A stretch of 64,000 nt of DNA from Perna viridis (lineage: Eukaryota), in assembly GCA_037379345.1 (NCBI GenBank), contig CM074520.1:10726001-10790000 (forward strand). Reading direction: 5' to 3'. Shown piece by piece: positions 1 through 64,000 of this stretch (position 1 is the first letter of the stretch; each line of letters opens with the position of its first letter). The notes beneath the pieces were generated by a model that was given only the letters and a program-made list of their open reading frames with translations, had not been told where the DNA came from and made no database searches. A program made the translations under genes and the position numbers.

Positions 1-129
1 CCCCATTCCCCATGCCCCATTGCCTCATACCCCATAAAATGGGAAGTTTATCCCATACAGGTACTGTACTCCTTGAAACACGTGTACAGAATATTTGCAA
101 TTTTATATGATTAGTACTTTCGAATTTTA

Positions 130-210
130 TAACCACTGGATCGATGCCACTGCTGGTGGACCCAAGGTCCCGAGGCTATTCACCAACCCAGTAGTCAGAT
201 TTGTCTGACC
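130..210 (+). repeat. Dispersed repeat also at 63683-63752
   Basis: GATGCCACTGCTGGTGGACC...TTCACCAACCCAGTAGTCAGA.TTGTCTGACC occurs at both sites. Confidence 0.75.
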
Positions 211-1419
211 ACAAATCATTTATATATACTTTATTTGCAGTAATACATATTTCAAATTCATGAAACACCATGACTTAATCTCTTGGATAGCACAAGGTAG
301 AAGTTCTCGAATTTGCTTTCTATTTCTATACTTTTGGATTTTAGAACTTCTTGGTAATAATTTTTTAGATTAAAATCGTCATTTGTATTCAATGGGAGAT
401 TACACCTTGAAATACGTGTAGAGCATATCGAAATTCGCAACATTATGAGAGTGGTACTTTTGTATTTTACATTTATTTTATCATTGTTTTTTGGTTTTAA
501 ATAATAAGGTCATTTACTTTTTAAGCACTTTTTAAGTATTCTGCGATGGATAAAATTGGACCATTCTGAACTCACAAAACAAATAAAAGTCAAATTTGTT
601 CCTAAATAAATGTCCTTTGTCATTTATTTTTCTTTCGCATTACACGGGGAAGGGGGACATAAAGTATTTAGTAACATTTAGGAAAATCCCTCAGGCAAAA
701 CTTCACTTTTTATCTTTTTTTAATAATCCCCATAACTAGAGTTATGTTGGTATGTCTGGTCGTATATCTCCCTCAAAATACGCAGATGTTTGGAAGAAGG
801 TCAGGAGAATTGGATACTAGTCGAACAGAAGGACACACGTACGATTACTGTTGTACTAATTTATAAGTCACAGTTTTTTTTTTAAATTAATATTCTTGGG
901 CTCTTTGTCATCAACGTACTAGAAGAAAAAAAATCAGGAAATGTTTACTTTTAGTTTGATTTCAAAGGATTATCATCGTTTTGTTTTCCATGGATTTTAC
1001 CTTTGATGTGGAGTCTTTCTTGTTTCTCTCAACAGTATTAACTGTTTGATTTATGTTATATGCTTTTGCATTTGTTGCTTTTACTGCCAATTTCACTACT
1101 TAAAACTGTTGGGTTAAATTACAGTTTCTCTGTGAATTATTAGAACTCATTTAATCTTAATATATACATGATTGTAAATTCATGATATGTGTGTATGTTC
1201 ATCAAAAATAGCCAATATAAAGCGGAGAAAGTGTGCTTTAAAAAATTATATTTTTGATGTTTTTGACAAGTGAAGAAATTGCTTTTTTAAAAACAAAAAT
1301 GGCCTTTATCAACTCTTAACCAAACTATGTAAAATACAAGTCAATAGATAACACACTTTTCTGGAGGAATGTAAAATTTTTCGAATTTCCATTAGCCGTC
1401 CAAAATTTGAAACTGTTTG

Positions 1420-1810
1420 ATGATAATGATAATAATCAACATATAACGATGATAGGTTTGTCAAAGGGACAACAATTCCACCTGGATGAAAATATCGACC
1501 CATGTGAGGCGCGTGTCTTGATCTCAGTACTGAAATTAATAATGGCAAGCTTATTACTAAATTTTACGATAAAATGGATAATTTTTTATTCATTATTATT
1601 AATTATCAATTTGGTTTTACTTCAACAAGGTTTTCGAAACTACAAGCTCGTAAAACATTCACAAAACACTTCAATCGACAGAAGGAACTAATTTTCAAGA
1701 CAAAACCAAGAAGTCAAATACCTCGCATAAATAATAAACAATTATCTAAATGGCAGATCAATCGGCATCATGGTTATTCCATATTCAAAACCATGTATAT
1801 TTTGTGATAT
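1420..1810 (+). mobile_element. Penelope-like RT C-terminal fragment
   Basis: CLDLSTEINNGKLITKFYDK and LLQQGFRNYKL..TFTKHFNR across frameshifts. Confidence 0.6.
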
Positions 1811-2722
1811 TGCAAGCGAACATTATGCAGAATCCACTATGCTTTCAAACATAAAACATTTCTTAGTTGTGTGCTGTTATTTAGAATCTTGTTTATATCT
1901 GTTCACACTTCACTTTAAATCCATACTAGTTTTCCCTCTGAACATCGAGCCCATCCAACATTTTATTAAGTATTGATATAAGACAATATATGTGGGAGAC
2001 AAAATGCGGAATGGTTTGTTCAAGGATAATGATAATGATTACTTAGAGGTTATGATACGGATTATCGGAATTAATAGTAATTCGAAGGTTAGATTTTACC
2101 ATGCTTAATACAAAAAACTTACAAGAACACTGATACCGCTGACTGACGTCACTGTCTCAACCTGTAAATGATACCTACAAAGATAACACGTGTTCACGTG
2201 TGGATAACATAATAAGAAGAATTATAACAATTTACCTTTTGTGTTATTATTCATCAAAAAAATAATTCACATATCTTATATTTTCCTGTATATTTCACAA
2301 GAATCAATCTTTTCGCTCATAGTAATCATTTGGTCCCATCTGCAGTGTTATCAGGTGAATGTTGTCCTGCGAATTAAATTGATTGATTGATTGTTTAACA
2401 TCCTACCACAGGTCAAACCTTTTAGTACTCTTGATCGCCATTAATGATAACTTGGGCATGTTCGGGCCAATTATTCATGGAGTCTGGTTCAACACGGTGT
2501 AACGTTGGAAATTGTGAAATTACATTAATTTTTTTGTAAGTTAGTCATTTATACTTCAAACGATGTTCCTCACTATTTTATCTTTCTTACTTTTTTGTCA
2601 GTTGGCTATTTGTACATTAATATTGTAAAATATGCATGTTTATATGTATACCAATGTTTCTACATAGGTTTAGCAGAAATAAAGTATACAAGAAAGTACA
2701 TATACATAATAACTCTTTACAG

Positions 2723-3805
2723 GAGAAATGGTGAAAACGAAATAACGATCTATTACTGTTGTCGTCCTTTCGTAGAGACACAGGGAGTTTGTGGTAAGTT
2801 AGTGTTTTGTAACCTAGTTGTACATTGGTTCCTGTAATTGTATTAGTTTTGTTTTCTGTTTGGTAAGGGTTGTCTTTGTCGTAATATGTTTTTGTTTTAA
2901 TTCATGAATTCGTTCACACAACTAAATTAGTTAGCATATGCCTATTTCTTTAAGGGTGTCCGTATGGCCAAAGATATAAACCAGAAATAGGTTTCTGCCA
3001 AAATTGCTCTTATGGACACTATGGTAAAGACTGTCAGTCATCCTGTAACTGTCAGCGTAATGAAAGGTAAATATATACTTGTTTTATATGATCTTAAATT
3101 CTTTCAATTTAAAATACCTTTATATACTCTTTTCTCTTGCCATTACTATTTTGTTTCACTAGTATTTTTGCAACCATACTGAAACATAAAATAAATGCCA
3201 TAACTTCATCACCTCCACCCTCCAAAAGAGAAGGAAAACACAGAGGACTCCATAACAGCTTATGACTTAATAAGGCAATGCTACTTGTACAACACATTTA
3301 CACTGAAAATAAGATGGAAAAATATTTTGAATTGCAAATTTCAATTATTTTTTCATTAAAGTTACAAACCTATTTTCACTCAGACAAAGATACAATAGCA
3401 TTCAAAATTTGGTTAAAAATAAGAAAATGGTAATAAAAGTCTTATTCTTAGGCAGATTACAATGACATTATTTGGCAAAAAATGATGTGTCAATAAAATG
3501 CATACAATACAAAGAAAGTTCAATTCTCGCTATTGTAACAGAAAGAGTTTTCTATAAAATTACCTATTTAAAACTGACCAAAAGAGGTAACTCTAACTTA
3601 TTCAGGGTATAGTCTATTCATCAAATAACTGACTGACAGATACAATTAAAGACAACTAACTTTTTTGTTCGATACCAGGTGCTGTAAAATTCATTTTGAT
3701 ATTTATTTCCAATATATTACAAGAATGCTATCATTATAACAGAGAGACTTTAAACACAGAAATTAACTTAAAAACCCTAGAGTTACCAAGGGAATGTAGC
3801 ACTGC

Positions 3806-3866
<61 letters not shown>

Positions 3867-6800
3867 CGACGTCTCAGAATGTGACGACTCTATTCGCTAC
3901 ACTGCTCCATTAGACCAAATTACTACAGGGAAGTTAACGTAAACCTACAGAAGGGTCTGAAAAATTCCCAACGGTTTTAGAACTGTCGAATTTGCGATTC
4001 AAATTTTTGGTCGTTCCCTTTGCGGAACACCGCCTGCACAAAGTCCAGCGCCCTAGACCACTCGGCAAGCTACGACCAAAAAATTATTACATTGTTGGGA
4101 ATTTTTCAGACCCTATCATAAGTTTACATTATCTTCCCTGAATCAATTTGATCCAATTGAGCAGTGTAGTGAATAAAGTCATCACATTCTGAGACGCTTG
4201 TATGAAAAAAAAAAAAAAAAACAATATGACAGTAATGTCAGGAGTGCAGTAGTAAAATAACAAATCATTCTGCAAAAAGTTAGACAAATTACTGAGCAAA
4301 ACATTTGAATTTCATTTATCAAATTCTTTTTTCAAACCTTTGATATCTGCTATACCATTCTTCTTTAACTACTGATTAATTAAAAAAATTGTTCAATCTA
4401 AATCAAATCACAATAAAAATGAACACAACAAAGTGTTAGCCACAGGCCACAGATATTCCAAGTCAATTTTATCTATACTCGAAGTCACATACACCACATT
4501 TTCGATTTGAAGCTCTATTTTTTAAACTGTCGGGACTTACGGCTAGAGTTGTCTCTCTTTTATTTAATCTGAAGATAGTTCGCATATATGCATGACGTAA
4601 TAGTTCCAACGAGTCGTTCATTGGCTGAAATCGTGCGTAACAAATCCTTACGGGAAAATCCTATACTAATATCCACCATGTTGGTTTCTACGGGATGATT
4701 TGTTTACAAACGAAGTTCGTAAGTTCCCGTCAAACTCCGGTGACAATCGTCTGCTTGATCAACTTCTCGGTGTTGTACGATGTTTGCGTAGAATAAATCC
4801 GAGATATCCGAATTAGCGCCGAAATGCATTCTGGGTTCTTAGGTTTTTGGACAAACCATTTAAACGTAAACAACATCTCCTAGCAACCCGATCACTGTAA
4901 ACATGGCCGACTTTTGATAATGTAAATATTGGGACCGAGAATTAAAATCTCACCGGAATTTAATGATTCAATGTTTAGGGAGAAGCCGTTCGGCTAAACG
5001 ACTGAGCAAGTCATTTAAGACAATTTAAACGACGGTAAGTGTCAATAAAGTCGTAGACAATATTTTTATTAAATTTTAACAGTATCTTATTTATGTGACG
5101 CCGAGTATAATGTTATCTTCTCTATCAGAAAATCCGTAAGGTTTCTTGAAGTAGCTTATTAGTCGTTGGTCAGTTTTGTTTTTTCAATATCATTATAATC
5201 GACAGAATTTATATGTTCTAAGTTTTTTTTTCAGGTGTGATTTTAAGGATGGCTGCGTGGACATAAGTACAACCACAAGGGGTCCAGGTACTATTACTTT
5301 TAATGTGTATTTCTTTTGTTTCCTAGAAAAGATAAAATTTTCCTTACAATTTAGCTTAAATCACTATAACTTTAATAAGTGTATAATTTTTATACTTACG
5401 TGAATTTGTTGTATTTTTTCAGTTACCGATTCTTCTACTTACAATTAAACTTAATTTCTTTTGCGACATTTTTCATTTTACATATGCGTTTAAATATTAC
5501 GGCTCCAAAAATATAGACTCTAAAGACAAAAATGAAACAGTTTTTCGGTTTCAACGAATTGTTACTCGTTATAAAAAAAATCTTTACATTCGGTGTATTA
5601 TAAACTATCATGCCTCTATATGATTCACAAAACATGTGTCTAATTAAACTGGTCATATTGTGATCGTTCCTTTGAGAGAAGTGTTTGGACAAAATCAGTA
5701 GCTGTCAAGGTATAAATACATACAATTGTATTAACATTTGTATCAAAGTGGAATTGATACGATTGTACAAAAAAATACGTGTACAATAAATATGTTTAAA
5801 ACAAGGGTTTTAGCTAATCCACATCTGACCAGTGCTTTCACTTACTTTAGTCGCACGTGATAAAGTGACAGGCCTACAAAACGAAGAACAAAGAAAAAAC
5901 ACGGAAGGTAAGATGAATATTCAAGCAATTCCAGATTTTACTGTATTCCTTTTATTTATGGTAAAGTGGTAATAAAATCCGTAAACAGACTCTCACGATT
6001 CTGTGACAGAATGGATATGAATTAAGCCTCTGGTAGCTAAGGGTAAAATTATGAAGTCATTTTACAACTAAGAAAGTCAATCTGGAATGTCCCCTGAAAA
6101 CTGACCACAGGAAGTGGGGTCCAAAACGAAATATCATATATAGAAACAGAATAATCAAGAATCTTGCAGAAATCTAAAGAATGTAATCCAGGGACAAAGA
6201 CATGACACGGAAAACAGACATCTATGACAAAGAACATAAAATAACCAAAAATACTACATACAAAATAACAAAAGTAAATGAGGCCATGTACGAGCACCGG
6301 AAGGTTAAGCGTTCTCTGTTTTCCTAAAGAGTTCTTTAAAACATATCAAATCTGGTTAAGACTAAAGTGGAAAGGGAAACTATGAAAAGTTGAACAAATC
6401 GGTTATCAAGGTGCAGATAGATACACCGTAGCAATTCACGATCGCGACTTCATGATGACGACCATAGCTCTTCTGTAGTGATGACTTCAATCTTGAAGCA
6501 ACATAACCCTGTTTCAGAAGCTCAATTTTAAGAAGTCTAGTGCGGTACAAAACATCTGCGTAGTTACGGCATAACGTATGATTATATGTAATATGAAATT
6601 CCACACACAGGTGCTGAAGGGATGTTGCCAGAAATAAAAGGAAAGTTGACAATCCGGAAGGAAAAGTCATTGCTTTTGTCGTATATTTCGGTCAATAATG
6701 TTTCTTTACCATCAATCTCTGTGTGTAGGTTAAGATATTAGGCTGACTTCACAGTTTCTGAAGTTTCCTTTATCTGAAATTCTTTGGGGTGGATGCGATG

Positions 6801-9800
6801 TATAAAATCTAAAACTTCTACACAAGATTGGACCGGGTAGAAATATTTCTGTATGCCGGCAAGTACAACATAACGACTTTAACCATATGATTGTACTGTT
6901 AACGACAAATTAAAATCCATTCTTAAGAACTGGTGTTGGAAAATTCTCTTTTTACTTAAGATTGTAGTTCATACAAATACAGCAAAATTAAAAAAAAGTA
7001 TCAGCAGGCTCCTTAAAGATCAAACGCTGGAAACAGTTCAGGAAAAAGTACAATAGTAGAGACAGCAAACGGAATGTGTGAGTAGAATAACCATAAAAAG
7101 CCTTAAAAGAGGAGACAATTACTACCTAGAAACTAACATCAATAAGTGATACACGTTTGGACAAACAGACTTTCCATAGTGTGTTACGACTGTGGTTGTC
7201 AAAGGGTCTTAGATTTTAGTTAAAGATAACAGAGAGGAATAATGGCTTGTTTTTAAGTATTACATGTAATTTCAACTCGAAATCGACACAGACAAACCCT
7301 GGCTACTGAGTAGGGTCCAGTATACATGTATCACTATATGGACCTGTCAGCAAGAAAATCACATGCGGGGTATTTTCACCGGACCATATATTTTGCACCG
7401 TTCCATGAGGAAGTAGACCGAAAACGTGCATAAGAGTAACCAAATACTACCAAGTTAAAAAAATCCTTAACCTTTTAGAATGCCAAATATGCAAAGACAT
7501 CGCCACCTTCGATCCAAGTCTGATTATTAATGTATATGGAGTCCAAAAAATAAAGTTGAAATTGAATTCATTGAAGATGAGGCGAAGAAGCAAGAGATAT
7601 ACATCCTCTTGTAGGCAAAGGAAAAAAATACTATAGTAACAAAAACCTGTGTCGGAATTCATGAAACGCCTTGTGATGTACAAAGAAAGCAGTCTGAACC
7701 GACCACAAGGCAGAGTAAACTGGGGTGTCCGAAGAATAATCTTACCTTTAAAAACAATTGCAATCAATGAGAGACTCCTTTGAGGTTAATGCTTACTGCG
7801 AATGGTTCACAGAGAAAATCAACTGTTAATCGGGGCTACGTTTTGGATTGGGTACCTATTCTGTTGGACGAAATGTGTAAAATTATCCCAAATTAAAATT
7901 TGGGGCACGACAGGATATTTAAACCCAGTAAATAATGCAACTGGGTTGTTCAGCTCGACAAGCAATACACAGCAGCTAATCGGAAGCACATACCATCTAG
8001 ATCATTTTGTCAATAGCAAGGAATTGACGAAGACGTTAGTACTATATATTAAGCAAGAAGTATTGGAAAATATAACCAAGATCTTATATCTCAATTTTAT
8101 AAGTCATTGAATGTAAACTCTTCTATAGTGAAGGATAGTTGTAACCTAACCACCGAGTATAGGAGAGCGAAACACATCACGATAGGAACCTAAAATACAA
8201 GGCGTACAATTTCATACTTATGTTTGCCACAGGTTATTCCTGAACACTTAACCTCTATTAAATGTAGTAAAGCTCTGAAATCAACGGGGTTGAACGTATT
8301 AAGTGCATTCTAAGCAACGAAGAGAGAGAAGTTAAACTCGCTCAGCACGACGATTCAGTTTGAGTACTACTGACGAGTTCAACCCCTCTATAGGAAACTA
8401 ATGTTTGTGGACAATTCAAATGCCAGAAGCCCGAACCTCTAGACTGTGTTGAGTAAAATATTTGCTGCGGCTTTTCAATAGACTATTTTGTACTAACGTT
8501 GGGGTAGTCGATGAGCATGCGTAGAGAATGCTCAATATACACTTCCGCAAGGAAAATTCTTTTGTTCTACCCAAGCTCTACCTCGCGGAAGTGTATATAA
8601 AGCTTGCTCACCAACTTACCACAAAAGGGTCTATTGTGATCAGTTTTTTTTTGTTTCAAAACTGAATTGTAGAATGGAAGGGATATGGTCCAGTTGTATA
8701 ATATTAGTGCTTAATAAAATAACATAAATATGAGATTTATTTCACAAGAATTATTTATAATGGATTTGGATTTAAAAAGGTAAACGAACATCTTTTTTAA
8801 GCACAAATATACGCACACATATACGTTGGCGGTATAATTTCATATCAGGCGTTAGTGATACCACTATTCAAATCATCGTATATCTCTGTTAATAATTATT
8901 AAACACATAAAATCAATTTACAATCATTATTTTATCGAAAAAAATCTTTCGACAAAATTCGTCTGGAGTTCGTCCTAATGCACGATTTTGTACTGTAAAC
9001 CATCTGTTATAGGTTCTCTACCTGGTAAATAAAATAATCAACGAACTACCATCATTTTGAAAAAAAAAAGACGAAAATACACAGCGTGTAAGTTTTAGCA
9101 CTAACTGCCATTTGTGCACAATTCGGGTGATATTGTAGTGTTGTTGGCTACCACAATCAACGATATGACAAGGCCATACTGAGAACGATTTTGTGTTTAG
9201 TTTCTCCACGCCAGCAATTCTGATCAGGAAACAAATGTTTTGGTACAAATCTGTCCAGAATAAGAGGTAGACCGATTGCTATTTTCGAATGCGGATATTT
9301 GTGTAAATAGCAGTCTCTAAAACCTCTTTTACACGTTGTCGGCAAATCACGTGTACATCGATGTGGCCTTTGTATTTAACAGCAAAATTAATTACCAGTT
9401 ATTACCAACTATGGTCTATTCGACCTTTAGCGATGACAATGCGCATACTTATCCCTTAATACAGGACGCTACCCAGCCGTAGATCCCACCACCGGTTTAA
9501 ACGAATCAAGCATCGTAAGAGTGCACTAGAGTAACACCGACCAAAGGAATGAACTACTACAATGTGGAAAACAAGCATTTATGACTCCACTGAACGAACA
9601 CAATATTTACATAATGCATTACACTAGCAATAGATAAAGATAAATCAATCAGAAAAATTATTGTTGAAGTATCATGAAAATATAACAATTAAAAACAAAA
9701 AAATAAAAACAAAACAAAATAAACCAAAAATATATTAAAGAGAACCACAGAGAATGTAAACATTCAATGAACATTTGAATAAGGAAAGTTATGGCGAAGG

Positions 9801-10673
9801 AAAATTTTTACCTTAGAGAATGCATTGCCCGTTCTTAAAACTGTGGTCCTAAATCATTTGAAAAAACAAACGCAACAAAAGGGTAGATATGAAAAGGGAA
9901 CCAATCGCATCATTCGCTTTTCTACATTAGTGAATGCAATTATATGAAAAGAGATATAATATAAACCTGAACTACCCCAAACTAGAAAAATATGCAAGGA
10001 GAACAATATTTGTCCAACGTTTAATTTATTTGTTCGTTGTTTGATTGCATTGCTCTCATTATCTCTCTCTCTCTCTCTCTGTGATTCAAATAAAGGATCA
10101 TAAAACACAAATGTGTGTCGTACGCGAGAAACAAAATCTGTGTTGATATCAGTTGCAGGAAATACAATTACATATTAATCATGACTTCTACCAGTTATGC
10201 TTTTATTAGATAAAACGATGCTATAAATTCAGATGTACTGGTATTCATATCAATTTTACATTTTTCATTTAAAAATTATGAAAGGCAATTTTTTTTAAAC
10301 AGTATATGACTTGATCTTACTTTATACATATTTTAACTCGCAAGACCAACCATTAATTTATTTGTATTAGAAATGAAATGTATTAATTCAGACATGTCTT
10401 ACAGATACTCGAGAAATCATCATTTACATGTCTTGCATTGCTGCCATCGGATTAACCATAGCGTTTGGTATCGCTCTGTTCAAGAATAGGGGGTGGATGG
10501 CTAGCAAAGCAAACTCATTAAGGGGTCGGTACCCTAAATTACGTAGACTGGAAAGAAATGTTATGTTCGAGAAAATTCATTTTGATGTCAGGAAGAGCGA
10601 GAACGTCTATGAAGACATCAACGAAAAATACATGATATGTGACTTTGACGACCACAAATTTGGAAAATTTTGA
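2723..10673 (+). CDS. Small single-pass receptor-like gene: Cys-rich/EGF-like (MEGF10/SREC-type) ectodomain, TM, cytoplasmic Tyr motif
   Basis: Phase-compatible exons 2723-2793 (YYCCRPFVETQGVC), 2955-3066 (GCPYGQ..CQNCSYGHYGKDCQSSCNC), 5235-5287 (RCDFKDGCVDISTTT) and 10405-10673 (TM IIIYMSCIAAIGLTIAFGIALF; ENVYEDI; stop). The signal-peptide exon is probably near 2412-2535 but unresolved. Confidence 0.75.
3809..3866. repeat. (CA)n(TA)n microsatellite
   Basis: Direct reading. Confidence 0.95.
3869..4197. mobile_element. Two inverted copies of a tRNA-derived SINE
   Basis: 3869-~4072 (minus, head ..CCGAGTGGTCTAGGGCG) and ~4073-4197 (plus, 5' truncated). Same family as 61425-61797. Confidence 0.7.
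4474..5109. mobile_element. Non-autonomous DNA element (MITE) with 18-bp TIRs
   Basis: TATACTCGAAGTCACATA ... TATGTGACGCCGAGTATA (16/18 match). Confidence 0.6.
6145..6810 (-). mobile_element. Penelope-like retroelement 3' fragment
   Basis: IYDKSNDFSFRIVNFPF..NIPSAP, LLKQGYVASRLKSSLQKSYGRHHE and a shared 3' UTR. Confidence 0.8.
8477..8636. mobile_element. Small palindromic MITE
   Basis: CAATAGAC...GTCTATTG ends and an internal IR TATACACTTCCGC/GCGGAAGTGTATA. Confidence 0.5.
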
Positions 10674-11014
10674 GAATGTTTGTGTATCAATTCAACTACG
10701 CTGTATAGACAATTTAGTACATTTAAAGGACTTTAGTATTTCTATTCCACTGAATTGTTTTCGTTTTAATAAATCAGGTTTATATTCTTTATCAATGTAT
10801 GTAAAAATGACAATAAAGGCCATAGCAGTTGTAATCAAAGAAACAAGGAAATTTAACTTTATCATCAAAGTACATGTGCATGCCTTCTTCTCTTTCAAAT
10901 TGTTATTTTTTATGTTTAACTATCATATTTTTAAAAGTATAATGTTTCTAGCAAATGAATTCGTTTCTAATCAAATTGTCATTTATAAACGAAAACCATA
11001 ATTTCATACGTTTA

Positions 11015-11245
11015 CCTTTTAAAGGTCCCAAGTACCGTGAATCACGCTCCATAAATTGGAATTATAACTTTAAAGTTCTTATGGATTCCGTTGAGGAATG
11101 CGTAAAAAAATGGATAAAACGAGAATATGAAGACATTGTTTCTCTGCCAGAGTGGTTAAAGGCCGTGAGGTCTTTAATTTTGAAAAGAAATGAAAGTTTA
11201 AGTAGTTGATCACCGCTATAACTTTAGTTCCCTTGATTACTTAAG
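11015..11245 (+). mobile_element. Penelope-like fragment
   Basis: KGPKYRESRSINWNYNFKVLMDSVE, homologous to 44482-44600. Confidence 0.7.
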
Positions 11246-12395
11246 CAAATATTTTTTTTAGACGGGGTTACTTGCTTTCTTGCTATTACAAGAAGTCAAC
11301 GGCATAGGACGGAGCATACCGAATTGTGTAGTGAGGAGAAAACAGTAATATCAAAGCAAGCTTAACATCTTTATCGTATTGAAAAGCTGATAATCTGCTT
11401 GGTCCTTAATAGCTTGTTTGCATAAAATCATTTAAAATGCTGAAGAGATAAGGTTTTTTTAAATAACTCGCCTGGAATTGAGGTTCCACAAGTCAAAGTA
11501 GCTCATTTTTTTCACTAGATTTCTTTAAAGTTAGGAAGACATCACTACAAATAGAACAAGAACCTATCCAAGAACAATCAATCAATGAACAAAATGATAA
11601 AGTAAATTAAACCTGTCTAATCATAATTCCAAAGCAACATTTGCAACGAAAAAGTTTTTATTTGAAAGGCGGACTAAAACATTGAATAGAATACTGGTGC
11701 ATTACAAATGCAATATTCGATTGGAAAACAAGTTATTCTTTCTCTGTCCTTTGATTAACAATTTTCATGTTTACACTTAGTGTCGACAAAGGACACAATA
11801 CTGAAGCATCATAGCAGAAGAATGGTTCAATTACATAAAACTTGAAATCAGGAAACAAATACGATCCACATATATAATTTAAGCAATAGAATAAAAATGC
11901 CCCTACATATTAAAACAGAAAACCGAAAAAAAAAAGTTACAGCGTGAACTCCTGCATTAGACCGTGAGTATAGCCAGGTATTCCGAAAGGGTAAGCATGT
12001 TATGCCCATCATGCACCCGTCACATTGCAAATAATTACAATTCGGCAATGGCCATGTTCTGTAAATTATCATTCCGGTATAGACGTGAATTTAACTGACG
12101 CTGTCTATTTTCTTTTCTCTGATGATTGTAGTTCTTCTTGTTTTTTTTTTTATTTTCTATTTCTTTTTGAATATAGTCAGGATTTTACAACATCCCGATA
12201 CATCATTACCTGACTAGAGTGTAATGGAGTTTTGTAAACATGTATATAATCCTCACTATATTATATAAATTTGAAAGACTGCACTTATCGTACTTATTCA
12301 CTCTCGCTCTCACACTTTCAATTTACAATTTGAAATAAAATAAGACGAAATACACTGTCTTGTATTTTAAAATCTAATAAACACATTTTTAGTTA

Positions 12396-13255
12396 TCAAA
12401 TATCTGAAATATTTCTAACAGGGGCCCATATCGTCTCACATTTATGCAAAACATTATTTCTCTTGGCAATAAAATGTTCAATGTGGTAGTAATGTCGAAT
12501 TCTTTGCTTTAAACCAACAATGTGGGGCAGTTTTTCTTCCAATTTGCACTTGAATATGTACTTTTTTCCAATAAATAACAAAAGATTGAATTTGATATCT
12601 GCCTCAGGAACCCCCCCCCCCCCCCCCCCCCCGCCAAAAAAAAGTGCTTTTTTCACAACAAAATCAGAATAATATTTTCTAAGAAAAATCTGAAAATAGT
12701 ATAAGACATTTGAAGTGACTAAGCAGTAAAAAAACAGATTTTCCATAGTCTCTATACTCTGGTTACAAAAAGAACACAAATTTGAGTCTTTAATATGAAT
12801 CTTGTACAAACAATATTTGTAGGCACAACTCGATGTAAAAACTTGCATTGGAAATTGGCAAGATGAGCATTACTACAACACTTCTTATTCAGAACAAAAT
12901 AGGTCTTCCAATCTGGAATTTCAGTATATAATTCACTTCCCCATTTCAAAAATGGTCATGGGGAAGATAGCATTGTAATGTCACCGAATGACGATAAATA
13001 AATCCAATATATTTATTATTAACGGACATTTTTTTTTTTAAAATGAGTCCTCAAAAGTGTGTATCATCGTGTTGTCTACATTTTTAAAATATATTGTCTT
13101 AAATCAGAAGGAATACTTGATATTAAGGAAAAATATTTCACAAAGATTTGTGTATGTACCTTGCATTTCAGTTCTGTAAAGGTGAGGAATTTTTTCCTCA
13201 CTATATCAAATACATCACTAAGATATTTGACATTTGAGTCTTCCCACTTAACAAA
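12396..13255 (-). mobile_element. L1/Tx1-clade LINE ORF2 3' portion (zf-RVT region), degenerate
   Basis: FQCKFLHRVVPTN...CSFCNQSIETMENLFFYC...KKYIFKCK spread over frameshifted ORFs 12396-12949. Confidence 0.85.
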
Positions 13256-13261
13256 GTAAGA

Positions 13262-13522
13262 TATGGAGGCTTATTTCTGCCATCAAGATGTTAAGCTGTC
13301 GAGATAATTATCGAGACATGTCGACATAATTTTTTCGACAAGTCGACTTAATTTTCTTGGAAAGTCGACTTAACGCCATTTTTATGTCGATTTGTCACGA
13401 AAAATATCCAAACAAGTCGACATATTTTTCTCGACAAGTCGACATCAAATATCTTAAATTCTCATCCTGAGGTCGAGATGTTGCTCGTAGCTGCCACCGT
13501 GAAGTTGCGTTGTCCAGATAAT
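13262..13522 (+). repeat. Left terminal inverted repeat (~261 bp; weaker similarity to ~13640)
   Basis: Matches the reverse complement of 35894-36154 with only about 7 mismatches by eye; many (CAA)GTCGAC motifs. Confidence 0.95.
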
Positions 13523-15174
13523 CATGTTAACTTTTCGGGATTAAGAAGTCGGATTGTCGAGATAATGATCTGAAAAAGTCGATTTCAATCTCTATTTTCA
13601 CAACATGTCGACCAGCTCAATTATTTATTATCAAGACATGTTTATATAATTTTCTCGACAAGTCGACATACATATTCGAATTTTCGGCAAGATGTTTATC
13701 TCGTAATTTTACTACGGTGAAGGCACACGTGCAGTGCTAGTACCGCCATGGATAATCAGGTAGGTGAAAAATGTCATGTCACCCCTCTCCCTCTCCTGGA
13801 TATTACTTCCATATTTTTTGTACAAAGCGTGGGGAAGCAGGTCCGAAAATGGTGTTCAAATTAAGGTAGCTAGGAGGACGCCAGAGAAATTCAAATGACA
13901 TTTATCAAAAATGATTAAAAAAATGTCAACAATTTTTTATTTTAAAGTAAAATAAAGAAAGGTTACCAGGAGTGTTTGTGTCCGGAAGGGAGGGGGTGCA
14001 TTACAATAGGTAATGTACTAGTACATGTATGTGCCGCAAAACAGGGTCTTGTTTTATCCAAATAATAAACAAGGTCGTTCGTTTAACCTTATGTCATAAG
14101 CAGGGTTTCGACTTAAATCATTGATACTTTATTGCAAAAACGGGTTGTTGCTGACGTGAATGACAGTCAGCGCAGATAAAAAAATTAAAATGTAAGTACT
14201 GTTCATTTTTTTAAAAGTTATCACTATATTTGAACATTCCACGTCTTATCTATAACCTGAATGCATTAATAAAAAAGGTTAAATGGGTGTAATCATGGTT
14301 AGTATCAAGATAATTAGATAAAGTTAGATTAATTGCAACTCTTGGCTTCATAGAGCGCCTCTGATGAGTTTTAAATAGACAACACAGTCATGCGTAGTAA
14401 AAATTCTTTTTGCTTACAGTGTCAGTCCCCTTGCTTTGTATACCCTCACTCCAGAACTAATCATGGTAAGGCGGCAAGAGACTTTTAACCTTTTTTATTA
14501 ATGCATTTAGAACGAGTTCATATTTCTAAAAAAAATTATGAAAAATACATGTGCATATTACAGATATGGGTTCCATAACAACGCATGGAAAGTTTTTATA
14601 ATTTGCTACTTAGGGAAACCACAAAAGTACTTCATATAAATGGTTAAAATGTCCAAAAATACTTCAAGTGATCAAGGGGCCAGTTGGGGGTAACGATTTG
14701 CCTATCAAGGCTAAACCAAGTCTTAAAACCCTGCTAACAGTCATCTGGAAATCGTTTTGTTTGTTTTGTAAGTAGGTCATCAGATTGGGAATAACCCTAT
14801 GGGAATATATCTCAATTGGGATGTTATACAGGTTGGGTGTAATCATGGTAAAGATATCAAAATTGCAACTCTTGGCTTCATATATAGATGTCTCTGGTGA
14901 GTTTGAAATAGACAACACATATGTGTCAGGCGTAGCAAATATTTTGTTGTTGCCTGAAATTTTATTGCAGTTTCGATTTTTAAAGGTAAAAATTGTCAAT
15001 TTTTAACAAGTTTGTCATATTTTTGCATGATTGAGAAATTTTTTTTTTTTGCTTTTGCATTTTCTGCCATTACTTCTCAGCTCTTCAAGTTCAGTATCTT
15101 AAATTATACATGTTTATAGTAGTTTTGATTTCATGGAACGTCGCAAGGTTTTGTTCTCTTTTTTCTCATTCAAG

Positions 15175-17643
15175 GATAAAGTACAGATTCCGCTAAAAAT
15201 ATACAGTCAAAATAGAATGACAAGAAAAGCAGTTGTCGTGCACTCATTTCAAGACTTGATTAACAAATGTAAGTACATTTTAGCTCACCTCACGAAGGTG
15301 AGGGGGAGGGGGCTTATGTGATACCCCTGGCATTGGCGTCCGCACCCACTTAGAGAAGAATGGTTAAGATCCATACACGGTTACTTGCAAATGCCACATC
15401 AATAATATTGGTATGGTAGGTGCACCTAGTGATGCTAAGCACAACGCATGCTTCGGATGCTGGCTGCAACCTATATTTTCTGGATGGATGACCACTTACA
15501 GAAGAATGGTTAAAGACTGGCAAGTGGCACATAAATGATATTGGTATGGTAGGTGCATCTAGTGATGCTAAGCACAACAATGCATGCTTTGGATGCTGGC
15601 TGTGATCTATATTTTCTGGATGGATGACCACTTACATTACCAATATTTTACTACTGAAAAATAGTTACTCCATACTTAATAACAAGGAGAGTTAATCGAC
15701 ATGTTAGGATGCTGCCTGTCAAAAGGAAAGCTTTAAGCACAATGCAGGCTTTGAATGCAGACTGCGACCTCCTTTTTCTTCGTGGATGACAAATTAAAAC
15801 TTTGAAAGGTTTAAGTCCATTCCTGCTTATCAAAAATACTATGTAACAAGGTGAGCTTTGTAATTGACAGATTACCTATGTTTTTTTTTTTTCATGTATT
15901 TATATAGTTCACAAAATCACAAAAATTTAGTACCCAATGAAATGGAAATTTTTCATCGATTTGAATAATAAAGTTGTCTAAATCACAAATTTATGCATCC
16001 ACAAACCTTAAACAGATTTCTCGACTTCTGTTAAAGGGAAAGCTGACATATTAGGTATGTGACTGACTAGGTGACTTGAGCCCCCTTCTAGGGTCAAAGG
16101 CACAGCAACTTCCTGTTAACCATTAGCCTTAGTATTTTTATACCCTGCCACATCAAGTGGTGAGATATTATGTTATATCCTCCGTTTGGTTCGGTGTCTG
16201 TCTGTTCATCTGTCCCCCGCACAGTTTCCAGATGATAACTTGGAAACGTGTCAAGGGATTTGAATTATATTTTGCACAGCTGTAAAGTACAATTAGATAA
16301 AGGTCAAGTTTAATTTCCAGGTTAATCTGGGAAATGTTTTTTTGAGTTGGGTCACTTTGAAGAACTAAAGTGAATGTATTTTTGAGTGTCTATGTGATAA
16401 CTTTAAAGCACGTCAAGGCCTTTAAGGGATTGCCTTATATTTTACACAGCTGTAAAATGCAATAAAATAAAGACCAAGTTAAATTTTCATCTTAATCTGA
16501 AAAATATTTAAAATTTCATGTAATTATTGATTTTGAATTTTGGATTTTACATGGCAGAATATCATATAATGTCCCATTAGATGCCCTATTTTTTCAGGAT
16601 GTATTTACCTTATTGTAAATATCTTAATAAATTTCTCCGCTGCTACATGAGGGATACTTTCATAATTATTTTCAAAATTTTCAGACTTTAGTTAAGTATA
16701 GTTAAGTATAATTCAGATGTTTTTCATAATGTTCCAGTATGGTACAAATAAGTACAATTTAGTACCAAACCTAAATTGTTCTGCAGACTTTATCTCAACA
16801 TCAACTGCCTGCAAAGGATGAAAAAATAGGTTGACCTGGCCTACTCTTTGCAAACTATTTTTTCATACTTTGCAAGGCAGTTGAAGTTGAGATAAACTAA
16901 ACAATTTTTTGAATAATTTGTATAGAAATATAGAGAAAATATTGCATATTTACACCCAGGGTACTATTTTTGAGACAATTAAATTTCATAACTGCTTTGG
17001 ATATTAGGTTCCTTTTGGTGCATATCAGATGTTAGGAGTTTTAAATTATAGAGGAAAAAAATGTAAAAATTTTTAAAGTTAGTTTGGCCAGATTTATGAA
17101 TGGAAAATGAGTAATTCATTTGTACAGTAAGAAATATAAACTGAAATTGGAGAATCTGAAGAAAACATTGATGAAAATGATTTTAAAAATAACTAGTTTG
17201 ATGATGCTTAATAATGTTTAATCTTTTTCAAATACATGTAGGTTCCACTGGCCAAAAGGCAAAATAATTATTCCAATCAAACACGATTACCCAGTCTTTT
17301 CAAAAGAACTTTTTAATCTAAAACAAAACAAAAGTTAAGCAGCTTTCATTAAAAGACATTGAAATTTATGCAAATGATATCTTTTGTTTTGTAAGATACA
17401 TGTAGTATATAAAGGGAACTGAAGGAAGTAATTGAACCAGATGCACAAAAAGATACTGAATGATTTATGTAGTTTTCAATTCAGGCAAAGAAAAATTCAT
17501 GACTGTTGATCAAACATTAGCAATAGTATTAAACAGTGATGGGGTGGAAATAGACGAGGATTATTTTCTACTGTTAGCAGGAAATACAAAGTTAATGCTC
17601 CTGCAAGGAGATGAAAGATGGGTTCCACAATATGTTCCTCATG
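15175..17643 (+). CDS. CIDE-N (CAD) domain split over two exons (15175-15268, 17485-17643)
   Basis: Spliced peptide IPLKIYSQNRMTRKAVVVHSFQDLINK-C-KEKFMTVDQTLAIVLNSDGVEIDEDYFLLLAGNTKLMLLQGDERW fits the CIDE-N pattern (P-F/L-K...R..RK.V.A.SL.EL..K......LVL..DGTE.D.EYF..L..NT.LM.L..G..W). The T|GC junction creates Cys in frame. Confidence 0.85.
15279..15885 (+). mobile_element. Helentron/HINE-like element with ~120-bp internal tandem repeats
   Basis: TTTAGCTCACC...GGTGAG 5' hairpin, GGTGAGC subterminal IR near 15850 and internal repeats 15350-15800. Confidence 0.55.
16788..16897. repeat. Hairpin/MITE with ~40-bp arms
   Basis: TTTATCTCAACATCAACTGCCTGCAAAGGATGAAAAAATAG vs CTATTTTTTCATACTTTGCAAGGCAGTTGAAGTTGAGATAAA. 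Confidence 0.6.
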
Positions 17644-18036
17644 GTAATTTATTTGCTAGCCAAGTGTTATAATATATATTTGTAATGGGATGTCCTGTGG
17701 ACACAATTGGTAGATACCTGTACCAATTAAGACATGACAATTATTAAGTGGCCAGCAAAGTTTGTGTTCAACTTTATAATGTTACTCATTGTTTTGTTAT
17801 CTCACTATCCAAAACTAGAACTTTGGGCCAATACTTAGCCCAGTACATATATATTTTTAGGCTTTAAATTTGTTATGGGTATATCATGTACATATGCATG
17901 TACATTATTCTGTGCTTGGTATCATGTTTTCGTTTGTTAATTTCTCAATGATAATTACAAAGCATTTATTTTAAAAACATTTTAAATAGAACCACCAAAA
18001 TTTTAATGGTAACATGACAACTACATGTAGTTATAA

Positions 18037-18620
18037 TTAGCTCACATGACCCAAAGAATCATGTGAACTATTGCCATCAATTGAGGTCTGTCATCCGTTA
18101 TCTGTCCATTAACTTTTCTTTACATTAAAGATCTTCTTTTCTAAAACCACAGAAGGAATTCATTTATAACTTGAGTACTTCATTATTAGGATGTCTTGTA
18201 CCAAGTTTTTGAAATATATTGCTGCTGACCAACCAAGATGGCCACCATAGCTAAAGATAGAATATAACTCTTCATTTTCAAGATTGCTACCCTTTTCCCT
18301 GCCAAATTGATAAGTAAGTCAGATTTTAAAGAAACATGGTATACCAAGTTGAATGCTGATGAAACATTATTTTCTGATTTGCCATTTTCAAGTTGGCAGT
18401 CATTTAATTGCATATATTTTCATGTTGCTCATGATTCAATGAAATTTGGTATACATCGAAAACATGGTATGCTAAGTTGAATGGCAGTGACAATTTTTTT
18501 TTTAATTTGACATTTCCCTTCAAATTTTCAACTTGTCATTTTTTCAATAACTGACAATTTTTAGTCAAATTGTGCACTTTGAGTCAGATGAGCGATTCAG
18601 GCTTCTAGGGGCCTCTTGTT
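18037..18620 (+). mobile_element. Helentron/HINE-like non-autonomous element
   Basis: TTAGCTCACATGACC...; 3' CAGATGAGCGATTCAGGCTTCTAGGGGCCTCTTGTT. Confidence 0.65.
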
Positions 18621-18785
18621 TAAATCGTAAGATTATTCTATTCTCAGACATAAGGTGCTCTTAGTTTAGAATTTGGCACCCTGTTTGTCATTGTTTTTGG
18701 ATTTTATATTGTGCTCATCTTCCAGTTTACTGGTGCCTTACAACTTTTGACTTGAGCATCTCTGATGAGTGTTTAACATGTTTAA

Positions 18786-19315
18786 GGAGGTACATGACCC
18801 TTAAGCAATTTTTTTCTTGTCATTGAATTTTCTTTAAAACTAAATATGTCATGACATGTTTTTTGAATTTTGACTTCCCAACTCAGTTTCATAATAAATA
18901 ACTCCAAGGGTTGGATGAATTTCATTGAAATGTTAAAGAAAATGGAAAATTTCAATAAAAAAATGTTAATAAAAATTTTGTCATTGAAATTTTGTTAGTT
19001 TTTTACATTGACTAGTACATTGCATTAGAAAAAAAAGAGGATGTTTAGTTTTCAAAAGTAATCAAAATTGGCATATTTGGACACAAATTACCTCCCTTAG
19101 CAATATTGCAGGAAAATTCAATCAGTTAATGACATTTTTTAACCAACTGAAATAAACAATTACTAGAAAAATTGTTCATTTTCTCCAAGATCAAAACCAA
19201 AGTCACAGACACAAAATTAAGAATGTTTTAACAAATATTTTGAAACCTGGAAATCTTTTCTATAATAATTCTTCAATAGTCTGAAGTTTTATTTTGATCA
19301 ATGTCATGCACCTCC
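18786..19315. mobile_element. Non-autonomous Kolobok-like element
   Basis: TTAA|GGAGGTACATGAC ... GTCATGCACCTCC|TTAT (TTAA-type target, GG..CC termini). Confidence 0.5.
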
Positions 19316-22149
19316 TTATTGGATATAACACAAGACAGTGAAAGTTTTAACTTGTTTGTATGAAACTGTTTTGTATTTTGGCATTTTTTTCACAAAACTT
19401 TGAGAAATGGTTTATTATTGTACAGACTTGGATGTAATTGATTTTCAGTTAATTTCTTCAAAAGGTATAAATTTTCAGGAAGTTAAAGGTAAAGGTGAAG
19501 ATTGTTGTAACCACCACAATATATTTTGGAAGGTATGGGGGTACTGTGATCTTGCTCACTGTGGTTCTTTCATTTTCTTTAATATAATCGCCAAATCTGT
19601 TGTAAAAAAATTGTATACCTTGTCCTATTTTGTGAAAAAATAAAACTAAAAGAACTACACCTCTTTATGTCATATGTATATTATTCTTATTTAGCTAAAT
19701 AGGAAGACACCACAAAGAAAAACGTATGTGAAGATTAGTTTAGGATGGCTGTATTATGATGTTTTTTGTCAAAATGGGGGTGGAACTAGAGTTGTTGATT
19801 TCAGATGGGATAGCACATATGGAGATATACTTCAAAAAGCAAAGGAATTGTGTTTTCCCAAATAGTAAGTTAAATAAAAGTTATTAGAAAGCCCTGTGAG
19901 CTTCTGTCATCACTTGATACCTCTACTAATTTTTTTTCAAAATCTAGAAAACACTTGGTTAAATATACTAAAATTTAGTGCAGCTGTTTTCTATTGTGTC
20001 TTTTACAAAATTATTGATTGGTTTCAAAAACATGGGTGTCATAGCTGTGATTAAATGCAGTTTTTGTCACAAAGTGGGTGAAGTTGATTGAACATTAGGT
20101 GGCAGGCAGGTGTGGAAAAATATTTTTAACTGATTTCTTACTTTTACTCTGAAGGGGTTGGTTTCCAATTTGATACACTGCACAAACACGGTGACTTGTA
20201 CCATTCCTCCTCTTTCCATGTTGGTACACATCTTCTCCTCTTGCAACTAACACTATTTTAAGTGTCCATGCTCGAGTAATGGATTTTTTTCTTTTTAAAT
20301 TTTTTCCAATAATGTACCTAAATTGTACTACAGTATAGTTAGTTTTTTTCCGGACCACACATTTCATGATTTTTAACAAAAACGGGGGTATTCCATTTAA
20401 GATGACTTTCAATTCTCTAAAACAAATGTATGGCAAGCCTACATTTAGTGAGTTTTTATTTTCGTGACTGTAAGGTCATTAGAAATATAGCAAAATATAG
20501 AATCTTGCAAAATTACTGGCTACATTAAAACCTATTGTCATAATTGTAAAGGCTTAAATTCATATGGTAAGTGTTAGGCACATCCAAATTGACTACAAAG
20601 CACAAATTGTTCAGAATCAAACTTTTTGACATGACCTCTGAAAGTGTTGGATTAAAAATACATTTTTTAATGTTTTCGCCTTATAAATTGAAAACCTTTG
20701 GAGATAATAAAAAGCTTTTGCTTGCTTAAATGTCAAGCTAATTCATTTGGTAAAATTGTTTTATGTTTTGGTAGAAATTATTGCTCTTGAAATATCAGAA
20801 CTGTGCTGTGGAAGTTTTCGCCTTAAAATTTTAAACCAATTTACAGATATATTATAAAAAAAAAATGCTCTGCTTGCTCAAATGATCATTTGGTTGTCAT
20901 TTACAGTGTTTCTTAAGTCAGGAAAGTGATGCAGGATTTTGGGAGGCTCTTGTTTTTTGGAAGGTTTTAATGATTTCTAATAGCTGTCAACATGTTCTGT
21001 AAAATTTTATAAGATTATAGATTTATCCTGTAGTTTTAGAGATGCTTTGATCTGGAGGGTTAAGTGGACAATGGTCATCACTATTGGTCAAAGCATTTTC
21101 AAAACTTGTTCAATGTTGTCTATTACCTTGTCTTTCAAAACATCGTATCTTAAACATTCAGAGTGATTAAAGCCCCCTGGGCCAATGTTTTGTCTATTTC
21201 ATGTAAAATAATAAATTAAAAATATGAAAATTGAAAACCTCTTAGAATTATAATTTTTTAAACTATGCCAATGTATTCACAATTTTTCTTTCTAAGTTTG
21301 GTAGAGAGCCATACTGTTGTTATCATGTCCCTTTGTCCATCTGAAAGATTGTCAATCTTAGTCATCTGAAACTAATAAACTGAATTTCATAAAACTTGGC
21401 ATTTATAGTGAGTACACATATGTAGTTGTGCGTATCAACATGAAAGTTTGATTTTTTTATACATTGCAGGAGGCATATTGCCTTTTAACCTTAGAAATTA
21501 TGTGTCCTCACACTTTGGGGGATGTCTTTGCCTACTTTGGTGGCATATTGTTTTTTATTATTTTTGTCATGTCTATCCATCCGTAACAAAGTTATTCAAT
21601 GCAAGTCCTTTGAATTAATCATCAGAATTGAATGAAACTTGGTTTGTAGTAAATACATCATATGTAGTTGTGAACGGAAAATTTGATCCTCTAATTTTTG
21701 TAGGAGTTGTAGCCCTTTAAACTTAGGATTTTTCTGAAAATCTATTATCGTGTGCAACTCCTACTAAAACTACTTTACATAATGAAAATCGTCATAACTA
21801 AATCAAATTTCTTGAAACTTTCAATAAAGTTTATATTATTTTTATGCAGATGTTTCTTCCAAGGGACATTGGGATTCCTTTATAAATCAGCTTGGAGATT
21901 TCAAACAGAACAATATTCTATCTACAGGATTTAGCCTTGAGCAATATATTCAAAGACACTGTCTTACATTGAAACCTAGAATCTACCTTATGTCTAAGGA
22001 AATATTGGAAGAACAGGTAAATATTAGAATCAAACAAGAAATAAATGTGTTTGGATGCCAACGACAAATTGCCAATAAGTGACCTTGGATAATTTTCTAT
22101 TGCAATTACTACATCAAAGTATGCATAATAACCTAATTTTACTGAAATC

Positions 22150-23130
22150 AGACAGTTGAATTGTTTTGGAGTGCACGTGAGGTAGTAAAATAGCAGTTTA
22201 TTTAAAACAGTCGGCTGAAAAAGAAATGAAAATAGATTGTTCATTAACAACACACTAATCAACCTAAACAACAAATTCAGGTATTTGTGCAATACATATT
22301 CGAAATAAACTTGAATTTCTTAACTACTTCAAAGAAGAAAATAGTGTTCTGGCAATCACGGAAACACATTTAGATCCATTTATAAAAAATAATGAATAAC
22401 TCTCAAAATCCAATAAGACTTGACAGAAATAGCTTTATATTTTAAGGACCATTTATACATAAAGCGTATAATGGAACTTGGAAATCTGCTTGACGAAATG
22501 ATTTGGGTTGAAATCTGTACTAAAGGTGAACAGTTTTTTCTGTGTAACACCTATAGACCTGAGTGGACTGACGATCTTTATAGGTCACAGCAGCACACTT
22601 TTAGACCTAATTTTTTAATCAGCAATACACTAAATTGCAATTTTTCTGATGTATTATGTGTCACTAGAACAATCAGTGATCACGAAAATAAATCATTCTA
22701 AATCTTTTAAAAGGGAAATATGGCTCTATAATAATGGAGGTAAGATTAGATTTGGCGATAAGTTAGATAATGTAGATCGGGAGACAATCCTACATTTTGA
22801 TGATGTTGATAATATGTGCACAATTTTTACAGACAAAATTATAGATATAGCTAGAGAATGTATTCCTACAAAATATGTAACTGTCAGAACCAGAGATAAA
22901 CCCTGGTTTAATAGTGAACTTAGAAAAGAAATAAGAATTCGAGATAGACTTAGACGGAAATCTTTAAAATCAAAAATAGACATTGCCATGCTACAATACA
23001 AAAAAAGAGAAACAAGGTGAATTACTTGGAAAAGATTGCTAAGGAGAGATTGCAACAGAATTTAGACCACATTATATTTGAAAATGCAAACAATACTAAA
23101 ACATATTGGAAAATAATGAGTCCACGTCTC
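22150..23130 (+). mobile_element. CR1/L2-type LINE fragment (endonuclease to pre-RT) in an intron of the cargo gene
   Basis: AITETHLD, EMIWVEI, CNTYRP, ECIPTKYVTVRTRDKPWFNSELRKEIRIRDRL. Confidence 0.75.
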
Positions 23131-24379
23131 ACTTCCTCAAAACCTTTACAACATTCATTTATACTTTTTGGTAAAAAATTAACCAATCAGAATCATTGCT
23201 TCTGTAAACAACTGTAATTTCAAGATAAACATAAACTTCCATTGTTAGATAAAACTATATCTTAGCAACTAAAATTGTATAGGGGTGACATTTTGTCAGG
23301 AAGTAACCAACGTGCTTGAGTACAAAGTTTTAGACCAAAAACAGGTCTTATTGCCCCTTCTACTTTACCTGCAACACGTATGTCACGTAAGAGATTCAGG
23401 CTACTTGGCACCTCTAGGTTCCCTAGTTCATTGATACTACACACGCAAATTCAAACTAATAAATAAATAATATGGTAAAGGCTTGCCATCAAATAGGCAT
23501 CACTAGAATGCAGTTGTTTGTTCCTTTTATTGTTTTTACTCTGTGCTAGAAGCTTTAATGCAATTATGACATAACAGCCAATTGTTACAACATGACAAGG
23601 CAAAACTCTTTCGAGGAAAACGATATAACATTTTTGGCACTTTACCTAAAATTTGAATGAAAGGTATTAAACATTTTAGATAATGATAAGATGTTGAATA
23701 AGTGTATGTGACACAACCCCTATAAGCAGTGATTTTAAAATTCAGTTTAATACTGTTCATAGGCACAAGCCGCACATTGTTGATTTCTTATTGCAAATAA
23801 ATGTAAATTGCTAAAGGTTTGATGCACAATGCCAATTCTATGCAGGAATAACACATATGATTCTGGCTAGCTTTGTTCACATGTCATGCTGCTCACATCT
23901 TGTGATACTATCTTCAATTGTTATGGGAAATAACAAGACATTCTGTTGGTAAGGTGTAATGCGAATGATAACATTGGGAAAAGATAAAGAGCTACTTTAT
24001 ATTTACTTTATATATACTTTATACATTTTGTATTTATTTTTTTCTTGTCAGGATTTTGAATTACCTGACCTGCTAGGAACTGGAATTGACGATGACCCAG
24101 TAGTGGTTACAGATAGTAGTTCTGATGATGCCCTACCTGAAACTGCCATTTTTAATTCTCCAATTGGCAACCAAGAACAAGGAGCTGACATCCCAGTATT
24201 GAATTCCCAAAATAGTCAAGAAGTCCTACCTGGAATTCCTGCATTAAATTCTCCACATATTAATCCAGTAACAGTATCCAGTGATCCATAGATATGGTTC
24301 AGAGTCTTCACCAGTGGTAACATTTATTTATTAATTTCCTCAAATGAAGTGGGGGTGTTGGTGACATTGATTTGAACAT

Positions 24380-24997
24380 TTTAAGCTCATCTGACCCAAA
24401 GGCTCATGTAAGGTATTGCCATAGCTTGTTGTCTCTTTTGTCTGTCGTCTGTATGTAATCTTCTTCTATAAAACCACTGAAGGGATTGCTTTGAAATTTT
24501 GCACACATTGAATTATCTCAAGAATGTCCTCTATCACGATTGCACCAATCATGGCTGCTGACCAACCAACATGGTCGCTGTGGCTATAAGTTGATCGCTT
24601 GCATCTTCTCACCTGATTGTCACCAATCCTATTTATCATTTTAGATAGAAACAAATTATTGTCTTATCATTTTAGATAGAAACAAATTATTGTCTTATCA
24701 TTTTAGATAGAAACAAATTATTGTTTTATAATAGAAAGGTTTAACAAAGAAATCTTGGATGCGGTAAGGAACCAGAAAAGTATTAGTGATATTAATCATG
24801 AATAATGCAAACAAACACCATGAACATTTGTTTCATGCTCTTTTATGTTCAAAAGTCCCAATGGAGATTTTTAGAAGTTGGCAATTAGTGACAATGGCCA
24901 TATTCTATCCAAATTTTTAACCAGTGATTTTTAAAATAGCTAACATTTTTAGGCTTTGATTCATGCGAGCGATTCAGGCTTCTAGGAGCCTCTAGTT
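24380..24997 (+). mobile_element. Helentron/HINE-like non-autonomous element
   Basis: Same ends as 18037-18620; contains a ~30-bp triple repeat at 24632-24723. Confidence 0.6.
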
Positions 24998-25907
24998 ATT
25001 CTTCTAACCACTAAATTGTTCTTGGTGTCCTCTGAAATGGTTGAACTAATTGCTACTATACTTGGCACAAAAAAAAGACCCACCTGAAGTTGTGCAACAT
25101 CGACACAGAACCATTGGTCGTTCGACGTTTCAAAATGGCAATCGACAAAATTTTGAAGAAAAAAAATATATAAAAATTCCTAAAAATCAGCCGGTCAACC
25201 AATCAATTCCAAGTTGGTAGAAATATAGAACATAAAGATGATGAAATGTCTAACTAAGGACACATATTAACAAGTCCAGGTGGGCTGCCATTTCAAAATT
25301 GCAGACCTAATACATAAAAAAAACTGAAAAAAAATCTTCAAAAATCAGTTGCTCAACTAATAAATTCCAAACTTGGCTGAGTAACAGGACATGGTTTATC
25401 TGACTATCTACATATAATATCAACTTACGATCATTGGCCATTTTCAAATGGTGACCATTAAAAATTTTTTAAAGTTTGGAAAAAAAATCTACAATTCAGT
25501 GGGTCAACAGAATGATTATAAACTTGGTTGTAGAAATAGGACATGATATACTTGTCTTTTCTATATAATGTCAACTTCTGACCGGTGGCAATTTTCAAAA
25601 TGGCCGACATTAAAATGAAAAAAACTCTGTAAGGTTATTGTACCGCCAGGGGATATAGTGATTGGGGTGTCTGTACTTTTGTCAATCCTAGGGGTTACTC
25701 AACTCTTATACACAACTCCTCCTACACCACTGCTTTCAATTAAATTTGAAATGAAACTTTAAAGGCTATAATATGATCTGTTATTGCACTGAAATTATGA
25801 TAAAAATATGATTGCTTACTGGTACAAAAAATGTAATTGATACATTGGTGAAACCATAAAGATATGGGTTAGATACATGTTATATTTAAGATTATTTTTT
25901 GTTACAG

Positions 25908-26084
25908 GTTGTGAAGGCTCCACCAATTCCAAAGTGTACTGTTTGTACAGACAGATTTTGTGATTCTTTTCTAAGTTGCGGTCATATAATTTGTTTCATT
26001 TGTGCTGCAGAATTGGAGGAGAGGGGGTCAAAATGCCCAGTGTGCCGAAAAAATTTTTCACAAGTATCTAAACTCTTTTATTAA
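25908..26084 (+). CDS. C3HC4 RING finger terminal exon (IAP/MDM2-like C-terminal RING)
   Basis: CTVC...CGHIICFIC...CPVCRK with aromatic tail KLFY*; acceptor ttacag at 25907. Confidence 0.9.
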   Translation, partial: VVKAPPIPKCTVCTDRFCDSFLSCGHIICFICAAELEERGSKCPVCRKNFSQVSKLFY

Positions 26085-26881
26085 AAGAAAAACAATGATC
26101 CGAGATGAGCAAGAAGAAATTGCTTTAAATTAATAACAACTTTTATTTCTACTGGTACTTTTTTTTAAATACTGTTTTGTACTTAATTATTGTATTTACA
26201 TGTATTAATTATTTTAGGTTGTTTTACAGAAAAGAATCTGTGATAAACATTATTTTACACTTGTAAAGCCTAACTGTGTTATTTAAGTTAATTAACTTAG
26301 AAGATGTAAAAACTTCAACAATTATTGTTTGCCAATTTTTTTATGTCCCAGAGAAGACTAGTGGTATCAAGTTGTAACCTATTTGTACATACACATAATT
26401 GTATGCTTTTTTTACAGTAGTTTACTAATGCCATAACTTGCATAATTTATCATTTTAAGTCTGAATATTTCTAATCTTTCCCAAAAAAACACAATGCATA
26501 TTACAATAAACGATAAAAAATTCAATTTTGTTCATTTTTACCCATACTTTAAAGAAATGATTGTGTTTATATACTACTTGTATATGCTCACCTAACCTGC
26601 AATGACAAGAAAGGTCATTTGAGCTATTGCTATCATTTGTACACTATCCTCTCCAAATATTGCACAAATCATGATCACTGACCAATGGACATATAGAGAG
26701 TGACTACAAATAAAACATGGCTGTCAAAAAGTTTTTGGCTTTTAACTCGAAAAATATTATAGACAGAGGAAAACGTAAGGTAATGTACTCCTTCAGCTTG
26801 ATGGGCTCTACAAAACTATCCATTGGATGGCCCCTTGAAGGAGTTATTTCCACTTAATTGTCAAAATGGGCAATTTTACAG

Positions 26882-28687
26882 TTTTTAGCTAACCTGAAGA
26901 GTCGAATGAGCTTTTGTCATCATTTGGAGCACGTCTGTCAAAAAACATGGCTGCCGTTGCAAAAAATAGAACATAGGAGTCAAAAAGCAGGTTTTGCAAA
27001 TAACTCAAAAATGGTTAGGTTTAGCCAAATTCTGGCAAATGGCAATTATGATATCTACCATTAAACAAATTTTTGTAAAAATCTAATAACCAATGTTGGA
27101 GTTATTGCCCTTTATGACATTTTTTTTTGCTTTTTTTGACTGTTTCAAAAAAATCAAAAAAATTCATAAAATCTTGTCTTAAACCACTTTGCCAAATACA
27201 ACCAAACTTGGTGTGATTGTTCTTTAGGGTGTCTTTAAAAAATTGTCGTTTGAATTTTGATTGGTCGAAAAACATGGCCACAGTTACGGTGTACAAAATT
27301 ATCATTCACATTTTTTATTTGTCTAAAGAGATGGCCACCATTACTAAAAATAAAACATAGAGGTCAAAAAGCAGTTTTTTGGAAATAACTCAAAAATGGT
27401 AAGGTTTAGCCAAATTCTGGAATAGGTTAAAATGATCAGAATTATGAGATCTGCCAGGAGACAAATTCTCCTAAAAATCTAATAACTGATGTTGGCGTTA
27501 TTGTCCTTTTTTGACATTTGTTTTTTTTGTTTTTTTGTTTTTGTTATTTAGACTAAAAACTCTTCTCTTCTTAAACCACCTGGCCAAATGCAGATAGAGA
27601 AACTTAAATATCCAGCTCATTTAGCCCTAAAAAAATTTATGGTCCAAGATACCAGATGACCTCTTATTTGAGTTATTGTCTTGTAAAGGTTGAAAGTTGT
27701 GATTTTGTCTTAAAAAATGGAAGCTAAGCATATTATTATTGGATAACTGTTTAGCAGATAGAGCTCTACAAACAACTCCACGAATATAGGTCTTGCAGTT
27801 TCTGTCATTTTTTAGCAAACATGAACCGAAGGCCCATGTGAACTATTGCTATCACATAGTTCTGTCATCGTCTGTTAACAATTTTTCAAAAATCTTCTCT
27901 AAAACTACTGAACTGAATTTAATGAAACTTGGTATGATTATTCCTTAGTGTGTTCTACACAAAGTTTGTGTTTCGTTTTTAAATCCATCTTTAAGGGCTT
28001 ATCACTCTGAAAGTATAAGAGATAGAAAATAACCAAAGGATCTTAGGCTCTTCAGAATCATTGAGCTCTACAAAAGTCTCCATTGGGTCGAAGTGGTCAG
28101 ATGACCCCTAATAGGGGTTACAGCCCTTTAAAGGTGAAAAAAGTTTTTTTTCATCTTTTTAGCCAATAGAATGAAATCTATTGCAGATAGAGAAAAGCTG
28201 TTGTTGCTTTAACATTTAGCTCATTGAGCTCTACAAAAATCTTCATTAGCTTGGAGTTGTCAGATAACCCCTTATAGGGGTTACGCCCCTTAAAGGGGAA
28301 AATAGTGTTTTTTCATGTTTTTGCATATGGAATGAAAACTATTGCAGATAGAGAAAAGCTGTTCTTGATTAAACCTGCTCATTGAGCTCTACAAAAGTCC
28401 CCATGGGTTGAAGCTCTCAGATGACCTCTTAAAGGCAGCGAAAAGGTTTTTTTCATGTTTTTTGGCCTATGGAATGAATTAATACTTGTGCAGATAAAGA
28501 AAGTTGCGGCTTGCTTCCTTAAACCTTCAGCTCATTGAGCTCTATTTGTTAAAAAATGCCTATAACGACCCAAAAAGATACTCATATAGACAGCTTAATA
28601 CCAGGGGAGCGATTCCGTCTCCTTGGGAGCCCTGTGTTCGCTGGTATAGGTGGGTGAGCGATGCAGGCTCCTGGGAACCTCGAGTTT
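26882..28687 (+). mobile_element. Helentron/HINE-like element(s) with ~160-bp satellite array (28010-28545)
   Basis: TTTTAGCTAACCTG...; 3' GGTGAGCGATGCAGGCTCCTGGGAACCT; repeated TTGAGCTCTACAAAAG...CAGATGACCCC at ~160-bp spacing. Confidence 0.7.
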
Positions 28688-29637
28688 ACAAAAAAAATCC
28701 AGAAACCATAATAGTAAGGTCACAAGCTAGCATTGCAAAATTGATCCTAATTGTGCTGTACTAAAAAGACATCATGGTCAAAATTGTCATACGCCCAGTT
28801 TTTGTTGTAGTTATGTTACCTTAACCCATTTTAATTACCCCCTCTTTGAAAACAGGGGACATAGTGGTGGGGCTGTTTGTTCGTTCGTAACTCAAGGAGG
28901 TACACATCTTATCTACAGCTCCTCATACATCACTGCTTGGAATTTAATGAAACTGTCAATCTTTATTACATATTTCACATATGTGTCGAAGCCAGGACAT
29001 TATGTGTCGATTTACATGAAGGTATTTTATTGCTCTCCAATATCATTCAGGGGAGATCATTCGACTTACAATTTACATTACATACTGCATATAGGATATT
29101 GTAAGCACAACTTTTCCTTAACCGTTTCTGGAAATTGATGAAACTACATGAAAAGGAAGGAAATCATTTGCAGATTTGCATGAAGAAATTTAATTGCTCT
29201 TGGATTTCATTCAGGGGAGATACTTGGACTAAAGCGCAACTCCGTCTACAACATTTCATGGAATTTGATAAAAATATACGTCTCTGGTCACCTTCAATAC
29301 ATTTTCGAAATTAATGATTTAGATTGTGAATTGAGTTCATTTTTTCTACAACTATAATTCATGGTAGTATGATATTTAGACAGTAGATTCATCACAGTTG
29401 TAAAGAATTAGGTCGTAGACCTATCTTTTCCTGATGGAGACTTCCATTGGGTTTAAACCTTTTACATTAAAATTTTTCAGCAACCACAAGTATAAGAGAT
29501 ATGGCATTTGGTCCGTGGACACATCGGTAGTATTAACTTCGGTAGTAACACAAGTTAAGCAACATTTGCATATTATACAGGAACTACACCTTTCATTTTT
29601 TATTTAAGAAATAATTCATTGAATGGTAAATTACATG

Positions 29638-29887
29638 TATGGCACGCCATGGTTATTGTCAGAAGTATAGCTTAAATATAATATATGTACACAATTTTGA
29701 GTGATTTTCAGTTTTGAGTATTTTAAAATTTTAAGTATGTAATGTACGTTTTTGAGTATGTAATTTGTAAAATTTTAAGTGTACATTTTAACTTTGAGTG
29801 TGCAATTTCAAATTTTGAGTGTTGAATTTCATTTTTGAGTGTGTAATTAGATTGTTGTCATACGTTTGACTGAAACGGCGTGCCATA
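29638..29887. mobile_element. 250-bp mini-element with TATGGCACGCC TIRs and internal ~21-bp repeats
   Basis: TATGGCACGCC ... GGCGTGCCATA; internal AATTTTGAGTG repeats; no clear TSD. Confidence 0.55.
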
Positions 29888-29973
29888 GTATATATATGGG
29901 ATAAACACTTTATGTTGAATGTTTTTGAGAGAAAAAATATGATTGAGATTCGTCATAAGTGATTAGTTATGAT

Positions 29974-31549
29974 ACAAGAGACTCCCAGGAGTCTGAATCG
30001 CTCACCTGACTTTATTAGCTATGTATAATATGTAAATGATAATGGTCATTTCCCACCTTTAGAGTTGTTGTAGAGCTCACATAGCTGTGCATTAAGCAAA
30101 CTAAAGCTTTACCTACCTTTTTCACAATCTACCATAAAATGGCTGATTTTTTATGGTTAACGAGCCATAACTCGTGTTAGCAGTCATCTGACAATTTCGA
30201 ATAAATGGTAAAAAGAGTTATTTTTATATGTTTAAGGGGCCATAACACCAATAAGAAGTGATCTGACAAAGCCGAACAATAGACAATTCTGCAATCTAAT
30301 TAAAATTAGATTCCACACTCAGCTCCCACTTTTTCTCTGTCACTACGTGGGTCATCTAACGACATCTCATTAGGGGTCATGTTCTATTACTTTTGGCCAA
30401 TAAAAAAGAGCGTACATGATTGCACTGGCGGTATGGATGTATTAGAAATGTTCCGAATTTGACCTTAGACATAACCCCTAATAGGATGTTGTTATATCTC
30501 CCAGGCAGCGACATAGAAAAAAAGGGGGAGCGGAGTGAGAGATCTAATTTTAATTAGATTGATAATTTTGTAGAGTTCAATTAGCTGCATATTTCAGCAA
30601 GCAAAAGTTATTCCCTATCTTCTATGGTTCACAATGTACAAGGCAAAATGACTATTTTTGACTTTAGGGGGCCATAACTCCTATAAGGAGTCATCTAACA
30701 ATTTTGAACCAAGGACAAATTTGTAGAGCTCAATTAGCTTTACATTTAACATTTAAGCAAGCAAAATCTTTCTCTATCTTCTGTGGTTCTTTATCTATAA
30801 GGCAAAAACCAGTATTTTTGACGTTTAAGAGGCTAAATCTCTATAAGGGTGTCATCTGAAAAATTCGATTCAATTAACAATTTTGTATAACTCAAATAGC
30901 TGAACATTTAAGCAAGCAAAAGCTTTTAACCTTCTCCTATGGTTTAAAATCTATATGGCAAAAACAACTATTTTCGACGTTTAAGGGGTCAGAACTCCTA
31001 CAAGGGGTCATCTGACAACTTTGACCCAATGTAGACTTTTGTAGAGCTTTACGAGCTAATCATTTAAGCAAGCAACAGCCTTTCTGTATGTTCAATAGCT
31101 TCCTTTTTTTCTTAAACCACGAAAAAACCGTATTTTTACCATAAATGGCCATAACCCTGATAAGGGGTCATCTGACAACTTCGACCCAATGAAGACTTTT
31201 GTAGAGCTTAATGAGCTGGACATTTAAGCAAGCAACAGCTTTTCTGTATCTTCAATAGTTTTCATTCTATAGAGCACAAACATACAAAAACGCAATTTTT
31301 GACTTTAAAGGGCCATAAACCCTATTAGGGGTCATTTGACAGCTTCGACCCAATGAAGACTTTTGTAGAGCTTTTGATGCCTAAGAAGGAAGATTGCATA
31401 AGATTTTCTCCATCTCTTAGCCATGGCTTGCATTTGGCCCAGCATTTTAAGCGGAGAAGATTTTTGAAAAGTTGAACTGACGGATGGACAGACGATTGAC
31501 ACCAAGTGTGGACAATAGCTCACATGACTCTTTGGATCAGGTGAGCTAA
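29974..31549 (-). mobile_element. Helentron/HINE-like element with ~160-bp satellite array (~30090-31380)
   Basis: Ends GAATCGCTCACCTG / CAGGTGAGCTAA; repeated GGGGTCATCTGACAA...TTTTGTAGAGCT units, the reverse complement of the 28-kb array. Confidence 0.75.
30292..30561. mobile_element. MITE with ~35-bp TIRs inserted in a satellite monomer (possible 9-bp TSD)
   Basis: CAATCTAATTAAAATTAGAT... / ...ATCTAATTTTAATTAGATTG; flanks ACAATTCTG / ATAATTTTG. Confidence 0.65.
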
Positions 31550-32311
31550 TAATCTACATTTATTTATAGCCGGCCATTTTTACTCGTTCCATTACTGAAT
31601 CTAAAATGCATCATTTGAATATTGATGAAAAATTATTTCTTTAAAAGGAAAAAAGCATGCAAAATCGTGTATGCTTTTTCCATCGGTAATAATATGTTGA
31701 TCAATCAAAAACTCTTCGTTATAACTGCACGCACTATACATCAATGGTCCCTGATTCTATTTTGGTACCAGAGGTGAAGAAAAGAAAGGATTTATGTCAT
31801 ACAAAATAATGTTAAAAGTAAATAATTTTTTTCGCACTCTGCGCGAAAATAATTCTATCCAGACCAAAAAACAACCCCACTTTTCAAGTCACATAGTCGG
31901 CCCCTTAGAAACAGGTTTACCATCCTACCTTATATCATCATTTTTCATGCATTGTTATTAATCACCCCTTTCATGTTAATCTACAAGATGTAGCCGAAAT
32001 GCACTGTTAGGGAGTAAAGCAATAACTAAGCTTTGAATTCCTAATTATTATTTTTTAAAATGTCGTAAATTTAACACTAATAGTTAAATACTTTAAGAAT
32101 ATTTATTAGAATAAACTAATCAACCAATCACGTTTTTTTCTGAAAACAAAGAATTATCAGACATGACAAAACAATATGCATTTGTAAACGCTTATATAAT
32201 AATTCTGACAACGACATCATCTAAAATCAAGCAGCGATGCCATTGATAAATTCTTTTAATGAATATCATTTTGCGGATGCAAGTAAAATAACAGTTCTTT
32301 GAAAAAACGTT

Positions 32312-33536
32312 TTACTGAATGTTATCCCTTACGTAACTGATTATTTCATAATAAAGTAGAGCCGCTTCATCAATGGAATTCGGCGGGTATGACAGTCCTC
32401 GTTGACGAATGATATAATTTGCTAACCACTCAAATTCTTGACACACCCCGTGCTCTTTGGGTCGTTGGCAATATTCATTCTGAAGTATGTCAGCGTTTCC
32501 TTGAAGTATCATCTTCTGATTCACAGTTCCAAAAGTTTCAGGTTGAAAATATAGAACATCAGGTTTTCCAAAGGGGCCGTTGCTTCTAGGGTTGTATCTA
32601 ATAGGATGCTCATTCTACTGACGCACAACAGACACTAAATCTAGATTTATTTAATGCAAGAAGCAATACCGGATGCACTCCAGGTGCAAATTATCTGATG
32701 TGTCTAAAGAACCATCATCTGTCATCAGTTTAAAAAAATCCATCCATGTATCACCACACATCCTTGTAAGATCTCTCCAAAACCGCTCGATCCTGGTATT
32801 TCTTGTTGAAGAGCCATATCTATAACTTGACAAACCCTGATACTGGTCATTATGGTTCCATCTAAGAGTGTATTGTAGATCCCTAGTAATTGAGTTTTCT
32901 GTTCCTCTGTCGCTATATACCAAAACTGGTACCCCATTTATTTCTCTGATGTAGTTTAGATAAAAGAATGGGACGTAATGAGGGTTTTTGTTCGAATCAC
33001 ACGCTCTAAGCCAAATAATTCTTCTAGAAAATCCATCTATAGCGGCATGTATTGACACACCGTACGGTTTCAACTTGTCCCCGCCATCCATGTGAATTGC
33101 GAAATTCGGACCTGGATTACTATAAATACGACGTCGAATTGAACGACGACTTCTCTGCGCAACACCTTGCCTATCCAAGACACAAAGTACCTGACGTACA
33201 GTTTCGGCAGTGACTGTTAAATGGTGCGTTGGTTGTAAACGCCTTCGCATCAGGCGATAACCAATATGTTGATCCTGACGAGCCAACTCGTGAGAAACAG
33301 CTAGAATAATATCTGCAAGAGGAGATTCATTGCCCCTCCAAAGTAGATTCATGCCGCGTAATATACGATGAACTTGTCTTTCGCTGATGGGACTATCATG
33401 TCGAAGAGTCATAAAACCTATTATTTCTCTTATTCCGTAACCATTCTGATAGTATATTCCAATCAATTCGTTTCTGCTTAACCTTTGGCTTGCAATTTGC
33501 TGGTCACTGAGGTTTGCAGGAGTATAAAGACCCGTT
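32312..33536 (-). pseudogene. DDE integrase-core transposase (main exon), two in-frame stops
   Basis: ORF 32651-33466 has HTH-like N-terminal part, GYRLMRRRL, YSNPGPNFAIHMDGGDKLKPYG..IHAAIDGFSRRIIWL, SDRGTEN and STRNTRIERFW (D, D, E catalytic motifs). The frame continues past TAA (32651) and TAG (..VRQ*NEHPIR, expected WNxHxIR) into ORF 32312-32524. Splice acceptor ttacag at 33537; upstream exon not identified. Confidence 0.9.
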
Positions 33537-34329
33537 CTGTAAATGAAATATGTTGTATAATTGACTATATCATTAATCTATGATGTACATAAATTTCAAA
33601 TATTCTCTCAGACTAATAAGATTTTGAACAAATAAAAAGAAATGTGTCCATAGTGACAATAAGTTACTGTCAAACGGATGTAAGAAAAAGTCGCTTAAAG
33701 TAGTTGCTTTCGGAATATGAAAAGAATACTGAGTAGATGTTCATGGGCAAAATATTTTACAGATTTTGGAATGGAAAAAGGCAGAAGAGCTGGCATATCC
33801 GTTTGACAATGTCTGAGAAATCAAAGATGGCAACTTTCTTAAGCATACAATACATTTAGAAAAAATGTGTAAAACTAAATCCTCCCAACCCAGGAAGATG
33901 AAGTGGCCATGGCAAATTAATATTTCAGGAAAATATATACCAGTATATCTGAATCATTACGTAATTTCCACAATAAACCTTACAATTTATTTTGCTAAAA
34001 ATTAAATCAACATAACTGGAAAGTAATAGATAATAACGAGATGTGGAATAAATTTACATCACAACGAGAATTTAAAAAAAAGCTGCCATGTAAAAAGCCA
34101 AAAGCCTACAACGTATATATAGACCAGCGATCCCTTGCGTGCGGTTTTGAAGTTGTTCGAGTTAACTAAAATACATTTTACTTTTTAGTTCTATGGCCTT
34201 TTTTCAAATCTATGGTTACAGTAGTTTTTCAGTGAAGTGTCAGCACACAATAAATCTTAAGCTTGAAATATTCATAAATTCTAATTCTTTTTAAGGATTT
34301 TTAGTACAAAATTAAAATCGAAATTGGCC

Positions 34330-34735
34330 AAAGTAACCAAATACCCGATATATTTGTACTCCAGGGTAAGAAATGGAGATCACCAATGTAATACAGTTGA
34401 AGATAAGTATCAATTTTTATTGTTATGTAAATGTAACTCAACAATCAGAGATAATTTCTTAGAAAAATTCAAACATTTTCGAAGAATTGTTCACCTTATA
34501 GGTACACTTGATGTAATATTATGCCCATCAACGCCATCACAAGTAAATAATCTAGTTCCTTCATTAAAACGTCTTTAGCACTAAGGACAGGGGATTCGCA
34601 GACATTTACTTGTTAACACCGATTTACTATGTTAATGCATGTAACTGAAATATTGTATATATTTTATGTATAGTACAATTTGAATGTATTTTTGTCACAA
34701 TCACTTTTTGTTTAATAAAGTTTTGATTGGTTGAT
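34330..34735 (+). mobile_element. LINE 3'-end fragment (CR1-like)
   Basis: C..VEDKYQFLLLC..N..IRD motif followed by AATAAA and a (TTGA)-like tail. Confidence 0.5.
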
Positions 34736-35893
34736 GAAAATGTATAGAAAATCCATATCATTCCTTAGGGCATGATGTGGATTTCTATTGAAAACGTTTT
34801 GTACATCCATCTCTTACCATGAAGGGGCTGTTATATGGCATTCGTATTACACCCCTTGGGTATATCGTTCTTCGACCACTACCAATATCATATATGCAAA
34901 ATAAAACATATCTTTACCAAGTATATGATTATACTGGTTACCGGCCTCTTCAGAGGATATTTTTTACTTTACAAGTATATGATACACAAATAATTACATG
35001 ACACCTTTAGCCAACCCTTATATTATCCCTCTGTGATGATAAAAGGTATGATGTTAACACTGCCATATGCCATATTTTTTAAAGTAAGATTTACTAAAAT
35101 ATATTTTGCCGTTTTCGTCAAAGCAGGAAAGACGAAGCCCACGCCACCAGGCAATATATAAAGTTTTGAGACTGATATTTTTTGCATATACCCCTCCATC
35201 ACATTAGATATCTGTTCAATATACAAGAACATTTTCCCTTGGTACCTTGAATTGCATGTAAGTGTTATATTACCCTCCGCCCACGTCGTTGGGCAATTTA
35301 ACAAACATGCAATTCAAGGTACCTCTTGAAAATATTCATGTATATTGACAATAACATGGGATATTTGTATAATAAATATTTCAAAGAGCAATACACACCG
35401 TGTTTTAAGTCACCAATCAATAAATGACAGTAAAATCTAGCTACATTTGACACGCGGAAACTGATGATAGAAGAGTAAATTGCCTGCATACTTTCTTTTT
35501 TTGGGGGAGGGGGGGGGGGGGCGCAGCTGTAATATATTTGTTGCCCTGTTTTAATTTTCCACATGCATTTCTTAGCTAAGCTTACCTGATTTGAAGCCCT
35601 CCAAATATTGTGCAGAGTGGTCCTATCTGCTTTATTAATATTATAAAATACAAAGAGCTCCCTTTCTCCGACGCTAGTCCGTGTGCCTCCTCGGTCCACG
35701 TGTAGTATAAAATTACTTAAATGACTGGTTGGTCAAATGCCATGTTAACATGTGATAATTTTATAATAAATGATTTAGTTTGTCGATTGGCCACATAATT
35801 ATGTCGACATGTTTTGACAATACATGTATAAAACAATGAAGTCAACTTCTTTCGATTATTATCTCGATAATACAACTTGATGAAGTTGATATA

Positions 35894-36154
35894 ATTATCT
35901 GGACAACGCAACTTCACGATGACAGCTACGAGCAACATCTCGACCTCAGGATGAGAATTTAAGATATTTGATGTCGACTTGTCGAGAAAAATATGTCGAC
36001 TTGTTAAGATATTTTTCGTGACAAATCGACATAAAAATGGCGTTAAGTCGACTTTCCAAGAAAATTAAGTCGACTTGTCGAAATAATTATGTCGACATGT
36101 TTCGATAATTATCTCGACAGCTCAACATCTTGATGGCAGAAATAAGCCTCCATA
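35894..36154 (-). repeat. Right terminal inverted repeat (~261 bp; weaker similarity to ~35790)
   Basis: Reverse complement of 13262-13522; followed by TSD GTAAGA. Confidence 0.95.
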
Positions 36155-36160
36155 GTAAGA

Positions 36161-37033
36161 AAAATCTTGTAAAGGCACAAAATATCTAAGCTTAAACACT
36201 AGTTAATATCTGTAAGGTTTTGTAATGGTTTATATAACGATAAGGCATAAAACACATCTTTCCAAAACAGATTTTTAATATTTTTTATAATTCTAATAAC
36301 GTCCCCTTTTGTAAAGAGAAGGCTCTCATCCCCCATAGTCTTTCAATTCATTATTAAGCAAACTTTGCAACTCTCCTGTTTTTTGTAAAAAGAGTCTTCT
36401 CACCCACCCAATTTTAAATACATAATAAAAGAATATATATGGACCATCTTTAATCCCCCATCTTCTATGTTAGTTTTACGTTTTATCTTTTCTGTTTTTC
36501 CATCCCATATAAAACTGTAAAACATTCTATCCAAGTCATTAATGTATGTTCGATGGCAAACAACCAGTTACGACATATCATTATACCCGTCCTGCACTAC
36601 ATTCCAGTCTCCACAGAATATATAGATTGTATAGTTGAATTTAACACCATGAAACAGAACTTCATCGAACAGGTCAGGTCTATCTAAATTATAACCATAC
36701 AAACATACAGAAGTAAATCTGTGCTCAAAGATAGTTATATCTAATATGATATATCTACCATGTTGATCAATGATTGAATTATGGACGTCATATTGAAGAC
36801 CTGGCTCGAACATAATACATACATCGGCACTCTTACCATCATCATGACTGAAATAACACTAATGACCCCACTCATTTTCCCACTTCTTTTCTACCACCTC
36901 AGTGCTATAGGTTTCGTGTAAACAAATAATGGATGCATTTTTGCTTTTAACCAATTAAAATGTCTACTCTCTTCTTAATATTTGATTGTAAGCCTCTTAT
37001 ATTTATTGATAATATTTCTACACAACTACTCAT
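36161..37033 (-). mobile_element. L1/Tx1-clade LINE ORF2 5' portion (APE endonuclease, internal deletion, post-RT region), degenerate
   Basis: ATG at 37033: MSSCVEILSINIRGLQ..., IICLHET, DQHGRYII, IFCGDWN. It then jumps (~36560) to FIWDGK...GGL post-RT motifs and continues in frame into 13255. Confidence 0.85.
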
Positions 37034-39109
37034 TACTACAAATGAGATTTGATAACGTTTTACACAAGACAGTGCATTTAACAAATTGTACCAAATAAAA
37101 TAAAGAAACAACAGATTATTTCATACACACACACTCAAGATAGGACATTTTGTTTGCAGAAATTTCTAAATAATTAGTTAAGATTGATGGCAATTATTTC
37201 AATAAGCGAATGAATTCATTTTTTTAGAAAATATATACATAAATATGCTCTAACTTGTAAGAGTTGAGCAACTGAGTACTCAAGTAATTGAAAGTTAATC
37301 AATATGTTTTATATAGTCAACACCACAGGAAAATAAGTAGAAAGAAACGTACTCAAGAAGATATCATTTTAATTTAATACAACTTCATGTGTGTGTGACT
37401 TCTTATGGTTAGAACAACCATAGCTTGTATAATGTATATCAAAAGTTGCTACCTCTAGTAAAAAGGGACATGAATCAAAAATCATACTTTATCAATTTTG
37501 AAATTCAAAATTTAACTGGTTATGTTGTACATTCAAATTATATGTACATACCGATAGGCATGAACTTCATATCATATTATTTTACATGCAATGTACACCT
37601 AGAAAGGATTTGTTATTATCACAAATAAAATGCAAAATTAATGTATCATTCATCCATACATTTGATTGTATGCCCATATATTGTAAGCTTGAAAAGATTG
37701 ATATATTTGAGGAGCTGTAACAACAGAGGCCCAGAACATGTGCTTCAGCTCATCAAGCTTAGTAGCAATCCAAAACATGGTAAAAATATCAGTAATTAAC
37801 ATTACGCACAGTTTCTGCAGTTTAAAAAAAAATAAACCCCTCTGTTCAGTATAAACACATCAAACCATCACTTACATGTATGGCTAATCAAAATGATAAA
37901 TGAATGAATAAATACAAAAAGAAGAACAATTGTGTAAAAAAACAAAGTAAGTATAGAGTTGAAATAAATTAACTTATTTTGTTACACACATGTAACAACT
38001 CACTTGTTCCATGTCCTGACTGAATAAATGATAATACATGTCAATAAATACTTACAAAGGAAATAGGGAAACTAGTAGACAAATTATCCATACTATGAAT
38101 TTAATTTCTTACGAATGTCATCACAGATATCAAATTTCATTCGTTTTCCTGATGACTTAATCTTTGCATTAATTTCCTCTTCTTAGATAGAGAGCAAAGT
38201 AATGTGCCAGCAATTGTGTATTAATATTACTGTGCTTGTTTTTTTTTCTCTGCATCGAATTGATTGGTTTAAGAAAGTGTCATTACATATGTTGTCACTT
38301 TGTGACAAGTTGTTTGCACATTTATTTTATTTTAACATTTGAACTCTTATTGGTCATATTCTCAATACCAACAAAATTAAAGTGAATGTGTTTTATATTA
38401 CACAAATATAAAAGAATCTTAGATAGCCAAGGGTTACGGGCCTGCCCGCCCCTCCATTTATACAAAGGTAGGGACAAGACCGTAATCAATGCCTAGCGAA
38501 GATTATAAAAAAGCTACTACTCGGAAATTTGCCACACATCCAGATTTTCGTTTTACATTTATATAAAGACAGATTGACGGACGCTAGAGGAAAGGAGAGA
38601 AAAAGCGTTAAACTTAATATTCTAGCAATAAACATGGTCAACATCTCCATATTTTTTTCAAGCCATGGTTGCTAAATATGATTCTTTAAATTTATATATG
38701 TCATTTTCATGACTAATTTAGTATTTATGGTGCTTTCTCTTGATTATGGATACATTTATCCTGTTCCTCGTTCCAATGTCCTCAAAAAAGAACATCGTTG
38801 GGCGCTCAATTATTAAATAACAGAACAAAACATGTTACACTATTGAAACTTGAAAAATGTACATAAAGAATCTAGAAATTAGAATATACGAATAGCCGCA
38901 ATTAGTTTTTCTAAAGTTCAGGAATTGTCACCCTGAATTACTTAATATAGGGCATAACCTTTTCTCATATAACTTCGTAAAGATCCACACCCATGTGCCT
39001 AGTGATTGCTGCCTAATGCCTTCATGGATATTTTAAGCACCTCCATTACTCATTTTCTACTTATATCCAAAAGAACTTGAGATCAATGATACTATATACA
39101 CTGTGAAGT

Positions 39110-39462
39110 CATATCTTGACCTACACTTACGGTGTATCCATCTGTACTATGAAAACAGACTTGTTCAACATGTCGTAGTTTTCCTTTCTTCTTTCATCTA
39201 TCCCGGACGTAACTTTTCATGAGAAAACTTGCTGATGTTTCTAAAAAAAAAACTACAGGAGGCTTATCCTACCGGTGCACCTTGTCCATGCTAACAGTTT
39301 TTTAGTCCGAGTTGCTCATTTACTTTTGTTGCTTTGATTGTAAGAATTTGTTTTTCGTTTTCTTTAAATCTTTGTTGTGTGTGTCCGTTTTCCCTGTCAC
39401 GTCTTTGTCCATGGATTACATTCGTGCGATTTCCGATAGAATCTTAGTTGCCTCGATTACTC
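39110..39462 (+). mobile_element. Penelope-like 3' end
   Basis: Homologous to 54455-54760 and to the reverse complement of 47290-47620. Confidence 0.7.
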
Positions 39463-39526
39463 TTCCACTGCCATTCCACCAACGTAAAAACTGAAATAAA
39501 CTTGATTTAAATGCTTTTAAATTATT

Positions 39527-39603
<77 letters not shown>
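39527..39603. repeat. (TC)n(AC)n microsatellite
   Basis: Direct reading. Confidence 0.95.
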
Positions 39604-42106
39604 TGATTTACACGTCTTTGTTATTTAACTTTAAGGATCGTTTGAAACATTTTTGTATACATGTACTAGAAACATATCTTGAAAAAGTGACTTCACAGTT
39701 TTGACATAAGAAATTAATTGTTTTATTGAAATATCTCACTCGTCTTCGAAACCTGTACTTCAATGAGACTTAACCAGTTCATATATTTTTATTTGTTCAG
39801 CAAGGTAATTTTCATTGAGTATAGTAGTTGCATTGAATGTACATGTAATTTGTCTCAAACCCACAGACTTCCTTAAAATTTGATAATAGTCTGTATTGTT
39901 TCCCTTGTTTAATTTTTGCCAATATGAATGTCCTAACATTACACAGCAAGAAATACAGATGATCCTTACCAATGACTTTATATCCTAAATAAAGAAACTG
40001 TATTTATTTTGAAGTAAATCAGTCAAGTAGATGAAAATTTTTGTGGCACAGATTTTTAACACACGGACCGATAAGCTGATTCATGTATACATCGTTGAGT
40101 AGGGATATAATTTCGGGCTAAAAAAACAAAGTCATCATTTCTCTTAAACAATTCAGTGTTGTCAAAAACGCGAATTTTCGTCGTGCAATTTTTTAATGAT
40201 GTGTGAATGGTTTTTCAGCTAATTAACTAATTAATAACCTATTAAACTAGAAAATAAAATAATACCACTTCATTCTGCATTCAATGCATTTGTATCTTCG
40301 GCAACTTAACTACACCCTGAAATAATCATTTCCATTAATTCGATTTTAAAAATTCCTATCCTGGAGTAAGTCATTGTCCTCCAACATTTCATTCCTAAAT
40401 CACTTTATTGTGTATGTCTGTTTTCCATGTCTGGTCTTTTTTTCTTGAATTACATTCTTTTGATTACCGCTATAACCTTGGTTCCTTTTATTATTCTTAC
40501 AACATCCTAACTAACAAATTTAGATAGAAATAACGTCAACTTCTGAAATTTTTACTCCGGGGTTTGAATATGAAAGCTCTCAAATCCTTATTCTGTGCAT
40601 AACTTTTGGCTTTTATTATTTACTGCTGCTACAAATTTATTGTTATCTGCGCATGCTCCAAACAAATTATCAACATATTTATTTGAGTTCGAAATTAATT
40701 TTATTCATATTTTTCTTGTTAACAAATACTTTTACTGATCATCCAAATCATCAAACCTTCAGGTTTGATAATATTTGAGGATATAATAATTGATTACGAA
40801 TTTTATCTTCTTCCTTTTGGTGGATATTTGTAAAAAAAAGTTGTCAAAAAAGTTCAGTTACGTGTTCGAGCATACGCAGTTATAACTTGTCTTGATCTTC
40901 TGGTTCCTTACCTCATACCTTCAGATTGGATGGTATGGTAACGACGATGGTTATCCTGTAGATACTTGGGAAAAAATAATGTTAATAAATATAACAAAAA
41001 AATTATCCTTGTAAATCGTATCTGTCCCTGCAACGCCAAGCTAGGACGGCATAGAAGTAAATCATATTTCTTAAAGCAGCAGTAGTGACTTTTTGAAAAA
41101 AAAATGTTGATGACTAACTGTCTAGATGGTTGCCTGAATTTCATAGGCGATAAAACTGTCTAGTAAGATAAAGTCAGGCATCTTCGTGCTATTTTTTTTT
41201 ATTATATTCAATGTATATTTTATATCAAAAAAATAAGTTATGAAAAATGAAATTTGTAATTCACCTTAGGTCGTTTAGCGATCCCATTTAAAGGAATTTT
41301 AATTTCCCATGACCCTGCTACCCTCCTCATTTTTACTTGGATACTTATACATGTAAGTCAAGTTTGTCAATATGTTTGGTAGTTGATCAGAGCAATGTGA
41401 CAAATTGTGAGGGATACCACAGAGTTCCACATTTTGTAAGCATTTTAAAACCTTGAAGTAGAAATCACTCTGATTGTTTCATTTTTATTACAAATTGCAT
41501 ATAAAATATGCTAGGTCAATAAAAATCAAATGTTTTTTTTTTTGTTAAAGTTCTGATTGTCTACCCCATTTCGTGGTAATATGCATAAATATAAACAAAT
41601 GATCATAGTGATTTTTTTTTTTTGAAAATTTGCATAAATACCTCAGATGTAGGCACCCTAGAGCTACACAAATTTAATTCAATTTAAGACAGAGAAATGT
41701 TTCATATCGGTGCTAAGCATGTGCAAATGCAGTTGTTGTCACGTGACTATGTACGTATATACACCAACAAAAGAACAAGTTAAACAATTTCATATATGAG
41801 ATATATGCTCATAAAATGACATAAATCATTATATACTGCTGCACACACGTGAAAAACACGATACATATGCTTCTAGAAATTTTATTTTATTCCATTTTAA
41901 CATGCTTTGTAAATGATCTTACAGATTCAACGTAAAGGTGCTTCATTCAAGCCATTCTATACATTAAATGTTATGTAGTATGTTGAATAAGGACCTTTAG
42001 ACTGCTAAAATGATCCATTTAATACACAGGACGAACGCTTGACGGTTTATTTTGAACCTGATATTTACATATTACTTAAACATGCAACATTTAAATGTTT
42101 GCTGTG

Positions 42107-42313
42107 ATAATTGTAATCACCACATTTAACAATGTTCCAAATACATAAATGTAATCACCAAACATTTAACAATGTTCAAAATGCATAATTGTAATCACCA
42201 AACATTTAACAATGTTCCAAATGCATAATTGTAATCACCATACATTTAACAATGTTCCAAATGCATAATTGTAATCACCATACATTTAACAATGCTCCAA
42301 ATGCATAAATGTA
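42107..42313 (+). repeat. 40-bp minisatellite, ~5 copies
   Basis: Unit ATAATTGTAATCACCATACATTTAACAATGTTCCAAATGC, head to tail without spacers. Confidence 0.9.
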
Positions 42314-43364
42314 AGAATTGTAGCAGGGAATAGAAAGTCCACGTAATTTTGGCAAAAGTATTGGTATTAAGTATAAGTTGTGATAAGGAAATATGCAGGA
42401 GCTAAAGGAATGTTGACGCACTCAAATGGAAAGTTGATGATAAGGCTTATGAAATTGAATTTACTTTGTTCTGCTATTCATTTTATGAACACCATTATCT
42501 TCAATAACGTGGTTTGTTTGCATACATTTGTAATGGAAATTAAATGAATGAAGTATGAAAACCAGGCAGTGAGTGGTTTGTCATATCTTAAGATAATCGA
42601 TGAAACTGTATAAATACATATTTACACGAAACAACTATTCCTTTGTTTATATCCTTAGATTTGTTACTTATCATGATATATTTGTTGACATGTTATAGTG
42701 TAAAAGTTCTGGCGGGAAATTTTACCGTATTTTTTCCGTAGAAGAACATAACCAAAATCTTAGTATTAATATCTTCATGTGCATTTTTAAATACAGTTTC
42801 TATTAGGCCTACTGAAGGACTTTCGACTAAAAAGTATTTAGTGTCTTCTATAAATCTTGAAATATCTTTTACTGATTATATTGTACAAATTCTGGCTTGA
42901 AAGTTTCACGTACTAATCCTGCAAATTTTAAGTTTGAATATCTCGAGTGGATTACTTTTACTTGCACCTATATTTACTATTACAGTTCCTTGGAGTCTAA
43001 AGAAGGATTTGCAATAAAAATATTTGGGATTAAGAAATGTTTATTTATAAAGTGAACTTCTACATTGTTTGCTATTTTTTTGTGATTCCACTTTGATGAG
43101 GTATACTAGAAAGCTACATTATTTTACATTAAGGCTAGATCCTTCCTAGATTTGACTCACGTGTACTATGACTAGAGTCTCTTGCAGAACAGGACAGCGT
43201 AACATTTCGGAGTACCCGATTTCACTCCCGGATTTTTTAGATTGTTGATTTTGCAAGAGTTTTTATTTTTGTCTGTGTGAAGGTTTGCTTCCTAAATGTC
43301 AGTTTTTATATGCAATTGTATTTATGTTTACTGTAACACTTGAAGCAGTATTGAAACGTAAGAT

Positions 43365-45600
43365 AAGGAGTAATCAAGGAATCAGGATTCTAACGAAAAC
43401 CATAAGAATGTAATCTAGGGAAAAAAAAGCAGACTTGGAAAACAGATATATACAACAAAGAACATAAAATAACCAAAATAATTCATAAAATTGACAAACT
43501 CGGATTGTTTAACGATAATCAATATAGCGGAAACTGACATTAAAAGATTTAGCTAAACGATGACCCTTCTTTCGGGATAGATCAGCAATTAAGTCAGCTA
43601 CATAAGAGTGAAGGAACAGATAAGCAAGTAGAGGAGCACAATTTGTTCCCATTGGAATACCGACCGTTTGTTGACAAATGCGTCCACCACACTGGACAAA
43701 TATGTTGCCAATAAAAAATCAGGCATTTTGAAACCATCTTCTTCGGTATATTTAGAAGGTGATTTGGAATTATTTTTTAACAAAGTATGAAGAATCTAGG
43801 CGTACCGTCTTTTTTGGAGAAACAATCGTGAATAATGTTTTTGAATCGGGATTTTAACTGAGTATAGGGAACAGAAGTATAGATAGTTGAAAAATAATAG
43901 GTTTAAATGATATTATATTCTGATAACGATCTTATAATGCGTGTTTCCAGAAGATCTTTTGAATTTTTCAGGATTGAATTATTACCACTATGGGAGTTAC
44001 AAGTGTCGTGGTAGGACTTGAGACTCTCTTTGACAGCTGTGAGTATAGAAGTTAAAAGTTTCGAAAGTGGTTTGGCGGTACACTTTGCAGATCCTGCTAT
44101 GTAGCATTTTTTGTATGGATTCTTGTGAAGTGCATAGACGACAGAACACAATCATGGTCTTTGGTAGAGGGACCAAAAGAGGATACTAGATATTTATTGT
44201 TGTCGACTATCACGTCTTCGAAGAGTGTGCAAGCAGTATGTATGTATTGTTTTCTACGTCAACCTCTGATAATAAAAATTGGACGTAATACGTTTTGCAG
44301 ACAAAAACAATGTTGCTTTGAGCTTTGTCTGCTGGTTCTACACAATATTTGTTATGCATAGTAGAAAATGTTTTTCCTACAACAGGGTTTTTGAGAACTG
44401 ATGGAGATTTACACTCATTGACCTACTTTCATACATTTAAAATTTAAAGATCTCAAAGCCTTTACCCACTCTGATATAGAATCAATGTTTTCTTTCTTTT
44501 CGTTTTATCCATTTTGTTGCGTAATCTTCCACGGCATCCATAAGAACTTTAAAGTTATTGTTCAAATTTATGGAGCATGGTTCACGGTATTTGGGACCTT
44601 TAGGAAGGACTTTACGGAAAGATTCGTTTTCGATGACGTTTAAATCTCCCATAATGACTCTATGACCATATAAATGGAGAGTGTTTACAAGAAAAGTCAG
44701 GTGGTTCAGCTTTGAAGTCCTCAATCTCGAGGTCTTGCAATAACCTTTTATAATTGAAAATTTGAATGTAATAGGCGAAGTATAGGAATATGAAATAATC
44801 GGTATTGATGTGTCTTTGAAATACGGGGAATTTTGTTCGTGGCATTTTTTAATGTAGGAAATTAGCCAAATTAATTGCATCTATACCTTTGTTGAAAAAC
44901 AGTAGTGTAAAAAAAACTCATTTTTTTTTCATCTTGACCTTTTATAAAAAACGGGTTTAAAGAGTCTGTGAAAACCAATATCAAAACTGATAGCCACCAG
45001 GTTATACAATGATGAGGTAGGGTCAGAAACAGGAGTGTCAAGACTTGTTTTTGCGAAGGAAGTGTAGTAGAGCGAGAACTTTAGAATAGAGATTAGTTCG
45101 AATGTGATGAAGTCCAAGAGATTTTTGTATGAGAGGAAGAAGACCATTTCTGAAGTAACCATGAATCTTTTAATTCCACGATTAATTTGATAAAGTACAA
45201 TTGGTTCGTCATCGTTGTAGTCAAATATCATTTAAAGTGATAGAAAATGGTTTGATTAGTTTAAAATTGTTAGATGTTTTGTACTGGAGTAGATCGTCAG
45301 CATACGGAACGTGCGATTGGATAACATTTTTTGTAATTTTCGGGGCAGTAGAATAGTTTGCCTCAAATAAGCAACACGGATTTTAGAATTCAGAAACCAT
45401 GACACATATCCAATCATACTTTAATACAAAAACAAGTTTTCTTCGACATTCTGCGTAATAAGTAAGGTTTACGAATAAAACTCAGGGATAATCGAACTCT
45501 TCGCAAGTTGAATATATCGTTGTATGTTTTCTATTTTGTAGGGATCAAGTTCGGATTCGTCGTGCTTGTGAGCGAAATCAGGGTATTGCATTTTCAAATA
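43365..45600 (-). mobile_element. Large degenerate Penelope-like element (N-terminal region and start of RT, internally deleted, joined to 3' end)
   Basis: LPKGPKYREPCSIN, LHKNPYKKCYIAGSAKCTAKPLSKLLTSIL, GIPMGTNCAPLL (43620-43660) and a 3' tail gagtaatcaagg at ~43368. Confidence 0.8.
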
Positions 45601-46382
45601 TTGTGTTTTACCTTTAAGTAATCCAAATAAAAGGTTGTTTTTTGAAATTAAATTAGGATTTTTCTGTTAACCACATCCGTCATTTCACAACTAGATCATT
45701 AGGATTTTTCCATCCTCTGTTTGGCGGAATGACTTTACAAGGCCTAGTATATGTGAGGATATGTCGCCCTATTCATCCCATATTGGACAAAATGTTATAA
45801 CTTCAGTTTAAAGTTGAAAACCTGCGTAAGCCAAATTACCTCCAAGTTTTCCAGCTTTTCATACCTCGTATTTCCGCTTTCTGAAATCAGTTCTCAAACA
45901 AAACGATTCACATCACAATGGTTTGTTTTATTTATACAAATTATATAGACATTACATTGCAAGCAATCATAAATAATTAAATGATAACAGGAAATATTGA
46001 AAATGATTTAAAAAAAATGATGCAAAATTCATACATAACCATATATAAAACAATATAGAACATGGTTAATTGAAAAGCTTAATAAAAAATGTTTGTTGCA
46101 AAACCTTGATTAAACCTGATAATAAAACAACAGTCTTTAACAATAGCACAAATATACAGTTATGCAATTTATCGAGTATAACTTATACATTTATTACTTA
46201 GCTTTACTATAAAGAGTAATCAAGGGAACCAAGGTTATTTGATTGAGCATAAAGATAAAAAAATCGACAATTAATGAAATCCCAACCAATACACCTTCTG
46301 CTGATTCATAAGTTATAAATAACAATACTAAATAAATCATTTAGGTACCATTTATTATCTTAGTTAACTCCATTTGTACATG

Positions 46383-46384
<2 letters not shown>

Positions 46385-46460
<76 letters not shown>
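46385..46460. repeat. (TA)n microsatellite
   Basis: Direct reading. Confidence 0.95.
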
Positions 46461-46462
<2 letters not shown>

Positions 46463-47287
46463 TTAAAAATAACTATTTCCATGAACATACTAGTCGACGT
46501 TTGATGTCGATGGTGGTTATCTTGAATACTCTGAAAAAAGAACTAAAATTGCATGGAATAATTTTGTGTTATGTTTTGTTACCGTATGTAGTATGTTAGA
46601 AATCATTTATTGTTCCTATCTTGAATGATTTCCAAATATTCTTAAACATAACAAAATTAAAAATGTATTCATTTGGATGTCGTGCTGACTTGAACGTTAT
46701 ACAAAAAAGATACTTGCCTAACATAAAAGACAATAGAGAATTAAAAGAAATATGATATGATATATACATATTGCCTGCAGTAAAGAGTAATATGCCGAAG
46801 TAACACATGAGAGACGTAGTCGAGGGTTATGTATTTTCTGGGTGTATTACTCGGTATATCACCCTCTGCTGCAGACAGTATGTGTTAGATTATACTGAAT
46901 ACTCTTTTTAATATTAAACTCTTGTGTAATGGTTGCAGTTTCTCGGATATAGAAAATTCAAACGGGAATGAAATTTACAACTATTTTAACATTTTAATGA
47001 ATCAACAATGACAAAGGAATAAAAATAAACACTTTCCTGTCAATTGTATCTTTAATGAAAAGGAAAAGGACGCACATACGGACAAGGAAATGTATATCCG
47101 GTCAAGCGGGAGACATATCGTGATGTGGGTGGTATATTCTTAACTCAGAATCACTTTTAAGGGACGGAGCTAGCGAGGAATACACCAAAATAACACATAA
47201 TGCTTATTCAAATGAAATGCGTGTTTTCTATATGAATTATAATATACCTTAATACAAAATCGTCAGACAGACTTGATCATTTCATTA

Positions 47288-47884
47288 AGAGTAATCAAGG
47301 GAACCAAGGTTATAGCGGTAATCAAAAGAATGTAATCCTGATACAAAGACCTGACATGGAAAACAGTAATACACAACAAAGAACATAAAGTAACTAAAAT
47401 CATACATACAAAGTAACAAAAGCAAATGAGCAACTCGGACTCCACTAAAAACTGGGAGCATGAACCAGGTACAACGGTAGGGTAAGCGTCCTCTGCTTTT
47501 CTAGAAACAGCCGCAAAGTTGCTCATAAAAAGTCAAGTCCGGGGTAGACAAACGAGGGAAGGAAAACTATGACCCGTTGAATAAATCAGTTTTCATGGTG
47601 CTGATGGATACACCATAACGATTCACGACTTCATGATAACCACCATAAAACCTCTGTAGTGATGACTTCAATCTTGTAACAACATAACCCTGTTCCAGAA
47701 GCCTATTTGTTAGAGTTCTAGCGCGATACAAAAAGTCTGCGTAGTTTCGGCAAGCTCTGGCATAACGTATGAAGTGTGATATGAACACTCCATACGCAGG
47801 AGCCGAAGTGATGTTGCCACAGATGCAGGGAAGTTGACAATTCTGAATGAAAAGTCATCACGTTTGTCGTAAAGTTTGGTCAAT
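47288..47884 (-). mobile_element. Penelope-like 3' fragment inserted at the 3' end of the ankyrin pseudogene
   Basis: LYDKRDDFSFRIVNF, FIRYARAC...LLEQGYVVTRLKSSLQRFYG. Confidence 0.85.
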
Positions 47885-47929
47885 TAAAAATTCATTGAAT
47901 AGGGCAAACCGTACTTTGTAATGTAAATG

Positions 47930-50415
47930 TTGACATATACCATAAAGGTCTGTAATGTTTCAATGTGTGTATTCTTATTTTCAAATGATTCACTATAGAG
48001 TTCGATAATGGTGTCCTTTTGTACATGTCTTCCGTCAAATGACCTTTTGAATGAGAACAAAGCATTTGTACAATACGTTCGTTTTTTTTGTGACATGCAA
48101 TGTGCAGAGGAGTACGCTTTTTTTTATATCTTCGACCTCAGTTAAAGCCCTGTTCGTTAAAAGTAATTTAACAAAGCAAAGAGGAGTTTGATCAGCTGCG
48201 TTCTTAACATCAACTGGTGCCCCGTTTTCTAGTAATAGTTTAGCAATATCAATATCTCCCTTTTGACAAACAATGTTCAGTATTGATAACATTTCTCCAC
48301 GTTCTTAATGAAAACTGATGCCTCGTTTTCTGATAATAAAATTACAGAAGTATTATCATAACTTGTACGACAGGCAATGTGTAAGGGTGTTTCCTTGTTA
48401 TTGTTAACACAATGAATATCTGCTTTATTTTCTATCAAACATTCAATTACATCTCGATAACCACGCATCGATGCATAATGAATATGTGCACTGCAATACA
48501 TCTGCTAATTTGTGAAATCCCTTTTCACAAACAATATTAAGTGGTGTTGATCCTTTTGCACCCTTCATATCATGGTCAGTTTTTTTCCCAAAGGAATTTG
48601 GCAACTTCCATACCGTATTTGGTACTAGCAGGAACGGTGTTCGGTAGTTATTGTCTTTTGAAATTACTGTTGCGCCTTTATCTAAAAGTAGTTTACAAAT
48701 GTCTGTAAAACTAAAAACAGTAATGTCGGCTTTAAAAAAAAGACCTGTTCATTTATGAGTGCATCTACAGTTATAACATGCCTCCCCCTTGCACATGCAT
48801 ACTATAGTGACGTATTCATCCCGTCATATGTAGCATTAATGTTTGATTTTCTTGAAATTAGCGTTTAAACAACCAAGTCATGTCCGTTTGCTGATGCAAT
48901 ATGTAGACTAGTTTTGCTGTGCTCATTAACTAAATCAATGTTAGTGATTTNNNNNNNNNNNNNNNNNNNNNNNNNNNNNNNNNNNNNNNNNNNNNNNNNN
49001 NNNNNNNNNNNNNNNNNNNNNNNNNNNNNNNNNNNNNNNNNNNNNNNNNNNNNNNNNNNNNNNNNNNNNNNNNNNNNNNNNNNNNNNNNNNNNNNNNNNA
49101 TTGGGCTACTGAATGTAAAACAAATGATATTTTTTTTATCTTGCTTAAAATTATCCTTTTAACAATGATTTTGCATGTATTCTATGAACCTTTTTTTCAA
49201 TATTCTCTATTTTCATTTTTCCTGTCTAAAAAAAAAACGATGAACCTGCCCTAATTTCTATCCACGCACGTTCAAAGTATAAGTGTTCACAAACCCTAGG
49301 AATTTCTATACTATTCTTTAGCGTTTAGTTTATCTAACGACTTTAGAAAGCATCTGTCTTTTACTTCAGTAATGATTTCAAGACATGTTTACTGATACAA
49401 ATGGTTACTACATTGAACAGTGTGTCACTTATTAAACTATAACTTGTATTGTTTTCAACCACGACAGAGCCTTTTAGAGAAACCAGATGTTTTAAAAGTA
49501 TTTGTTTGTTTACAATCGAGGTAAACTTTAATTTTATCTCTCACAGAATTTAGAATGTCATTATTATTATGCATGTGGTTGGTCAATATGTTTATATCTA
49601 AAGCGTTATTTAAAATGACAATTAGAGAAAATAGTAAAACGGTTGGATCTGTATGCTGTACTAAAAATGTTATTTCAGACATCATATAGGGATAGGGATC
49701 CAACAACTCTTTTAAATCTTTTTTCGTAACACTACTACATATATCACCCTTTTAATGCCACTACATATCTTGAGAAAAAAGTGGAACTCCATGATAACAT
49801 CATCACCTAAATATTTCTCTCCGATATATCGCCTTTCTGCAATTGTTAGGCTATTGCCGTCAGAGATATAACTTACATCACAAAAGAGACTCATTTAATT
49901 AATAGGGTCAAAATATAAATTCTGGAAGTTGTAAAAAATTTTAGGCTGTTGTTTTTAAACAAAAGTGATTAAACCCGTTTGTTTTGCTTTCACCACCATT
50001 GTGAGTAGTTTCGTCAACCATACGTTTTCCAAATATATCATCTTGTTAGGGTCACGGACAAGAAGAAAATCGTATCCTTTTTCTTTCAACTCTAAGGCAA
50101 CATGATATGCCGTTAAGGTTTTCCCGCATCCAGGAGGACCTGTTATAACAACAGACTTGTTCAGCTTTGTAGACTCCAACGGAGCTACTGTTGCCCTGGT
50201 TGGTACAAATTTCTCTAACTTTTGTTTCCGTCTGTCAACTTCCAATTGTTGAAACGCTTAACATAGAAAACATAGTTTTTATTTCATTTTCTTCTCGATT
50301 GTGTATAAGAAAAAAAATTAAATTCATCTGTGGTTTGATTTTCTTATATTTGTAATGTATATTAAGAGACGTACTTAAAAACTTACCTTTAATATTGGAC
50401 GGTATAGATTCATTA
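47930..50415 (-). pseudogene. STAND-class P-loop NTPase (nSTAND3-like) + ankyrin-repeat gene, heavily frameshifted
   Basis: FVPTRAT...VVITGPPGCGKT..AYHVAL (Walker A) at 49955-50245. Ankyrin repeats (TPLHIAC, HYASMRGYRDVIECLIENKADI, LLLENGAPVD) at 48035-48930. Short exon ESIPSNIK|gtaag near 50386-50410. N gap inside. Confidence 0.85.
48951..49099. other. Assembly gap (N run)
   Basis: Run of n. Confidence 1.
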
Positions 50416-51989
50416 AAATAGATATATCTTTATACAAAGTTTCATTAAAAAAAGTGACTATTCAATATCAAAATTAGGAGGTTTTCATATCTTTGTGAGC
50501 TCTTTCTTTGAATAATTTCAAAATGTATTTCAGTAGCAGTCTTTCTATGCATTTCTATGCAGGTGATTCATGAATGTCAAAAACCCACTAAATTTAGTTT
50601 TGTTTCTTGTTCAGAAACATTTATTGATCACATAACCAGTCTTAGATTTTTATTTGGTTGTTGCGCTTTTGAGATAAAAATTATATAGAGTGTAAGTAAA
50701 ATTGGCACTTTCCAAGAGTTATCATTGCTTGATTGCAGTAGGAGATGAATATAAGATTTTCTAACAAGTGCAGATCCGAATGCAGAAATGATTATCGTTA
50801 TATGAAAGTTTAGTACATTTAAACTAAAATAACATCGTTTGTTTGGTGGGTTTTTCTTCACCATGAATCACTTTACCATTGGCAGTGTCTGAATTTTATG
50901 TGATCTGGTAATTTTAAAATATACAACCAGACTGACTAAGTTCTTTTGTTGTTATTGATTATAGAATGACGTTTATATAAAGATGGTAGTTATGGAGACA
51001 AAATGTACAGCACAATACAAGAAGTGTTCCCGATTTTAACTTTTACCAAATAGTGTACCTATACATTTTTTTTTCATTTACAAATATTATGAAGTCTTTC
51101 CACACCAGTCTACATGACACGTTTACCAGAACACCTGATATTTGAAAAAAATAATTATCTAACACCTATCAGTCGTTCGTATTTGCTTAGACGTAACGTT
51201 TAAGTTTAGTCTCTGTGTTTCTTAAAACCTTAAAGAATAGATTTTATTTTTAATTGCGCATTGTTTTATACAAACGGTGACATTTTGTTATTCATAAACA
51301 TATTGTAGCGTTTATTTGATTGAATTGTACATTTCAAACAAGTTCACGCCTTAAATTAATCTATGCCATTACTTTTATAAACATGCCTGTTGATGATCCA
51401 TTCAATCTCAAGTTGGCACAAGCAATAAATATGCAAAGCAACCCTAAAAAAATTTTTTTGATCATGACGAAGGATGTTAAAAAACTTTGCTGGTTATGAA
51501 AGTGTTCGTGGTTGTTTTACCTATTTTCAGCAACTAGAACTGGGTGAAAATAGGTATTTATTTTTTTGTCAAAAACACAAATTCAAGCTAAGACAGTAAC
51601 AGTGACAGTAACGACAACTTTTCTAAAGAGAAGTTTTTGTTTTTTGTTATTTAGAAGGAATTAAGAAGCAACATCTTTTATCACAGTTTTTATAAACAAT
51701 ATCATGCTTTGGTGACCATAGAAAGGTGGGCAAACGTCTAGATAAATCAAACAAAAGTGATCCCGTATTGAATTTAGTAAATAAAGACATGAAACAACAA
51801 TCTTTTTTATCGAAATGGGAAAATAAATAACCATAATGTATACCATTATTTTCTCAAGCTTAAATCTATTGCGAATGTTTTAACTCCTTAAATATATGAC
51901 GTGTGAATTAAACTTATCAAAGTATCGTTCTAATCAGTAAAAGTATAAGTTGCTTGTAAAGTGTCTTTTTTATTGTATTTTCACGTGAA

Positions 51990-52520
51990 AGAGTAATCAA
52001 GGGAACACCAAGATTCTAGCGGAAATCTAAAGTATGTAATCAAGGTACAAAAACCAGACATGGAAAACAGAAAAACACAACAAAGGGCATAAATAATCAA
52101 AATAATACGTAAAAAGTAACATAAGTAAATGACTCAGACTACACTAAAAAATTGGAGCGTAGACCAGGTGTACCGGTAGGGTAAACGTCCTTTGCTTTTC
52201 TAGAAACACCAGCCGAGTCCAAAGTAGACGAAGTGGGAAAGAAAAACTACGACGCGTTGAACAAATCAGTTTTTATCGTGCAGATGGATCCACCGTAACA
52301 ATTCACGAGTTCAAGATTCCGACCATAAAACTTCTGTAGGAAGACATCAATCTTGTTGCAACATAACCCTATTCCAGGAGCCTAAATGTAAGCAGTCTAG
52401 CGCGATACAAAAACATCTGCGTAGTTACGGTAAACTATGGCATGACGTTTGAGGTATGATATGAAAAACTACATATACAAGTGCTGACGGGATGTTGCCA
52501 AAGATGAAATGAAAGTGACT
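51990..52520 (-). mobile_element. Penelope-like 3' fragment
   Basis: Collinear with 47288-47840. Confidence 0.8.
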
Positions 52521-53636
52521 ATTTGTAGTTTTACTCTTTGTAGAGGAACTACAATACTTTCATTGAAAATATCTCGGTGCAGTAAAAAGATGATTTCCAG
52601 GTTCTAATCGACATGCATTCATAGTTTACGCTTCCTTTCAGACATTTGAGTATATCTCATTACTAGAAAGGTCAAAAGCTAAACTGCTATCAATAATGTG
52701 CAATAAATCAATTCTACTTTAAAGATGTGGACGAAGTTTCAAATCAAAATGCTGTTGACTATCTGAGTACAAGTTTATTTCATAATAAATAGCAAAGTTG
52801 TAGAAACCTAAATTAAAAAGATATTTAATTACTTTTACGATTATATGCTTTGCCCTTTCGGATTCTCAGTGATAAAAAAATGACTAAATCATAATTAGAA
52901 AACAAATGTAAGGAAATTATGTTAGTCATAATATAAATGACAATACAGGTACTTGTTTGAATGTAATAGGAAAGAATTTGAATATATCGTTGTAATACGT
53001 AAACAAATAAGAAAACCACTTTTTATTGACGAAAAATTCGGAAGCGTAAAAGGAGACAATTCAGAAACTCATAATTCCAATACATAGTAGAAACGTGATA
53101 ACAAGAAACAAAGAAAATCTACAGACAAATTGTAGAGTTCAGAATAAAATAACATTAAATATAAAAATGAAAAAAAAAATGATATCGAAAACAATAAAAA
53201 TAAAGCACTTGCAATATGAATTTTTACAAAATCCTCAAGTCAAAGTATGTAATTCGGAAGGATAAACATTTCCTGCTGCCCTTGTGGCACCCATTACCTT
53301 GCATGTGAGAAAACCTCAGTTTGAATATCAAGCTACAATAATGACCCCCTTCACTCCCTGTCAAGGCGAATTCACAAAAAAGTACTATCAACAACGACAG
53401 AGCTACGCCCTTTGTAATTCACAGCTAGGCGATATTATCCAAATTTACAAGGTTTCATGGTGATCATCTACATCAGAAAATTTAACCTTCATATTCCAAT
53501 CGGTTGATATCGAACATGATGGAACATAATGATAAATCGTGCCGAAATTTGAAACTTGTTTTTTTTCAGACATTTTTTATCTCTGTCTAATTTAAACTGC
53601 CATATTTTCTTTATCTATATTATTAAGACACAAACT

Positions 53637-53931
53637 TGGTGTACGCATATGTCCATAATGTCTATTATAACAGGCACAATCTTCTATTGACGGCTGGCAA
53701 AAACATTTAATGCTTGTATTTGAAAATAATTGTATTCGTCATAATCGTTACATCGACAATGTCGATCAACTTCATTGCTACCTTTGTCATAATCAATTTG
53801 ACCTTCTTCAGTACAAAGCGATTTCCTGTAAACGCAATCATAGCTCCCATTAGTCCGAAACGTGAATGGTTGATATGTTTCTATTTCGCATTCTATACCA
53901 TGTAAATTTCCAGCAAAAACTTTTTGGTGTC
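53637..53931 (-). pseudogene. Cys-rich TNFR-like ectodomain exon
   Basis: Acceptor cgcag at 53932, then GHQKVFAGNLHGIECEIETYQPFTFRTNGSYDCVYRKSLCTEEGQIDYDKGSNEVDRHCRC and, after a frameshift, ..QPSIEDCACY. Not in the ORF track because it has no start codon. Confidence 0.6.
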
Positions 53932-54451
53932 CTGCGATTACAAAAATGCTTTCCTTAATAATGTACAGAACTTAAAAAAGAAACAGTGTATTGACTATAA
54001 TATATAGTAAATGTACACAGTCACAATATTTCAATTTTTAGTGCATATATTTACAACAATACAATTATACTTCTATATCTAAATTGTGGTATTACTACTT
54101 TTACTTAGTTTTTGTAAATTGATTTTTTATCTTGTGTGAGAAATGTAATTTTTGTCCCTAGAAAGTTGCGAGTTCTCAGTCGTTGATTGACTGAAATAGA
54201 AATAATTGATTGGTAGTGTGATTGTATCTCATTGTTTAAAAAATTCCGTAGGTCGGATGTGACGTTGTGATTTTTCTAACAATATTCACCCGTAACAACT
54301 ATTGACATTATAGACAGACAATAACTAAAGTTTCCGCCAAGACACAGATGCCGAATGAAACCTTAGTGTTCGTTTAAAAAACAAAAAAAAAGAGAAACAG
54401 AGTCTACATTTTTAGCTCGTTGATTATGAAAGTATCAAATTTCTAGAATCA

Positions 54452-54757
54452 ATACGGTGTATCCATCTGCGACATGAAAACTGATTTGTTCAACGTGTCA
54501 TAGTTTTCCTTTCCTCTTTTGGACATGACTTTTTATGAACAACCCAGCGAGTGTTTCTAGAAAAGCAGAGGACGCTTACCCTACCGGTGCACCTGGTCCA
54601 TGCTCCCAGTTTTGTGGAGTCCGAGTTGCTAATTTGCTTTTGTTACTTTGTATGTATGATTTTAGTTACTTTGTGTTTTTTGTTGTGTCTGTCTTCCATG
54701 TGTGGTCTTTGTCCCTTTTGATTACCGCTACAACCTTGGTTCCTTTGATTTCTCTTA
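54452..54757 (+). mobile_element. Penelope-like 3' end
   Basis: Reverse complement of ~47290-47620 (AGAGGACGCTTACCCTACCG...CTTGGTTCCCTTGATTACTC). Confidence 0.8.
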
Positions 54758-57700
54758 CAAAAGGCATGCGTGTGATGCGTTTTACGCTCTCATTATCATA
54801 CTCTTACGACATAAACTCCTATAAAAAAGGAAAAACATCCTGAACTGACACGTCATATCAATTAATTGAAATATTTTTGACGACCGTAAAGCTTTGTAGT
54901 CAATAAAGAGCTCGTTGTCGCAGTAGTTTTTTGTTAATCGGTTAATTGCTCTATCCAGCAAATCAGTGTAACAGTGGCACGTTCCGGAAAAGCCGAAAAA
55001 TGTAATAACGTTGAAGCTACAGCAGGCCGATTGTGAATATTAACAAAAGTTGATAGGGACTTCAAAGACCCCGTATTTTCATAAACGTTTATTGAAAAGC
55101 TTCCTACTTTCGAAATAATGAATTTCTATATTAGTGCAATGATCAAACACAGACTTCAGTACATTCGTGTTTATGTTACACTTAACTTTTCAAGAAAGAT
55201 CAGGTAACAATAGTGACGTATTCAAGTCGATTATGGGTGAACCCTTAAAATATTTATACTTCTTTTAAACAGGACAAATTATATCAACCAATATGGCCTA
55301 GATTCTTTTTTTTTCTTAACGACTCCCATTTGGAGTGAAATACCAAGTGAACAAGTAATAAAGTACGTGACTATCATTTTTCACCATAACATCACTTATG
55401 TCTTTCTTCTTTGTTTCATTTTTTTGATGCTGGTATATGTGTGTCTTGTTTGTTCTTGTTTGGAATCAAGGGAAGTAATCGTTGGAATACTGACCAACAA
55501 AAATCAAAACTGTTATCTTGTGGATAAAGTTCCAACTACAAAGGACAACTACAAAACGTAGATTTGTCTCCACATTAAGGGACAAAACAACAAGAATTAT
55601 TGTGGATATCATTATTGTGATATAATCATTATGAAACATGAACTTTTTGTAATTTTTGCAGGTGTAAACTATAAAACTTGTGCTTTATGCATGTTAAAAA
55701 CACAGAATTTTCGGTTAATTTTGTCATGAAAAATAACACTAGTTCGTTTTACCGACTGCTACCAATGTATACTTAATACATTGGTTTATTATAAATGTAT
55801 TATTTAGAAGTTTTAAAAACGAAACAAGCATCACATACAGGTCTTCCTATAAAATTTTGCTCTTTTTCAGCATTCCTACTTTGAAGTGTTTATTAACACA
55901 CTCTTTTTGGGCTACAAGCCTCGCAGGACTGGGAATCTGATATGTTTATCTAAGGAAAATATTCTCAAATGCCTCTGAAAGAAGACACTCATAGAACCCA
56001 TAAGCCTCCTGTTTGCAAAGCAGACGAAAATTTATCATGCAGTGTTACACTGGACTCTTGTGGAGGACAATTTAAAAAGTGATTTACATCCCTTTCATAT
56101 TGAGGCTAACTGTTGCATTTGTTTATCCAACTACCAAACCTAAATTCTCTTGAATTTATCAAATTATACAATGAGTTTAAACCTTTAGTTTGTAGCGAGG
56201 TATATGACCTTGTTTATCAAAGTGAGCCATGTATTTATCTCCGGTATATTGGCATTATATGACATAAAGGGCTGTTTCGTTTTCAAGTATTTTTGTACCC
56301 CAAGGTATATCTTTACTGTCATTCATATACATATCATTTTGTGAATCTGTTTAAGAGACATTAACTAGATAAGTAGTTAAATATTTTTTTTTTCCATTTT
56401 AGGTATTTTTGTTATTATCTTAAGTGTTAATTTGTTTATGTTCCCCATTGCTGGTAAAAGGAAATTATTTTGAATTATTTCCTTCCTGATATCCGCAATT
56501 ATAAAATAGTAAAATAAGAAAAAAGTTTCCTCAACTCACAACACATTACAATGACCAGTTTTGATATCATCAACGTATGAGTTTACTTAGCTGTATTTAT
56601 TACAGTGATTTTTGGAATGGACGTTTGTTCAAAACGTACAAGGTAAATCATATTGTGTATAGAACATTGACTTTAAACAGATTTAATATAAGGTGTATAG
56701 TAAATATAATGAATAATTTGTATAGGAATGATTTGCCATACATGTGCATGTATTTATTTTATAATGAAATGTCCTGCCGTTGTCGTATAGAATCTATGCA
56801 CGTTGATGATGCATTACTGTCTTCAGTTATACATGTAGAAATAATGCACTTTATTTTTTAAAATGTAAACGACATATTACTGCAACAATTAAGGAAAAAT
56901 AATATGTATTAATTAGGAATATATTCAATTATTGAAAACTGTAGGAAGGCTTTGATTTTTTTCAAAATCCGATGTGAAGATCTGGAGTAAAAAATAAATG
57001 CAAATTTTCGGCTTAAATGTAATTTAAGTATATGACTTCCTAAAATCAAAACAATTCATAAGTAAAATGAATATTCATTAAATACAAGTCTAGTTAGTTG
57101 TATAAAAAGTTTGTAGTACTGTCATATGGTAAATTTCATTTCGTTTTCTCTGATAAAACAAAGGCAAGGTTAGAATGCATTTTATTGTTTCATTACAGGT
57201 TGAATAATGTAAATACTACAGCTTATTTCGTTTGTCATCCGCTGATTGAAATTAAAAAAAAACAACTTTTGGTAAGTGCCATGTTGTATTACAATCGTCT
57301 TTCCTATATTTTCAATTTCACTTACAAAAGTGGAAACACTAATGAACTGTGTCGGCACAATCACATTTTGGTCCAAACAATGCAGACAAAACTGGGCGTT
57401 GATGATCTATCCTAGGTCTTCCGCGACTATCGCTAGCTTTTGGGACCCTAAGTCACAATGATCGAAAAGAAAAATATAGAGGGAGAAAATCATATTAAAA
57501 GAAACTTCGATATTTAACGAGTCAATATATAGACATTTCCATCTTCATGTGACCTAGAATGGCAAAGAGAAATGAATGTTGAAATGCGACCTCACTCATC
57601 TCGGTTACAAAGGGATTATTGAGTGATGAATTATTTTATATATTGTGGAAACTGAAATTATCGCACTGTGTCAACTTGCATTTCTTTTGACGGTGTAAGT

Positions 57701-59547
57701 TTCGGGTGTAGTCTACACCATAGGATCATTGGAAAAGAGTAGCAAGTAAGGTTCTCAACCCGTGTACTTGTTGGGATGCCTAATGTACTTTGAAAAAAAC
57801 TAATTTACTAAAATGAAGTCAAAACGTTCAACATAGAAAGTAGTTCTTCGTCTACTTATTTGTTGTTGGATTTAATATAAAGTATGATTTCTCTCGGTCA
57901 GTGACAAGATACGTACGCCTGTAATTCCCGTCCTTTGTGTTAAAACAGGGTTAAATTACAACTTTCAATCATTATTTGTTTAGCTTTAAATTGAGATAGT
58001 AGTATTAGACTGGGTACATTGGAAGCTCTAATATGATTACCTATGATTTTGTCTTATTAAATAATTGTTATTGAACGTCTTGAACGGCATGTCTTGTTCC
58101 CTTTCCCAGGTATTTAATAAAATATAGGCGATGATTTATCTGTTTATCGGTATACACAAAATCATATTTTTTTTATTTTGGTATAAGGCTTATGTGTCTT
58201 TGAAAAAAGATGTTGCTTTGACCTTTAAATGTATCAATAATAGCACGTTCCGTAGGATTTAGTGAAAACAAAAGCATGAAATATCTACATAAAACAGCAA
58301 AAAATATGAAGACGCCACAGTCACATAACAAAATTAGCTATTTTAAGGCAATTTTTTATCCAATCAGAAAGCTTGTTACATCTGAAATTATTTGAGTTAA
58401 AAATTCCATCCAGGTAACCCTGTACTGAATCAATTTTTATCGATTGTTTGAATTTACATGCCAAAAATAGTTACTAAATAGAAAAGAGGATGTGATAAAA
58501 AGAGCAGTCAAGAAACCAATATTCTAGGGGGGAATCAAAAGAATGCAATACAGGTACAAACCAACAAAAGTAAATGAGCAACTCGGACCCAACTTAAAAC
58601 TGGGAGCATGGAATAGGTGCACCGATAGAGTAAGAAAAAGGAAAGTACCAAGAATAACTTTAAAAAGCATCTAAACACAGGCTTGCTGATGTAAAATGGT
58701 ATTTTTTTATTTACTTTCACAATTCGGTGTGAGTAAGGATGAAAATTCATTTGTCTTTAAAACATAACACACATAGCAGGTGCCCCAGTTAAGGTTCGTT
58801 TTCTGTTTACAAGGAATACATAGATGTTTGAGCACAAAAATCTGATATCTTGCATAATTGCACTACAAGCTAGGGCCTAAATGTTCATGTCAAATTGATT
58901 TTAGCAAACTCCTGGTCGAATTTGTTTGTCAAATCATTCACACTTTTGCTACAATTGTTGACATTATGTCCTTTGATACATGGATAAGCTGGAGATAAGT
59001 TCTACAAATTGACACATACACAAATATGTGTCATGTGAAGCGCTTAGTTACTTGGTATCTAGTTTCAAAAGAACATACATTTATATAAAATAAAACATAA
59101 AGGTCATAGAATATGATTTTATCGCTTAGGTCTAATGAATTTCTCCATTTTGCAAATGCTGCTGTCCGTAAATGCATCTGAATGGTTTCGCAGTTTAGAT
59201 GATTAATAAATTTGTGTCTCTTTTGACCACAAAAAAAAAATTAAAATAAAAAAAAATAATAGCCTGGAATCCTTCCCTTATCGGAATAATGCCCACATTT
59301 TTTGTAAATATTTTGATCCGTCCCTTCGCTGTATGTGAAGACTGCTATTTTGATTGATACTCAGCATCATAGACTTGTAATTTGAATCTTTGTTAGAATC
59401 CCTTTATATAATTTTATTTCAAGGATTACATATTGTTTCATATTGCATAGGGTTTTCAAATTTGAATCTAATATTTCTACAAAATTTGATTATCGAAAGT
59501 GAACAACCGGTTTATTTAGATAACTGCATGTATGGTATAAGGACTGA

Positions 59548-60790
59548 ATGAGGAAGGTTTTAACGACCTTGACTACCCTGTTGGGTCTCGCACTGACGAA
59601 CGGTAGGGTATTAGATATTAACTATTTAAAATTGGATTGCTGTTCAAACCAAATTAATCAGTATCAACGAGTATTTATCATTATTTTAAGTCTTGAAATT
59701 CCACACTGCGTTTTTGCTTGTGTTTTAGGATGCAAACCTGGATCTGTTTTCAGTGAAACACAAGTTATGACATGTGTCAAGTGTACAATGGGTGCTTATA
59801 GAATTGGTTGTGCAGAGACTTGTGAATGTGGACCAACTTAGAGGTAACTGTAATACCGTAACCCGTCTGAAACTTTTCTTTTTCGAGAATTTCGAATCTC
59901 AAACAATATTATATAATTAATAGGTAATCTTATTGTTTTACAACAGTCTTACTCTGCCTTCCCACATTTGTCGTCTTGTTAATATGTTACGAGCCTTTTT
60001 GTCATGGTTGTAACAAATCGATACTACTTTGTTGCTATCGTCTGTGCGTTCTCCCGTTTTCATTATTTAAATGTATGGATCGTGTGTGAAAAGAAGATCA
60101 ACAAGTATGGAATTATAAACAGACACAAAAACATGGTAACACATCAACATAAGTATGAATTTGTTCACGAGTAGCTATCAATTGAAAATATAGTTAAATT
60201 ATAGAATTTTGATATATATTTTTGCTGGCTGATTCCCAGTCATATGTTACATTTGTATGTTGCTTTCTAGGAAAAACGTGTTGATTCTACCTTCAATTAT
60301 GCTATTATCATTTTCTCTGTAGATGTGATAATGTAGATGGTTGCGTTTCTACGACCGTCGATCACCGTTCAAAACTCTTATGAATAACATCTTAGACACC
60401 AATAACAAGGAACATAAATACACAGTACATGAAACTGTATGCATCGATTGAGTATCTAAAAGAATCGCCATATTTCTGGACGTACCAAAATGTATATAAT
60501 ACGCTATTATGTTTTGTCTTTAAAGTTCTTATAGAATCTGTTCATATGAAATGTTTTGCGAAAACTAAGAATACTCACTGTCATGTTTATTGATAAGCAT
60601 TGATAAAGGTCGAATGAAACAAATTGGAAATGTTCTTTCAGGTACCCCGACGTTATCATTTCTATATCCTGTATCGCCGCCATCGGTTAAGCATAGCCTT
60701 TGGTATCGCTGCCTTTAGGAATCGAGAATAGTTGGCCGAGAAAAGCAGAGTATGGAGAAGAGACTGGATGTAACTGCTATAATGGAAGGT
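59548..60790 (+). pseudogene. Decayed paralogue of the EGF-like/TM receptor gene
   Basis: Exons 59548-59602 (signal-like), 59729-59843 (GCKPG..CVKCTMGAYRIGCAETCEC, TAG stop), 60323- (RCDNVDGCVSTT) and 60642- (ISCIAAIG..SIAFGIAAFRNRE, frameshifted). Same exon architecture as 2955/5235/10405. Confidence 0.75.
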
Positions 60791-61078
60791 GAAAAAATAA
60801 AAAAAAGTATACTTGATGGCTATTTCCAATAACAGACATCTTGTGTTTCAGACATATTGACAGTTTATGAACTTATAGTAGCAAAATTGATCAATAGGAT
60901 TCTAAGCGTTTGGTTTACCCACTTGATCGTCTCTTTCGTTTTTTTTTTCTGGTAGCATTCTGTATGTTAATTTGTATGGACATGGTACGTCACCTAGCTA
61001 AGTTTTCCATTTATTATATAAAATTGAAATTTGTCTAATTTACAAAATTCTACGGTATAACATATACAGTACATATGT

Positions 61079-61207
61079 NNNNNNNNNNNNNNNNNNNNNN
61101 NNNNNNNNNNNNNNNNNNNNNNNNNNNNNNNNNNNNNNNNNNNNNNNNNNNNNNNNNNNNNNNNNNNNNNNNNNNNNNNNNNNNNNNNNNNNNNNNNNNN
61201 NNNNNNN
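61079..61207. other. Assembly gap (N run)
   Basis: Run of n. Confidence 1.
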
Positions 61208-61424
61208 TAGTATGAACTTTGAGAAGTACTTAGCTTTTGTTTGTCCCTACTTGTGGGTCTTCCCTGCTGATATTTGTACGAAATGCAAAATATGGCATGT
61301 ATGGAACGGCCAAAGGCAAACAAATCACCATTCCTATTTTAGAAATCTAAATTTAGAACGAACCAAAGTAAAAAAAAAACTGAAAGTTATTTTTTTTAAT
61401 ATTATTTCGTTCCAAATTTTTGAA

Positions 61425-61797
61425 TGCAGGCGGTGTTGCCATAGATATCACAGCGGTACGAGTTCGAGTCCCGCGGAGGAAACGACCAACAATTTGCATC
61501 ACAAATTTAATAGTTCTAACATCGTTGGGAATTTTTCAGACCTTTCTATACGTTTACATATCTTCCCTGCATCAATTTGATCCAATGGAGAAGTGTAGCG
61601 AATAGAATCGTCACATTCTGAGACGTATATATATATATGTAAAGGTCTGAAAAATTCCCGACAATGTTAGAACTGTCAAATTTGCGATGCAAATTTTTGG
61701 TCGTTCCCTCCGCGGGACTCGAACTCGTACCGCTGTGACATCTATGGCAACACCGCCTGCACAAAGTCCAGTGCCCTAGACCACTCGGCCAGCTAGG
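61425..61797. mobile_element. Two inverted copies of a tRNA-derived SINE separated by (TA)n
   Basis: Minus-strand head AGCTGGCCGAGTGGTCTAGGGC (A-box-like) ... GAGTTCGAGTCCC (B-box-like). Plus copy at 61425-61626. A further tail fragment lies at 61968-62000. Confidence 0.75.
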
Positions 61798-63024
61798 CTA
61801 TATAAATTATAGCTTTCGCTGGCCAGGTCATTCCTCCTCGTAGGATTAATCTAGGGCTATAACTTAGGACACGATGTATAGTAGTACGGGACAGTTCATT
61901 TAGATGTTATTATGTAGGATAGAGGACCAAACTAATGATGCATGTCACAACAAATCAATATTATACAACGTCTCAGAATGTGACGACTCTATTCGCTACA
62001 TGACTAATGAGATCTTAAATCATAATATTGAAGTAAGGGGAATAACTCATAATCAACTTTATTCAACAATACATACAGCGTGTCATGATGTCAAGTTCGG
62101 ATAATTGTCGACTATTTTCAAGTTATCTATTACGCTAACAACATGCTACTTAGTAAAGTATTACTTGTTTCACCGTAATTTTAATTTTGCGCATCAGTTG
62201 CTTGACACGTCGCGGATTATATGGTACGAGCCGCTGATGTATCTGTTATCATCGCTTTTTCTTGTGAGACCTCTTGGTTCAGTTTTAATATTAAATCTTT
62301 TTTATTTTGTTCGATACATTGTTAATTCGTGAATTTATATCTCTGTTTTATGTGTTTACAATTACCAATATTTTAGGATTTTGACGTTTTTGAATCCTAG
62401 AGCTTACGCTTCGCTTTTTGTTTTGTTTTGTTTTGTTTTTGCTTTGTTGTTGCTGACATTTATATGTAATTTCTAAAATTATGTTTATGTTTTAAAGAAA
62501 ATTTAATATTATTTTCCAAGACATATTTCGCTATCTCAGAATATATGTTATTTATTGTGCATAAAGAGATATTGTTCTGTAACTGTATAGCCTTTGCCAT
62601 TTACATCAGGAAACTATATGTATTTTTTCAAAGTAATTATAAGCGTCATTTTCTTTTTTAAAAAAATAATATAAATGCACAATATGCACCGATTAAGTTT
62701 GAAATGTATTGATATTTTCAGATCTAAATACTCAATAAAATACTGTAAAAGGACATATTTGGACAAAACAACTCGTTTGCTGAAGCATATGTGGTTCATG
62801 CATGTATTTACGGATGGTAAAGCCACCTGCAAATGCCTTTAATTCCTTAGAAATTAGTATCTTATGAGCAGAAACGATACTTGTGAAACGTATTTTTACT
62901 GCTGTTTACCGGGAAAAAAAATAAACGAATATATGGAAAATAGATCAGTCGATAATTTCCTGATATTTATTTCCAATGCAGTTAAGTATACATTTGTTAT
63001 ATTATTACAACATTTATTTTTGAT

Positions 63025-63125
63025 ACCTCATATATCACTGTCTATATGTCTTGTATCGCTACCATTTGATTGACCATAGCGTTTGGTGTCGCTGCCTTCA
63101 GGAATAGAAACATGGTAGAGACAGA
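63025..63125 (+). pseudogene. Third copy of the TM exon (YMSCIATI*LTIAFGVAAFRNR)
   Basis: Nucleotide similarity to 10420-10490 and 60660-60725; in-frame stop. Confidence 0.7.
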
Positions 63126-64000
63126 AAAAGGTACAAAGTTTCTTAGACTGTAAAATTGTTATATTCAATATGTGAAATCTGATGTTAGAAAGAGTGTTAA
63201 CTTCTATGAAGACAAAAATGAGAAATATATGATAAACAACTTCAACCTACTCAATAGAGAGAATATTTGATGTTATCTGAAATTTTTTCTAACAATTACT
63301 ATTGTTGGAATAATTTGCATATTTTGTTTACTAAACTGTTTTTGGTGTTGTTTTTTTTTGTTGTTGTTTGTTTGTTTTTTGTTTATTTATTTATTTATTT
63401 TATTTTATTTTATTTTTGTAGAATTAAAAAAATCAATTTCTTTTCTGAGACTTTGGATGACAGATTTTGTACTTTTAGCCCGTACGATCTAGCTTTTTGT
63501 AAACATTTATTTGATAGTTGGTAGGTAAACTAGATAGGTATAGGTTTGTATGAGGATATATGTTTTGTAATCCAATTTATGAGTGTAGCATCATTAAATA
63601 TGGTTAAATGTATTTCCATACATTTAAAGTTTAAGCCCATGCAACGAACTGCGAGAATGTAATTTTTATTGATAATGTTTTTGATACCACTGCTGGTGGA
63701 CCTGAGGTCCCAGAGGGTATTCACCAACCCAGTAGTCAGACTTGTCTGACCCGAAAAATATCACATTTTATCTACCCTATTCATAAAATCTTACAGTATT
63801 CCAAACTTAAAATACGTAAAACACCGAGGCTTCGTTCCTTGCATTGGATGTGGTAGAACCTCACGGTGATTGATTTGGCTTCCCTTTTAGAAATGGTTAT
63901 GAGTACTTCTTGTACAAAACTAATATTCTGATTATGATCTTCCTACATATTCGATTTTAATGCTGCTGATGAGAGGTTACTCCCTGAACACATGTAGAGC

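Follow-up and report, generated by a model that had tools for sequence, protein, structure and literature searches.

A decayed IS3EU-like transposon of Perna viridis with a CIDE-N–Ubl–RING accessory gene

The 64,000-nt stretch of Perna viridis contig CM074520.1 that was analysed (the window) contains a 22.9-kb element that is probably best understood as a decayed member of the IS3EU/GingerRoot superfamily, carrying a CIDE-N–ubiquitin-like (Ubl)–RING gene whose product would be a self-oligomerising ubiquitin ligase aiding the spread of the family in trans. The superfamily is already known and the window copy is dead, so the surprise is moderate; what appears to be new is the CIDE-N–Ubl–RING cargo. 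IS3EU elements have been described as largely unexplored in both structure and function (excerpt of PMC11934779). The features of the element, by position in the window, are:

13256..13261, no strand: left target-site duplication (TSD) GTAAGA (sequence and empty-paralogue comparison)
13262..13533, plus: left terminal inverted repeat (TIR), 272 nt ungapped, TATGG terminus (inverted-repeat comparison)
13748..13759, plus: candidate first coding exon, proposed from sequence (ATG in good context, GT donor, fitting phase)
15175..15268, plus: exon, first part of CIDE-N with the basic surface (RNA contig piece in X7)
17485..17643, plus: exon, second part of CIDE-N with the acidic patch (RNA contig; PF02017, E 5.5e-12)
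18272..18273, no strand: site of a ~1.1-kb segment that this copy lacks and the C15 copies have (copy comparison)
19695..19864, plus: exon, first half of the ubiquitin-like domain (RNA contigs, HMM)
21850..22016, plus: exon, second half of the ubiquitin-like domain (RNA contigs, HMM)
24052..24316, plus: exon, acidic low-complexity linker (RNA contigs)
25908..26084, plus: last exon, C-terminal C3HC4 RING finger (PF13920, E 1.6e-8; ligand check)
32312..33536, minus: coding exon of the IS3EU-type DDE transposase (PF24764; Pfam match, motifs)
35883..36154, minus: right TIR, CCATA terminus (inverted-repeat comparison)
36155..36160, no strand: right TSD GTAAGA (sequence and empty-paralogue comparison)

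The exact boundaries of the 22.9-kb element are confirmed as real. Its termini read TATGGAGG…CCTCCATA, and 13262-13533 and 35883-36154 form an inverted repeat of 272 nt with 96% identity. This identity is near-perfect up to about nt 260, the stretch that the earlier note had given as a ~261-bp TIR, and a gapped alignment extends to about nt 352 at 88%, reaching about 13613 on the left. Arrays of GTCGAC palindromes occupy both ends, with seven within the first 439 nt and six within the last 439 nt. The element is flanked on both sides by GTAAGA, a 6/6 match with a random chance of about 5e-4. The insertion site is a dispersed host repeat that surrounds the element, and the site is empty in all eight of the repeat paralogues fetched among the 41 matches listed; in each the left flank runs into the right flank over a single hexamer, which is GTAAGA in five and a variant by one or two bases in three. 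Thus, the ends and layout are as the earlier note had them, while its description of the element as complete holds for both ends but not for the genes, as the transposase and the left gene are both broken here.

The assignment to IS3EU made in that note is likewise supported by the termini, the TSD and the transposase motifs. TA..TA termini of the form TAYGG..CCRTA define IS3EU/GingerRoot (excerpts of PMC10045372 and PMC12730594), and the element has these together with a 6-bp TSD, TIRs longer than 30 bp and an integrase-related DDE transposase. The latter lies at the right end, as had been claimed, on the minus strand, matches PF24764 (rva_4) with E 1.8e-23, contains the DKLKPYG…IDGFSR…W and D-x-G-x-E-N motifs and retains all three catalytic residues at a spacing of D-58-D-40-E. 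Compared by eye, its motifs agree with those in the IS3EU rows of PMC10045372 Data S3, the spacing of 40 residues from the second D to the E (counted by eye) recurs in IS3EU-1_CGi, and the closest relatives appear to be the oyster elements IS3EU-1_CGi and IS3EU-4_CGi. Ginger1 and Ginger2, for which TG..CA termini are required (excerpt of PMC6839031), were rejected on the TA..TA termini. So was Polinton/Maverick, whose termini are AG.. and which encodes a DNA polymerase; no polymerase or capsid match was found in 11 scanned ORFs, and no ORF in the element exceeds 308 aa.

The TIRs of 272 bp exceed the 100-150 bp of GingerRoot, and the earlier description of the element as unusually large is correct against the 3.9-12.9 kb of GingerRoot (excerpt of PMC6839031) but not against sister families, which measure 23.3 and 35.7 kb between TIRs. 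The large size is due to non-coding sequence, with an exonic share of only about 2.3 of 22.9 kb. By local masking, only 2.2 of the 22.9 kb have matches in at least two unrelated loci among those fetched; this figure is a minimum and not a measure of nested repeats.

The transposase contains two in-frame stops (32651-32653 and 32615-32617) and reads ACG at 33533-33535 in place of the ATG of the C2 copy, so that the start codon has probably been lost. The transposase is therefore not intact, which weakens the case for an autonomous copy and takes nothing from family membership. Between this transposase and that of the C2 copy there are seven synonymous and 15 non-synonymous changes, as expected under decay.

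The second gene, which had been described as convergent, intron-rich and situated at the left end, is indeed multi-exonic, on the plus strand and spliced in RNA-type contigs, with GT..AG joints at 15268-17485, 17643-19695 (two studies), 19864-21850, 22016-24052 and 19864-24052; an AATAAA lies near 26504. Its protein order is CIDE-N, ubiquitin-like (β-grasp) domain, acidic linker and C3HC4 RING, the last with all eight zinc ligands in C3HC4 spacing. In the raw-read RNA run X11 (19% read), zero reads fell on the exons and only repeat-derived reads fell over the left gene. The gene is damaged at several points. More specifically, the ~1.1-kb segment absent at 18272..18273 holds a 110-nt exon, found in three other copies, whose loss shifts the reading frame. 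Relative to the C15 copies, exon 19695..19864 has an 18-nt deletion and a 1-nt insertion, and exon 24052..24316 has a 29-nt deletion that produces an in-frame stop; segment 21263-23649, which contains exon 21850..22016, is missing from the C15 copies. The window copy is unable to make either full-length protein.

The same layout is found in a second family in this genome, in which CIDE-N, Ubl, linker and RING exons are convergent to a transposase about 46% identical to that of the first (cores 44-49% identical between the two families); the two CIDE-N domains are 49% identical (35/71). Other families possess a SAM-like–Ubl–HECT accessory gene, and one locus unlinked to a transposase encodes Ubl–kinase. 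The two-gene layout that the earlier note attributed to IS3EU in general could be confirmed in print only for the TET+ families of rust fungi, where a transposase is accompanied by an oppositely oriented alpha-kinase gene (excerpt of PMC12730594). These share with the present element its termini (IS3EU-1_PGra begins TATGGAGG), the 6-bp TSD and the opposite orientation of the second gene, but their cargo is an alpha-kinase and a TET/JBP dioxygenase and not a ubiquitin ligase. An intron-rich CIDE-N–Ubl–RING gene is described in none of the excerpts on IS3EU/GingerRoot, and no such form was found among the papers listed on IS3EU, GingerRoot or transposon-borne CIDE-N, E3, RING or HECT; Repbase Reports entries and the Kojima 2019 review may describe the second protein. 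Searches for DFF45/CIDE expansion in molluscs and for G2E3 with a transposon and integrase returned no reports.

The phase-1 intron that follows 15268 within CIDE-N interrupts the codon that is also interrupted in host ICAD/DFF45, and intron position and phase match the host gene with DFF-C and not the DFF40 gene. The domain is 41% identical to ICAD and 29% to CAD, and it retains both charged surfaces, as in ICAD/DFF45 and the CIDE family. The cargo was nonetheless rejected as an ICAD/DFF45 gene (CIDE-N with DFF-C): DFF-C is absent from the element, its sole match in the genome being the host locus on C12, and CIDE-N is here fused to Ubl and RING, multicopy and transposon-borne. A CIDE-N profile recovered 88 outside proteins, all of host CIDE/DFF types and none with a RING, so the CIDE-N–RING fusion has so far been seen in one genome only, although this is weak evidence of absence elsewhere. 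An unlikely alternative is that the protein mimics ICAD, with CIDE-N binding host CAD/DFF40 and the RING ubiquitinating it, thereby shielding cells with breaks made by the transposase from apoptotic DNA fragmentation. Both ICAD and CAD genes are present in the host, the shared intron position and the closer identity to ICAD agree with such a role, and the acidic patch is kept in a domain family through which ICAD binds the basic surface of CAD (excerpt of PMC8891305). However, two retained charged surfaces are equally suited to self-assembly, the family-2 CIDE-N is nearly equidistant from ICAD and CAD (scores 123 and 117), and HECT-type families that lack CIDE-N keep the same core, so that targeting CAD cannot be the function they share.

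That core, the Ubl domain, occurs with RING, HECT or kinase domains C-terminally and with CIDE-N or SAM-like domains N-terminally. An HMM built from HECT-type proteins only matches exons 4 and 5 (19695..19864 and 21850..22016) as consecutive halves, with E 1.1e-4 and 7.4e-3 among 2536 ORFs. No Pfam family matches the domain, it is found almost only beside these transposases with no evident host gene, and a word-based protein search with exon 4 returned zero candidates, which is weak evidence of absence. The predicted structure of a fish homologue, rather than of the window's own protein, is a β-grasp (Foldseek; VIA Z 10.2, rmsd 2.3, 80 aligned), and the N-terminus of the same model matches the tankyrase SAM (Z 7.8, rmsd 2.7, 62/63 aligned), with TM 0.72-0.74 for the SAM match in Atlas. 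A complex prediction without alignments for a HECT-family transposase and its Ubl domain scored 0.00 twice, which speaks neither for nor against contact. The SAM-like–Ubl–HECT elements (this genome; P0090, P0094 and oyster XP_022338207) share with the window element a convergent accessory gene, a homologous β-grasp core, an acidic linker and a C-terminal E3 domain; they differ in that CIDE-N here stands for SAM-like, RING for HECT, and the transposase belongs to a separate clade. The transposase tree, which is unrooted and holds this genome's copies only, separates RING from HECT families with UFBoot 100, and the Ubl tree does so weakly (UFBoot 72). Because the split follows the transposase tree, module exchange looks ancient; the exchangeable effector architecture proposed earlier is supported as a description of different modules around one Ubl core, but not as an ongoing exchange.

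Taken as a ligase regulator of its own transposase, whether by clearing it from strand-transfer complexes once they are finished or by limiting its level, the protein would use the β-grasp as a docking module. All accessory types share the β-grasp and no other part, and the β-grasp tree is roughly congruent with that of the transposase, but physical linkage alone explains such co-divergence, and kinase-type proteins with the same core exist, one without a transposase nearby; this reading is similarly improbable.

The favoured reading is a self-oligomerising ubiquitin ligase acting in trans. At this locus the IS3EU accessory gene is defined as a module of three parts, centred on a β-grasp core without a Pfam family. 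Both flanking parts have been replaced by analogous ones, SAM-like by CIDE-N and HECT by RING, and this parallel replacement points to traits kept by selection: clustering, a docking fold and ubiquitin transfer. SAM domains polymerise, and RING activity depends on dimers. Both CIDE-N and SAM assemble head to tail, and CIDE-N, which forms filaments (excerpts of PMC8891305 and PMC6292858), would supply the clustering needed by the C-terminal RING. By known DDE chemistry, the transposase would bind the TIRs, with the GTCGAC arrays as candidate binding sites, excise the element and join it at a 6-bp stagger. An ancestral accessory gene built on the β-grasp core may have acquired SAM-like and HECT modules in one lineage and, in the other, a RING and a CIDE-N acquired as DNA from the ICAD/DFF45 lineage. 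Choice of the substrate or partner would fall to the conserved β-grasp domain, with a host chromatin or silencing factor as a first guess at the substrate. Function as a ubiquitin ligase is inferred. Copies with a TSD and no accessory gene (a C9 deletion derivative at 5/6 and two 5-7-kb family-7 copies at 6/6) indicate that this gene is not needed in cis.

A bolder and improbable version of the silencing guess likens the IS3EU effector, [polymerising domain]–[RAWUL-like β-grasp]–[E3 or kinase], to Polycomb PRC1: by imitating its combination of RING, RAWUL and SAM, the effector would alter or clear silencing chromatin on the element, and the lineage here would have rebuilt it with the apoptotic ICAD CIDE-N as polymeriser and a RING as catalyst. 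RAWUL, which accompanies RING in RING1B and BMI1/PCGF, takes VIA ranks 1, 3, 4 and 5 for the modelled core (Z 10.2, 9.4), RING and SAM co-occur, and the PRC1 subunit Polyhomeotic carries SAM. However, domain order differs, ATG8/ATG12-type folds are tied within 1 Z, and the RAWUL and ATG8/ATG12-type matches are at 7-12% identity to the model of a homologue. If true, a DNA transposon would encode an animal anti-silencing system that had been put together on two occasions from different components. That the gene is a passenger of captured host exons with no role in transposition is the least probable reading: GingerRoot carries gene fragments with introns (excerpt of PMC6839031), elements without the accessory gene have moved and every examined copy is broken, but CIDE-N intron position, gene orientation and the order of the domains are shared by families with transposases less than 50% identical, and the Ubl core is nearly confined to the vicinity of these transposases.

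The assembly yielded no intact copy of the accessory gene of family 1. A full-length copy at C10:11.07-11.09 Mb was rejected as an independent insertion, since it shares both flanks and the TSD with 0.31% mismatches; either segmental duplication or a duplication in the assembly accounts for it. Three C15 copies (5.63, 5.71 and 5.83 Mb) have one flank and one truncation in common and represent one event. Accessory exons were not found in ten stretches beside older TIR-like ends (70-80% identical), and at five loci of two RING-side families the fetched stretches held no CIDE-N, Ubl, RING or HECT except one marginal HMM hit. Among 17 TIR pairs examined from five families, seven have a perfect 6-bp TSD and one more matches at 5/6, but nine have no matching TSD. 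Within 30 kb of a transposase locus lie 13/16 Ubl hits (11 convergent) and 10/20 CIDE-N loci (8 convergent), where 109 transposase loci give a chance of about 0.9% per locus and the paralogues are not independent. Two of the 20 CIDE-N loci are host ICAD and CAD, and 13 are family-1, family-2 or transposase-adjacent; most CIDE-N loci here are transposon cargo and not apoptosis genes, which bears on gene-family counts.

Of all inverted repeats in the window, the strongest pairs 13262-13533 with 35883-36154 (272 nt, 96%), and these terminal inverted repeats (TIRs) are almost perfectly identical up to about nt 260, a gapped alignment reaching about nt 352. The element termini read TATGGAGG…CCTCCATA and are flanked on both sides by GTAAGA; the computed chance of a 6/6 match of such target site duplications (TSDs) is about 5e-4. 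The left flank is part of a dispersed host repeat, with at least 41 matches among those listed, and the target repeat as a whole (window 12700-13255 and 36161-36550) numbers 40 copies or more, 74-91% identical. All eight repeat paralogues fetched pass straight from left- to right-flank sequence across a single hexamer. These empty sites fix the boundaries and the 6-bp duplication independently of the TIRs. The TIRs, terminal sequences and GTAAGA duplication described in an earlier note are confirmed. GTCGAC palindromes number 13 in the two 439-nt ends (13262-13700, 35716-36154) versus four across the other 63 kb, and TCGA-centred repeats of a similar kind occur in the ends of a HECT-linked family (family 3).

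The minus-strand gene at the right end is the DDE integrase proposed there earlier: it matches Pfam PF24764 (rva_4, E 1.8e-23) and retains the DDE catalytic triad, spaced by 58 and 40 residues. Compared by eye, its motifs fit the IS3EU rows of PMC10045372 Data S3 (oyster IS3EU-1_CGi and IS3EU-4_CGi best); the Ginger2 and IS3 rows do not fit. IS3EU/GingerRoot is defined by TA..TA ends, a 6-bp TSD and the transposase, according to PMC10045372 and PMC12730594. The earlier interpretation is supported in part, namely for IS3EU membership, by the ends, the 6-bp TSD and the transposase motifs. The 22.9-kb element exceeds the 3.9-12.9 kb given for GingerRoot in PMC6839031, and its CIDE-N–Ubl–RING cargo (Ubl, ubiquitin-like β-grasp) differs from the alpha-kinase and TET of fungal IS3EU described in PMC12730594. 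Searches of the literature outside Repbase Reports turned up no account of an accessory gene for CIDE-N, Ubl or an E3. The element is a member of a known superfamily, and its accessory architecture is a new form; this modular gene offers a concrete, testable handle on the role of IS3EU's second gene.

Pfam assigns 17485-17643 of the plus-strand accessory gene to CIDE-N and 25908-26084 to a C3HC4 RING, the latter keeping 8 of 8 zinc ligands and resembling the RINGs of MDM2/MDM4, TRIM21 and RNF4/8. Contigs of the presumed RNA runs X2, X5 and X7, from two studies, contain GT..AG joints 15268-17485, 17643-19695, 19864-21850, 22016-24052 and 19864-24052, bearing out the convergent, intron-rich left gene of the earlier note. 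One X7 contig equals the window with zero differences over 19810-19864 and 21850-22014; raw-read run X11 yielded zero reads on the accessory exons. An alternative GT..AG joint links a donor at 15850 to the second CIDE-N exon at 17485 (contigs of X2 and X3). One upstream feature is a candidate only:

13748-13759, plus strand, candidate first exon

Relative to the copies on C15, the window copy lacks a 110-nt exon (in a 1.1-kb segment absent at 18272), 18 nt of exon 4 and 29 nt of exon 6, and has one additional base at the exon 4 end; the C15 copies carry other damage (lost acceptor, frameshift, exon 5 loss). The window transposase is interrupted by stop codons at 32651-32653 and 32615-32617, both of them sense codons in the C9 and C2 copies, and reads ACG at the position of ATG in the C2 copy. 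X5 contigs span 32536-33538 with 2-4 differences from the window per piece and may derive from another copy. The window copy is dead, with lesions in both genes, so that its earlier description as complete stands for the exact ends and falls for the genes. Segment 21263-23649, which holds exon 5, is missing from the C15 copies, and in DNA run X8 the deeper contig form (depth 90 vs 28) lacks it too. ORFs at 22417-23217, which by eye we take to resemble a LINE endonuclease/RT fragment, have no Pfam match; tandem units of ~160 bp in both orientations (28064-28450, 30546-31373) are likely nested non-autonomous repeats.

Exons 4 and 5 likewise have no Pfam match. An HMM from HECT-type proteins only recovers them as consecutive halves of a single domain (E 1.1e-4 and 7.4e-3 in 2536 ORFs, the best unrelated ORF of the same set scoring E 0.98). 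AlphaFold, run on the fish homologue P0092 and not on the window's own protein, gave a β-grasp fold with pLDDT >89 across the domain (18-row alignment). Foldseek matched this domain to SATB1 ULD, GABARAP, RING1B C-terminal and SUMO domains, and in VIA Polycomb RAWUL domains (Z 10.2, rmsd 2.3, 80 aligned) came top, level with ATG8/ATG12-type folds. Residues 1-63 of the model resemble tankyrase SAM (VIA, Z 7.8, rmsd 2.7, 62 aligned); Atlas likewise indicates SAM, at a score under its bar for naming a family.

Across the 723-Mb genome, the TIR query gave 46 matches and a 23-base pattern 36. The sole additional full-length copy found (G000:C10:11066251-11089089, 327 kb away) was rejected as an independent insertion; since both flanks are common and mismatches amount to 0.31%, it duplicates the region, either through a recent segmental duplication or as a haplotype left uncollapsed. 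On C15, three copies that share one flank retain the left 14 kb only, and two further loci are fragments. Copies on C9 (16481413-16487359) and C2 (67151573-67158260) have an identical internal deletion, from window ~13645 to 29772, by which the accessory gene is lost entirely; this derivative arose once and then spread to two loci. The C2 copy still has a transposase frame open over 384 aa, and it has no matching TSD. The C15, C9 and C2 copies diverge from the window by 1.4-2.3%. TIR pairing, a check the note had proposed, covered the fetched stretches: among all 17 TIR pairs of five families with both ends inside them, seven have perfect 6-bp TSDs, one matches at 5/6 and nine are unmatched, with a slight bias toward matches in that other families' ends were chosen as the best TAY..RTA pair near the inverted repeat. 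One more pair, of unknown family (2/6), was excluded.

The transposase search returned 134 matches, hand-merged into 109 loci, and the CIDE-N search 23, reduced to 20 by removing three first-half exons that belong to loci already counted. CIDE-N lies within 30 kb of a transposase at 10 of 20 loci (8 convergent) and Ubl in 13 of 16 matches (11 convergent), chance proximity being about 0.9% per locus; as these loci are paralogues, the counts are non-independent. A second family, whose transposase core is 44-49% identical to the window's, has all or part of the CIDE-N, Ubl, low-complexity and RING exon set at eight loci (C2, C6, C7, C9, C10, C14), two of which span 23.3 and 35.7 kb from TIR to TIR. 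At six loci of three other families Ubl is followed by a HECT-type region, called from Pfam (E 9.9e-6 and 4e-4) and a genome match at C2:59.97 Mb, the remaining family-3 loci by near-identity. At G000:C13:16069067-16070260 (L149, L106) a frameshifted protein-kinase domain follows Ubl, with no transposase within 40 kb. Eleven outside proteins with Ubl include two Ubl–HECT with a Pfam HECT match, one Ubl–Ig–kinase, the arrangement of outside protein P0098 (Ubl, Ig-like, kinase), and shorter forms; one cluster contains an oyster protein. An unrooted tree of 32 transposase cores separates families 1 (the window's) and 2, with two families in which no accessory gene was detected, from all HECT-linked families (UFBoot 100); a 12-row Ubl tree sets RING and kinase types apart from HECT types (UFBoot 72).

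The host has one ICAD gene (CIDE-N and DFF-C, C12:2.70 Mb) and one CAD gene (CIDE-N and DFF40, C12:30.74 Mb). The intron within CIDE-N has identical codon and phase in families 1 and 2 and ICAD; that of CAD lies six codons later, in phase 0. The window CIDE-N is 49% identical to family 2, 41% to ICAD and 29% to CAD. The simplest reading of these sequences is capture at the DNA level from the ICAD/CIDE lineage, probably from host to element, because the host gene is single-copy.

The insertion with its 6-bp duplication, the convergent gene pair, their splicing, domains and decay are directly established; a putative mechanism may be added. From established DDE chemistry, TIR-bound transposase would perform cut-and-paste transposition. 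The accessory protein would be an E3 that oligomerises. Through acidic and basic surfaces, CIDE domains assemble into dimers and head-to-tail filaments (PMC8891305 and PMC6292858). Both surfaces are kept in the element's CIDE-N. SAM domains polymerise, and many C-terminal RINGs depend on dimerisation. The parallel replacement of SAM/CIDE-N and HECT/RING suggests that clustering, a docking fold and ubiquitin transfer are what selection has preserved. As candidate substrate a host chromatin or silencing factor is favoured, ahead of CAD and the element's own transposase. Elements without the accessory gene have moved, which fits its action in trans, or no role.

A third CIDE-N–Ubl–RING locus, G000:C8:42915305-42920229 (L206, L207), has a Ubl grouping with family 2; the 40 kb retrieved around it contain no transposase. 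More divergent CIDE-N exons lie at G000:C15:2493579, 4820167, 4849786 and 12967080 and C11:27551727. Family-2 elements contain MITEs of 312-313 bp (G000:C10:372853-373165, G000:C7:34980390-34980701), which end in TACGGAAG and have perfect 6-bp TSDs. Two short hairpin elements, related to each other, lie outside the transposon at window 61425-61761 and 3870-4196 (136-bp and 103-bp arms).
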